A DNA stretch of 51,778 nucleotides, taken from assembly GCA_018241625.1 (NCBI GenBank), contig JAFEDM010000515.1, forward strand, positions 1-51,778, in the 5' to 3' direction. Numbering within the stretch: position 1 is the first letter of the stretch; the number at the start of each line of letters is the position of its first letter. The notes under the pieces are model-generated. The model saw nothing but the letters and a program-made list of their open reading frames with translations. It was not told where the DNA came from and did not search any database. Positions 1 to 51,778 of this stretch are shown here, piece after piece. Position numbers and translations under genes: made by a program. The DNA comes from Pseudomonadota bacterium (GTDB lineage Bacteria > Pseudomonadota > Alphaproteobacteria > Caulobacterales > Caulobacteraceae).

Positions 1-556
1 CCTTGGCCTGACCGGGCTGCGCGGCGTCCACGTCGGCCTTCACGATCCGGCCGTGCGGGCCGGAGCCCTTCACGGCGGACAGGTCCAGCCCCTTCTGCTC
101 GGCGATCCGCCGGGCGAGCGGTGAAGCGAAGGTGCGTTGGCCTTTCTGCTCCTCACCCGCTCGCGGGGGAGGTGTCGGCGCAGCCGACGGAGGGGGCGGC
201 GCGCCGGCGGGAGCCTTTGCCCCCTCCGTCACCTTCGGCGACACCTCCCCCGAACTCTTCGGTTCTGGGGAGGAGCTTTCCGCCTTGGGCGCAGGCGGCG
301 CGGACGCGCCCACGTCCTCGCCCGACAGCCGCGCGATCGGCGCGTTGACCTTCACGCCCTCCGTGCCTTCGGGGACCAGGATCTCCTCGACGGTGCCTTC
401 GTCGACGGCCTCCACCTCCATGGTCGCCTTGTCCGTCTCGATCTCGGCGATGACGTCGCCGGAACGCACGGCGTCACCCTTCTTCACGTGCCACTTGGCG
501 AGCGTGCCCTCCTCCATGGTCGGAGACAGGGCCGGCATCAGGACGTCGATGCTCAT
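1..556 (-). CDS. pdhC: Dihydrolipoamide acetyltransferase (E2) of a pyruvate/2-oxoacid dehydrogenase complex, N-terminal part; runs off the window
   Basis: Not in the ORF track; manual translation from ATG at 556 gives [54 protein letters not shown] (lipoyl domain, ETDKA), a Pro/Ala linker, then [16 protein letters not shown] (E1/E3-binding domain). ATGA overlap with the upstream E1 stop. Confidence 0.93.
148..276. repeat. Composite palindromic REP-like element inside the E2 linker
   Basis: Nested inverted arms GCTCCTC/GAGGAGC, GGGGGAGGTGTCG/CGACACCTCCCCC and GACGGAGGGGGC/GCCCCCTCCGTC; each half carries its own small hairpin. Resembles alphaproteobacterial intergenic palindromic repeats. Confidence 0.75.
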
Positions 557-2925
557 GACGCGCGATCCAGGAACAGATCGGCGCAGGCCTCGACGATCGC
601 GTCGCAGTCCAGCCGATAGCGCCGGTAGAGGTCCACGAGGTCGCCCACCTGGCCGAAGCTGTCGGTTCCGAGGCTGGAGACCCGCTGGCCAAGGACGCCG
701 CCCAGCCAGGACAGGGTCGCCGGCGAGCCATCGATGACGGTCACCAGACCGGCGCCCGGCGCGAGCTGCCCAAGCACGGCCTCCGCGTGACTGACGGCCC
801 GGCTCCCCTCGCGCCAGCGCGCCCGGCGGCTTGCGATCCAGTCCCGATGCAACAGCCCCGGCGACACCACGTTGAGCACGCCCAGGCCCGGCAGGTCATC
901 GCCGAGCGCCTCGGCCGCCTCCAGCACCTCCGGCGCCACCGCGCCGCAGAACACGATGGCCGCCTCGCAGCCGGCGCCCGGCGCTTTCAGCCAATAGGCG
1001 CCTTTCAGGGCGTCCTCGCGCCACGCGTCCCCGTCTCGCGCGGCCTGTGCGATCGCGCGCGTCGTCAGCCGCAGGTAGACCGACCCGCCGTCGTCGGCCT
1101 GCATGTGCTCGAATGACCAGCGCATCACCTCCGACAGCTCGTCGACGAAGGCTGGTTCGAAGTAGGTCAGCCCGGGCTGGCCCATACCGACCAGCGGCGT
1201 GTAGATCGACTGGTGAGCGCCGCCCTCCGGGCCGAGCGTGAGGCCGCTGGGCGTCGCGACCAGCATGAAGCGTGCGTCCTGGTAACAGGCATAGTTCAGA
1301 GCATCGAGGCCGCGGCTGATGAAAGGGTCGTAGACCGTTCCGATGGGCAGGAGACGCTCGCCGAACAGCGGCGCGGTCAGCCCGAAGGCGGCCAGGTTCA
1401 GGAACAGATTGTGCTCGGCGATCCCCAGCTCCACATGCTGGCCCGCGGCCGCGCCGGCCCACTTCTGCGGCGACGGAATCTTGGCCTCGCGGAAGACGTC
1501 GGCCAGTTCGCGACGCCGGAACAGGCCGCGCTGGTTCACGAAGCCGCCGAGGTTGGTCGACACCGTCACGTCGGGGCTGGTGGTCACGATGCGGTCAGCG
1601 ATGGGATGACCGCTCTTGGCGAGGTCCAGCAGGATGCGTCCGAACGCGCTCTGGGTCGCCTGCTCCGCGCCCTCCGGCGACGGGAACGCGCCCCGCGACG
1701 GTACGGGCGCCGGCGCGGCCTTGAACCGCCGTTCCGCCGGCTGCGCGAAGGGCGCGGCGGCGATCTGCGCGCGCACCTCGTCGGCGTCCACCGCCGACAG
1801 CCCGGCCAGCGGCTCCCACTCCTCGCCCGGCGGCACGCCCATCTTCGCGCGCAACGCCTCCACCTGTGACGGCGTCATCAAGCCGGCGTGGTTGTCCTTG
1901 TGCCCCTGCAGCGGCAGGCCGAAGCCCTTGACGGTGTAGGCGATGAACAGGGTCGGGGTGTCGTCGGCGGCGCAGACGTCGAAGGCCTCCGTCAGGGTCT
2001 CGATGCAGTGGCCGCCCAGACCGATCATCAAGTCGTGAAGCTCGTCGTCGGAGAAGCTGGCGAGCAGGACCTCGACACCCGCCCTACCTCCGATGTCGCG
2101 CAGCAACCGCGCCCGCCACGCCGCGCCGCCCTGGTAGGTCAGGGCCGCATATTCGGCGTTGGAGCAGCTCTCGATCCAGGCCTTGAGCGCGAGGCCCCCC
2201 GGCCGGGCGAAGGCGCTTAGCTGGGCCTTGCCCCACTTCAGCGTCACCACCCGCCAGCCAGCGGTTTCGAAGATGTCGTCGAACCGGTCGAACATTCGGT
2301 CGGCCGTCGTCGCGTCGAGGCTCTGGCGGTTGTAGTCGACGATCCACCAGACATTGCGGATGTCGTGCTTGTAGGCCTCGATCAGGCATTCGTAGATGTT
2401 GCCCTCGTCGAGCTCGGCGTCGCCTAGGGTGGCCACGAAGCGGCCCTGCCGATGCGGATCCAGCAGTCCATGGCCGGCGAGCCAGTCCTGGGCCAGGGAG
2501 GCGAAAGCGGTGATCGCCACGCCCAGGCCGACTGAGCCCGTGGAGAAGTCCACGTCGTCAGCGTCCTTCGTGCGGGACGGATAGGACTGGGCGCCGCCGA
2601 AGCTACGAAAAGCCTCCAGCTGTTCGCGGGTCTGCCGGCCCATCAGGTACTGCGCGGCGTGGAACACCGGCGAGGCATGGGGCTTAACGGCGACCCGGTC
2701 CTGGGGCCGCAGCGCATGGAAGTAGAGCGCCGTCATGATCGTGGTCATGGAGGCGCAGGACGCCTGGTGGCCGCCGACCTTCAGCCCGTCACGGCTCGGG
2801 CGGATGTGATTGGCGTGGTGGATCGTCCAGGTGGCCAACCACCGCAAGCGCTCGTCGATGTGCGCCAGAGCGCGTAGCTGCGCGCCGGGACGCTCGTTTG
2901 AAAGGGCAAGGCTGTGTGTCGGCAT
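553..2925 (-). CDS. Single-chain ThDP-dependent 2-oxoacid (pyruvate) dehydrogenase E1, AceE/MdeB/transketolase-like
   Basis: [16 protein letters not shown], ThDP motif GDAELDEG...N, GIAE and EGGAHQ; translationally coupled to E2. Confidence 0.88.
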
Positions 2926-2994
2926 GGGAGACCTGTTTGGTCAGTCAGTATCACGCCATCGACGGCAGGTTTCGGGCGAACTCGTCATCCAACT

Positions 2995-3029
2995 TCTCTA
3001 TTAGTGGAATTTTATGCCACCATTTGGGA
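2995..3029. promoter_or_regulatory. Tandem 14-bp motif pair (putative IclR operators) upstream of E1
   Basis: TCTCTATTAGTGGA (2995) and GCCACCATTTGGGA (3016) match the TCCAC-N4-TGGGA consensus; minus-strand TTGACG at 3064-3069. Confidence 0.55.
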
Positions 3030-3098
3030 ATCTCTGATCACTCTTTGCGCCGGGGGCCGCACGCGTCAAGGCCACGAAACGCCCCTGGTCGACTTTGA

Positions 3099-3112
3099 TG
3101 GTATCGTTTCCA
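3099..3112. promoter_or_regulatory. Putative LacI operator (2 mismatches)
   Basis: TGGTATCGTTTCCA upstream of the esterase-lacI-hydrolase unit. Confidence 0.65.
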
Positions 3113-3172
3113 AACCTAAAGCGCTAAGTCATCCATCGGGCTGCAACGCCCACGCGCGCGAAGGGGATGGGG

Positions 3173-4285
3173 ATGAAAGTGCTGCGGCTCGGTTTGATCT
3201 CTCTAGCGGCGCTGGCGCTCGGCCCCGCGGCTCATGCCCAGTCGCTCGATGAGGCGCGACTGAAGCCGGCCTGGCGGGCGCTGGACAAGAACCACGACGG
3301 CAAGGTCACGCTGGATGAACTTCCGCCGATGCTGGCGATGGCGCTGAAGCTGCATGACTTCGACAAGGACGGCGCCATCTCCCTCGCCGAGTACGTCGAC
3401 TTCGACCTCGACCCCAATGCTGAGGGGCATTCCCTCCTGCCCGCCAATGTGAAAATGGCCGCCAACCTGCCCTACGCGGGGACGGCTGACCCGCGCCAGG
3501 CGCTGGACGTCTACCTGCCCAGGCAGCCGAGCCTCCGCGGTCCGCTGCCGGTGATCGCATATATTCACGGGGGCGGCTGGTCGACGGGCAGCAAGATGCT
3601 GGGCCGGAACCTGCTGGCGAAGATGGTCGACGGCGGGCGTTATGCGGGGGTTTCGATCGGCTACCGCCTGTCCTGGCAGGCGACCTGGCCGGCGCAGATC
3701 GACGACGCCAAGGCGGCGATCCGTTGGATCCGGGCGCACGCCAAGGACTACAATTTCGACCCGAACCGGATCTGCCTTTTCGGCGTCTCGTCGGGGGCGC
3801 ACATGGCGGTGAAGGTAGGCCTCACCAACGGCGTGGCTGCCGACGAAGGCAAGGTCGGCCCCAACCTGAAGCAGTCGAGCCGCGTCCAGTGCGTTATCGA
3901 CGAGCTTGGCCCGATGGACCTCCGCAATTCCGGTCCGGCCGGCGCTGCGAACCCCATAACCCAGTTGCTCGGCGGGACGTCGGCCGAAAAGCCGGAGCTG
4001 GCGCGCAGCGCTTCGCCGATCCTCGACGTTCACGCAAAGGCGCCGCCGATCCTGATCATCGCCGGCAACAAGGACCCCTTCGTTCCCTATCAGCAGTCGG
4101 TCGCCCTCGACGAGGCCCTGCGCAAGGCCGGCGCGCCCGTGGTGCTTTTCCAGACCGTGGACGGCGGCGGCCACGGCGACTTCGGCGCGGCCAAGCCGGT
4201 GGTCGAGGACCGGATGGTGCTGTTCCTTGAGCGGAACTTCTATGATCATTCCACCGCGGTGCCGACCGACACCTTGCACAGGTAG
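3173..4285 (+). CDS. Exported alpha/beta hydrolase (carbohydrate/acetyl esterase-like) with N-terminal EF-hand pair
   Basis: Signal peptide ending AHA; DKNHDGKVTLDE and DFDKDGAISLAE loops; HGGGW, GVSSG nucleophile, D(PFV) and GHG. Alternative start at 3167. Confidence 0.85.
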   Translation: MKVLRLGLISLAALALGPAAHAQSLDEARLKPAWRALDKNHDGKVTLDELPPMLAMALKLHDFDKDGAISLAEYVDFDLDPNAEGHSLLPANVKMAANLPYAGTADPRQALDVYLPRQPSLRGPLPVIAYIHGGGWSTGSKMLGRNLLAKMVDGGRYAGVSIGYRLSWQATWPAQIDDAKAAIRWIRAHAKDYNFDPNRICLFGVSSGAHMAVKVGLTNGVAADEGKVGPNLKQSSRVQCVIDELGPMDLRNSGPAGAANPITQLLGGTSAEKPELARSASPILDVHAKAPPILIIAGNKDPFVPYQQSVALDEALRKAGAPVVLFQTVDGGGHGDFGAAKPVVEDRMVLFLERNFYDHSTAVPTDTLHR

Positions 4286-4363
4286 CTGCGCTTCGGAGAC
4301 GTTGGCATAGAGTGGCGGAAGCCCGCGGCCCGCGCCGACGAACCGACCAGCAAGAGGTACGAT

Positions 4364-5380
4364 TTGCCCCGCCCCATCGGAATTCATGACGTCGCGAAAA
4401 AGGCCGGGGTCGCGGCCTCCTCAGTGTCCCGGGTGATCTCGGGGCACCCGAACGTCAGCCCGGAGATGAAGGAGCGTGTGCTCACCGCGGCCGCCGCGCT
4501 CGGCTACGAGCCCAATATCCTGGCGCAAGGTCTCCGCCGGGGCTCCACCCAGACGATCGGCCTAGTCGTGCCGGATATCTCGAACCCCCTGTTCTCGGAG
4601 CTCGTGTTCCACGCGGAGAACACCCTGAACGCGGCGGGCTACGCCCTGCTGATCGCCAACTCACAAGGCGTTCCGGGGAGCGACATCACCCACATCAAGC
4701 TCCTTCGCCAACGGGTCGATGGCTTCCTGCTCTCGCTCTCCGACGAGACGGACGCGCAGACGGCGTCCGCGCTGAAGGAACTCGACAAGCCGTTCGTCCT
4801 GCTGGACCGCGACATCGCCAAGACCAAGTACTCCTCCGTCCTCTGGGACCACGGCTCGGGCATCAAGGCCGCGGCCACCCACCTGGCCGATCTGGGGCAC
4901 CGGCGCATCGCGATGATCGACGGCAACCCGCGGGTACATCCGACGCGCGCGAGGTCCCTGGCCCTGCAGACCGCCTTCGAAGACCGGCCTGAAGTCCATC
5001 TCGCGAAGTACGACGGCGCCTTCACCCCCGACCACGGCGAGCGGACAACCGACTTCCTGTTGGGCGGCGAAAACGCCCCCACCGCCATCATCGCTGGCTC
5101 CGTCCAGATCCTCATCGGCGTGTTGCGGTGCCTGCGCCGGCGCAAGCTGCGGGTGCCGGACGACCTGTCTCTGGTCACCATCGACCACGCGCCTATGCTC
5201 GAGTTCATCGACCCGCCGCTGGCGACCATCGACCGCGACTGCGGCGACTTCGGCCGCGCGGCGGCGCAACTGCTGCTGGACCGGCTTGAGGGCCGCACCA
5301 CCCGGAAGCGCCCGTTGCCGGTCAACTTCGATCCGAAATCCAGCTGCGCCCCGCCAATGGACAAGGCCAGGTCAGCATAA
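4364..5380 (+). CDS. LacI family transcriptional regulator
   Basis: IHDVAKKAGVAASSVSRVI HTH, YEPNILAQGL hinge, periplasmic-binding-protein-like effector domain; TTG start. Confidence 0.95.
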   Translation: MPRPIGIHDVAKKAGVAASSVSRVISGHPNVSPEMKERVLTAAAALGYEPNILAQGLRRGSTQTIGLVVPDISNPLFSELVFHAENTLNAAGYALLIANSQGVPGSDITHIKLLRQRVDGFLLSLSDETDAQTASALKELDKPFVLLDRDIAKTKYSSVLWDHGSGIKAAATHLADLGHRRIAMIDGNPRVHPTRARSLALQTAFEDRPEVHLAKYDGAFTPDHGERTTDFLLGGENAPTAIIAGSVQILIGVLRCLRRRKLRVPDDLSLVTIDHAPMLEFIDPPLATIDRDCGDFGRAAAQLLLDRLEGRTTRKRPLPVNFDPKSSCAPPMDKARSA

Positions 5381-5431
5381 GCCGCCATCCGCAGACTGGA
5401 GGGCCGGCGATCAGCTTAGGAGATTGTCGAA

Positions 5432-6322
5432 ATGGCGGGACGATCGAGCGCGGCCCATTGGACGGCGGCAACTCTCATCCTGTTGTCCCTGCTGGTCTTG
5501 CCCGCGGCCACAAGGGCCGGCCAGTACGTCACCGTCGATCCCAAGGCCAAGGTCCGCCTGTACTACGAGGCCTCTGGCTCCGGCGATCCCGTCGTCTTCG
5601 TGCCGGGCTGGACCATGACGTCGCGCTATTTCAGCCGTCAGGTCGACTATTTCCAGGGCTCGAAATCCAGCCGCTTCATCGTCTTCGACCCCAGAGCGCA
5701 CGGCCGCTCCACCAAGACCCTGGAGGGCGCCAACTATGTGCAGCATGCCCACGATCTGAAGCTGTTCCTCGACAAGCTGGGCCTGAAGCACGTCGTGCTC
5801 GGGGGCTGGTCCTGGGGCATGGACACGATCTACGCCTACCTGTCGATCTACGGCTCCGACAACGTCAGAGCCGTCGTCGACATCGACCAGACACCCAACC
5901 CGCTCGCGTCAGGTGAAGGCGCCTGGAAGGACGGCAATCTGACCGAGGTGAAGTCGTTCTTCGATGACTTCACCAGGAACCGGGCGGCAACGACCCGGGG
6001 CTTCATCCCGACCATGTTCAGCAAGCCGCCCTCCACCGCCGACCAGCGGTGGATGGCGTCGGAGGTCATGATGACGCCGGAGATCGTGGCTGACCTGCTC
6101 TATTACGACGGCTGGATGTTCGACAGCACCGAACTGGTGCGGAAGCTCAAGGTCCCGCAGCTCTATTTCGTCAGCGAGGGCAATGCGGCGGCGGCGGCGG
6201 CCTTCATCGCCCGCAACTGCCCTGACGCGGAACTGGTCCCCCTGGGCGAGCACGCCATGTTCTACGACCACGCTTCGGTCTTCAACGACCGCCTGGCGAG
6301 ATTCCTGGCCGAGCACCCCTAG
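5432..6322 (+). CDS. Exported alpha/beta hydrolase (non-heme haloperoxidase/arylesterase-like)
   Basis: Signal peptide; PGW, DPRAHGRS, GWSWG nucleophile elbow and C-terminal His (GEHA). Confidence 0.85.
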   Translation: MAGRSSAAHWTAATLILLSLLVLPAATRAGQYVTVDPKAKVRLYYEASGSGDPVVFVPGWTMTSRYFSRQVDYFQGSKSSRFIVFDPRAHGRSTKTLEGANYVQHAHDLKLFLDKLGLKHVVLGGWSWGMDTIYAYLSIYGSDNVRAVVDIDQTPNPLASGEGAWKDGNLTEVKSFFDDFTRNRAATTRGFIPTMFSKPPSTADQRWMASEVMMTPEIVADLLYYDGWMFDSTELVRKLKVPQLYFVSEGNAAAAAAFIARNCPDAELVPLGEHAMFYDHASVFNDRLARFLAEHP

Positions 6323-6343
6323 CCGCACCGCGCATCTATGCGC

Positions 6344-7933
6344 CTACGGGTCCAGGTAGACCGTCTCCAGATAGAGGTGCCGGGTCGGGGTCGAGCGGTA
6401 GCCGTGCACTCGGTCGCGCATGGCGATCGGCGCATCGACGAAGACCAGGTAGAGCTGCGCCGCATCGTCCCAGCCTATCTTCTGCATGTGAGCGAACAGC
6501 TCCGCGCGGCGTGCGCCCGAGGCCCGCTTCGCCTCTGCGAAGAGGCGGACCATCTCGGGATTGTGGTAGTCGGTCCAGGCCGAGTCGAAGCCAAAGCCCT
6601 CCGCGCAGCAGAATTCCCAGTACCCTTCCGGATCGATCTGATCGGCGCTGGTCGACGCAAGGAACATCTCGAACCGTTTGGCGCCTCGAAGCTGGAACTT
6701 GGTGCCGGCCTCCACCTGCAGGATCTTCACAGCGATCCCGATCTTCGCGAGCTGGTATTTGACGATCGTCGCGATCCCGCCCTCAACCGGATCGCCCGAG
6801 GCGATCAGCAGCTCCGTCTGGAAGCCGTGTGGATAGCGGCTCTGCGCCATCAACGCCCGGGCCTTGCCCAGATCGTAGGCGTAGGGCGCCTGCGGCGCGT
6901 AGAATTTCGTGCGCGGCGCTTCGGAATCCATGGCCTTGGCCGTGCCGAAGAACACGACCTTGGCGATCGCCTGCTTATCGATCGCGTAGTTCATCGCCTT
7001 CCTGACGTTCAGGTCCGCGAACGCCGGCTGGGTGACCCGCTGCAGCCGGATCAAGGACCCGGCCAGCGTCGGGAACACCTGGATCCTGATGTGCGGTGCG
7101 CGGCCCAGCTCCACCAACTGTGAAGGCAACGGGTCCTGAACGACATCGACCTGCCCGGCCCGCAGCTGGATCGCCTGGGTGGCGGAATCGCCGACCACCG
7201 TCAGCCGGACCTCGTCGACGCAGGGATAGGGCTGGTTCCAGTAGTACGGGTTCCTGACCAGGCGGGCGCCCTGACCCTTCCGCCAACTGGCCAGGACGAA
7301 CGGACCGGCCGACACCGGGGCGTTCATCATCGCCTGCGGCTCGCTCCCTTTGGGATAGATGCCGACGCCGGGGAGTTGCTGCTCCACAAAGGCGGGATAG
7401 CCGTGGGCCAGCTTGATCACGAAGGTCGCCGGGTCTGGCGCCTCGAACACCGCCTGGGGAATGCGGCTCTTCAGCGTGCTTCTGGGATCGGCGTAGTTGC
7501 GGCTGAAGCTGTCCAGCACATCGGCCGAGGTCAGGGCGGCGCCGTTAGAGAACCGGAGCCCCGGCCGCAAGTGGAAGGTGAACACCGTCGCATCGCCGTT
7601 GGCGTCCCAGGACGTGGCCGCCATCCCCTCGACCGCGGTCGCGTCGATGTTGTTGCGCACCAGCGGCAGGTTGACGAGCGGCCAGGCCGAAATGCTGGGA
7701 TTGTCGAGGTTGTAGTACCAGTCGGTGACGTCGGCGCTGCGCGCGAAGGTCAGGACGCCGCCCACCTTCGGACATTGATCGGAGGGCTGCCGGTTGGACG
7801 GGTCGGCGCCCTTGGCCTGATGCGCGGCGAAGGGCGCGGCCGTGTCGCGATGATGTCCGACAGACCGCAGGGCCAACCAGGCCAGGACGGCGATCATGGC
7901 CACCGCCAGGACGAGAAGCGTTCGCTTGGCCAT
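6344..7933 (-). CDS. ABC transporter substrate-binding protein, family 5 (peptide/nickel/opine type)
   Basis: N-terminal hydrophobic segment; FTFHLRPGLRFSNG, GPFVL..W, RNPYYW and NVRKAMNYAID family-5 motifs. Confidence 0.92.
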   Translation of the reverse strand: MAKRTLLVLAVAMIAVLAWLALRSVGHHRDTAAPFAAHQAKGADPSNRQPSDQCPKVGGVLTFARSADVTDWYYNLDNPSISAWPLVNLPLVRNNIDATAVEGMAATSWDANGDATVFTFHLRPGLRFSNGAALTSADVLDSFSRNYADPRSTLKSRIPQAVFEAPDPATFVIKLAHGYPAFVEQQLPGVGIYPKGSEPQAMMNAPVSAGPFVLASWRKGQGARLVRNPYYWNQPYPCVDEVRLTVVGDSATQAIQLRAGQVDVVQDPLPSQLVELGRAPHIRIQVFPTLAGSLIRLQRVTQPAFADLNVRKAMNYAIDKQAIAKVVFFGTAKAMDSEAPRTKFYAPQAPYAYDLGKARALMAQSRYPHGFQTELLIASGDPVEGGIATIVKYQLAKIGIAVKILQVEAGTKFQLRGAKRFEMFLASTSADQIDPEGYWEFCCAEGFGFDSAWTDYHNPEMVRLFAEAKRASGARRAELFAHMQKIGWDDAAQLYLVFVDAPIAMRDRVHGYRSTPTRHLYLETVYLDP

Positions 7934-7941
7934 AGGGCTGG

Positions 7942-8934
7942 TCAGACGCCCGGACCGGGAACGGGCGCGTCCTCGCGCAGGAGCCCGCGATGTTTCAGCG
8001 CCGTCCAGAGCTCCGCGGGGATGGAGAGGGCGGCGTTGGCCAAAGTGTCGTCGACCTCCTCGGGCGTCCGCGCGCCGACGACCACAGACGTCACCGCCGG
8101 ATGGGCTGCGGCGAATTGCAGGGCGGCCGCGCGGAGCGGCGTCTCGAAGTCCCGACAGACGGCTGCCAGCGCCTTCGCCTTGCCGAGGATTTCCGCGCCG
8201 GCCGGGGCGTAGTCGTACATCGCGCCTTCCGCCGGAGCGATCAGCAACCCCGAATTGAACACGCCGCCCGCGATGACCGAGATGCCGCGTTCGGCGACCA
8301 GGGGGAACAGCTCGTCGAGCGCGGACTGGTCGAGCAGGGTGTAGCGACCGGCCAACAGGAAGACGTCGAAATCGGCCTCCTGGGCGAACCGGACCAGCGG
8401 TTCGACGCCGTTCATCCCGACGCCCAGCGCTCCGAAGTGGCCGGCCTCCCGCATCGCCCGCAGTTTCGGGTAGGCCATCCGCAGCACGTCCGCATGATGG
8501 TCGTCCGGGTCGTGGACCAGGACGACGTCTGGCGAGCCCAACCCCAGTCGCATCTGACTGTCGTGGATCGAAGCCTCCACGCCGTCCGCCGAGAAGTCGA
8601 ACACAGAATGGAAGGGCTGCGCCGCCTTGAAGAAGGCAACCTCATCCGGTCCAGCGACGAGGCGGCGGCCCGTCTTGGTGGAGATCCGCAATTCGGCGCG
8701 CGGCTTGCCCGCCAGCGCCTCGCCGAGGAAGAGCTCGGCCTGCCCGGCGCCGTAGAACGGCGCGGTGTCGAAGTAGCGGATGCCACGATCCCACGCGCGC
8801 CGGATCGTGCCGATCCCGGTCTCGCGACTAACCGCCTCCGGCCAGCCCCCCAGCGGCGCAGTACCGAGCCCCAGCCGCGAAATCTCGACCTGGGTGGCGC
8901 CGATGCGACGGGTCTCGGACGGGTCAAACGGCAT
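7942..8934 (-). CDS. Aldo/keto reductase, D-threo-aldose 1-dehydrogenase (L-fucose/L-galactose dehydrogenase)-like
   Basis: LGLGTAPLG, YFDTAPFYG, STKTG, VHDPD and LLAGRYTLLDQ; start set at MPFDP, downstream of the promoter/operator. Confidence 0.88.
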   Translation of the reverse strand: MPFDPSETRRIGATQVEISRLGLGTAPLGGWPEAVSRETGIGTIRRAWDRGIRYFDTAPFYGAGQAELFLGEALAGKPRAELRISTKTGRRLVAGPDEVAFFKAAQPFHSVFDFSADGVEASIHDSQMRLGLGSPDVVLVHDPDDHHADVLRMAYPKLRAMREAGHFGALGVGMNGVEPLVRFAQEADFDVFLLAGRYTLLDQSALDELFPLVAERGISVIAGGVFNSGLLIAPAEGAMYDYAPAGAEILGKAKALAAVCRDFETPLRAAALQFAAAHPAVTSVVVGARTPEEVDDTLANAALSIPAELWTALKHRGLLREDAPVPGPGV

Positions 8935-9027
8935 TGGGTATCCCGACAGGTCCGGCGCGAGCGCCCCGCCCGGACATGCATACATTCACGTTGCGGCTTC
9001 CGCCGCCACGCACTACCGTCGCCGCAA

Positions 9028-9043
9028 GTGGAAACGTTTCCAC
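9028..9043. promoter_or_regulatory. LacI operator, perfect palindrome in a divergent promoter region
   Basis: GTGGAAACGTTTCCAC; minus-strand TTGACA at 9065-9070. Confidence 0.85.
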
Positions 9044-9127
9044 GTTTGGCGCAATGCCGGGGCGTGTCAAGGCGCAAGCCTCCGACGCGGGCCGGATTTG
9101 CCGCCGCCGGAGGCTGCTGTGGGACTC

Positions 9128-10582
9128 GTGAGTTCGAGACGCGACGTCATGAGCCAGGCGGCTGCGTTGGTCGTAGGCGCATCGGCGCTGTCCGGTTCGG
9201 CGGCGAGGGGTTCGACGACGGTGGCCGGGTCACGCCCCAGGATCACCGGCCCCATCACCGGTGGCGCTCACGGGCGGCCGTTCGCGGCCTACTTCGGCGA
9301 CATCTCGGCTGTCGGCTATGTTGAGGAAGAGTACTTCATCGAAGGAGAAGCCGCAGCCTTCAAGGTCCTCGGCGACATCCCCCTCGACGGCCGGCTAGAA
9401 ACCGCGAAGGTCGGAGCCACCCCCTACAAGACACGACTACTCGTCCGGCGTCCCGCCGACCCGGCGAAATTCAACGGCACGGTCCTCGTCGAGTGGATCA
9501 ACGTCAGCGCCGGCTACGACATCGCCTGCGCCGATCCGGTGGGGCTCTATGAGGCGGGCTTCGCTTGGGTTTCCGTCTCCGCCCAGCGGGTCGGCGTCCA
9601 CGGCTACGAGGCGGCGTTCCACCCACCGCTGCCGACGGGCAAGGGCCTGGTGCAGTGGGACGCCGCCCGCTACGGCAGCCTCTCCGTCCCCGGGGACTCG
9701 CTGTCCTATGACATCTTCACCCAGGGCGCCCGCGCGGTCGGCCCCGATCGCCTGAGCGAGGTGGATCCGATGGGCGGCCTCAAGGTCCGCAAGCTCATCG
9801 CCATCGGCGCCTCGCAGTCCGGCTATCGCCTGGTCAGCTACATCAACGGCGTCCAGAAGACCCATGCCGTCTTCGACGCCCTGATGCCGCTAGTGTTCGC
9901 CGGCCGCTCGGCGCCCTGGGTCGATGCTCGGCCGAACAGCCAGCTTTCGGCCCCTCAGATGAGGATCCGCGACGATCTCGCCGCTAAGGTCTTTGGCCTG
10001 GATTCCGAGACCGAGGCGCCGGCCTATCTGAAGGTCCGCCAGCCCGATACCGACCGCTTCCGCTACTGGGAGATCGCCGGCGCCTCGCATGGGGGGACCG
10101 CGCAGGAGGCCCGGATCAGGCTTATCACCGACCGCGACGGCGTCACCGCGCCCGACGACGGCCCACCCATCCATACCAGCGACGTGCTGTGGGTCCCGAC
10201 CTGCGACGCCGCCATCCGCCACGTCCAAAAGTGGATCCACGGCGGCGCGCCGCCGCCCGTGCAGCCGAAGATCGCGTTCGACGCCACCGGTCCGACGCCG
10301 ACGATCAAGCGCGATCGCCTCGGCAACGCGGTCGGAGGTGTTCGCCTGCCCGACCTCGAGGTTCCGACGGCGCAGTCTGTTGGAAGCACCAAGGACTCGG
10401 CTTGGCTGGGTCAGACCTTCCCGTTCACGCCGGCGCAGCTGCGGAGCCTATATCCGACCCACCAGGACTACGTCGTCCAGGTGAGGGCGGCGGCCGACCG
10501 CGCGCTGAAGGCCGGCGTCATCCTGCCCTATCGCGCCGCGCAGTACGTCACGCAGGCGGAGGCCGCCGAGATCCCCGCCTAG
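9128..10582 (+). CDS. Tat-exported alpha/beta hydrolase domain protein
   Basis: GTG start gives SSRRDVM plus a hydrophobic Tat-like signal; VEEEYFIEG, RRP..FNGTVLVEW.NVS, GASQS nucleophile and EIAGASH. Confidence 0.82.
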   Translation: MSSRRDVMSQAAALVVGASALSGSAARGSTTVAGSRPRITGPITGGAHGRPFAAYFGDISAVGYVEEEYFIEGEAAAFKVLGDIPLDGRLETAKVGATPYKTRLLVRRPADPAKFNGTVLVEWINVSAGYDIACADPVGLYEAGFAWVSVSAQRVGVHGYEAAFHPPLPTGKGLVQWDAARYGSLSVPGDSLSYDIFTQGARAVGPDRLSEVDPMGGLKVRKLIAIGASQSGYRLVSYINGVQKTHAVFDALMPLVFAGRSAPWVDARPNSQLSAPQMRIRDDLAAKVFGLDSETEAPAYLKVRQPDTDRFRYWEIAGASHGGTAQEARIRLITDRDGVTAPDDGPPIHTSDVLWVPTCDAAIRHVQKWIHGGAPPPVQPKIAFDATGPTPTIKRDRLGNAVGGVRLPDLEVPTAQSVGSTKDSAWLGQTFPFTPAQLRSLYPTHQDYVVQVRAAADRALKAGVILPYRAAQYVTQAEAAEIPA

Positions 10583-10617
10583 GCCTCACCGGGCGCGGCC
10601 CGAAGAAGGAGTGATCG

Positions 10618-11580
10618 GTGAAGACAGCCTCCGCCAAACCCCGCGCGAAACCTCGGATCGGTCGACAGGACCTGGCGGCGATCCTGTCCATTGGGCTGCT
10701 TTCGGTCGCTCCGATGTCCGCCCACGCTCAGGACGCGGCGAAGCCGCATGGCCTGCGTATCTTCATCTCGGTCGACATGGAGGGCGTGACCGGCGTGGTA
10801 ATGCCCAACCAGCTGACGCCCACCGGCAACGAATACGAGCGCTACCGGCTCATCATGACCAACGAGGTCAATGCGGCGATCACCGGCGCGCGGAAGGCTG
10901 GCGCGACCGAATTCGTCATCGCCGATGGGCACGGAAACTTCCAGAACCTGCTGCTCGACAGCCTTCCGAAGGACGCCAAGGTCGTGCGAGGTGAACCCCG
11001 GCCCCTGATCATGATGGACGGCGTCCAGGACGGGACATTCGATGGCGCCATGTTCATCGGCTATCACGCCAGCTCCGTCAGCCTTGCGGGGGTGCGAGCG
11101 CACTCCTTCTCCAGCGCCGCCATCTCCGAACTGAAGGTCAACGGCGTCCCTGTTTCCGAAGGCTATTGGAACGCCGCGGTGGCCGGCGACTTCAACGTCC
11201 CTGTCATCCTGGCGACCGGCGATGACGTGGCCGTCGCCGAGCTGAAGCCTGTCGCCAAGAGCGCCGAATTGGTCGCGGTGAAGAAGGCCCTGGGCTTCCA
11301 TGCGGCCGAGACTCTCACCCCGGCGGCGGCGAACGAGCTGATCGAGGCGGCATCGGAACGGGCGGTGCGCAATTTGCCCGCCGACAAACCCTTCCGCATC
11401 AAGGGGCCGGTCACCGTCGACCTGACGTTCCACTTCTACCAGCCTGCGGAACTTCTAACCTGGCTGCCGAGTGTGCAACGGACAGGCGCGCGGTCGGTCC
11501 GCTTCACCTCCGGCAACATGGTCGATGCGACCAGGTTCCTGGCCTTCATCTCCAGCTACAATTTCGGCCTGCAGCCCTGA
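10618..11580 (+). CDS. M55 family zinc D-aminopeptidase (DppA-like) with signal peptide
   Basis: IFISVDMEG, DGHG, IGYHA, AHSFS and SEG metal/catalytic motifs of M55; N-terminal signal ending AHA. Confidence 0.9.
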   Translation: MKTASAKPRAKPRIGRQDLAAILSIGLLSVAPMSAHAQDAAKPHGLRIFISVDMEGVTGVVMPNQLTPTGNEYERYRLIMTNEVNAAITGARKAGATEFVIADGHGNFQNLLLDSLPKDAKVVRGEPRPLIMMDGVQDGTFDGAMFIGYHASSVSLAGVRAHSFSSAAISELKVNGVPVSEGYWNAAVAGDFNVPVILATGDDVAVAELKPVAKSAELVAVKKALGFHAAETLTPAAANELIEAASERAVRNLPADKPFRIKGPVTVDLTFHFYQPAELLTWLPSVQRTGARSVRFTSGNMVDATRFLAFISSYNFGLQP

Positions 11581-11600
11581 CGGCATGAACAGCTCGACCC

Positions 11601-11641
11601 TTGACATCGCCCCTGGCGTTCTGAAGATGGAAACGTTTCCA
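11601..11641 (+). promoter_or_regulatory. Sigma70-type promoter with LacI operator
   Basis: TTGACA at 11601-11606; TGGAAACGTTTCCA at 11628-11641. Confidence 0.85.
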
Positions 11642-11666
11642 AAAATCGCCCCGAGGGGATCGCGAA

Positions 11667-13340
11667 TTGTCCATCAGCCGTAGAAACGTGATCGGCGCGA
11701 CCGCCACCCTGGCCGCCGCCCTGGCGACCGAAGCCGGCCCGGCGATCGCCTCGACCAACAAGTCGGGCGGCGGCGCCCGGCACGATGCGATGCTGAAGAC
11801 GCTTGAGGCCTATGCGGAGCAACACCGCGCCAACTGGGGCCTACCGGGGATGACCATCGCCGTGGTCGATCGCCAGGGCTTCACCGGCTACATCCGCTCC
11901 GGCTGGGCGGACATCGACAAGAAGATCCCGGTGGGCCCGGATCATCTGTGGCAGGTCGGCTCGATCACCAAGATGATGGTCGCGCTGACGCTCTGGTCGA
12001 TGTTCGACGAGGGCAAGCTGTCGCCCGACACGCCCTTCCTCAAGGCGCTCCCTGGCATCAAGGTGACGAACGGCGAAGGCATCCGCCTGCAGCACCTGCT
12101 CAACCACACCTCCGGCATGCCGAACATCGCGCCCTATGTTTCGGAGCTGGGCGGCCTGTGGTCGAGCTACACCCCCGGGACGCATTGGAACTACTGCAAC
12201 ATCGGCTACGCGCTGCTGGGCCTGATCATCGCCGAGCATGACGGCCGGACCTTCGAGGCGGCGGTCAAGGCGCGCGTCTTCGACAAGCTGGGGATGAAGG
12301 ACTCGGTCGGCGCGATCCGCGGCAGCGACCGCCACCGCTATCCCGTCGGCTACCTGCCCTACGTCACCGACCGTATGACGCTGCGGCCCAGCGAGGTCGC
12401 GCCTGCGGCCTGGGCCGATGTCGACAACGCCGCCGGCTCCAACGCGGCGACCGCCGCCGACATGGCGAAGTTCCTTCGCTTCCTGCTGGCGCTGGCTGAA
12501 GGCAAGGGGTCGGGCGTCATCAGCGATGCGAGCGCGGTCAAGTTCCTGGCCAACCCTGCCGAGGCCCCGGCCGACGGCAAGGGCGTCACCTACGGCAACG
12601 GCATCGGCCACTATCCGATCGATGGACGGACCTACTTCCACCACACCGGCGGCATGGTCTCGGTGGTGTCCTCGCTGCACGTTGACCCGGACGCTGGCGT
12701 CGCGGCCTTCGTCTCCACCAACATCGGCTACCTCGCCTCGAACTACCGCCCGAAGGACGTGTCCCTGTACGCCTGCAATCTTCTGCGGTGTCTGAACGCC
12801 GGCACGCCCGCGCCCGCACCCGCGCCGCCGCGCCCCGTGGTCGCGAATCCGAAGCCGTTCGCGGGCGTCTACACCGCCGCCAACGGAGACCGGATCGAAG
12901 TCATCCCCGGCGCCGACAAGCTCACCCTGCGCCATCGCGGCGCGGACAGTCGCATGGAGGACTACGGCGGCGGCATGTTCGCCTGCGAAGCCCTCGAATT
13001 CCAGATCACCGGCCTGTTGTTCGAAGCCGAAGGCGGCAAGGCGGTGCGCGCCTGGGCGGGCGACGTGGAATACGTCGCCAACCCTGCGGCGGGGTACAAG
13101 CCGAAGGCGTCGCCGGAGCTCGCGCTCCTCGCCGGTCGGTATGACGGCACGCGGATCTACGCACGCGACGGCGCGCTCTGGCGTGGCAATCGCGAGAAGC
13201 TGATCCCGATCGGCAACGGGGATTATCGCGCCGGGCCGGAATGGTCGCCGGAACGGGTGCGCTTCGACACCCCCTTCTTTGGGCGGCCGCAGCGGATCCT
13301 CAACAACGGCGGGCCCGGCTGGCGGGTGGCGTTCGACTAG
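11667..13340 (+). CDS. Tat-exported serine hydrolase, beta-lactamase/D-peptidase (S12) family
   Basis: SRRNVIG Tat signal; SxxK (GSITK), YxN (YCN), LLNHTSG and HTGG. Confidence 0.9.
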   Translation: MSISRRNVIGATATLAAALATEAGPAIASTNKSGGGARHDAMLKTLEAYAEQHRANWGLPGMTIAVVDRQGFTGYIRSGWADIDKKIPVGPDHLWQVGSITKMMVALTLWSMFDEGKLSPDTPFLKALPGIKVTNGEGIRLQHLLNHTSGMPNIAPYVSELGGLWSSYTPGTHWNYCNIGYALLGLIIAEHDGRTFEAAVKARVFDKLGMKDSVGAIRGSDRHRYPVGYLPYVTDRMTLRPSEVAPAAWADVDNAAGSNAATAADMAKFLRFLLALAEGKGSGVISDASAVKFLANPAEAPADGKGVTYGNGIGHYPIDGRTYFHHTGGMVSVVSSLHVDPDAGVAAFVSTNIGYLASNYRPKDVSLYACNLLRCLNAGTPAPAPAPPRPVVANPKPFAGVYTAANGDRIEVIPGADKLTLRHRGADSRMEDYGGGMFACEALEFQITGLLFEAEGGKAVRAWAGDVEYVANPAAGYKPKASPELALLAGRYDGTRIYARDGALWRGNREKLIPIGNGDYRAGPEWSPERVRFDTPFFGRPQRILNNGGPGWRVAFD

Positions 13341-13405
13341 GGGCGCCTCTCCTCAGGCGCGTCAGCCAAAGCATTCCTCGGCCGCCCTCCCCTGGCCGAG
13401 AACCT

Positions 13406-13446
13406 GCCCAGCCGTCCGATTCGATCGGCGGCTGGGCCCCTTCTTT
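13406..13446. terminator. Hairpin between convergent genes, probable terminator
   Basis: GCCCAGCCG-TCCGAT-TCG-ATCGG-CGGCTGGGC followed by CCCTTCTTT. Confidence 0.5.
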
Positions 13447-13451
13447 CGTGA

Positions 13452-13766
13452 TCAGTCCTGGTGCCACTGCAGCGGCAGCAGGAAGGGGAAGTTCCGGGAG
13501 ACGTCGATTTCGGACTTCATAATCGGCGCCATGTATTCGCCCCAGCGCCGGTTGGCGTCGCTCTTCAGCAGGGTGGCGATCGTGGTATCCAGGTTCTCGC
13601 ATTCGAAATAGCCGAACAGCGTCAGCCCGTAGCGGAAGATCGAATAATTCAGCATGCCCGCAGCGCGGATATCTTCCGACAGCTCCGGCCAGATCTCGTC
13701 GTGTCGCTTCTTGTACTCCTCCTCGTAGCCGGGCCGGACTTCGAGAATCCATGCGTAGTGCGCCAT
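13452..13766 (-). CDS. rhaM: L-rhamnose mutarotase family protein
   Basis: EEYKKRHDEIWPE, NYSIF, LFGYFE, RWGEYM; start at MAHYAW with upstream GGGA. Confidence 0.88.
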   Translation of the reverse strand: MAHYAWILEVRPGYEEEYKKRHDEIWPELSEDIRAAGMLNYSIFRYGLTLFGYFECENLDTTIATLLKSDANRRWGEYMAPIMKSEIDVSRNFPFLLPLQWHQD

Positions 13767-13807
13767 TGGTCGTCCCTTCCCACTTGATGTCGTGAAGCGT
13801 CGATGGC

Positions 13808-14137
13808 TCAGGCGAGGTGGAAGACCCCCTCCATGGGGGCCCACCATTCGCCCGGCTTGATGGTCGCGAGCGGCTGTTGCAGAGGCATGCAGAGCAGGTT
13901 CCACTGCTCGGTCAGGGGGCTCGCGGCCATGATCCCTATGTCGGCCTCGAAATCGTCGCCGACGTATTCCCAGTACCCGAACAGCAGGTTCTCCGGCTCC
14001 CGCAGGAAGATGCTGTAGTTGGTGATCCCGTGGTCGGAGAGCAGCTTCAGGAAGTCCGGCCAGACGTCGGCGTGCAGGCGCTTGTATTCCGCGATCCCCT
14101 CGGGCTTCACGCCCAGGACCATGCCCATTCTCTGCAT
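13808..14137 (-). CDS. L-rhamnose/L-fucose mutarotase family protein (second paralog)
   Basis: EYKRLHADVWP, ITNYSIFL, LFGYWEY and WWAPMEGVFHL. Confidence 0.88.
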   Translation of the reverse strand: MQRMGMVLGVKPEGIAEYKRLHADVWPDFLKLLSDHGITNYSIFLREPENLLFGYWEYVGDDFEADIGIMAASPLTEQWNLLCMPLQQPLATIKPGEWWAPMEGVFHLA

Positions 14138-14166
14138 CGTGTTTCCCCCGTATGGGCCACGGCCGG

Positions 14167-15279
14167 TCAGGCGGCGTCCCTAAGAATCTGCAGGTAGTCC
14201 GCCTGGCTTGCGCGCCGCGGGTTGGTCAGGTGGCAGTGGTCCTCGAGCGCCGCGTGCGACACCGCCGCCATCATCGCCTCCGTGACGCCCATTTCGCGGA
14301 GGCCTGACGGGATGCCGATTTCGGCATTCAACGCGGCGATCACCTCATCGGGCGGACCGCCCAGGCGCCGCACGAGTTCGCCCCACTTCGGTCCGATCGC
14401 GTCGCGATTGAAGCGCAGCACCGCCGGCAGCAGGACGGCGTTCAGGGTCCCGTGATGCAGGATCGGCTCGCGGATGGCGCCCAGCGGGTGGGACAGCGCA
14501 TGCACCGCGCCCAGGCCCTTCTGAAACGCCAGCGCGCCCTCGAGCGCGGCCGTCATCATGTCGCGCCGGGCGTCGCGGTCCGCGCCGTCGGCGACCGCGG
14601 CCCGGATGGCGCCGAGGCCGCAACTCAGGCCGTGCAGCGCGATTGCCTCCGCTGGCGGGTTGAAGGCCGGCGCCATGTAGGTCTCCAGGCAATGGGCGAC
14701 GGCGTCCATGCCGGTGGCCGCGGTAAGCCCCGGCGGCAGGCCGTAGGTGAGCTCCGGGTCGCAGAGCGCCAGGCTGGGGAACATGAAGTCCGAGATGATG
14801 CCGAGCTTGCGTCCGCCGGCCGTGACGATGACTGCGGCGCGCCCGACCTCGGAGCCGGTTCCCGAGGTGGTGGGCACGGCGACCAGCGGGCAGATGGCGC
14901 CATGGATCCGGCCGACGCCGCCTTCGACGGCGGCGTATTGCTCAAGCGGCCCCTCATGGCCGGTCAGCAGGCGAACCGCCTTGGCGAGGTCTAGCGACGA
15001 CCCACCGCCTAGACCCACGATCCCATCGCAGCCGCCGTCGTCATAGCGCTGTTTCGCGGCGATGACGGCCCCTTCCGTGGGGTTAGCCGGGGTCTGGTCG
15101 AAGACAACGGCCCCATCCCCGATCAGCCCAGTGACGCGGGCTACGAGGCCACTGGCGACCAAGCCCTGGTCGGTGGCGATCAGGGGACGCGTCACGCCCA
15201 GGCCGGCCAGGAATTCCGGGAGGCGCGCGATCTCGCCTTCGCCGAATTCGATGCGCGTGAGGTAGTTGATCCGGCTCAT
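14167..15279 (-). CDS. Iron-containing alcohol dehydrogenase
   Basis: Start at MSRINYLTRIEFGEG (ATGA overlap); GGGSSLD, PTTSGTGSE, GMDAVAH, VHALSH and HHG metal ligands. Confidence 0.92.
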   Translation of the reverse strand: MSRINYLTRIEFGEGEIARLPEFLAGLGVTRPLIATDQGLVASGLVARVTGLIGDGAVVFDQTPANPTEGAVIAAKQRYDDGGCDGIVGLGGGSSLDLAKAVRLLTGHEGPLEQYAAVEGGVGRIHGAICPLVAVPTTSGTGSEVGRAAVIVTAGGRKLGIISDFMFPSLALCDPELTYGLPPGLTAATGMDAVAHCLETYMAPAFNPPAEAIALHGLSCGLGAIRAAVADGADRDARRDMMTAALEGALAFQKGLGAVHALSHPLGAIREPILHHGTLNAVLLPAVLRFNRDAIGPKWGELVRRLGGPPDEVIAALNAEIGIPSGLREMGVTEAMMAAVSHAALEDHCHLTNPRRASQADYLQILRDAA

Positions 15280-16115
15280 TGCGTCCCGCGCTCCGCCAGC
15301 CGATAGAACCGCATTCCGTTGGTCTCCATGATCGCTTGCATGTCCTCGGGCCCGTAGAGGTTGCCGAGGACTTCCTTCGCCAGCCCGAGCACCTGGTCGT
15401 AGGACGCGGCCAGCCGGCAGACCGGCCAGTCCGAGCCGAAGACCAGCCGCTGCGGCCCGAAGGCCCGGGCGACGAACTCGACGAACGGGCGGATGCGGTC
15501 CGCCGACCAGTCCTGGCCCGCCTCGGTGGGCAGGCCGGAGATCTTGCAGTGGATTTTGGGCATGGCGGCCAGCGCCGCCATGCCCGCGCACCATTCGGCG
15601 TCCAGCGGGCCCGTCATGTCGGGCTTCGAGATGTGGTCGATGATGCCGTGCACGCCGGGCGCGGCCCGCAGGGCTTCGATCATCGCCGGCAGGTGACGCG
15701 GGAAGGTAAGGATGTCGAACGGCACATTGCGCTCGGCGACGATCTTGAGGGCGCGGCCAAATCGTGGATCGGCGATCAGCGACGGCTCGTGCGACTGCAG
15801 CATCGGCCGCAGGCCCACCCACTTCGGCTTTGCGCGGTAGTGGTCCAGGCGGTCGCCGAAATCGTCGGCGAGCATATCGAGCCAGCCGACGACGCCCAGG
15901 ATGAAGTCCGTGCGCTCGGCGATCCCCAGGAGATAGTCGGTTTCGGCCTCCGTCTCGGCAGCCTGGACGAGGACCGTGTGGGTGACGCCGCCAGCCTTCA
16001 TCAGGGGCGCCAGCTCCACCGGTCCGAAATCGCCGAACAGGGCCGGATAGTCGGGCGACACCCAGACGTGATCCCCGCGCGCGACTTCCCAGAAGTGCTG
16101 GTGGGCGTCGAGCAT
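15276..16115 (-). CDS. Amidohydrolase_2 family sugar lactonase (L-fucono-lactonase-like)
   Basis: DAHQHFW, VLVQA, GVVGW, DHISKP, CKISGL and FGSDWPV. Confidence 0.88.
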   Translation of the reverse strand: MLDAHQHFWEVARGDHVWVSPDYPALFGDFGPVELAPLMKAGGVTHTVLVQAAETEAETDYLLGIAERTDFILGVVGWLDMLADDFGDRLDHYRAKPKWVGLRPMLQSHEPSLIADPRFGRALKIVAERNVPFDILTFPRHLPAMIEALRAAPGVHGIIDHISKPDMTGPLDAEWCAGMAALAAMPKIHCKISGLPTEAGQDWSADRIRPFVEFVARAFGPQRLVFGSDWPVCRLAASYDQVLGLAKEVLGNLYGPEDMQAIMETNGMRFYRLAERGTQ

Positions 16116-17327
16116 CTAGGCCTCTCCCGCGGCCAGGGCGATGGCCTCCAGCAGACGGCGCTCGAGCGGCTCGACCTCTTCGGGCAGGACGCAGTGCGGC
16201 AGGACGACGATTTCGCCCTGGCCGATCCGCGCGTTGAGGACGAAGACGCGGGGGCTGCCCTCCTGCAGTTCGCGCACCACGCGGGCCGCACGCTGCGGCG
16301 TGTCGAAGACGACGGTGATCGCGTTGACGGGGTCGTCGGACTTCACCTTCACGGCCTCGAAGTTGCGCTCGCGGATCGCCCGCGCCAGCCGCTCGGACAG
16401 TGCGACCCGCCCGGCCTGCTCGGCCGCATAGTCGCGGGCCGCGCAAAGCTTCAGGGCGGCCATCAGCCCCGCCAGTTCCTCGCGCCCGACCTTGAGCACG
16501 CGGCCGATGCCCTGGTGTGGCGGCTCGGCCTGGCCTTCGCCGGCTCCGAAGGGTTCCGCGTAGACCTCGGGGTGGACGAAGGCGTCCTGCTGCTGGAGCG
16601 CCGCGGCCCGCACGAGATCGCGCCGGCCGGCGAGGAAGCCGCTCGCCGCGGGACCGCCGATGTACTTCCCGCCCGCGCAGGCGACCAGGTCGGCGCCGAG
16701 GTCGATCCATCGGCGGAAGTTCTCGGCCGGAACCTGGGTCGGCGCGGCGTCGACGATCACCGGCACGCCCCTGCTGTGCGCGATCTCGACGAAGGCCTTG
16801 AAGTCGAGCGTCGAGTCGAGGGTCATGCCGACGTAGAAGCAAGCGGCGGTCCGCTCGGTGATGGCCGCCTCCATCTGCCAGCGGTAGGCGCCCGCGCCGC
16901 TCGACGAGGTGAGGTAGCCGATCTCCACTAGGCGCGCACCGGCCAGGCGTAGGGCATGGTCGAACGACATCCGGTGGGCCCGGTGCATGACGATCTCGTT
17001 CTTCAGGCCGGTGGTGTCGGGCAGCTGGTCCATGGCCGCGCGGCTGTCGCCGGTCATGCAGGCCGCCGCCGCCAGGGTCAGGCAGGCGTCCGCGCCGGAC
17101 GCCACGCAGCCGGCTTCGGCCCCCATGAACTCCGAGATCAGGTCCGACGCGCGGGCCTGCATCTCGGCGATCGGCACGAAGGTCTGCGAGGCGGCCACCA
17201 TCGCGTCCACCACCGGCTGCGCCAAGCGTGTGCCGCCGAGGCGGCTGGCGTGCGACGCGGCGTTGATGATCGGGCGCAGGCCCATGGCGGCGAAGAAGTC
17301 GTCGCGGTCGCGGGACGTCGAGGTCAT
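16116..17327 (-). CDS. SelA/DgaE-like PLP-dependent enzyme (cytoplasmic)
   Basis: IINAA....LGG, ASGADA, VIVDAA, GGK(PLP Lys)YIGGP and IGRVLKVGRE. Confidence 0.87.
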   Translation of the reverse strand: MTSTSRDRDDFFAAMGLRPIINAASHASRLGGTRLAQPVVDAMVAASQTFVPIAEMQARASDLISEFMGAEAGCVASGADACLTLAAAACMTGDSRAAMDQLPDTTGLKNEIVMHRAHRMSFDHALRLAGARLVEIGYLTSSSGAGAYRWQMEAAITERTAACFYVGMTLDSTLDFKAFVEIAHSRGVPVIVDAAPTQVPAENFRRWIDLGADLVACAGGKYIGGPAASGFLAGRRDLVRAAALQQQDAFVHPEVYAEPFGAGEGQAEPPHQGIGRVLKVGREELAGLMAALKLCAARDYAAEQAGRVALSERLARAIRERNFEAVKVKSDDPVNAITVVFDTPQRAARVVRELQEGSPRVFVLNARIGQGEIVVLPHCVLPEEVEPLERRLLEAIALAAGEA

Positions 17328-18358
17328 GACGTTGAGCTCACAGTCAGGTCGTCGGCGGCGTCACGGCCGCCAGGGGTTTCGAAGCGGAGCGTCAGCGGGA
17401 AATGGCAAGCTGCGCGATGGTCCGGCCCCATCGGATCGAGCGTCGGCGCAACCTCGGCGCAGAGCGGCTGGACATCGGGGCAACGGGAGCGGAAGACGCA
17501 CCCCGAAGGCGGGTTGGTGGGACTGGGCAGCTCACCGCCGATCGCGGGCTGGACGCGCCGCCGCCCAGGTATGGGCTGAGGCACGGCCGAGGCCAGGCCG
17601 CGGGTGTAGGGGTGCCTGGCGCCCTGCGACAGGAGCGATCCACGCCCCTCTTCGACGATGCGTCCCAGGTACATGACGGCGACGCGCTCGCAGAGGTGGT
17701 CGACGACGTTGAGATCGTGGCTGACGAAGATCATGGTCAGGCCGAGCTGGTCGCGAAGGTCCGAGAACAGGTTGAGGATCTGCCCCTGCACCGAGACGTC
17801 GAGGCTGGACACGGCTTCGTCGGCCACGATGACCTTGGGACGGACCGACAGCGCACGCGCGATATTGACCCGCTGGCGCTGGCCGCCGGACAGCTCGTGC
17901 GGATAGCGGCGCGCCAGCGCAGGCGACAGGCCGACGATCTCCAGCAATCGGTCCCGCTCGTCCGGCGCCTCCTGGGGCGCCACCACCTTGTGGACGCGCA
18001 ACGGCTCCAGGATCGTGTCGCCCACGCGCATCCGGGGATTGAGGGCCGAATAGGGGTCCTGGAACACCATCTGTATCCCGAGCGCCACGGCCGGCGGCCG
18101 GCGGTGCAGATCTGTGAGATCGGCGCCCTCATAGGCGACGACACCCGCATCCGGCTGGGTCAGGCCCACGATGATGCGGGCCAGGGTGGACTTGCCGCAC
18201 CCAGACTCGCCGACGATCCCAAGGGTCGTCCCCGCCTCAACCTCCAGGTTGACATCGGACAGGGCGCGCAGAAGCAGGCGCGGCCGCCCAAGGGTCCGCG
18301 GCCCGACCCGGAAGGCCTTGGAGACCCCCTTCAATCGCAGGATGGGCCCGCTAGCCAA
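17324..18358 (-). CDS. Oligopeptide-type ABC transporter ATP-binding protein
   Basis: [29 protein letters not shown] and C-terminal Cys cluster; TTG start after GAGGAGG. Confidence 0.92.
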   Translation of the reverse strand: MASGPILRLKGVSKAFRVGPRTLGRPRLLLRALSDVNLEVEAGTTLGIVGESGCGKSTLARIIVGLTQPDAGVVAYEGADLTDLHRRPPAVALGIQMVFQDPYSALNPRMRVGDTILEPLRVHKVVAPQEAPDERDRLLEIVGLSPALARRYPHELSGGQRQRVNIARALSVRPKVIVADEAVSSLDVSVQGQILNLFSDLRDQLGLTMIFVSHDLNVVDHLCERVAVMYLGRIVEEGRGSLLSQGARHPYTRGLASAVPQPIPGRRRVQPAIGGELPSPTNPPSGCVFRSRCPDVQPLCAEVAPTLDPMGPDHRAACHFPLTLRFETPGGRDAADDLTVSSTS

Positions 18359-19376
18359 CGGACGCCTCCTCGGCCAGGCGCTCGCGCAACTCATCGTGCC
18401 GCCAGCAGGCGCTCGCCCGGTCCGCGCCATGGACTGCGAGGACAGGCGGGATCGCGCTGCACGCGGGCAAGGCGTGCGCGCAGCGCGGCGCGAAGGGACA
18501 GCCGTCGATCGTGGATTCCGGCGGTCGGCCCGGGATCACCCGCAGGCGCGCCTGGCGCTCGCCCTTCCGAGGCATGGAGGCGAGCAGCGCCGCGGTATAG
18601 GGATGCGACGGCGCGGAGAGGACCTGGGCGACCGTGCCGGTCTCGACCAGCCGACCGGCGTAGAGCACGCCGACCCGGTCGCAGACCTCCGCAACGACCC
18701 CCAGGTCGTGCGTGACCAGCAGCACGCTCATCCCCTTGTCGCGGCACAGGTCGTAGAGAAGCCTGAGAATCTGGTCCTGGATGGTCACGTCCAGGGCCGT
18801 GGTGGGTTCGTCCGCGAGGATCAGCTCCGGGGAACGGATCAGGGCGGCCGCGATGGCCACGCGTTGCCGCTGGCCGCCCGACAGCTCGTGCGGATAGGCG
18901 CGCATGCGGATCTCCGGATCCGCGAGGCCGACGTCCTGCAGCGCGCCGACGATCCGCCTATGGATCTCGGCCCGGTCCCGCAGGCCCGCGGCCTCCATCA
19001 CCTCGGCCAGCTGCGCGCCGATGGTCATCACGGGGTTCAGCGCACGCAGCGGGTCCTGGAAGATCATGGCCACGTGCCGGCGACGCAGCTCGGCGAGCGC
19101 GGCCGAGTTGAGGCGCGTCACCTCCTGTCCGGCGACCCGTATCGCGCCGCCCACCACGCGCGCCTTGTGATGCAGGAGCCCGATGATGGAACGGAGGACG
19201 GTGCTCTTGCCGCTGCCCGACTCTCCAACCAGGCCGAAAACTTCTCCCCGTCCGATGCTGAAGGCCACGTCGCGCGCCGCGACTGAGGCCTGCGCCGCGC
19301 TGCGATATTCGATGTCCAAGCCCTCGACCTGGAGGATCGGCGTCGCCGCCGCGTCCATCTGGACCGCGTTGTGCAT
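18351..19376 (-). CDS. Oligopeptide-type ABC transporter ATP-binding protein
   Basis: [30 protein letters not shown] and GCPFAPRC; start MHNAV. Confidence 0.92.
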
Positions 19377-20224
19377 CAGGCGATGTCCGGTCGCAGCACG
19401 TCGGACAAGCCGTCGCCGACCAGGATGGCGGCCAGGCTGACGTAGAAGATCGCGAAGCCCGGGAAGATGGCCATCCAGGGCGCCTGATAGAGGTAGACCC
19501 GCCCTTCCCCGATCATCACGCCCCATTCCGGCGACGGTGGCTGCACGCCGAGCCCGAGGAAGCCCAGGGCGCTGCCGACCAGAATCCAGGCGATGAAGTT
19601 GGTGGTGGCGAGCAGCACCGGCTGCACGATGACGTTCGGCAGCACGTGCCGCCAAAGCACGCGGGCGGGGGAGAAGCCGAGCGCCCGCGCCGCCTCCACG
19701 TACTGGTGCTTGGCGACGACCAGGACCTCACCGCGGACCAGGCGCGCATAGCTCGCCCAGCCCACCAGGAAGACGGCGATGTACATGTTGAAGATGCCGG
19801 GCCCGAGCGTGGCCACGATGGCGATGATCAGCACATAGAACGGGAACGCGACCACGAGGTCGAGGACTCGCATCAGGACGGCGTCCGCCCAGCGGTTCGT
19901 CCCGGCGATGACGCCGAGCGCCGTGCCCACGACCAGGGTCGGGACCACCGAGAAGAACCCGAACTGCAGATCGACCGACGTCGCGGAGATGATTCGGGCC
20001 AGCACGTCGCGGCCGAAGTTGTCGGTGCCGAGCCAATGTTGTGCGCTCGGCGCCTGCAGGGTCGCGCTGAGATCGAGCTCAAGCGGGTCGGGCGCCAGCA
20101 GGGGGCCGAGGGTCGCGGCCAGGAGTGCCAGGAGGATCATCGCCAGGCCCGCCCTCAGCGAGACGGGGGTGCGCGCCAGCCAGGCGAAAGGAGCCACCGG
20201 ACGCTCGATCGGCGCCGCACTCAT
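19376..20224 (-). CDS. ABC transporter permease (DppC/OppC type)
   Basis: HWLGTDNFGRD, EAARALG and RHVLPN; multiple TM segments. Confidence 0.93.
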   Translation of the reverse strand: MSAAPIERPVAPFAWLARTPVSLRAGLAMILLALLAATLGPLLAPDPLELDLSATLQAPSAQHWLGTDNFGRDVLARIISATSVDLQFGFFSVVPTLVVGTALGVIAGTNRWADAVLMRVLDLVVAFPFYVLIIAIVATLGPGIFNMYIAVFLVGWASYARLVRGEVLVVAKHQYVEAARALGFSPARVLWRHVLPNVIVQPVLLATTNFIAWILVGSALGFLGLGVQPPSPEWGVMIGEGRVYLYQAPWMAIFPGFAIFYVSLAAILVGDGLSDVLRPDIA

Positions 20225-21171
20225 CGGGCGCCGACCATCGCGTCACGGGCCCGCGGATCGATGAACGCCACCAGCAGGTCCGTCAGCAGGTTGATGACCA
20301 TGACGAAGACCGCGAAGACCAGGGTCACCGCCACCACGGTCGGATAGTCGCGCGTCGTGATGGCGGTAAGCATCAGTTGGCCAAGGCCGGGGACCGAGAA
20401 CACGGATTCGACGACCAGAGTCGCCCCGATCAGCAGGCCGATGTGGAGCCCCAGGATGGTGACAGCCGGAATCAGGGCCGGTCGGAAGACGTGGCGGAAG
20501 AACACAACCCGCTCCGAGAGCCCCTTCGATCGCGCCATATCGACATGGTCCGCTGTCAGGGTCTCCAGCAGGCTGGAGCGGAGCGAGCGGATGACCAGCG
20601 GGCAGAGCCCGAGCGCGAGCGTGAAGGCCGGCAGCAGGAGCGATCGCAGCTGTTCGCCCAGGGTCGCGCCAAATCCGCCGACGGGAAGGATGGGCCACCA
20701 GATGCCGAACAGCAGCAACAACAGCAGCCCGATCCAATAGGGCGGCAGGCCCAAGCCCAGGACGATCACGGCGCGCACCACCGCATCGGCGAGGCCGCTG
20801 CGCCGCACCGCCGCCCAGATCGCCAGCGATACGCTGATCACGATGGTCAGCACGATGGCGTAAGCGACGAGGAACAGCTCAGGAAACAGCCGGTCCAAGA
20901 CGAGCTCGATGGCCGGGCGGCCGTAGAAGTAGGAATAGCCGAAGTCACCCCTGAGCAGCTGCTTCAGGAAGATCCCGTACTGGACGATCAGGGAGCGATC
21001 GAGCCCCCAGTGGGCCCGGAGTTCCGCCACCCGCTCGGCCGAGGCATAGACGCCCAAAGACATCGCCGCCGGATCGCCGGGCACGGCGCGGACCAGGATG
21101 AAGATGGTCAGGCTGATCCCGATCAGGATCGGGATCATCTGGGCCAGCCTGACGACAACGAAATTCAGCAC
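20221..21171 (-). CDS. ABC transporter permease (DppB/OppB type)
   Basis: PGDPA, GDFGYS, ARSKGLSE, VESVFS.PGLG and DPR; GTG start. Confidence 0.93.
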   Translation of the reverse strand: MLNFVVVRLAQMIPILIGISLTIFILVRAVPGDPAAMSLGVYASAERVAELRAHWGLDRSLIVQYGIFLKQLLRGDFGYSYFYGRPAIELVLDRLFPELFLVAYAIVLTIVISVSLAIWAAVRRSGLADAVVRAVIVLGLGLPPYWIGLLLLLLFGIWWPILPVGGFGATLGEQLRSLLLPAFTLALGLCPLVIRSLRSSLLETLTADHVDMARSKGLSERVVFFRHVFRPALIPAVTILGLHIGLLIGATLVVESVFSVPGLGQLMLTAITTRDYPTVVAVTLVFAVFVMVINLLTDLLVAFIDPRARDAMVGAR

Positions 21172-21259
21172 TCCAAGCGCCCCGACGCCAATGGAACCTC
21201 GACCTTAGGACCAGCGGAGAGGCGACGCATCAGAACTCTCGTTCCCACGCCAACATCAC

Positions 21260-21273
21260 TGGAACCGTTTCCA
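21260..21273. promoter_or_regulatory. LacI operator upstream of the ABC-SelA-lactonase-ADH-mutarotase operon
   Basis: TGGAACCGTTTCCA (1 mismatch). Confidence 0.78.
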
Positions 21274-21363
21274 ATCTCACCCGATCGACGACTGCAAGAC
21301 AAGTGCGCGATGCACGTCGAGATCCTTCCCGCGGCGCGGCCCGCGGGCTTTTCGTCGGCCCGC

Positions 21364-22341
21364 CTAGACCGGGCTCACCGAAGGCGGCGCGGTGGCGTCC
21401 TCCCGCACCATCCGGTTCCGCAACGGCAGATGGAAGGCGTCGGAGGTGATCTCGAATTCATCGCCGGACCGGACTTCGATCCCGTCGGCAAAGGACAGGG
21501 CCGCCGCGCCGAAAAAGTGGACGTGGATGTCGCCCGGCCGGCGGAACTGCGCGTATTTGAAGTGGTGGTGTTCCAGGTTGCCGATCGTGTGCGCCATGTG
21601 ACTTTCGCCCGACTGGAAGGCCTTTTCCCAGACGGTCTGGCCGAGACGCTTGATCCGGCTGTGACCACGCACCGCTTGCGGCAATTCGCCAAGGCGCAGC
21701 TCCGGCCCGATCGCCGCCTGTCGAAGCTTCGAGTGCGCGAGCCACAGATAGTTGACGCTCTCCGTGACGTGATCGGAGAACTCGTTGCCGAGCACATAGC
21801 CAAGCCGCGCCGGGCCGCCCGCCTCGTCGATCATGTAGACGCCGGCGATCTCAGCCTCGTCGCCGCCGTCGCCGGCAAACGCTGGAGCGTGGAGCGGCGA
21901 GCCGGGATCGACAAGGATGGTTCCGTCGCCCTTGTAGAACCACTCCGGCTGCGCCCCGACACGCCCGCTCTCGGGCTTGCCGCCCTCCAGGCCCATCTGG
22001 AACATCTTCATGGAATCGGTCGCCTGCCCGGATGCGATGGCGCTGTGCATGGCGTCCCGCCCCTCCGCCGACCCGAGATGCGTCAGGCCGGTCCCGCTGA
22101 CGATCAGGTGCGCCGGGTCGGGATGGTCGATGGGGCTGAGCAGTTCAAGGTCGGCTAGGTCGACGACCTCGCCGCCGGACTCGGCGGCGAGCGCCGCCAG
22201 GCTTGATCGGCGACTGAGCGCCAGTTGCGCCAACGCCCGGGTGGTATCGGCGGCGCCGACATGTCTTGCCGCGCCGCGCTCGTCGAGCGCGAGCAGGCCG
22301 CGCACGCCGCCCTTCCTGAACTGGACGAGGGACTGGATCAC
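21364..22341 (-). CDS. AraD1/GguC-like FAH-superfamily protein
   Basis: DHPDPAH, SGTGLTHLGSA, QPEWFYKG, NEFSDH, LAHSKLR and HHHFKY; GTG start (22341 or 22344) after GGAG. Confidence 0.88.
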   Translation of the reverse strand: MIQSLVQFRKGGVRGLLALDERGAARHVGAADTTRALAQLALSRRSSLAALAAESGGEVVDLADLELLSPIDHPDPAHLIVSGTGLTHLGSAEGRDAMHSAIASGQATDSMKMFQMGLEGGKPESGRVGAQPEWFYKGDGTILVDPGSPLHAPAFAGDGGDEAEIAGVYMIDEAGGPARLGYVLGNEFSDHVTESVNYLWLAHSKLRQAAIGPELRLGELPQAVRGHSRIKRLGQTVWEKAFQSGESHMAHTIGNLEHHHFKYAQFRRPGDIHVHFFGAAALSFADGIEVRSGDEFEITSDAFHLPLRNRMVREDATAPPSVSPV

Positions 22342-22475
22342 CACATCGAACTCCGAACTTGAACTCAACACCGGCCGCCGCGTCCTGGGTGGCGGTGGAC
22401 CTCGAGGTCGGAACCGGCCTCGGAAACCCGGCGCGCCTTCCAGGACCGGCGCGGCACAGGCGCCTCGCCGCAACA

Positions 22476-22507
22476 AGAAGGCGGGTCGCCGGAGCGGCCC
22501 GCCTTCT
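22476..22507 (-). terminator. Hairpin downstream of the TonB receptor (terminator or stabilising stem)
   Basis: AGAAGGCGGGTCGC-CGGA-GCGGCCCGCCTTCT, 22 nt past the stop codon. Confidence 0.6.
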
Positions 22508-22529
22508 GCTCGTTCTCCTCTGACCGCCC

Positions 22530-25500
22530 TTAGAACTGCTGGCGGATCCGCATGACGAAGTAGCGCCCGATCATGTCGCTGGTGTAGTAGGCGCCGTCCG
22601 CCCGGTTGATGACGCTCGGCATCATGTTGAAGACGTTGTTGACCGAGAACTGTAGCGAGGTCCTGTCTCGCAGGTTGTACTGAATGGACACGTCCGACAT
22701 GAAGTACGGGTCGAAGTGATTGATGATGTTGCCGCTCGTCGCCGCGGTGGTCTCCTGGCCAGGGCCCAGGTTCACCAGATAGTTGGCGCCGGTCGTGTCG
22801 AGGAACACCGGGCTGGACTGATAGAGCGTCCGCCAGAACACCCGCCAATTGTGCCAGTTGTAGGTCACATCGAAGGTGCCCTTCCACTTCGGCTGCGCGA
22901 AGGTGCCGACCGGGTTCGCCGGCAACTCGTTGAGGACCTGCAGTTCGTTCTGCATGGTCTTCAGTAGGGTCACCCCGAAGCTTAGGTCGCCGAAGTCCCC
23001 GCCGCTGCTGTTGAGGTGGGCGAACTTGAGCGCGTCGGCGACGTCGACGCCATAGGTCAGGTGGCCCTGGACACCCTCGAACAGCGAATTCGCCGCGTTG
23101 AGGCTCGTGGTCGTGCCGGAGATGATCTGCCCCGTCGCGTCGCGGGTGAACAGGCTGCCGTTGCAGGCCGGCGTGTTCGGGAAGCTCGGGCTGTCGTAAC
23201 AGGCGTTGAGCACCTGGGTCAGGGTCAACGGCGAGATGCGGTTCTGGATCCGGATGTGGAAGTAGTCCAGCGTCACCGCCAGCCGATCGACCCAGCGGGG
23301 CTGGATGACGACGCCGAAGGTGTAGGACTTGGATTCCTCCGGCACCAGGTTCGGGTTGCCCGAGGTGATGATCGGGATCGTCGCGCTCACCGCGTTCGAG
23401 GTGAAGGTGTTCGGATTGATCCCGGCCGCGATGCAGTTCGCGCGGCGGATCGCCGGGGTCACGCCCCCGTTGACGAACCGCTGGTCGCACGGGTCATTGG
23501 CCATCGAGAACGACCCGACCTGCGGCGTGTAGAGTTCGACGAGCGACGGGGAGCGGATGGCCTGGGTGTAGGACCCGCGGAAGATGAGGTCCTTCACCGG
23601 CGACCAGCGGCCACCGTACTCGAACGCCGTCGAGTGATTGGTGCCGTTGCCGAGGTTGTTGATATCCTTGCTCTTCTCCTCGACGCGCCGGATGGAGCCG
23701 TTGACCTCGAGCAGGTCCATCAGTGGCACATTGGTGTCCTTGCCGAAGATCGGGACGAACGCCTCGCCGAAATATTCCTGGGTCTCCTGCTGGCCGCCCG
23801 TGGTGATATAGGTCGCGAAGCCGCCGCGCGTGAGGGTCAACGACGAGCCGAGGTCCGGTGTGAAGACCGCCCGTTCGCGGCGCGCTTCCACACCGACGTT
23901 GGCGCTCAGCCAGCCGGCCGGAAGCTTGATTAGGTCGCCCGTGATGCTGGCCGTCAGCACGCGCTCTTCATTGTCGGCCGTGTTCACCCGCGGCCCGCCG
24001 GTGATGAAATTCAGCGTCGCCGCCGAGTTCACCGCTCTTGCGTCGCCGAAGATGTTCAGTGGCAGGCAGTTCGATCCGAAGGCATAGGCGGCGCCGACCG
24101 CGCCGTTACCGCCCGCAGGCGTGTTGTAGCCACCGGCAGTTCCGTTGGCGATATGGCCGTTGACGTTACAGATGATCGAGCCGAGCCCGATGTTCTGGAC
24201 GCCGCTTTGACCGCTTTTTTGGATGGCGATCAGGGCGTCGCTGGCGTCGATCTTCCCGTCCTTGTTCAGGTCGGTGATCTTGCTGCCCGTCTGGGTAACC
24301 AGGCTGGTCAGATAGGTGTTGTCGACCTTGACCGCGTCGAGGGCGTCGAAGAACCGGCCGTCGATGATGCCGGACGTCTTGTTCTGCAGGTGGGCCTTCC
24401 CGAAGACCCCGGAGATGTTCCATTTGAACTTGCGATCATCGAGCTCGAACTTGCCATCCAGGACCGTGGCGACCCGACCGGTGTAGTTCTGGTCGGTGTC
24501 CGGCCCACCGCCGACCAGGTCGTTGTCGAAGCGGTTGATGAAGAAGTTCGAGTTCGCGCCCAATGCGCTCTCGAGAACCCCTCGGGCCTGGGAATCCAGG
24601 AACGGGTTGCTGGTGTTCATCAGCAGCGGACCAGAGGTGCCCGTGAAAGCCAGGAGATTGTAGCCGCCCTGCTTCACAAGCTGCGTCGCCTGGGAACTCG
24701 AGAACATCGACTCGACGGAGAAGCGGATGTCGTCCGTGATGTCGTAGTGCCCCAGCATGGTGGCATTGAGAACGGTCACCGGCGAGCGGATCTGCGTCGT
24801 GCTCCCGACGAGGTCGAAGCCGCAGCCGCCGCCCATGGTGAAGAGGGCCGACGACGCGCCGGGCGTAAGCCCCGGGGCGCAGGTCGCCAGGTCGCCGGTC
24901 TTGGTGAACTGGTAATAGTTCGCGCCGACCTTGCCGAGGCCCAGGGACGGCAACATGAGCGAGGTGGGCGACACCGAGCCATAGGGGCCCGCGACCTGCA
25001 GGTTCTGGCCGAAGTAGATACGGTATTCCTGATCGGGCGTGCCGTTGCCGTTGGCGTCGAGCCGGGCCCCGAACGGGATCGCAAGCGGGCGGTTGTTGTT
25101 CCAATCCGGACGGGCCGACGCCAAGGCGCCGTCCGCCTTGTTGTATTCGATCGAGAAGGTCACGTTGCCGCGGTCGTCCGCGAAATTCGTGCCCATCACG
25201 CCCGAGATCTGACGCTGCGCCAGGTCGTCCTTCTCGGACAGCCCCTGCTGGGCGGACATCTCGAACCCTTGATAGTGATCCTTCAAGATGACGTTGATCG
25301 TGCCGGCGATCGCGTCTGAGCCGTACACGGCGGCGCCGGCCAGCGGCACGACCTCGACCCGATCGAGCAGGGCCACGGGCAGGACGTTGTAGTCGACCTG
25401 CAAGCCGGCCGCCGACGAGAAGTTCGTCGGCACGTTTGACGAGACGAAGCGGCGCCCGTTGACCAGGGTCAGGGTGCGTTGCGAGCCGAGGTTGAACAGG

Positions 25501-25868
25501 TCGACGTAGTTCTGGCCCACGGTGAAGGCGTTCTGCGACCCGTACGGTCCGATCCCCTGACCGACCGCCGGCAGCTCCTTGATGGCCTCGCCGACGTTCA
25601 CCAGGGAGCGCTTGTCGAGGTCGTCGGCGCCCACTGCCGATACGGGACGGACGGTGTCCACCTCGGTGCGAGCGATGCGCGACCCCGTGACCACAACCTC
25701 ATCCACCGCCTTGGTCGCGGCGTCCTTGGAGGTCGTCGGGAGTGTCTTGATCGCGTCATCCTGGGCAAACGCCACCGTCGACGCCGTCAAGGCGATCACC
25801 GAGGCGCTCGCCGCCAATACTGCGCGACAAGCGATCCAGCGCGCCTTGTTCTGTTGCCTAGTCTCCAC
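22530..25868 (-). CDS. TonB-dependent receptor (1112 aa)
   Basis: Signal peptide, TonB box EVVVTGSRI, plug motifs RTLTLVNGRR and YGSDAIAGTIN, NPNLVPEES, C-terminal Phe. Confidence 0.96.
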   Translation of the reverse strand: METRQQNKARWIACRAVLAASASVIALTASTVAFAQDDAIKTLPTTSKDAATKAVDEVVVTGSRIARTEVDTVRPVSAVGADDLDKRSLVNVGEAIKELPAVGQGIGPYGSQNAFTVGQNYVDLFNLGSQRTLTLVNGRRFVSSNVPTNFSSAAGLQVDYNVLPVALLDRVEVVPLAGAAVYGSDAIAGTINVILKDHYQGFEMSAQQGLSEKDDLAQRQISGVMGTNFADDRGNVTFSIEYNKADGALASARPDWNNNRPLAIPFGARLDANGNGTPDQEYRIYFGQNLQVAGPYGSVSPTSLMLPSLGLGKVGANYYQFTKTGDLATCAPGLTPGASSALFTMGGGCGFDLVGSTTQIRSPVTVLNATMLGHYDITDDIRFSVESMFSSSQATQLVKQGGYNLLAFTGTSGPLLMNTSNPFLDSQARGVLESALGANSNFFINRFDNDLVGGGPDTDQNYTGRVATVLDGKFELDDRKFKWNISGVFGKAHLQNKTSGIIDGRFFDALDAVKVDNTYLTSLVTQTGSKITDLNKDGKIDASDALIAIQKSGQSGVQNIGLGSIICNVNGHIANGTAGGYNTPAGGNGAVGAAYAFGSNCLPLNIFGDARAVNSAATLNFITGGPRVNTADNEERVLTASITGDLIKLPAGWLSANVGVEARRERAVFTPDLGSSLTLTRGGFATYITTGGQQETQEYFGEAFVPIFGKDTNVPLMDLLEVNGSIRRVEEKSKDINNLGNGTNHSTAFEYGGRWSPVKDLIFRGSYTQAIRSPSLVELYTPQVGSFSMANDPCDQRFVNGGVTPAIRRANCIAAGINPNTFTSNAVSATIPIITSGNPNLVPEESKSYTFGVVIQPRWVDRLAVTLDYFHIRIQNRISPLTLTQVLNACYDSPSFPNTPACNGSLFTRDATGQIISGTTTSLNAANSLFEGVQGHLTYGVDVADALKFAHLNSSGGDFGDLSFGVTLLKTMQNELQVLNELPANPVGTFAQPKWKGTFDVTYNWHNWRVFWRTLYQSSPVFLDTTGANYLVNLGPGQETTAATSGNIINHFDPYFMSDVSIQYNLRDRTSLQFSVNNVFNMMPSVINRADGAYYTSDMIGRYFVMRIRQQF

Positions 25869-25985
25869 GTCTACCCCCTCTTGTTGTCCGCACAGACATT
25901 CGATCGACCCCTACGCCCCTCCCGATCGGTCCCTTGGGATCGGGATCGCTGGAATATCCCCCGGCGCGGCAGTCACCTGACTGGC

Positions 25986-26039
25986 TTCCGATCGTGAGAT
26001 CGAATTCCACATCTTGAGAATTTCGTTTATGTGATGAGA
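25986..26039. promoter_or_regulatory. Triple 14-bp motif at 20-bp period (putative IclR operators) over the TBDR promoter
   Basis: TTCCGATCGTGAGA (25986), TCCACATCTTGAGA (26006), TTTATGTGATGAGA (26026); minus-strand TTGACA at 26052-26057. Confidence 0.6.
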
Positions 26040-26064
26040 GATCAGATCGGCTGTCAATGCTTTT

Positions 26065-26078
26065 TGGAAACGGTTGCA
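26065..26078. promoter_or_regulatory. Putative LacI operator (2 mismatches)
   Basis: TGGAAACGGTTGCA, just upstream of the TBDR -35 box. Confidence 0.65.
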
Positions 26079-26239
26079 ACCTAGACCGTCACCCAGACTT
26101 CACAAGCCGGTCCCGTCGGCGATTCGCCCGAGCGCGGCGGTTCGATGGCGGCTGCAGATGAACGGCGTCCACGAGGCCGTAGGGGGAGCGCGATGCGAAG
26201 CGTTGGCCTTACCCGAAAGCCCTGCTCCAGGAGCGAGTC

Positions 26240-26761
26240 ATGGGATTTTCCACAACGATTTCCGCCGCTTCCGTAACCCTGATCCTCGGGATCGGGCACG
26301 CGGACGCAAAGCTGCAATCGCTCAAGGACGCCCTGCAGGCCTGCGCTCGCGTGCCGGACTCCTCCGCTCGCCTCACCTGCTTTGAGGACCTGGCGAAATC
26401 GTCATCTTCTGGGCACGCGCCGTCGGTGGCCAGCGCCCCAGGTCCGGCTGCCGAGAGAACGCCCGTGACGGCGTCCGAACAACGGGCCGCCGTCACGGCT
26501 AAGCGGCGCAAGGCGGACGACTCAGGCGATCCAGCGCGTCAGGGCTACGAGGCCGTGGTCCTTCGCGCCTGGCAGTCTGGGAGCGGCGATTACTATATCG
26601 CGCTGACCAACGGTGAGATTTGGAAGAGCGAGACGCGAGACAAACCTCGCCCCGTCAAGGAGGGGGAGTCCGTGCAGCTTCGTCCGGGCGCGATCGGCAG
26701 CTGGTTCATGGAGTTCAAGACCCTGCAGCGCCCCGCGATCCGCGTGAACCTGCTCGAATAG
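26240..26761 (+). CDS. Hypothetical exported protein with C-x8-RLxC motif
   Basis: GGAG RBS, signal-like N-terminus, ACARVPDSSARLTCFE, low-complexity linker and C-terminal LTNGEIW beta domain. Confidence 0.72.
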   Translation: MGFSTTISAASVTLILGIGHADAKLQSLKDALQACARVPDSSARLTCFEDLAKSSSSGHAPSVASAPGPAAERTPVTASEQRAAVTAKRRKADDSGDPARQGYEAVVLRAWQSGSGDYYIALTNGEIWKSETRDKPRPVKEGESVQLRPGAIGSWFMEFKTLQRPAIRVNLLE

Positions 26762-26860
26762 GGGCGCTCGCGACCCTCACGGCGGTCCCGTGGAAACGAA
26801 GCCAGAGATGCTGACGCGCTGGCATTTGCGCGATTGATGATCGCCGCAAACCGAGTCTAT

Positions 26861-26894
26861 CCCTATTATTGGGATTTCATCTTAATCTTAGGGA
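26861..26894. promoter_or_regulatory. Tandem 14-bp motif pair (putative IclR operators)
   Basis: CCCTATTATTGGGA (26861) and CTTAATCTTAGGGA (26881), 20-bp period, in an AT-rich patch upstream of the Tat SelA-like gene. Confidence 0.5.
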
Positions 26895-26985
26895 TTATGC
26901 GGCTAACGGCGGAAACGGTCCGTCGCGCATCGATGCCCATCGTCATCGAGTCCCCGTGGTTTTGCGGCATTGGAGCACGACGGAT

Positions 26986-28314
26986 ATGCAGCGAACGAAT
27001 AATCAACTGACACTCGGCGATGACGCCGGTGTCGGCCGGCGCGGCTTCCTGAAGTTCGCGAGCCTGGGTGGCGCGGCGCCGTTGCTGGCGTGGTCCGGGA
27101 GCCCGCAGGCATCGCCGCCTCCGAAGCCCGCAGCTGTAGGCCACGGCGCCGGAGCTCGAGGCGGATCAGACGACGACGTCTATGGGCGGATGTTCGGCGT
27201 CCGGACCATCATAAACGCCGCCGGTCCCGTCACCGCGCTCGGCGGCACCTTGTTGTCCAAGGAGGTGACCGACGCGATGGCGGCCGCTTCGCGCAACTTC
27301 GTCGACCTCAACGAGCTCTACCTGTCCGCCGGCGCGCGGCTGGCGAAGATCCTCAAGAGTGAGGCCGCCATGGTGACGTCCGGCGCCTCGGCCGCTATGA
27401 CTTTGGCGGCGGCCGCCTGCCTGACGGGAGGCGACAGGGACAGGATGGCGGCGCTACCACAGCCGACCTGGGCCCGCCGTGAGGCGCTCATCCAGCGCGC
27501 GCACTCCACCGCCTACGAGCAGGCCTACCGCGACGCCGGGATGACCCTCGTACACGTCGATACGGAAGAGCAGATGCGCGCCGCGATAAGCGAGCGGACG
27601 GCCATGATCGGCGGCCTCATCAACACCGAGAAAATGGACCTGCCGGGCATCATTCCACTGCAGCGGTTGGTCGCCATCGGAAAGGCCGCCGGCGTGCCGG
27701 TCTACTTCGACGCCTCGTTCTCGGTGACCCATAATTCGCCGCCCGCGAGCCTCTGGCGCTACACCCAGATGGGCGCAGACCTTGTCGGCATCAGCGGCGG
27801 CAAGGGGCTGCATGGCCCGCAGGCTACCGGCATCCTGGCGGGCCGCGCCGATCTCGTCGCGGCCGCGCGCAATATGGCCTCGCCCAACGTTCCCGCCCTG
27901 GGCCGAGGCATGAAGGTCGACAAGGAAGGGGTTGTCGGCCTGATGACCGCGATCGACCAGTTCCTCACCCGCGACGCCGCGGCGCTCTATCGGCGCGACC
28001 GCGCGCGGGTCGCCACGATGAAGGCCTACGTCAACGACATCCCTGGCGTCCGTCTGGACAATGAGGACCTCTACTTTGGTCCCGGTCTCGTGCTGAGTTG
28101 GGATCAGAAGGACGTGCCGCTGTCCTACGGTGACTTTGTCCAGCGCATGCACGAGAGCGCGCGGCCGATTTCCGTCCTCATCGCGAGCGGGCCGACCGCC
28201 TACTTCGGCAAGGTCAACGGACCGGCGCTCTACGCTGGCTATCTGGCCGATGGCGAAGACATTATCGTCGCCAAACGCGCCCGGGAGATCCTGCTGACGG
28301 CGCGCCGGGCGTGA
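26986..28314 (+). CDS. Tat-exported SelA/DgaE-like PLP-dependent enzyme
   Basis: GRRGFLK twin-arginine signal; IINAAG..TALGG, VTSGASAA, FDAS, SGGK(PLP Lys)GLHGPQ and GRGMKVDKE. Confidence 0.87.
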   Translation: MQRTNNQLTLGDDAGVGRRGFLKFASLGGAAPLLAWSGSPQASPPPKPAAVGHGAGARGGSDDDVYGRMFGVRTIINAAGPVTALGGTLLSKEVTDAMAAASRNFVDLNELYLSAGARLAKILKSEAAMVTSGASAAMTLAAAACLTGGDRDRMAALPQPTWARREALIQRAHSTAYEQAYRDAGMTLVHVDTEEQMRAAISERTAMIGGLINTEKMDLPGIIPLQRLVAIGKAAGVPVYFDASFSVTHNSPPASLWRYTQMGADLVGISGGKGLHGPQATGILAGRADLVAAARNMASPNVPALGRGMKVDKEGVVGLMTAIDQFLTRDAAALYRRDRARVATMKAYVNDIPGVRLDNEDLYFGPGLVLSWDQKDVPLSYGDFVQRMHESARPISVLIASGPTAYFGKVNGPALYAGYLADGEDIIVAKRAREILLTARRA

Positions 28315-28410
28315 CCGCGCCCGCCGCCGTTTCGACCGCAACCACAGGGAATCATTCGCCGAACGCGCTATTTGGGGTGGCGTGTTGATCGCCCGGGAAA
28401 ATGTCGATAG

Positions 28411-28424
28411 TCCACAGAGTGGGA
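28411..28424. promoter_or_regulatory. Putative IclR autoregulatory operator
   Basis: AG-TCCACAGAGTGGGA-CT near-palindrome about 50 bp upstream of iclR; weaker copy at 28431. Confidence 0.62.
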
Positions 28425-28474
28425 CTCGCCCTTACGTCACGTAACCGTCGAGGCCCATGTCTCAAGGTAGGACC

Positions 28475-29365
28475 ATGGCGACCAAAGCAGCACCGGCCAA
28501 GCGTGGCGCCGCCAAATCCTTCGAAGCCCCCAAGGCGCAGGCGACAGCTCGTCCGGAAGGTAACTCTCCGTCCGGCACCCGAACCTTGACTCGTGGCCTC
28601 GACGTGATCGACGTCGTCGCCAAGGGCGATACCGCCCTGCAGGATCTCGCCACCGCGCTCGGCCTTCCGCGCAGCACCGCGCACCGTCTGGCGGCGGCGC
28701 TGGTTGAGCGGCGCTACCTGAAATTCATCCGCGGCGTCGGCTACTCCCTGGGCCCGCGCCTGCTGGAGCTCGGCTATGTGGCGGGCCAGCAGACCAGCCT
28801 GCAGCGGGTCGCCCGCGAATATCTCGAAGCGCTCGCGGACGCGACGGGCGACACTGTCCATCTCGGCGTCCGGGAGGGGTCTCGCGCCCTCTATCTCGAC
28901 AAGATTCCGGGACGGCGGCGGGTCGAGATCATCTCCCGCATTGGCGAGCTGCAGCCCTTGCGCTCCACCGGTATCGGCAAGGCGCTGATTCTCGACGCCA
29001 GCGAGTCCCAACTGCGGGAATATTATCAGTTCGAAACGAGCCAGGGCAGCAGCTACAACGTCCGCATATCCACCTGGCTCGAGCGCATGCGCAACTATGC
29101 CAGGAACGGCTACGCCTTCGATCTCGAGGAAAACGAAGATCAGATCCGGTGCGTCGCGGCCCCGATCCGCGATGTCACGGGCCGGATCGTCGCCGCCATC
29201 AGCCTCTCCAGCGCGGCGCAATATATGAGCGACACGCGGATGAACGGATTGGTTCCCGACGTCCAGGAAACCGCGAACGATATCAGCTCCGCCCTCGGAT
29301 ATGCCGGGCAGCAGCCGGAGCCGCCGCAGCGCAAGCCGGGCGGCGTCAAGAAGCCTCGCCGCTAG
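28475..29365 (+). CDS. IclR family transcriptional regulator
   Basis: TLTRGLDVI, LGLPRSTAHRL HTH, YSLGPRL, STGIGKA, GYAFDLEEN and CVAAPI. Confidence 0.95.
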   Translation: MATKAAPAKRGAAKSFEAPKAQATARPEGNSPSGTRTLTRGLDVIDVVAKGDTALQDLATALGLPRSTAHRLAAALVERRYLKFIRGVGYSLGPRLLELGYVAGQQTSLQRVAREYLEALADATGDTVHLGVREGSRALYLDKIPGRRRVEIISRIGELQPLRSTGIGKALILDASESQLREYYQFETSQGSSYNVRISTWLERMRNYARNGYAFDLEENEDQIRCVAAPIRDVTGRIVAAISLSSAAQYMSDTRMNGLVPDVQETANDISSALGYAGQQPEPPQRKPGGVKKPRR

Positions 29366-29461
29366 TCCCGACCTCTCCACCAATTGCTTTGATTGGCGCA
29401 GCGGCGCGGCCGTGACTGCGCGCGCGTTGACACCCAGCCTGGCCTTGGCGCCAACATCGCC

Positions 29462-29516
29462 TTGACAGGTTAGGAAACGTTTCCACAAATGCGGAACAGA
29501 TTTCCACGATTTGGGA
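29462..29516 (+). promoter_or_regulatory. Promoter with overlapping LacI and putative IclR operators for the dipeptidase-dipeptidase-tricorn operon
   Basis: TTGACA at 29462-29467; AGGAAACGTTTCCA at 29472-29485; TCCACAAATGCGGA at 29482 and TCCACGATTTGGGA at 29503. Confidence 0.8.
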
Positions 29517-29530
29517 AACGGGGGTGATCG

Positions 29531-30718
29531 ATGGGTGATTTCCGCAGGACTGTCGGCGGCATGGCGGCGGCCGCCACCCTCGTCGCGGCCCTTTCGGCGG
29601 CCGCGTTGCCCGCGCGCGCGGATGACGCGCCCAAGCCCCCGAACCCCGATTCCGTGAACCGCGTGCTGCCGCACGCGCCCTATCCGGTGAGCGCACGTGC
29701 CCGGGCGCTCCACGCCACCATTCCCGTGGCCGATCTCCACGCCGACCCATTGCTTTGGAACCGCGACCTGCTGAAGCGCAACGACATCGGCCACATCGAC
29801 ATTCCGCGCCTGCGCGAAGGTGGCTTTGCGCTGCAGGACTTCTCGGTGGTGTCGAAGTCGCCGCGGAGCGCCAACTACGTCAAGACCGACGCCAACGACG
29901 GCGACGTCATGGCCGACCGCGCCCGCGCCGAACACTGGCCGCGCAAGACCTGGAACAGCGTCCTGCAGCGGGCCCTCTATGGCGCCGACAAACTCAAGGG
30001 CATCGAGAAGCGCTCCCACGGCCAACTGCGGATCGTGCGGACCAAGGGCGACCTTCGCCGCGCCCTGCATGACCATGTCATCGCCGGCGTCCTGCTATCG
30101 GAGGGCGCCCACCCGCTGGAGGGGAAACTCTCGAACATCAAGGTGATGTACGACGGCGGCTTCCGCGTCCTCGGCCTGCAGCACTTCTTCGACAACGAGC
30201 TGGGGGGCTCGCTGCACGGGGAGTCCCACGGCGGGCTGACGCCGTTCGGCAAGGCGGTCATTCCGCAGGCCGAGAAGCAAGGGCTGATCATCGACGTCGC
30301 GCATTCCTCGGAAGCGGTCGTGTTCGACACCCTGGCGATCGCGAAGCGGCCGATCATCGTCTCGCACACCGGCATCAAGGGGTACTGCAACACGCCCCGC
30401 AACGTCTCCGACGCGGCGCTCAAGGCTGTCGCCGACCATGGCGGCCTGATCGGCGTCGGCTACTGGGACGCGGCCGTCTGCGAACCGACGATGAAGAACG
30501 TCACCGAGGCGATCGTCTACGCCGTCAAGCTGCTAGGCCCGGAACATGTGGCCCTCGGGTCCGACTTCGACGGCGGGGTCCCAATGCCATTCGACGCCTC
30601 GGAAATGGCGGGCCTCACCAGCTCGCTGCTCGACGCCGGCCTGGATGAGAAGACGGTCAAGATGGTGATGGGTGAGAACGCCATCCGGTTCTTCTCGACC
30701 TATCTGCCCGCCAAATAG
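29531..30718 (+). CDS. Exported membrane dipeptidase (peptidase M19) paralog 1
   Basis: Signal peptide; DLHAD, GHIDIPRL, SEGAH, DVAH, SHTG, RNVSD and GSDFDG. Confidence 0.92.
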   Translation: MGDFRRTVGGMAAAATLVAALSAAALPARADDAPKPPNPDSVNRVLPHAPYPVSARARALHATIPVADLHADPLLWNRDLLKRNDIGHIDIPRLREGGFALQDFSVVSKSPRSANYVKTDANDGDVMADRARAEHWPRKTWNSVLQRALYGADKLKGIEKRSHGQLRIVRTKGDLRRALHDHVIAGVLLSEGAHPLEGKLSNIKVMYDGGFRVLGLQHFFDNELGGSLHGESHGGLTPFGKAVIPQAEKQGLIIDVAHSSEAVVFDTLAIAKRPIIVSHTGIKGYCNTPRNVSDAALKAVADHGGLIGVGYWDAAVCEPTMKNVTEAIVYAVKLLGPEHVALGSDFDGGVPMPFDASEMAGLTSSLLDAGLDEKTVKMVMGENAIRFFSTYLPAK

Positions 30719-30762
30719 GCGACCGCCATCCACTCACCATTCCGAAACTTGAGGGGACGTCG

Positions 30763-31950
30763 ATGATGCATTTGCCTGGGGCCGCTAGGGTCGGCGCGAT
30801 GAGCCTGCTGATCGCCGCCGCGCTCGCAGCCTCTTCGTCGCCGGCAGCAGCCCAGGCCCCCCAGGTTCAGGCTCCGACGGCCGACGGCAACGCGGTGATC
30901 CCGCACGCCCCCTATCCGGTGAGCGCGCGCGCCAAGGCCCTGCACGCGACGATCCCGGTCGCCGACCTGCACGCCGACGCGCTGCTCTCGAACCGAGATC
31001 TTCTGCAACGCGGCACGCATGGGCACGTGGACATTCCGCGTCTGCAGGAAGGCGGCTTCGCCCTGCAGGGCTTCTCGGTCGTCACGAAGTCACCGCGCGG
31101 CACCAATTACGTCCAGACCTCCGCCGATGCGCCCGACGACATGACCGACCGCATCAAGCGCGACGGTTGGCCGCCGCGCACCTGGAACAGCATCCTGCAG
31201 CGCGCGCTCTACCTGGCCGACAGGCTGAAGGACCTGGAAAAACGCTCCCACGGCGCCGTGCGCGTCGTGCGCAGCAAGGCGGATCTGCGCAAAGCCCGCC
31301 AGGACCGCGCCATCGCCGGCATCCTGTTGTCGGAAGGGGCGCACCCGCTCGAGGGGAAGCTGGAAAACATCCAGGTGATGTACGATGCGGGCTTCCGCAT
31401 TCTCGGCCTCACCCATTTCTTCGACAATGAGGTGGGCGGTTCGCTGCACGGCGTATCCCAGAGCGGCCTGACGCCCTTCGGCCGGCAGGTCATTCCCCAG
31501 GCTGAGGCGAAGGGCATCATCATCGACGTCGCCCACGCCTCGGAAGCCACCGTGCGCGACACCCTGGCGATCGCCAAACGGCCGGTCATCCTCTCCCACA
31601 CCGGGGTGAAGGGTTACTGCGACACGCCGCGCAACATCTCCGACGCCACCATGAAGGCCATCGCCGATCACGGCGGCCTGGTGGGCATCGGCTACTGGGA
31701 CGCGGCGGTCTGCAAACCGACGATGAAGAACGTCACCGAGGCGATCGTCTATGCCGTGAAGCTTCTCGGGCCGGAGCACGTCGCCCTCGGATCGGACTTC
31801 GACGGGGGCACTGTGACCCCCTTCGACGCCTCCGAAATGCCCGCCTTGACCAGCGCGCTTCTGGACGCCGGCCTCGACGAGAAGACCGTCCGCCTGGTCA
31901 TGGGCGAGAACGCCATCCGCTTCTTCTCGACCTACTTACCCGACCGCTAA
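30763..31950 (+). CDS. Exported membrane dipeptidase (peptidase M19) paralog 2
   Basis: Same M19 motifs; tandem duplicate of the upstream gene. Confidence 0.92.
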   Translation: MMHLPGAARVGAMSLLIAAALAASSSPAAAQAPQVQAPTADGNAVIPHAPYPVSARAKALHATIPVADLHADALLSNRDLLQRGTHGHVDIPRLQEGGFALQGFSVVTKSPRGTNYVQTSADAPDDMTDRIKRDGWPPRTWNSILQRALYLADRLKDLEKRSHGAVRVVRSKADLRKARQDRAIAGILLSEGAHPLEGKLENIQVMYDAGFRILGLTHFFDNEVGGSLHGVSQSGLTPFGRQVIPQAEAKGIIIDVAHASEATVRDTLAIAKRPVILSHTGVKGYCDTPRNISDATMKAIADHGGLVGIGYWDAAVCKPTMKNVTEAIVYAVKLLGPEHVALGSDFDGGTVTPFDASEMPALTSALLDAGLDEKTVRLVMGENAIRFFSTYLPDR

Positions 31951-31962
31951 GCTGACGACGAC

Positions 31963-34900
31963 ATGGGAGCTGTAAAGCACGTGAAGGGACCAGTCTTCGC
32001 CGCCGCCGTCCTGGCGGCGGCCGTTTCCACGTCGGCGCACGCGCAGTCACAGACCCTGCTGCTGCGGGACCCGGCGATCTCGGCGTCGCACATCGCCTTC
32101 ATCTACGCGGGGGACCTATGGGTCGCCGACCGCAACGGCGCCAATCCGCGCCAGCTCACCGCCGATGGCGGGGACGAGACCCACCCGGTGTTCTCGCCCG
32201 ACGGCTCGATGATCGCCTTCTCGGCGAACCACAACGAGAACAAGGACGTCTACGTCATGCCGGTGAGCGGCGGCCAGCCGAAGCGGCTGACCTGGCACCC
32301 GGGCGACGACAATGTGCTCGACTGGTCGCCCGACGGATCGGCGGTCTATTTCGCCTCGGCGCGCGAGTTCAATCGTGGGCGGTCTGCCCAGCTCTACCGC
32401 GTCGCGGTCAAGGGGGGTCCGGCCGAGAAGCAAATGGAGACGCGGGTCTACCGCGGGCGCTTCGACGCCAGCGGGCGCCGCTTCGCCTATGATCAGATCT
32501 CCCCAGCGTACGACGGCCTCTACGGCGGCTGGTTCGGCTGGCGCAGCTATCGCGGCGGGCGCACGCCATCGATCTCGATCATGGACATGAAGGCCAAGAC
32601 GACGAGCAAGATCCCGGGCGACGGGGTCAACGACCTAGATCCCATGTGGGTCGGCGACCAGGTCTACTTCCTGTCCGATCGCGACAAGGGGACCCTCAAC
32701 CTCTTCCACTTCGATCCGGCGTCCAAGGCGGTCACCGAGGTCAGCCACGAGGCGGTCTGGGATATCCGCGCCGCCTCTGCCTACAAGAGCATGATCATCT
32801 TCGAGGTGGGCGGCCGGCTGAAGACACTGGACACGGCCAGCGGGGCGATCGCCGACCTGCCGATCTCCATCCGCCCCGACCTGCCGCAGACGCGTCCGCA
32901 GTTGAAGGACGCTGGGACGATGATCCAGAGCTACGACCTGTCGCCCACCGGCAAGCGCGTGGCGGTGACGGCGCGCGGCGAGGTGTTCACTGTCCCGGTC
33001 GAGGATGGCTCGACCCGTAACCTCACCAATACCGACGGTGCGCGGGAATACACCGCGCTCTGGTCGCCGGACGGCGGTCGCGTCGCCTACATCGACGCCG
33101 CCAAGGCCGCGCAGGAGCTGGTGATCAAGGACCAGACCGGGCTCGGCCAGACCATCCGGTTCCCGCTCGGCGAAGCCTTCAATTCCCTGCTCGACTGGGG
33201 CGGCGACGGGTCGCGGATCATCTACGCCAACCAGCGCCTTGAGCTCTGGGCGATCAGCCCCGCCACGGGCGAACGCACCTTGATCGCCCGCAGCGCGCGC
33301 CGCCACGCGCAGCAGGTCGACACCTCGCCCGACGGGCGCTGGCTCGTCTACACGGACATCAATCCGAACTCCTATCGCGGGCTGCGGCTCTACGACTTCA
33401 CCACCAAGAAGACCTATCCGGTGCTGGACGCCCTGGCGGATGTCTCCTCGCCGGTGTTCAGCAAGGACGGCAAGTATCTGTACTTCGCCGCCTCGACCAA
33501 CGCCGCCCCCGCGCAGGCCGGCCTCGACATGTCGTCGATGGAGAAGCCCTATCGCGCGGGCCTCTATGTGGCGGTGCTGTCGGCGGACGGTGAATCGCCT
33601 CTGAAGCCGAAATCGGGCGACGAACCGAGCCCCGCCGATCCTGCGGCCAAGCCGGCGCCCACCCGGATCGATATCGAGGGCCTGGACCGCCGCGTCGAAG
33701 CCCTGCCCGTCGGCGAGCGCAACTACGGCGGTCTCGCCACGGCGCGCAGCGGCGACCTCTTCTTCCTGCGCCGGCCCCAGTCGGGAGCTTCGAGCGGACC
33801 GCACGGCTTCGAGCCCGCCGACAACGCGCTCATGCGCTTCAACTTCTCGACCCAGAAGGAAGAGCAGGTCGCGCCCGGCGTCACCGGCATGAAGATGAGC
33901 GCCGACGGCTGGCACATGATCACCCAGACGCTGGTGGGCCTGACCGTCGCCGACATCCGCAATCCCGCGTCCGCGAAGCCGCTAAACGTCTCCACCCTCA
34001 AGGTGCTCGTCGATCCGCGCCATGAATGGCGCCAGATGTTCGACGAAGCCTGGCTGATGGAGAAGGAGTGGTTCTACGACCCGCACCTGCACGGCCTCGA
34101 TTGGCAGGCGGTCTATGACCGCTATAGCCCGCTGGTCGCCTATCTCGGCCGCCGCGAGGACCTCAACACCCTGCTGCGCGAGATGCTGGGCGAGGCCCAG
34201 GTGGGCCACCAATTCGTCTACGGCGGCGACACACCCAAGGAAGCCGGCGCCAACGTTGGCCTGTTGGGCGCCGACCTGGCCGTCGACAACGGCCGGGTGC
34301 GGATCAAGCGCATCTACACCGGCGAAAGCTGGAATCCCTTCCGTGGCCCGCTGGCCGCCATCGGCCTGAACGTCCGGGAAGGCGACTACATCCTGGCCGT
34401 CAACGGCCGCGAGCTGGGCCCCAACGACGACATCTGGGCGCTCATGCAGAACACGGCGGGCAAGCAGACGGCGTTGCGGATCGCCGCCAGCGCCGACGGC
34501 CATGACGGGCGCACGGTCACCGTGACGCCGGTCGCGAGCGAGGGCGAACTGCGGCTCGCCGCCTGGGTCGAGGGCAACCGACAGGCGGTCGCGAAAGCCA
34601 CCGGCGGCCGCGTGGGCTACGTCTATGTGCCAAGCACCCAGCCGGCCGGCTTCGCGCTCTTCAACCGCATGTACTTCTCGCAGCTCGACAAGGACGCGAT
34701 GATCATCGACGACCGGTCGAACGACGGCGGCAGCGCGGCCAACTACATCGTCGATGTCCTGAGCCAGGTCCCGCTCTCGGGCTGGCGCGGATCCGCCGGC
34801 GACACCTTCAACACACCGGCCGCAGCCATGTTCGGCCCGAAGGTGATGCTGATCGATCAGGACGCCCAGTCGGGCGGCGACTTCCTGGCCTACGCCTTCA

Positions 34901-35232
34901 AACAGCGGAAGATCGGGCCGGAGATCGGCACGCGGACCTGGGGTGGCCTGATCGGCGTTTCGGGAAACCCGACGCTGATCGATGGCGGCCTGGCCCTGGT
35001 GCCCTGGTACCGGTTCTTCGACATGGACGGGAACTGGACCGTCGAGGGCAAGGGTGTCTCGCCGGACATCCGCGTGGAGCTCGATCCCCTGGCGACCAAC
35101 GCCGGCCGCGACACCCAGCTGGAGGCGGCGATCGCCGAGGCGACGCGGATGCTGGCGGCCAACCCGCAAGCGCGCAAGCTGCGACCCGCCTCGCCGCCCT
35201 ATCCGACCAAGGTCGGCGAAATCGTCCGGTAG
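31963..35232 (+). CDS. Tricorn protease homolog (peptidase S41)
   Basis: Signal peptide, PD40/beta-propeller repeats (FSPDG, WSPDG), VGH, PDZ (GDYILAVNG), catalytic SGGD, GTRTWGG and GVSPDI. Confidence 0.93.
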   Translation: MGAVKHVKGPVFAAAVLAAAVSTSAHAQSQTLLLRDPAISASHIAFIYAGDLWVADRNGANPRQLTADGGDETHPVFSPDGSMIAFSANHNENKDVYVMPVSGGQPKRLTWHPGDDNVLDWSPDGSAVYFASAREFNRGRSAQLYRVAVKGGPAEKQMETRVYRGRFDASGRRFAYDQISPAYDGLYGGWFGWRSYRGGRTPSISIMDMKAKTTSKIPGDGVNDLDPMWVGDQVYFLSDRDKGTLNLFHFDPASKAVTEVSHEAVWDIRAASAYKSMIIFEVGGRLKTLDTASGAIADLPISIRPDLPQTRPQLKDAGTMIQSYDLSPTGKRVAVTARGEVFTVPVEDGSTRNLTNTDGAREYTALWSPDGGRVAYIDAAKAAQELVIKDQTGLGQTIRFPLGEAFNSLLDWGGDGSRIIYANQRLELWAISPATGERTLIARSARRHAQQVDTSPDGRWLVYTDINPNSYRGLRLYDFTTKKTYPVLDALADVSSPVFSKDGKYLYFAASTNAAPAQAGLDMSSMEKPYRAGLYVAVLSADGESPLKPKSGDEPSPADPAAKPAPTRIDIEGLDRRVEALPVGERNYGGLATARSGDLFFLRRPQSGASSGPHGFEPADNALMRFNFSTQKEEQVAPGVTGMKMSADGWHMITQTLVGLTVADIRNPASAKPLNVSTLKVLVDPRHEWRQMFDEAWLMEKEWFYDPHLHGLDWQAVYDRYSPLVAYLGRREDLNTLLREMLGEAQVGHQFVYGGDTPKEAGANVGLLGADLAVDNGRVRIKRIYTGESWNPFRGPLAAIGLNVREGDYILAVNGRELGPNDDIWALMQNTAGKQTALRIAASADGHDGRTVTVTPVASEGELRLAAWVEGNRQAVAKATGGRVGYVYVPSTQPAGFALFNRMYFSQLDKDAMIIDDRSNDGGSAANYIVDVLSQVPLSGWRGSAGDTFNTPAAAMFGPKVMLIDQDAQSGGDFLAYAFKQRKIGPEIGTRTWGGLIGVSGNPTLIDGGLALVPWYRFFDMDGNWTVEGKGVSPDIRVELDPLATNAGRDTQLEAAIAEATRMLAANPQARKLRPASPPYPTKVGEIVR

Positions 35233-35259
35233 GCCGTGGTCCCGCGCCGGACGCGCCGC

Positions 35260-35997
35260 CTACATCGTCCAGCCGCCGTCGATGACGTGGATGGCGCCGG
35301 TGGTGAAGGCGGCCTCGTCGCTGGCCAGATAGACCGCGAGCGCCGCGATCTCGTCCGGCGTCCCGATCCGCCCCATGGGCTGGCGCGCGACGAAGGCCGC
35401 GCGCGCCGCCGCCTCGTCGCCGGTGTCGCGCAGCCGCTGGGCGAGCGACGGGGAGTCGACCGTGCCGGGGCAGATGGCGTTGCAGCGCACGCCCTGGGCG
35501 ACGAAGTCGGCGGCCACGGCCTTGGTGAGCCCGATCACCCCGGCTTTCGTCGCGCCATAGACGAACCGGTTTGGCACGCCGCGGATGCTCGACGCCACCG
35601 AGGCGATGTTGACGATGGCGCCGCCGCCGCCGGCGACCATGTCCGGCAGCCAGGCGCGGATCACCCGATACATGGAGGTCATGTTGAGCTCGAGCGACCG
35701 GGTCCAGCTGAGTTCGTCGCAGTCGAGGATCGTGCCGGCGTGCACATAGCCGACCGCATTGACCAGGATGTCGAACCGCGGCTCGCGCGCCTGCATCGCC
35801 GCGATGGCGGCCCGATCGGTGACGTCCAGGGTCTCGACCTTGACCAAGGGCTCCGCCCCTCGAAGGGTCGCCAACGCGCCCGCGTCAATGTCGACCGCGG
35901 TGACGCGGGCGCCTTCTCGGGCAAAAGCGAAGGCGATCGCCCGTCCGATCCCGGCGCCTGCGGCCGTCACCAGCGCAGTTTTATCCTGAAGCCGCAT
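35260..35997 (-). CDS. SDR, 2-keto-3-deoxy-L-fuconate dehydrogenase-like
   Basis: [35 protein letters not shown] and ARQPMGR; divergent from the fuconate dehydratase. Confidence 0.88.
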
Positions 35998-36036
35998 CGG
36001 CCCTCCCGCTCTGCGTCATGCCCAGCCACGGAAATA

Positions 36037-36067
36037 TCCCTGGGCATAACAATTCCCACATGGTGAA
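36037..36067. promoter_or_regulatory. Putative IclR operator pair in a divergent promoter
   Basis: TCCCTGGGCATAAC (36037) and TCCCACATGGTGAA (36054; reverse complement TTCAC-CATG-TGGGA). Confidence 0.55.
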
Positions 36068-36094
36068 CTGGACGCTCACAAAATGGGTTTTCAT

Positions 36095-37399
36095 ATGCCT
36101 CCGTCCCCGACGATTGTCGATCTCCGCGTCTCCGATGTCCGCTTCCCGACGTCCGAGTTCCTGGACGGCTCGGACGCGATGAATCCCGATCCCGATTATT
36201 CGGCGGCATATGTGATCCTGGAAACCCAGGACGGCGCGACCGGTCATGGCCTGACCTTCACGATCGGGCGCGGCAACGAGCTCTGCTGTGCGGCCGTCGA
36301 GTCGCTTCGGCCCTTCGTCGTCGGCCGGCGGCTCGACAACATCGTCGCCGACATGGGCGGGTTCTGGCGCGAGCTCGCCGGCGACAGCCAGTTGCGCTGG
36401 GTGGGCCCGGAAAAGGGCGTGATCCACCTGGCCCTGGCGGCGGTGATCAATGCGGTCTGGGATCTGTGGGCCAAGGCCGTGGGCAAGCCCGTCTGGAAGC
36501 TGGTGAGCGACCTGACCCCAGAAGCCTTCGTCGAGGTGATCGACTTCCGTCATATCCGCGACGCCCTGACGCCCGCCGAGGCGGTCGAGATCCTGAAGCG
36601 GCAGGAGGCCGGCAAGCCGGCCCGGGAGGCGCGCCTGCGGGCCGAGGGCTATCCGGCCTACACCACCTCGGTCGGCTGGCTCGGCTACGACGACGACAAG
36701 CTGCGGCGGCTCTGCCGGGAATATCTCGCGGCGGGCTGGGAGAGCTTCAAGATCAAGGTCGGCCGCGACCTGGACGAGGACATCCGCCGCTGCGCCATCC
36801 TCCGCGAGGAGATCGGGCCAGAGCGCCGCTTCATGATCGACGCCAATCAGATCTGGGAGGTCGACGAGGCGATCGAATGGACGAACGCGCTCTCGCAGTT
36901 CGAACCCTGGTGGATCGAGGAGCCGGTCAGTCCCGACGACATCCTGGGCCACGCCCGGATCGCAAGGGGCGTCCATCCGATCCGCGTGGCCACCGGCGAG
37001 CACGCCCACAACCGGGTGATGTTCAAGCAGTTCCTGCAGGCCGGCGGGATGGATATCGTCCAGGTCGACGTCTGCCGCCTGGGCGGACTCAGCGAGGCGC
37101 TTGCCGTCCTGTTGCTCGCCGCCAAGTTCGGAAAGCCGGTTTGCCCGCACGCCGGCGGCGTGGGGCTCTGCGAGCTGGTGCAGCACGTCTCGATGATCGA
37201 CTTCGTCGCCGTCAGCGGCAGCTGGGACGAAGCCATGACCGAACACGCCGGCCATCTGCACGAGCACTTCGTCCATCCGATCATCATGGACAAGGGACGC
37301 TACCGCGCCCCGACCGCGCCGGGGTTCAGTTCAGAGATGAAGGCGGCGTCCGTCGCGCACTACACCTTCCGCCCCGACAAGACCGGCCAACGCGCGTGA
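36095..37399 (+). CDS. fucD: L-fuconate dehydratase (enolase superfamily)
   Basis: DVRFPTS..LDGSDAMNPDPDYSAAY, FTIGRGNE, WVGPEKGVIH, KIKVG, DANQ, IEEP, TGEH and CPHAGGVGLCE; alternative start at 36083. Confidence 0.92.
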   Translation: MPPSPTIVDLRVSDVRFPTSEFLDGSDAMNPDPDYSAAYVILETQDGATGHGLTFTIGRGNELCCAAVESLRPFVVGRRLDNIVADMGGFWRELAGDSQLRWVGPEKGVIHLALAAVINAVWDLWAKAVGKPVWKLVSDLTPEAFVEVIDFRHIRDALTPAEAVEILKRQEAGKPAREARLRAEGYPAYTTSVGWLGYDDDKLRRLCREYLAAGWESFKIKVGRDLDEDIRRCAILREEIGPERRFMIDANQIWEVDEAIEWTNALSQFEPWWIEEPVSPDDILGHARIARGVHPIRVATGEHAHNRVMFKQFLQAGGMDIVQVDVCRLGGLSEALAVLLLAAKFGKPVCPHAGGVGLCELVQHVSMIDFVAVSGSWDEAMTEHAGHLHEHFVHPIIMDKGRYRAPTAPGFSSEMKAASVAHYTFRPDKTGQRA

Positions 37400-37412
37400 G
37401 GAAACCAACGTC

Positions 37413-38459
37413 ATGACCACCGACATCCCACGCCGCGCCGGCCGAACGGCGGCGCTTGTCCTCGCCCTTCTGATCGGGACCTCGCAGAGCCTGGGGGCCC
37501 ATGCGCAGACCGCCGCGCCGACCGACGCCTTGCAGCATGTCGACCCGCAACTTCGCGCCCTCGCCAACCGACCCACGGTGCTGACCGACGAGATCATCCG
37601 CAAGGCCCACGCGGCGCCACCGCCCCTGCCCGCCCCCAGCCAGGATCCGCCCGTGGTCCAGAAGACGATCAAGGGGCTGGACGGTCAGCCGGATGTCTCG
37701 ATCTATGTGGTGAACGCCAAACCCGGCGCAGCGCGGCCGGGCATCCTCCACACCCATGGCGGCGGCTACGTGCTTGGCTCGGCGAAGCAGTATCTCTGGC
37801 TGATCCAGCCAATCGCGAAGGCGCTCGACGTGACAATCGTCTCCGTCGAATACCGGCTGGCGCCGGAAACCACCTACAAGGGCTCGGTGGCGGACAACTA
37901 TGCCGGCCTGAAGTGGATGTACGACCACGCGTCCGAGCTCGGCGTCGACCGGAAGCGGCTGGCGGTCATGGGCGAAAGCGCCGGCGGCGGCCACGCGGCG
38001 CTGCTGGCCCTGGAGGCTAGGCGGCGCGGCGAGATTCCCCTGGCCTTCGAAGTCCTGCTCTACCCGATGCTCGACGACCGCACCGGCTCCACCCGGCAGC
38101 CTGCGCCCTATGCCGGCCGCTTCGTCTGGACCGCGCCCCAGAACCGCGTCGGCTGGCGCGCCTTCCTCGGCACGGAGCCCGGCACGGACAAGGTCCCGGC
38201 GGAGGCCGTACCCGCCCGCACCAAGACCCTGGCCGGCCTGCCGCCGGCCTACATCGCTGTGGGCGACATCGATCTCTTCGTGGAGGAGGACGTCGCCTAC
38301 GCGCACCGCCTCATCGAGGCCGGCGTTCCGGTGGAACTCCACGTCTTTCGCGGCGGATACCACGGCTTCAACATGCTCGTGCCCGATGCGGCGGTCTCCA
38401 AGCTGTACGAAGCCGACCTTTACGACGCCCTGCGGCGCGCGCTGGATATCCGCAAGTAG
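37413..38459 (+). CDS. Exported HSL-family esterase (alpha/beta hydrolase)
   Basis: Signal peptide; HGGGY, EYRLAPE, GESAGG, YPMLDDR and YHGF. Confidence 0.9.
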   Translation: MTTDIPRRAGRTAALVLALLIGTSQSLGAHAQTAAPTDALQHVDPQLRALANRPTVLTDEIIRKAHAAPPPLPAPSQDPPVVQKTIKGLDGQPDVSIYVVNAKPGAARPGILHTHGGGYVLGSAKQYLWLIQPIAKALDVTIVSVEYRLAPETTYKGSVADNYAGLKWMYDHASELGVDRKRLAVMGESAGGGHAALLALEARRRGEIPLAFEVLLYPMLDDRTGSTRQPAPYAGRFVWTAPQNRVGWRAFLGTEPGTDKVPAEAVPARTKTLAGLPPAYIAVGDIDLFVEEDVAYAHRLIEAGVPVELHVFRGGYHGFNMLVPDAAVSKLYEADLYDALRRALDIRK

Positions 38460-38465
38460 CGGCGC

Positions 38466-39353
38466 CTACAGGCGGTAGACGCGCTTGGCCGTGCCGCGGA
38501 ACAGCTTGTCGCGCTCGGCTTCCGGCAGGTCGGAGGTGATGGCGTCGAACGCCTTCCACACGGCTGCATAGGTCGAGAAGAGTTTGTCGACCGGGAAGTT
38601 CGACGCGAACATCGCCCGGTCCGGGCCGAAGGCTTCGAGGGTCTCGAGCACCAGCGGCCGGATGCCTTCTGTGGTCCATTGCAGGTCGAACATGCCCAGG
38701 CCGCTGATCTTGACCGAGACGTTAGGCTCGGCCGCGAGCATCCTCAGGCCCCGTTTGAACTGCCGCCAGCCTGCGCCCGTGCGGTCGACCCACATGCCGG
38801 CGTGATTGAGGACGATCTGCGTCCCGCCCGCCGCGGCGGCCTGCCGCGCGGCGGCATCCATCTGGTGCGGATAGATCTGCAGGTCGAAGACGCCGCCGCG
38901 CCGCCCAAGCTCGTTCAGGCCCTTCGAGAACTGCGGATCGACCATGAAGTCGGTGGCGACGTAGTTGAAAGCGGCCGTCGGATGCTGGTTGAGGACCTGC
39001 CGAACGCCGCGGAAACTGGACGACGCCTCGCATCGGTCGAGGAATTGGGCGAACCTCGGATCGGTCAGGTCTCCGCCGGCGATCACCCCGATGGGGATGG
39101 GCGCCTTCGAAGCGACCGCCTGCAGCACCTCCAGTTCGCGCAGGACGTCGGTGGGCAGCGCCTCTACATGCACCGCGCCCTCGATAGCGACGCTGCCCTC
39201 ACCCTCCGCGAGGAACTCTGCCAGCAGGTAGCTGCGGGCGATCGCGGTGTTGTCGCCGATGAACGATACCGACGGCGTTTCAAAGTGCGGATAGAGCCCC
39301 GTCGAGAGGTCCCACAGGTGGATGTGGGGGTCGATGATCCTGAGCGGCGGCAT
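38466..39353 (-). CDS. Amidohydrolase_2 family sugar lactonase (second paralog)
   Basis: IDPHIHLWD, VHVEA, GVRQ, NHAG, VKISGLG and FASNFPVD; start MPPLR. Confidence 0.87.
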   Translation of the reverse strand: MPPLRIIDPHIHLWDLSTGLYPHFETPSVSFIGDNTAIARSYLLAEFLAEGEGSVAIEGAVHVEALPTDVLRELEVLQAVASKAPIPIGVIAGGDLTDPRFAQFLDRCEASSSFRGVRQVLNQHPTAAFNYVATDFMVDPQFSKGLNELGRRGGVFDLQIYPHQMDAAARQAAAAGGTQIVLNHAGMWVDRTGAGWRQFKRGLRMLAAEPNVSVKISGLGMFDLQWTTEGIRPLVLETLEAFGPDRAMFASNFPVDKLFSTYAAVWKAFDAITSDLPEAERDKLFRGTAKRVYRL

Positions 39354-39382
39354 GTGCGTCTCCCTGTCCGTTGCCCGCCGCG

Positions 39383-40411
39383 TCAGGGCGTGGGCGCATC
39401 GCTGCGAAGCAGGCCCTGGGCCTTCAGCTCCGCCCACAGCTGGGGCGGCGTGTCGTGGCGGAAGAGCTCGATGTTCCGTTTCACCTGTGAGGGATGGATC
39501 GCGCCCGGGATGATCGAGGCGACCGAGGGGTGGTGCAGGGTGAACTGCAGCGCCGCCGCGGCCAACGGCGTCTCGAACTTGCGGCAGACCGCCTCGATGC
39601 GGTTGATCCGCTCGGCTTCGTCCGGCGTCGGATCGCGATAGTGCAGTTTCGCGCCGGGCGCGGCGCCGGTCGCCAGTATGCCGGACGCGAACACCGCCCC
39701 GATGATCACGCCCACGCCGCGCTTCTCGCAGAGCGGGAACTCGACATCGAGCACGGGCTGCTCGGCCAGGGTGTAGGGCAGCGCCACCAGGAAGAAGTCG
39801 AGATCGAGGACGTCCAGGAATTTCGGGATGGTGCCCATCTGGTTGACGCCCGCGCCGATCGCCTTGATCCGCCCCGACGCCTTCAGGTCCTGCAGCGCCA
39901 TGATGCCGCTCGTGGCGAGCTGATCGAGGTGCGCGTCGACCAGCCGCTCCGATCCGAGGACCAGCGAGTCCAGGTCATGGATGATCAACAGGTCGATGCG
40001 GTTGAGGCGAAGCCGCTGAAGGCTGTCCTCGAACGAGCGCATCACCCCTTCGTAGGTGTAGTCGTGGCGATGCTCGAAGGCCAAGCCATGCCGCCATGCG
40101 CGCTCGCTGGCGTCGAAGGCGGCGATGTCCTTCGGCGCGCTGAACAGGCGCCCGACCTTGGTCGAGAGGATGAATTCATCCCGCGGCTTTCGATACAGGG
40201 CGCGGCCGAACCGATGCTCGCTCAGGCCTCGGCCGTACCAGGGTGAAGTGTCGTAGTAGCGGACGCCCTCGTCCCAGGCTGCGGCCAGGGTTTCGTCAGC
40301 CGTCCTGTCCTCAATGTCGTCGAACAGGTTGCCCAGGCCCGCGCCGCCGAAGCCGAACAGCGGCAGCGAGACGGAGGTCCGGCCCAGCCGACGTGTCTTG
40401 AACGGGTCCAT
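39383..40411 (-). CDS. Aldo/keto reductase, D-threo-aldose 1-dehydrogenase-like (second paralog)
   Basis: GFGGAGLGN, YYDTSPWYG, STKVGR, DYT..GVMRS.EDSLQRL and IHDLD. Confidence 0.88.
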   Translation of the reverse strand: MDPFKTRRLGRTSVSLPLFGFGGAGLGNLFDDIEDRTADETLAAAWDEGVRYYDTSPWYGRGLSEHRFGRALYRKPRDEFILSTKVGRLFSAPKDIAAFDASERAWRHGLAFEHRHDYTYEGVMRSFEDSLQRLRLNRIDLLIIHDLDSLVLGSERLVDAHLDQLATSGIMALQDLKASGRIKAIGAGVNQMGTIPKFLDVLDLDFFLVALPYTLAEQPVLDVEFPLCEKRGVGVIIGAVFASGILATGAAPGAKLHYRDPTPDEAERINRIEAVCRKFETPLAAAALQFTLHHPSVASIIPGAIHPSQVKRNIELFRHDTPPQLWAELKAQGLLRSDAPTP

Positions 40412-40415
40412 CCGC

Positions 40416-41312
40416 TTATCGCCCCCTCGCCAGGATGCCCTCGATGATGTCCTCGATCTCCCAGCGCGTGGCGTTGTCGAGAACCATGGTCGGGCTGCGC
40501 ACGTAGGCCGACTTGAAGACGCCCATGCGCACGAACAGCCGCTTGTGGAGGTGGTAGAAGACGTCCGCTTCCTGCAGCGCGAGCCGGTTGACCGCCATGA
40601 TGCGCGTGTCGAAGACCTGCCGAGCGCGGACGTGGTCGCCGCTCTGGAACAGGGTCCAGACCTCCAGGAACTCGGAGGGCTGCGTCGAGAACGGCATGGT
40701 CCCCCGCGCGCCGCGCCGCATCTCCTCGATGAAGTAGCCGCCGCCGGCGCCGCCGAAGACCGTCAGGCGGTCGCCCACCGCCGCGGTCATGGCCGCGACC
40801 TTCGCCGTCACCGGGACGGACTCCACCTTGATGTACTTCACGTTCGGACAGGCGTCGGCGATCCGCAGCGCCACCGCTGGGCTGATCGGCGCCTGGACGA
40901 CATCCTGCAGGACGATCGGAATGTCGACGGCGCCGGCGACCCGGCGGTAGTAGTCGATCACCTCCTCGACCCCGGCGGGCAGGAACGTCGGGGGATAGAC
41001 CATCAGCACATCGGCCCCCTGGTCCTGGGCGAGCCGGGCGTAGTGGGCGGCGAGATCCGAGGCCGCGGCGCTAACGTTGACGATCAGCGGGGTGCGCTTG
41101 TCGATGGCCGCGGCGGTGGCGCCGATCACCTGGGCGCGCTCGGCCTCGTTGAACTTGAACATCTCCGACGCGATCGCGAGCCCGAGACCGTGCACCCCGG
41201 CCTCCAGGTTGAATTCGACTTGGCGCGCCATACTTTCGGCGTCGAAGCGGCCATCTTCGAAGAACGGCGAGAGCAATATTGGAACAATGCCCTCGATCCG
41301 ATCCGCAGTCAT
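40416..41312 (-). CDS. DHDPS/NAL family protein (2-keto-3-deoxy acid dehydratase/aldolase-like)
   Basis: [21 protein letters not shown], Schiff-base Lys in YIKVES and FGGAGG. Confidence 0.87.
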
Positions 41313-41369
41313 GGAGCCCCCGGCGCCGACGACGCCAGGCCCGACTGTTCGTCAAAGCCAAGACGTGTG

Positions 41370-41411
41370 TGGAAACGTTTCCAGTTTTCGCGTAACAGTT
41401 CGCCCTGTCAA
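41370..41411 (-). promoter_or_regulatory. Promoter with LacI operator for the DHDPS-AKR-lactonase operon
   Basis: TGGAAACGTTTCCA at 41370-41383; minus-strand TTGACA at 41406-41411. Confidence 0.85.
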
Positions 41412-41484
41412 GGCTGCGACGGCCGCATCGTGGTCGCCGGCAAGGGGGTCGATTGACGATCGGCCCCTTCGTCTCCAGGTGACG

Positions 41485-41531
41485 TTGACGCGGATATTCC
41501 CACAGTCTAACCATTTGTCTCAAATTGTAAG
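41485..41531 (+). promoter_or_regulatory. Promoter with putative IclR operator pair for the rhamnonate operon
   Basis: TTGACG at 41485-41490; TCCCACAGTCTAAC (41498) and TCTCAAATTGTAAG (41518), 20-bp period. Confidence 0.55.
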
Positions 41532-41598
41532 ATTTTCTTCAGCCGCCGCCCGGCGTCGCCGGGCCTGCGACGGCAGGCATCATGGAGTTCGGGCGGGA

Positions 41599-42783
41599 AT
41601 GGGCCTCAGCAAGATCAGGCATGTCCGGGCCTACATCGTGCGCGGCGGCGGGGCCGACTACGCCGATCAGCCCGGGTATCACTGGATCGACGATCACATC
41701 GCCAGCCCGATGGCCAAGTATCCCGGTTATCGGCAGAGCCGGCAGAAGTTCGGCCTGGGCGTCCTCGGCACCTTGGTGGTTGAGATCGAGGCGGAAAATG
41801 GCGCCATCGGCTTTGCCGTCACCACCGGTGGGGAACCGGCCGCCTGGATCGTCGAAAAGCACCTGAGCCGGTTCCTCGAAGGCGCCGATCCCGGGCACGT
41901 CGAGAAGATCTGGGACCAGATGTTCCTTTCGACCCTGCATTACGGCCGCAAGGGCCTGGTCATCAATGTGATCAGCGTCATCGATCTGGCGCTCTGGGAT
42001 CTGATCGGCAAGCTGCGCGACGAACCCGTGCATGAGCTGCTGGGCGGTGCGGTGCGCGACGAAATCCAGTTCTATGCGACCGGTGTTCGGCCCGACATCG
42101 CCAAGGACCTCGGCTTCATCGGCGGCAAACTGCCCCTGAAGCACGGACCGGCCGAGGGTGACGCCGGGCTTGCTCAGAACCTTGCGGCGCTCGCCGACAT
42201 GCGCGCGCGGGTCGGGGACGACTTCTGGCTGATGCTCGACTGCTGGATGAGTCTCGACCTGGACTACGCGCGTCGCCTGTCGATAGGCGCCGCAGACCTG
42301 GGCCTGAAGTGGATCGAGGAGGCGTTTCCGCCGGACGATTACTGGAGTTACCGCGATCTGCGCGCTCAGGCGCCGCGGGGCATGATGGTCACCACGGGCG
42401 AGCACGAGGCCACCCGCTGGGGCTTCCGGATGCTCCTGGAGATGGAGTGCTGCGACATCATCCAGCCGGATGTCGGCTGGTGCGGCGGCCTCACAGAGCT
42501 GATCAAGATCTCAGCCCTGGCCGACGCCCGCTCGGTGCTGTGCATCCCGCATGGATCGTCGGTCTACAGCTACCACTTCGTCATCACCCGCCAGAACAGC
42601 CCGTTCGCCGAGTTCCTGATGATGGCGCCGGAGGCCGACCAGATGCAGCCGATGTTCGCCCCGCAGTTGCTGGGCGAACCAGTGCCGCAGAACGGGCGGA
42701 TGCGTGTCTCGGCGCTCGACAAGCCCGGCTTCGGCGTCGAGCTCAACGCCGACATCAAGCTCACCCGCCCATATGACCATTGA
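41599..42783 (+). CDS. rhmD: L-rhamnonate dehydratase
   Basis: [57 protein letters not shown] and [10 protein letters not shown]; start MGLSK. Confidence 0.93.
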
Positions 42784-42798
42784 AGAGCTGGCGTCCTC

Positions 42799-43671
42799 AT
42801 GAAGTTGTGTCGTTTCGGACCGCGCGGGGCGGAAAAGCCCGGCCTCTTCGACAAGGCCGGACGGTTGCGCGACCTGTCCGGCGTCATTCCTGACCTTGGA
42901 CCCGAAGAGCTTGCGCCGGCCAGCCTGCGGCGGCTGCGCGGCCTGGACGCGCAGAGCCTTCCTGAGGTCGGCGGCGAGGTCCGGCTAGGCGTGCCCGTGG
43001 CGCGCATCCCGCAGATCGTCGCCATCGGCCTCAACTACGAAGATCACGCCATCGAGGCGAACCTGCCGATCCCGGCCGAACCCGCGACCTTCCTGAAGTC
43101 CATCTCCAGCCTGAACGGTCCCTACGACGAGGTCATGCTGCCGAAGGGATCCGAGCATTCGGATTGGGAACTCGAACTCGGCGTCGTGATCGGCAAGACC
43201 GCGCGCCATGTGCGGGAGGCCGAAGCCTCGGCCTACGTGGCCGGCTATTGCGTGGTCAACGACCTCTCGGAGCGCTTCAACCAGAAGCAGCGCGGCAGCC
43301 AATGGTCGAAGGGTAAGAGCGCCGACACCTTCTGCCCTGTCGGTCCCTGGCTGGTGACGGCCGACGAGCTTACCACCCCGAACGACCTCGACATGTACCT
43401 CTACCTGAACGGCGTGCGCCGCCAGACGGGCAACACGCGCACGATGATCTTCAACGTGCCGGAGCTCCTGTCTTATGTGAGCCGCTTCATCACCCTGCAT
43501 TCCGGCGACCTGGTGATCACCGGCACCCCGCCGGGCGTCGGCGAAGGCGTCAAGCCCGACCCGGTCTTCCTGAAGGCCGGCGACGAACTGCGGTTCGGCA
43601 TCGAGCAACTGGGGGAGCAGACCCACAAGATCGTCGATTGGCGGCCTATTGCGCCCGAGGAATGCCCATGA
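42799..43671 (+). CDS. Fumarylacetoacetate hydrolase family, 2,4-diketo-3-deoxy-hexonate hydrolase-like (LRA6-type)
   Basis: IGLNYEDH, DWELELG, NDLSER, QWSKGKS.DTF and TGTPPGVG; lies between rhmD and an SDR. Confidence 0.88.
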   Translation: MKLCRFGPRGAEKPGLFDKAGRLRDLSGVIPDLGPEELAPASLRRLRGLDAQSLPEVGGEVRLGVPVARIPQIVAIGLNYEDHAIEANLPIPAEPATFLKSISSLNGPYDEVMLPKGSEHSDWELELGVVIGKTARHVREAEASAYVAGYCVVNDLSERFNQKQRGSQWSKGKSADTFCPVGPWLVTADELTTPNDLDMYLYLNGVRRQTGNTRTMIFNVPELLSYVSRFITLHSGDLVITGTPPGVGEGVKPDPVFLKAGDELRFGIEQLGEQTHKIVDWRPIAPEECP

Positions 43672-44417
43672 GCCCCTACAAGGGCCGCTTCGCCGGCCGA
43701 ACAGCGGTGCTGACCGGCGGCGCGTCGGGGCTCGCGCGCGAGACCGCGCGGCGGATCGTCGAGGAAGGCGGCCGCGTCTGCCTGTGGGACCTCGATCTGG
43801 ATGCGCTGGAGGCGGCCCGGCGGGATGTCGGCGCGAGCCACGTGGTCGCCGTCGACGTCTCCGATTTCGAAGCGGTGCGCGCCGCGGCCGCGGAGTCCCA
43901 CAAGGCGCTCGGCGCCATCGACATCCTGGTGGCCTCGGCCGGTATCACCGGCGCGACCGGCCCGGTCCATCAGTTCCCGGTCGAGAGCTGGCGGCGGACC
44001 ATCGACGTCAACCTCAACGGGCTGTTCTACTGCTGCCGTGAGGTCGTCCCCTACATGCTGACCAAGGGGTACGGGCGCATCGTCAACGTCTCCTCCGTCG
44101 CCGGCAAGGAAGGCAACCCGAACGCCTCGGCCTACTCCGCCTCGAAGGCCGCGGTGCTGGGCTTCACGAAGTCCCTGGGCAAAGAGCTGGCCGCCGCCGG
44201 TATACTCGCCAACGCCATCACACCCGCGACATTCGAGAGCCCGATCCTGGAGCAGCTTCCGGCGAGCCAGATCGAATATATGCGCTCACGAATCCCCATG
44301 GGCAGGCTGGGCGAGGTGCAGGAAAGCGCGGCGATGATCTGCTTCATGGCCAGTGAGGACTGCAGCTTCACGACGGCTGCGACCTTCGACACTTCTGGCG
44401 GGCGGACGACCTACTAG
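43668..44417 (+). CDS. SDR, 2-keto-3-deoxy-L-rhamnonate 4-dehydrogenase-like (LRA5-type)
   Basis: TGGASGLA, SAGITG, SVAGKEGNPNASAYSASK and FDTSGGRTTY; ATGA-coupled to the FAH gene. Confidence 0.85.
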   Translation: MSPYKGRFAGRTAVLTGGASGLARETARRIVEEGGRVCLWDLDLDALEAARRDVGASHVVAVDVSDFEAVRAAAAESHKALGAIDILVASAGITGATGPVHQFPVESWRRTIDVNLNGLFYCCREVVPYMLTKGYGRIVNVSSVAGKEGNPNASAYSASKAAVLGFTKSLGKELAAAGILANAITPATFESPILEQLPASQIEYMRSRIPMGRLGEVQESAAMICFMASEDCSFTTAATFDTSGGRTTY

Positions 44418-44457
44418 GGTTCGGCAACCGACCCGCGCGGCCACAGGGTAACCGTCC

Positions 44458-45432
44458 ATGAAACCGCAGATCGATCCGATGTCGCTGGTGGCCCCGGAAT
44501 TCCGTGAAGCCGCAATCCAGATCGCGGCTCAGGAAGCCACCAGTCCGCCGGCTGTCCGCTCGAGCATCGAGCAGATCCGCAAGTCGCCGTTCTTCGCCAA
44601 CAGCGAACCGCTACCGGATGTCCCGCATTTCGAGCACCTGGCGCCGGTTGGAGATGGCCACCCGGACGTCGCGCTCTACGTCATCAACGCCAGGTCCGGC
44701 GACAGGCGGCCGGCCATCCTGCACACCCACGGCGGCGGCCATATCGCCGGAACGGCGAAGAGCCAGGTCCCTCGGCTGCAGGTGATCGCCCAAGAGCTCG
44801 ATTGCGTCATCGTCACCGTTGAATACCGGCTGGCGCCCGAGGCCACCTATGAAGCCTCGATCGAGGACAATTACGCCGGCCTGCGGTGGCTGAACGTCCA
44901 TGCGGACGAGCTCGGGGTCGATCCCAAGCGGATCGCGGTCTTCGGCGAGAGCGCCGGTGGCGGCCACGCGGCGATCCTGGCCAATCTGGCCACCGACCGC
45001 GGGGAATTTCCCGTCGCCTTCCAGTGCCTGATCTACCCGATGCTGGACGACCGGACGGGCTCGACCCGGAGCGTGCCGGACCACATCGGGCGCCTGGCCT
45101 GGGACGCCGACTGGAACGTCCTGGGCTGGGCCTGCTTCCTGGGCCGCCCACCTGGGGTGGAGGGCGTGCCCGCCATCGCGGTCCCGAGCCGACGGAAGGA
45201 TCTGCGGAACCTGCCGCCCGCCTTCATCGGCGTGGGCGCCATCGACCTCTTCGTCGAAGAGGACATCGACTATGCCGCGCGGCTCATCCAGGCCGGGGTC
45301 CCCACCGAGCTGCTCGTGACGCCCGGCGGCTTCCATGGGTTCGACATCTTCGCGCCGGAGAGCGCCACGGCCCAAAGCTTCGAACGCGCCAAGCTCAACG
45401 CGCTCCGGCGCGGCCTTGGGATCGACGCCTAA
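44458..45432 (+). CDS. Cytoplasmic HSL-family esterase (alpha/beta hydrolase)
   Basis: HGGGH, EYRLAPE, GESAGG, YPMLDDR and FHGF; no signal peptide. Confidence 0.9.
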   Translation: MKPQIDPMSLVAPEFREAAIQIAAQEATSPPAVRSSIEQIRKSPFFANSEPLPDVPHFEHLAPVGDGHPDVALYVINARSGDRRPAILHTHGGGHIAGTAKSQVPRLQVIAQELDCVIVTVEYRLAPEATYEASIEDNYAGLRWLNVHADELGVDPKRIAVFGESAGGGHAAILANLATDRGEFPVAFQCLIYPMLDDRTGSTRSVPDHIGRLAWDADWNVLGWACFLGRPPGVEGVPAIAVPSRRKDLRNLPPAFIGVGAIDLFVEEDIDYAARLIQAGVPTELLVTPGGFHGFDIFAPESATAQSFERAKLNALRRGLGIDA

Positions 45433-47318
45433 TGCAGTGACTCCTGCCCGCCCCTGGCGCCTTTTTGCGTCGCGATCCATTCCTCGACCCGACGGTCGAG
45501 CATGTCGAGCGGCAGGGCTCCGCCGCCCAGCACCACGTCGTGGAACTTGCGGATGTCGAAGCTGTCGCCGAGTTCGGCCTTGGCCTTCTCGCGCAGCCTC
45601 AGGATCTCGCGCATGCCGATCTTGTAGGACGAGGCGACGCCCGGCTGGACGATATAGCGCCGGACCTCCGAACGAATCTGGGCGTCAGTCAGCGGCGCGT
45701 TGTCGTGCATGTACTGGACCGCCTGCGCCTCGGTCCAACCCTTGGCGTGGATACCGGTGTCCAGCACGCACCGGATGGCTCGCCACTCTTCCAGGGTCAG
45801 GCGCCCGAAGTCCGAATAGGGGTCCCGATAGGCCCCCATCTCCTTGGCGAGCTGTTCGGAATAGAGACCCCAGCCTTCCAGGAAGGCGGCGAACACCAGC
45901 CGTGAGCGGAACTTCGGAACGTCGGTGAGCTCCTGGGCGATCGAGATCTGCATGTGATGCCCTGGGATGCCCTCGTGATAGGCCGCGACCTCCAGCTGGG
46001 GGATCGGCATCGCCTTCATGTCGATCAGGTGCATGTAGAAGACGCCGGGGCGTGACCCATCCGCCGTGCCGTTGGCGTAGAACTGCACCGCACCGGCCTG
46101 TTCGCGGTAGGGCTCGACCCGCTTCACCACCAGGTCCGCCTTCGGCAGGATGCCGAAGTAGAGGGGCAACTTCCTCTTCATCGCCTCAAGGTCGGCCGTG
46201 ACGGCGGCGATGTAGGCCTGGCGTCCCTCGTCGGTGCTCGGGTAGTAGAATTTCGGGTTCTCGCGGACGTAGGTGAAGAACTCCTGCAGCGTCCCCTGGA
46301 ACCCCACCTGCTTCTGGATCACCGCCATCTCGGCGTGGATGCGCGCCACCTCGCTCAGCCCAAACTGGTGGACCTGTTCCGGCGTCAGGTCCGTCGTCGT
46401 CATGTTCCGCAGCCGCATGGCGAAGTAGGCCGCGCCATTGGGGTTCTTGCCAACGCCGGTGGCGATCTTGTCGGCGTGCGCCTTGTCGGCCTCGAGCCAG
46501 TCGATAAGGCGCTGGTAGGCCGGACCCCACTGCGTGAGCAGCGCGGTCTTGGCCCTCTCCCGCAGCGCGTCGGCCCTCGCCGGATCGATCTTGCCGGTTT
46601 TCACCAGGCCATCGATCTTCGCCTTCGCGTCGGCCCAGATCGGGCTGTCGCCGTCGCCACCGAACGGCGCGCCGGTGATCAGGGCGCGAGCCTGCAGGAT
46701 TGCGCCGTCATAAGCGAACTGCGGTGGGCGGGCGCCGGCTTCGGCGTTCAGCTTGGCCCGGTCCTTCAATTGTCCAAGGGCGCGCGAAAGCCCGCCGATC
46801 CGTGCGACGTAGGCGTCCATGTCCGAGGCTTCGGTGACCCGATGGGACGCTATGAGGAACTGCGCCAAGGACGCCTGGGGCCCCTGCATCTGGGTGAAGA
46901 TGTAGTCGCTGCGGCGGAACTTCACCGCTTCAGCGGTCCGCCGATACTGATCGATCCAGAGGTCGTAGGAGAGCTGCCCGTCCGGCGTCAGCTTTGCGCG
47001 GGTGAAGTGGGCCCTCAGGTCCTCTACCGTCTTGCGGCGCCACGCGAGCGCGCGGTCCTGCGCCGCCTCGGACATGTCGTCGATCTTGTCGTAGTCGCGC
47101 TTATCGCCGGCCCCGGTCCGCGCCATCGGACTGGTCGCGAGCGCCTCCTCCTCGCGGGCGTTGAACCAGGCGTTCAACCGCGCCGTTTCGGCCTCGGCCG
47201 CCTGACCGGCCGAGGAGACGCCGTGCGCGACGACGGCCGGCGCAGCCGGGGCCGCCGCCTGTCCGCCGCCCGCATCGGCCAGGGCCGCGCCCGCCAGGAG
47301 TAGAGCCGCTAGAAGCAT
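45429..47318 (-). CDS. DUF885 family exported protein (putative metallopeptidase)
   Basis: Signal peptide; HEGIPGHHMQ, EGWGLYSE, DTGIHAKGW, EVRRY, YKIG and FHDVVL..GALPL. Confidence 0.9.
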   Translation of the reverse strand: MLLAALLLAGAALADAGGGQAAAPAAPAVVAHGVSSAGQAAEAETARLNAWFNAREEEALATSPMARTGAGDKRDYDKIDDMSEAAQDRALAWRRKTVEDLRAHFTRAKLTPDGQLSYDLWIDQYRRTAEAVKFRRSDYIFTQMQGPQASLAQFLIASHRVTEASDMDAYVARIGGLSRALGQLKDRAKLNAEAGARPPQFAYDGAILQARALITGAPFGGDGDSPIWADAKAKIDGLVKTGKIDPARADALRERAKTALLTQWGPAYQRLIDWLEADKAHADKIATGVGKNPNGAAYFAMRLRNMTTTDLTPEQVHQFGLSEVARIHAEMAVIQKQVGFQGTLQEFFTYVRENPKFYYPSTDEGRQAYIAAVTADLEAMKRKLPLYFGILPKADLVVKRVEPYREQAGAVQFYANGTADGSRPGVFYMHLIDMKAMPIPQLEVAAYHEGIPGHHMQISIAQELTDVPKFRSRLVFAAFLEGWGLYSEQLAKEMGAYRDPYSDFGRLTLEEWRAIRCVLDTGIHAKGWTEAQAVQYMHDNAPLTDAQIRSEVRRYIVQPGVASSYKIGMREILRLREKAKAELGDSFDIRKFHDVVLGGGALPLDMLDRRVEEWIATQKGARGGQESLH

Positions 47319-47333
47319 CTGCCGATCCCCAGC

Positions 47334-48506
47334 TCAGCCATAGACGACCTTGCCGCTCTCGTGCCGGGCGAGCCAATCCCAGTTGATGGTGACGCCGAGG
47401 CCGGGGCCGTCCGGGACGGGCACGCAGCCGTGTTCGTCGATCGCCTCGAGGTCGTCGGAATAGGTCTCGCCATAGACCGGGACCTGGGCGTGGCGGCCCG
47501 GGACCTTGGGGTGGACGAGGCCCAGCTCGTAGTAGTTGGTGTTGCGGATCGCCGCCATGCACTGGCGCGTCGCCGCGCCGGGGCCGTGCAGCTCCACGTC
47601 GAGGCCGAAGCCTTCCGCCGCATGGGCGAGCTTCATGACGCCGGTGATGCCACCTTCGGAATGGATGCCGGCGCGGACGAAGTCCGTGCCTTCGGCGAGT
47701 ATGCCGTCGACCTTCACCTCTATGCCGCGGATGTGCTCGCCCAGCAGGATCGGCGTCTTGATGATCTGGCGCAGCTTCTTGTGGGCGAAGGCCGAGTGCC
47801 CGCCGTCCATATAGGGGTCCTCGTACCAGAAGTAGTTGGCCTCATCGCACGCGCGGCCCACCCGCAGGGCGTCGGCCCATGTGCGGTATTCGCAAGCCGG
47901 GTCGATCATCAGGTTCATTTCGTCGCCGACCGCCTTGCGCGTCGCCAGCACCGTGGCGGCCTCGCGCTCGATCGGGCCATTGCCCCAGCCGTGGATCTTG
48001 AAGGCCGGATAGCCCAGCTCGCGGCATTGCACCGCAAAGTCGGCGAAGGCCTCCGGTGAATCGAGGCCGCCATTCTCGTCCCCGTGCAGCGTCGAGGCGT
48101 AGGCCGGCAGGGTCTTGCGCCAGCCACCCAGGAGCTCATGGACCGGGACGCCGTAGGCCTTGCCCGCAATGTCCCAGAGCGCGCAGTCGATGGGCGCCAG
48201 GCCATAGCCGTCGATCTGGCGCAGCGCGCGCTTGATGTCGTTCCAGATGCGCTCGCGCTCCAGCGCGTTCCGGCCGATCAGATAGTGCGCCACCATCGCC
48301 ACCTGGGCGGCCCAGACGCCGCCCATGGCGCCGATGTACTCGCCGGTGATCCCGGCCTCCGTCTCGATGGTCAGCGCGTACCAGACCTCGTTGCAGATCG
48401 CGCCCTTCAGATAGACCTGATTGAAGCCGTTGTAGTCGGACCCCATCTCGCGAAACGTCCAATTGTACTGACGAACCGTCAGCCGCTTGATGCGAAGATC
48501 CTTCAT
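47334..48506 (-). CDS. Mandelate racemase/muconate lactonizing enzyme family protein (acid-sugar dehydratase-like)
   Basis: DCALWDIAGK, PAYAST, FKIHGW, MIDPAC, WYEDP, LGEH, ELHG and GPGLGV; start MKDLR. Confidence 0.88.
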   Translation of the reverse strand: MKDLRIKRLTVRQYNWTFREMGSDYNGFNQVYLKGAICNEVWYALTIETEAGITGEYIGAMGGVWAAQVAMVAHYLIGRNALERERIWNDIKRALRQIDGYGLAPIDCALWDIAGKAYGVPVHELLGGWRKTLPAYASTLHGDENGGLDSPEAFADFAVQCRELGYPAFKIHGWGNGPIEREAATVLATRKAVGDEMNLMIDPACEYRTWADALRVGRACDEANYFWYEDPYMDGGHSAFAHKKLRQIIKTPILLGEHIRGIEVKVDGILAEGTDFVRAGIHSEGGITGVMKLAHAAEGFGLDVELHGPGAATRQCMAAIRNTNYYELGLVHPKVPGRHAQVPVYGETYSDDLEAIDEHGCVPVPDGPGLGVTINWDWLARHESGKVVYG

Positions 48507-48589
48507 CCCGTCCTCGTTGGACGCTTCGGCGAGGACACACGCAGACCGGGTCCGTCGCGGCGCCATTCGCCCTGAAGCGTGAAAACTCC

Positions 48590-48631
48590 TGGAAACGTTT
48601 CCACTGTCGGGGGGGCGCCCGCGGATGTCAA
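48590..48631 (-). promoter_or_regulatory. Promoter with LacI operator for the enolase-DUF885 operon
   Basis: TGGAAACGTTTCCA at 48590-48603; minus-strand TTGACA at 48626-48631. Confidence 0.85.
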
Positions 48632-48696
48632 GTCGCGAGCCTCCGCGCCGGGACCGCGCACGGAGGGCGACTGGGAAGGCGGTGGATGGATCGGCC

Positions 48697-49260
48697 TCAG
48701 ATCTCCGCGGGCAAGCTGTCCTGCGGTTCCAGGTCATTGCGTAGCGCCGACCAGGTCGCGGGCGCCAAGGTGGCCGGCCCGACGACGACCACATCGCCGG
48801 TGCGCAGGCCGTGAAGGCGGTCCAGCCCGATCAACTGGTCGACGATCGAGGGGTTGTCCACCGCCAACGTCGGCCCCGAGGGGTCGAATTCATCCGCGGA
48901 GATCAGCACAGGGCCCAACGTCACCGCGCGGTCATCGGCGACGCGGGCCTCCAGGTAGCCGACCACGCAGCGTTCGGGCTTCTCGCCCCCCATCGGCGCG
49001 GCGCCGATCACGGCGGCGAGCAAGCTGCCTCCAGCGTCATGCGGCGCGCAGAACAGCCGGCGGAAGTGACGGTCCAGTGCGAAGTCCTCAGTGGGACGCC
49101 ACGCTTCGCGACGGCCGTTCAGGGGGAGCGCGGCCCGGCCCTCGCCGAAGGCGATGCGCGGCGCCCAGGCGCTCAGGGCGCCCGCCAGATGACGCATCTC
49201 CCGAGCGTCGGGGTCGAGCAGCGCCCAGTCGCAGGATGGACCGGGAGAGACGAACCTCAT
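48697..49260 (-). CDS. Short, degenerate FAH-fold-like hypothetical protein
   Basis: ATGA-coupled to the IOR stop; residual FAH-like segments LGPVLISADE and LRTGDVVVVG, but canonical metal motifs are absent. Confidence 0.55.
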   Translation of the reverse strand: MRFVSPGPSCDWALLDPDAREMRHLAGALSAWAPRIAFGEGRAALPLNGRREAWRPTEDFALDRHFRRLFCAPHDAGGSLLAAVIGAAPMGGEKPERCVVGYLEARVADDRAVTLGPVLISADEFDPSGPTLAVDNPSIVDQLIGLDRLHGLRTGDVVVVGPATLAPATWSALRNDLEPQDSLPAEI

Positions 49261-51778
49261 GCGTCGATCCTTTCCCGGATCGGCGGCGCCGGCAGAGACA
49301 CCTGCACCCTGTCCGACAGTCGGCGTCGAAGATCGGTCAGCCTGCGCCGGTAGGCCTCCAGCGACGCGGCCTTCACGTGCCCGTAGCCGCGGAGGCTCTG
49401 CGGCAGCTTCGCGAGTTCCAGCAGCACATCCGGCTCAGCCGTCTCGGCGTGGGCGACGACCTCCCCCAGGACCTCGAAGAACTGGTCGCGGACCTCGCGT
49501 TCCGCCCGGCGTTCCGCGGTCCGCCCAAAGGGATCGCACCAGCGCCCGCGCACGGGCTTGAAACGCGCCAGCAACGGCATCAGGCGCAGCATCCAGGGCC
49601 CGAACTCCTGCTTACGCGGATGGCCGGCGGCATCAACCCGGCCCAGGATCGGGGGCGCCAGGTTCAGGCTCAGGCGCGCTCCGGGACCGAATTCCGCCGC
49701 CACCGCCCTGGCGAACTCAGGGTCGGCGTAGAGCCGCGCCACCTCGTATTCGTCCTTATAGGCCATCAGCTTGTGCAGCGATCGCGCGGCCGCCAACGTC
49801 AGACTGCCCTGCCAGCGGCCGAGCGCCGCTTCCGCGGCTGCGATCGCGGCGATGGCGTCCGTGAACCGGTCCGCATAGGTGCGATCCTGGTAGCCGACCA
49901 GATCGTCCCGGAGCCGTTGGATCACCACTTGCGGCGCTTCGGACTCGGCCGGCGGCGGGGCGAAGACTTCGGGCCGGTCAGCGGTCAGCCGGCCCACCGC
50001 GAACGCCCGGCGGTTCTGATCGACGGCCGCACCGTTGAGCGTGATCGCCTTGTCCAGCGCCTCGAGGCTGAGCGGGACAAGCCCGCGCTGCCAGGCATGG
50101 CCCAGCAACAGCATGTTGGCGAAGATCGCATCGCCGAGATGCTCGACCGCGAGCCGCCCAGCGTCGAGATCGCCCCAGGTCTTCGCCCGGGCGCGCAGCC
50201 GGGCGATCATGCCCGCCCGATCGTATGCCAGGTCCCCGCGCACGGTGAATTCGGACGTGGCGCTCAGGGCGCCGTTCAGGATCACCGCGGTGCGCTCGGC
50301 GTTTAGGACCGCCGCGACCCCGGTGGTGTGGGCGACCACCATGTCGTTGGCGAGCAGCAGGTCGGCCTGCGCCTGGCCGATGCGCGGCCGCATGAGGGTC
50401 CCGGCGCCGCGCGCGAGGCGCAGGTGGGCGAAGACCCCGCCGCCCTTCTGCGCCATGCCCAGCATGTCCACGGATCGTACGGCCAGGCCGTCGATGTGGG
50501 CGGCCATCCCCAGGATCGCGGAGAGCGACGTCACGCCCTGCCCGCCGACCCCCGCCAGGACGATGTTGAAGGGCTGCAGTTCGAGCCTGAGCGGCGCCGG
50601 CGCCGGCAAGTCCGCGATCATTGGATCAAGGCCGCCCCGCGGCCGTCGCCGCGTCGCGCCGCGGACGGTGACGAAGCTCGGGCAGAAGCCTTTGCGACAG
50701 GACAAGTCGCTGTTGCAGGAAGACTGGTCGATGCGTCGCTTGCGCCCGAACGCCGTGTCCAGGGGCTCGATCGACACGCAATTCGACTGCGCCGAACAAT
50801 CTCCGCAGCCTTCGCAGACGCGCGGATTGATGAACATCCTCACGCCCGGGTCGGCGGCGAGCCCGCGTTTGCGGCGCCGGCGAAGCTCGGTCGCGCAGGT
50901 CTGGTCATAGACCAGGACGCTGACGCCCTGACGCTCGCGCAGGCGGCGCTGCACGGCGTCGAGCTGGTCGCGGTCCAGGACTTCGATGTCGGCCGCCAGC
51001 CCGCCCGCGGCCCGGGTGCGCGCGACGTCGTCGCTGACCACGACGATTTCACCCACGCCCTCGGCCGCCACCTGCCGGGCGAGGATCGCGACGGTCAGGG
51101 CGCCGTCGACGGCCTGGCCGCCGGTCATCGCGACCGCGTCGTTGTAGAGGATCTTGTAGGTGATGTTCACGCCGGCCGCGACGGCCTGACGGATGGCCAG
51201 GATCCCCGAGTGGAAATAGGTGCCGTCGCCGAGGTTGACGAAGACGTGCCGCTCGTCGGTGAAGGGCGCCTGACCGACCCACAAGACGCCTTCACCGCCC
51301 ATCTGGGTGAAGCCCAGGGTGTTCCGTGGCATCGTCTGGGCCATGTAATGACAGCCGATACCGGCCATCGCGCGGCTGCCGCTCGGCACGACGGTCGAGG
51401 TGTTGTGCGGACACCCTGAGCAGAAGAATGGCGCCCGCTCGTGCAGGCTGGCCGGCGGCGGCGCGCGCCGGGTCAGGGCCGCCATGCGGTCACGCATCAG
51501 CGGCGTGCGTTCACCTTCGGGGACAAGATCGTAGATCGCCCGGGCGATATCCTCGGCGGTCAGCTCACCGACGTCCTTGATCAGCGGACGCCCCTCGGCG
51601 TCGCGCTTGCCCAGGATGGTCGGGCGTTCGGCGAAGCCGTAGCAGACCTGCTTCAACTGGCTCTCGACCAGGTCGCGCCGCTCTTCGACCACCAGCACTG
51701 TCCGCAGGCCGCGGACGAAGGCCCGCGCGCCCTCGGGCTCCAGGGGCCAAACCAGGCCGGGCTTGTAGAGCCGCAGGC
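49257..51778 (-). CDS. Indolepyruvate ferredoxin oxidoreductase family protein (fused alpha/beta type), 5' end beyond the window
   Basis: FCSGCPHN, GIGCH, GDGTYFHSG, NDAVAMTGGQ, CEGCGDC ferredoxin motif, GVGGQG, GMAQKGG and YKDEYEVARL; the frame stays open to the window end. Confidence 0.94.
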   Translation of the reverse strand, partial: LRLYKPGLVWPLEPEGARAFVRGLRTVLVVEERRDLVESQLKQVCYGFAERPTILGKRDAEGRPLIKDVGELTAEDIARAIYDLVPEGERTPLMRDRMAALTRRAPPPASLHERAPFFCSGCPHNTSTVVPSGSRAMAGIGCHYMAQTMPRNTLGFTQMGGEGVLWVGQAPFTDERHVFVNLGDGTYFHSGILAIRQAVAAGVNITYKILYNDAVAMTGGQAVDGALTVAILARQVAAEGVGEIVVVSDDVARTRAAGGLAADIEVLDRDQLDAVQRRLRERQGVSVLVYDQTCATELRRRRKRGLAADPGVRMFINPRVCEGCGDCSAQSNCVSIEPLDTAFGRKRRIDQSSCNSDLSCRKGFCPSFVTVRGATRRRPRGGLDPMIADLPAPAPLRLELQPFNIVLAGVGGQGVTSLSAILGMAAHIDGLAVRSVDMLGMAQKGGGVFAHLRLARGAGTLMRPRIGQAQADLLLANDMVVAHTTGVAAVLNAERTAVILNGALSATSEFTVRGDLAYDRAGMIARLRARAKTWGDLDAGRLAVEHLGDAIFANMLLLGHAWQRGLVPLSLEALDKAITLNGAAVDQNRRAFAVGRLTADRPEVFAPPPAESEAPQVVIQRLRDDLVGYQDRTYADRFTDAIAAIAAAEAALGRWQGSLTLAAARSLHKLMAYKDEYEVARLYADPEFARAVAAEFGPGARLSLNLAPPILGRVDAAGHPRKQEFGPWMLRLMPLLARFKPVRGRWCDPFGRTAERRAEREVRDQFFEVLGEVVAHAETAEPDVLLELAKLPQSLRGYGHVKAASLEAYRRRLTDLRRRLSDRVQVSLPAPPIRERIDA

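Follow-up and report, generated by a model that had tools for sequence, protein, structure and literature searches.

A conserved operator-marked island in Caulobacteraceae that joins peptidases, a peptide-type importer and L-fucose/L-rhamnose breakdown genes around a SelA-like PLP enzyme

The window analyzed here is a whole stretch of 51,778 nucleotides from a Caulobacteraceae assembly (GCA_018241625.1, contig JAFEDM010000515.1, positions 1 to 51,778), and its host genome (G000) is 4.3 Mb. This window brings together enzymes that cut peptides, an importer of the peptide type, and genes for breaking down fucose and rhamnose; these 37 genes are a real catabolic island, marked by operators and kept almost whole in two other genomes—a congener (G061) and a member of the Hyphomonadaceae (G062). 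The features are as follows:

2-556, after E1: E2, cut by the contig end
553..2925, minus: E1, single-chain 2-oxoacid (pyruvate-type) dehydrogenase; LacI site 180 bp upstream, IclR-like boxes upstream
3099..3112: operator 1, 2 mismatches, between E1 and esterase 1; conserved in G061
3167..4285, plus: esterase 1 (BD-FAE), signal-peptide-like N-terminus
4364..5380, plus: LacI-family repressor
5432..6322, plus: Abhydrolase_1 alpha/beta hydrolase, signal-peptide-like N-terminus
6344..7933, minus: family-5 solute-binding protein (SBP5), of a small clade travelling with SelA1
7942..8985, minus: AKR1, 39% to AKR2
9029..9042: operator 2, perfect, between AKR1 and Abh10
9149..10582, plus: Abhydrolase_10 (Abh10, PF20091), by family match
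10618..11580, plus: M55 D-aminopeptidase-family protein, by family match
11628..11641: operator 3, perfect
11667..13340, plus: S12 serine hydrolase; SxxK, YxN, and HTG motifs, twin-arginine N-terminus
13452-13766 and 13808-14137, minus: two RhaM-family mutarotases
14167..15279, minus: iron-containing alcohol dehydrogenase
15276..16115, minus: lactonase 1, L-fuconolactonase-like amidohydrolase
16116..17327, minus: SelA1, SelA/DgaE/Cap15-fold PLP enzyme, no signal peptide
17324..21171, minus: oppB-oppC-oppD-oppF, peptide-type ABC importer, overlapping into selA1
21260..21273: operator 4, 1 mismatch, upstream of oppB; position shared by G061, G062, and locus L083
21364..22344, minus: GguC/AraD1-family protein (458 bits, cut-off 340)
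22530..25868, minus: TonB-dependent receptor (TBDR)
26065..26078: operator 5, 2 mismatches, upstream of the TBDR; IclR-like box at 26004
26240..26761, plus: conserved 173-aa protein of no family
26986..28314, plus: SelA2, second SelA-like PLP enzyme, twin-arginine N-terminus
28457..29365, plus: IclR-family regulator; candidate box WTYCCACWNWGTGGRAW at 28409
29472..29485: operator 6, 1 mismatch; IclR-like boxes at 29480 and 29501
29531..31950, plus: a pair of M19 dipeptidase-family proteins, 76% alike, both with intact zinc ligands
31963..35232, plus: tricorn protease (S41)
35260..35997, minus: SDR1, L-2-keto-3-deoxyfuconate 4-dehydrogenase-like (8XWK, E 7e-84)
36083..37399, plus: L-fuconate dehydratase (FucD), E 4e-165 to 2HXT; IclR-like box at 36053, no LacI site
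37413..38459, plus: esterase 2 (HSL family), signal-peptide-like N-terminus
38466-39353, minus: lactonase 2
39383-40411, minus: AKR2, nearest solved relative L-galactose dehydrogenase
40416-41312, minus: DHDPS-family lyase
41370..41383: operator 7, perfect, between DHDPS and rhmD
Within 41599..45432, plus: L-rhamnonate dehydratase (RhmD), 2,4-diketo-3-deoxy acid hydrolase, SDR2, esterase 3
45429-47318, minus: DUF885, HExxPGH motif
47334-48506, minus: third enolase-family dehydratase
48590..48603: operator 8, perfect

The gene families named in an earlier note on this DNA were all recovered (M55, S12, two M19, tricorn, DUF885, two AKRs, two lactonases, two RhaM, DHDPS, TBDR, a Dpp-type ABC, and two SelA-like proteins); however, where that note counted a single dehydratase, the window has three of the enolase family. 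Additional genes are GguC (named by NCBIfam only), the iron-containing alcohol dehydrogenase, five alpha/beta hydrolases, and E1 and E2 (2-2925); these two face operator 1 and probably belong to the island, and E1 keeps the same place in G061. Three of the 42 window ORFs scanned, one of them a shadow frame, have no Pfam family. From oppB to rhaM2 the genes overlap or abut (gaps of -80 to +41 bp)—oppBCDF, SelA1, the lactonase, and both mutarotases form a single tightly packed operon. Both M19 copies have the five zinc ligands (HxD at 70-72, E191, H258, H279; list from PMC9305348) of an active dipeptidase as opposed to the non-hydrolytic PvdM type, and SelA2 is likely periplasmic given its twin-arginine N-terminus.

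The LacI-type palindrome TGGAAACGTTTCCA occurs at eight intergenic sites in the window, each within 2 mismatches (four perfect, two with 1, two with 2) and 32-222 bp from start codons. Outside the window, the rest of the 4.3 Mb genome has no site at 1 mismatch or fewer and three at 2 mismatches; 3.3 were expected genome-wide and 0.04 in the window. Nine matches to the 12-mer were observed, the ninth being inside rhmD, whereas shuffles averaged 1.37 and never exceeded 6. The shared operator previously proposed does precede peptidases and sugar-acid enzymes alike, but has no site at fucD/SDR1, selA2, or iclR, which instead have a second, IclR-like palindrome upstream (a motif picked by eye). The LacI-family repressor likely binds the palindrome, judging by sequence: it is found at 87% in G061, 70% in G062, and 44-45% in G465 (Solirubrobacteraceae, Actinomycetota), and repressor and sites co-occur in these three genomes and G000. 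Loci L003, L004, and L006 have neither LacI nor LacI-type sites. From the predicted sites, LacI and IclR would control the gene set jointly.

Peptidase and sugar genes are syntenic in relatives, in support of the earlier note, and stay together after rearrangement. G061 has 36 of the 37 genes (75-94%), colinear and with operators, lacking the M55 gene; being a congener, it is not independent evidence. G062 retains 35 of 37 (51-89%) in rearranged order and also with operators (six perfect 12-mers in 28 kb), and has an L-lactate dehydrogenase in place of the iron-containing alcohol dehydrogenase. What G061 and G062 add under operators is more of the same two kinds, peptidases and sugar-acid enzymes: G061 has M13, a third M19, FucU/RbsD, and a UxaA-like dehydratase, and G062 an S15-like peptidase. 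G465 carries an analogous set in ~45 kb with the same transporter, SelA1, and LacI: SBP5 at 41%, OppBCDF at 52-58% (versus 32-44% for the adjoining paralogous ABC), SelA1 at 53%, and two LacI with operator-like sites, along with M55, two S12, an esterase, RhaM (43%), two lactonases, two enolases, and PDH. G063, G469, and G465 yielded no FucD orthologue, and the G465 enolases are only 22-29% like those of the window, so the sugar differs there or is not required. L085 and G465 carry a Gfo/Idh/MocA oxidoreductase, which could release sugar by another route.

By sequence comparison, the sugar half of the island is the known non-phosphorylative L-fucose and L-rhamnose routes with the diketo-hydrolase branch (PMC11199699, PMC6336799; 8XWK is named in the former). 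The fucose set is present as L-fuconate dehydratase, L-KDF dehydrogenase, lactonase, mutarotase, and hydrolase, and the rhamnose set includes L-rhamnonate dehydratase at 720 bits (cut-off 393); the lactonases fall under their equivalog cut-off (214 and 99 vs 400) and the hydrolase just under its own (469 vs 500 bits). FucD and RhmD are firmly predicted and SDR2 is likely the L-KDR 4-dehydrogenase, while the AKR assignments are putative, AKR1 being a likely aldose 1-dehydrogenase. Lra1, the SDR-type L-rhamnose 1-dehydrogenase, is not in the best five matches of SDR1 or SDR2; because both resemble later steps, an AKR would have to act as the rhamnose dehydrogenase. Mutarotases together with neutral-aldonate dehydratases imply a free neutral aldose.

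The earlier note had pointed to a missing glycosidase. The absence itself holds—glycoside hydrolase, kinase, and isomerase families had no match among the 42 window ORFs scanned—but it is not distinctive: of the 18 other genomes of the family that bear fucD, 8 lack GH29 as well and 16 have no fucP scoring over cut-off. A search of G000 that covered GH29, GH95-N, GH106, and GH78 found none of the first three and only two weak partial matches to the last, and there are 10 sugar-transporter-family MFS matches; G062 has a GH29 on a different contig. The window has the TBDR, regulator, and inner-membrane transporter of a TBDR carbohydrate-utilisation (CUT/PUL-like) locus, and no linked glycoside hydrolase or lyase in its 42 ORFs.

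SelA1 keeps company with the transporter: oppF lies upstream in 14 of 17 loci with SelA1 at 55% or more, and of the remaining three, two lack upstream sequence. The solved relatives of SBP5 are only 17-28% identical, with peptides, glutathione, nickel, opines, and sialic acid as ligands. The pairing persists in loci without sugar genes, twice beside E1 (L004 and L156); no E1 was found at L003, L006, L088, L090, or L092. The occurrence of the ABC and SelA1 without sugar genes, with the commonness of fucD loci lacking GH29 or fucP, and with more distant SelA-like genes that neighbour peptide ABC, RidA, M81, and dipeptide epimerase genes, would fit looser co-regulation around a mixed resource: envelope debris rich in D-amino-acid peptides and 6-deoxy sugars. 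Free fucose and rhamnose would then be taken up by some general route and act as inducers of the regulon, and SelA1 would handle the peptide part as an ordinary β-hydroxy or D-amino-acid dehydratase. We regard this as unlikely, though a serious contender: selA1 shares an operon with lactonase and mutarotase genes that overlap or abut it and that follow it in all seven loci at 76% or more, the same mix surrounds the orthologous transporter in another phylum, and none of the three islands has a sugar permease.

The SelA/DgaE-like family, to which SelA1 belongs, has been assigned few reactions, and many of its homologues come from uncultured Chloroflexota and Actinomycetota. SelA1 has the PLP lysine K221, kept with D193, R276, and K279 in 116 of 116 sequences, and a SelA-type fold (a model of pLDDT 70 matched 7LC0 by Foldseek at E 5e-24). 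Its top sequence and fold match is DgaE, with Cap15 comparable (Cap15 vs DgaE: TM 0.73 vs 0.69; profile E 7.5e-79 vs 3.6e-80); both of these nearest folds act on β-hydroxy amino acids with sugar-like tails. Identification as DgaE was rejected: SelA1 scores 164.9 and 178.1 on NF047797 and TIGR01437, and SelA2 112.3 and 143.3, against cut-offs of 600 and 385.3. His162/163, termed strictly conserved in the DgaE paper, have no His counterpart at aligned positions 165-171 in the 22 sequences closest to SelA1, and the Arg301/332/346 phosphate cluster, placed there by docking, aligns to ~A336, L364, and H378 (counted by hand from the alignment and rechecked). Close by, R360 and R367 are conserved; these might serve to bind an anion. 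Selenocysteine synthase was also rejected (TIGR00474 gives SelA2 36 vs 267.9; SelA is absent from the best five matches of SelA1, which is 17-18% identical to SelA structures).

Since the phosphate-binding arginines are missing, the non-phosphorylated conjugate substrate suggested earlier is plausible. The route proposed with it fares less well; N-acyl amino sugars would be deacylated, oxidised by AKR and lactonase to 2-amino-aldonates, and deaminated DgaE-style to 2-keto-3-deoxy acids joining the fucose/rhamnose routes. In its favour are the DgaE match, two AKRs, two lactonases, and many amidases; the lack of kinases as well as phosphate arginines fits an unphosphorylated aminoaldonate, and L-rhamnosamine or 6-deoxy-L-talosamine would suit if the family prefers a D-type C2 as Cap15 does. 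However, the route is improbable because it would bypass FucD and RhmD, which are encoded and highly conserved (85-93%); the DgaE histidines are missing, L003, L004, and L006 have SelA1 and the transporter (66-72% identity) but neither an AKR nor a lactonase in the surrounding 10 kb, and no family of N-acetylhexosamine deacetylases was matched in the window ORF scans. Carbon–carbon chemistry on a sugar-tailed amino acid is far more remote: either Cap15-like (O2-dependent decarboxylation to an aldonamide, then amidase to aldonate) or retro-aldol (glycine plus aldose). Cap15 matches as well as DgaE does and amidase-type hydrolases abound, but a mutarotase, AKR, or lactonase would not be needed on the Cap15 route, SelA1 lacks the arginines common to Cap15 and DgaE, and we know of no abundant natural C-glycyl deoxyhexose.

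The reading we favour, at a probability of roughly 0.4, is that the island imports small amino-acid-linked sugars and that SelA1 frees the sugar by β-elimination, feeding the standard fucose/rhamnose pathways; that its substrate is O-glycosyl-Ser/Thr, possibly D-configured, is proposed just as tentatively. The TBDR would bring glycopeptide-like fragments into the periplasm, where tricorn, DUF885, the two M19, M55, S12, and esterases, if exported as predicted, would cut them back until a glycosyl-amino acid or a short peptide is left. The mix of M55, S12, and M19, the racemase of G062, and the D-amino-acid oxidase-like gene of G465 suggest D-residues. SBP5/OppBCDF would import the product, and SelA1 would eliminate the O-linked sugar, leaving free aldose, ammonia, and either pyruvate or 2-oxobutyrate. 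Mutarotases, AKRs, lactonases, FucD/RhmD, SDR1/SDR2, and the diketo-acid hydrolase would then yield pyruvate plus L-lactate along the known pathway, with the adjacent E1/E2 burning 2-oxo acids; E1 does not discriminate between readings, as sugar routes yield pyruvate too.

A literature search found no paper on an O-glycosyl-Ser/Thr lyase. It is doubtful, but conceivable, that SelA1 is the first catabolic PLP O-glycoside lyase, which with its dedicated family-5 transporter would strip 6-deoxyhexoses from Ser/Thr (possibly D-residues of non-ribosomal glycopeptides) independently of glycosidases, marking an unrecognised recycling of glycosylated, D-amino-acid-rich organic matter by uncultured bacteria of several phyla. 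If sugar is freed by elimination, glycosidase-based annotation would miss glycan breakdown capacity and SelA1 could serve as a deglycosylation tool; if the looser reading holds, this is still an undescribed regulon joining D-peptide and deoxy-sugar use. The clade is tractable—one binding protein, one PLP enzyme, and two repressors with predicted sites—and the products are limited to L-fucose- and L-rhamnose-type sugars because the end pathways are known.

Among known systems, Agrobacterium opine uptake likewise takes in conjugates via family-5 binding proteins, and its AgaA and MoaA are among the SBP5 matches. Salmonella fra and the Xanthomonas nix CUT locus are comparison loci of the sugar–amino-acid conjugate type, with TBDR, trimming enzymes, and fucose catabolism; the opine, fra, and nix loci use deglycases, kinases, oxidoreductases, or glycosidases, and those enzymes are not in the window. 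The DgaE system shares the PLP fold and the logic of a transporter and lyase feeding keto-deoxy-acid catabolism; in contrast, the island has no PTS or kinase, and SelA1 has an extra ~24-residue loop besides its lost residues and low family scores. Cap15, a PLP monooxygenase-decarboxylase (8T7J; PMC6384614, PMC6411801) which acts on a sugar-tailed β-hydroxy amino acid of D type, has the same fold at 28% identity, but is biosynthetic and keeps the arginines SelA1 lacks. LmbF (PMC11794154) offers related chemistry, PLP β-elimination freeing sugar from S-glycosyl-cysteine; it is S-linked and biosynthetic, and it is absent among the sequence or fold matches of SelA1. The L-fucose/L-rhamnose pathways (PMC11199699, PMC6336799) are matched step by step, from mutarotase, dehydrogenase, and lactonase through FucD or RhmD to the keto-deoxy acid 4-dehydrogenase and hydrolase; unlike them, the island, with no linked sugar ABC or fucP, joins both routes to peptidases, a peptide-type ABC, and PLP enzymes.

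The operator-marked set of 37 genes is a real and conserved island, undescribed in the literature searched. The window is one entire contig (C461) of a 4.31-Mb genome that is 99.4% complete, and its nearest named homologues belong to Phenylobacterium and Hyphomonadaceae, which makes Caulobacterales its probable order. Pfam and NCBIfam searches of 42 window ORFs bore out the gene list of the earlier note. The LacI-type palindrome TGGAAACGTTTCCA occurs at eight window sites at two mismatches or fewer, every one in an intergenic gap, at a distance of 32-222 bp from a start codon; elsewhere the genome holds none at one mismatch or fewer and three at two mismatches, in line with chance expectation (enrichment was also checked by a shuffle test). 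LacI regulons in other lineages appear in a rhamnose regulon survey (PMC3870299, excerpted text). A scan for sigma-70 promoters and terminators did no better than chance.

A second palindrome, picked by eye, has ten matches at three mismatches, eight of them intergenic, and stands upstream of E1 (a single-chain 2-oxoacid dehydrogenase), the TBDR, selA2, iclR, M19a and fucD/SDR1:

WTYCCACWNWGTGGRAW, IclR-like palindrome: window positions 2994-3030, 26004, 26859, 28409, 29480-29517 and 36053

This palindrome covers genes without a LacI site, is conserved in part—recurring at several of the genes just listed in the congener G061 and the Hyphomonadaceae genome G062—and is probably the site of the IclR. 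Upstream of M19a it abuts a LacI site, which suggests dual control there.

From oppB, C, D and F through selA1, lactonase 1 and Fe-ADH to the two mutarotases, neighbouring genes overlap or directly adjoin. G061 keeps 36 of the 37 genes in the same order; G062 keeps 35, rearranged, with operators upstream of the same kinds of genes, and three metagenome contigs (L081, L083, L085) carry the same blocks. In G465, a member of the Actinomycetota, the orthologous ABC importer, SelA1 and LacI form the core of an analogous island that spans about 45 kb; it also holds a mutarotase, lactonases, enolases, M55, S12, an esterase and PDH, with no glycosidase among the ORFs scanned. None of 12 other fucD loci of the family has SelA1, the ABC core, M55, M19 or tricorn. 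Set beside this linkage, loose co-regulation of the two halves is a rather doubtful account.

The island system is rare. The wide conservation across Caulobacterales that had been proposed did not appear in the genomes searched: 60 relatives had neither an orthologue of the LacI nor a cluster of operators. A SelA1 orthologue was found in one of 400 same-family genomes, SBP5 (the family-5 solute-binding protein) in none of 400 same-class genomes (three candidates scored per genome), and LacI in none of 400 further genomes from the phylum of G465. The SBP clade comprises 56 clusters, and there are about 20 LacI clusters at 60% or more; 11 of the 22 SBP clusters on contigs of at least 10 kb share an identical contig size with a SelA1 cluster among the SelA1 matches listed, an indirect sign of SBP-SelA1 association.

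GC content is 67.1% in the island versus 69.3% in the genome, a value equally low in 3 of 143 contigs of at least 10 kb. No tRNA was found, and plasmid homologues are distant and carry no matching island. Some way out from the G061 island, a phage-type integrase adjoining a dus gene lies on one side and a HipA/HipB pair on the other (L164:14763-16960, L161:426-2005), hinting that the island is mobile. Beyond the island, 48697-51698 holds a 187-aa ORF that fits no family, together with an indolepyruvate ferredoxin oxidoreductase-family gene cut by the contig end; the latter is absent from the G061 and G062 islands.

The sugar half follows known pathways. The gene at 36083 is an L-fuconate dehydratase (E 4e-165 to 2HXT), SDR1 matches 8XWK, an L-KDF 4-dehydrogenase (PMC11199699, in part), and the gene at 41599 is an L-rhamnonate dehydratase, followed by a diketo-acid hydrolase. 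Mutarotases, AKRs and lactonases, two of each, would complete the established routes that end in pyruvate and lactate (PMC11199699, PMC6336799, as excerpted); an L-lactate dehydrogenase in the G062 island fits a lactate-yielding route. Use of further sugars may explain the presence of a third enolase, a DHDPS-family lyase and GguC (accessible portion of PMC9795676). A literature search on GguC returned RNA-motif papers only. A haloarchaeal homologue of the third enolase (55%; L181:11989-24729) is clustered with an α-L-fucosidase, a rhamnose mutarotase and GH88, which supports a deoxy-sugar-acid role. Fe-ADH (14167-15279) scores 533 on the NCBIfam model for 4-hydroxybutyrate dehydrogenase, above its cut-off of 500, but comes after a lactonase and is replaced in G062 by the L-lactate dehydrogenase. 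Some family members cluster fucD with LysR, PhyH, Fe-ADH and a glutamine-synthetase-like gene, without a lactonase (L230:7742-14486, L236:8654-14763).

The peptide half carries signs of D-residues. M55, S12, tricorn and DUF885 keep the catalytic motifs typical of their families, and most peptide-half enzymes have signal-like N-termini (judged by eye). The M55 family label is D-aminopeptidase, S12 matches a D-Ala-D-Ala peptidase model, and bacterial M19 enzymes typically prefer D-residues. Both M19 proteins are likewise intact against a ligand list (PMC9305348, partial text). An extra amino-acid racemase adjoins selA2 in G062, between selA2 and iclR, and G465 has an extra D-amino-acid oxidase-like gene. 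SelA2 (26986-28314) has a twin-arginine N-terminus and may be a periplasmic PLP enzyme.

The reported lack of a glycosidase, kinase or isomerase held across the 42 ORFs (Pfam, NCBIfam), and neither Abh10 nor the 173-aa ORF gave any sign of a hidden glycosidase. Neither the window's genome nor G061 yielded GH29, GH95-N or GH106, and no fucP candidate scored above the cut-off in any of the three genomes that have the island. The lack of a glycosidase or permease was nevertheless rejected as weak proof of a conjugate after controls, because many other fucD-bearing relatives also lack them (GH29 absent from 8 of 18, fucP from 16 of 18). GH29 is present in 3 of the 12 other fucD loci (58 of 84 unassigned ORFs of at least 300 aa scanned). 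The Amadori compounds offered earlier as a substrate were discarded, as the window gave no match to families of SIS deglycases, kinases or fructosamine oxidases. Mycobacterial glycopeptidolipid is a lead: it contains D-residues, acetyl esters and 6-deoxy sugars, all matched by the island, but neither a demethylase nor a glycosidase is present.

SelA1 (16116-17327) has DgaE and Cap15 as its closest solved relatives, about equally. It departs from DgaE in its score and in lacking His162/163 and Arg301/332/346 (reference residues from the available part of PMC9529869), and deamination of a 2-amino aldonate, proposed for the PLP enzymes by the earlier note, appears improbable. A conserved insertion in SelA1, some 24 residues long, is missing from both relatives, and the loop at 245-270 is poorly predicted in the SelA1 model. 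Cap15 accepts the 6'R, D-type isomer only (PMC6384614, PMC6411801, in the text available). C-C chemistry is very improbable for SelA1.

Gene order suggests another reaction. In 14 of 17 loci (identity at least 55%) selA1 comes after oppF, whereas a lactonase follows selA1 in only seven, those at 76% identity or more; SelA1 therefore likely acts on the cargo of the transporter and not on an AKR product. The product would appear to include a small 2-oxo acid, since E1 accompanies selA1 both in L004 (Devosia), where the two are the module's sole enzyme genes, beside an Lrp regulator, and in L156, ordered selA1-M55-E1; the mutarotases and dehydratases in turn point to release of a free neutral aldose. 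Both products would arise by β-elimination from an O-glycosyl-Ser/Thr, our preferred reading of SelA1, to which we give a probability of roughly 0.4. Against this reading, FucD was not seen in several SelA1 genomes and structure comparison of the SBP was uninformative as to ligand. Neither this locus nor an O-glycosyl-Ser/Thr lyase was described in the open-access literature searched. In three lineages the single-chain E1 (about 790 aa; 553-2925, L004, L156), which scores below both aceE cut-offs, adjoins a SelA1 module; the island of G062 instead has a canonical aceEF-lpd cluster at its edge.

Related genes occur in other settings. Another 15 genomes of the family have SelA-like genes at 35-36%, which were set aside as a different system; in the seven regions examined they lie mostly beside PhyH (as in L206, L207 and L210) or unrelated genes. 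Many Chloroflexota genomes, including Dehalococcoidia (L022-L080), have SelA1 homologues at 34-45%, some in tandem and often adjoining Ldh_2, amidase or creatininase-family genes. G063 has the ABC-SelA1 module only; at 3-11 kb from its SBP there are genes for a LacI, a sugar ABC, an FGGY kinase and a protein resembling fuculose-phosphate aldolase, a proximity that may be chance:

G063 sugar-gene neighbours: L172:15227-20000 and L173:1-4303

In G065 (L176:5379-7847) the genes facing the SBP-ABC-SelA1 operon encode an RpiR regulator, a HAD phosphatase and a metallophosphoesterase, which suggests a phosphorylated or phosphodiester cargo in that genome.

Among known systems, LmbF provides a precedent for PLP β-elimination, although in the accessible text (PMC11794154) for S-linked substrates only. 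Whereas a TBDR-linked conjugate-utilisation locus is defined by its glycosidase and the island has none, the island would work in a like manner.
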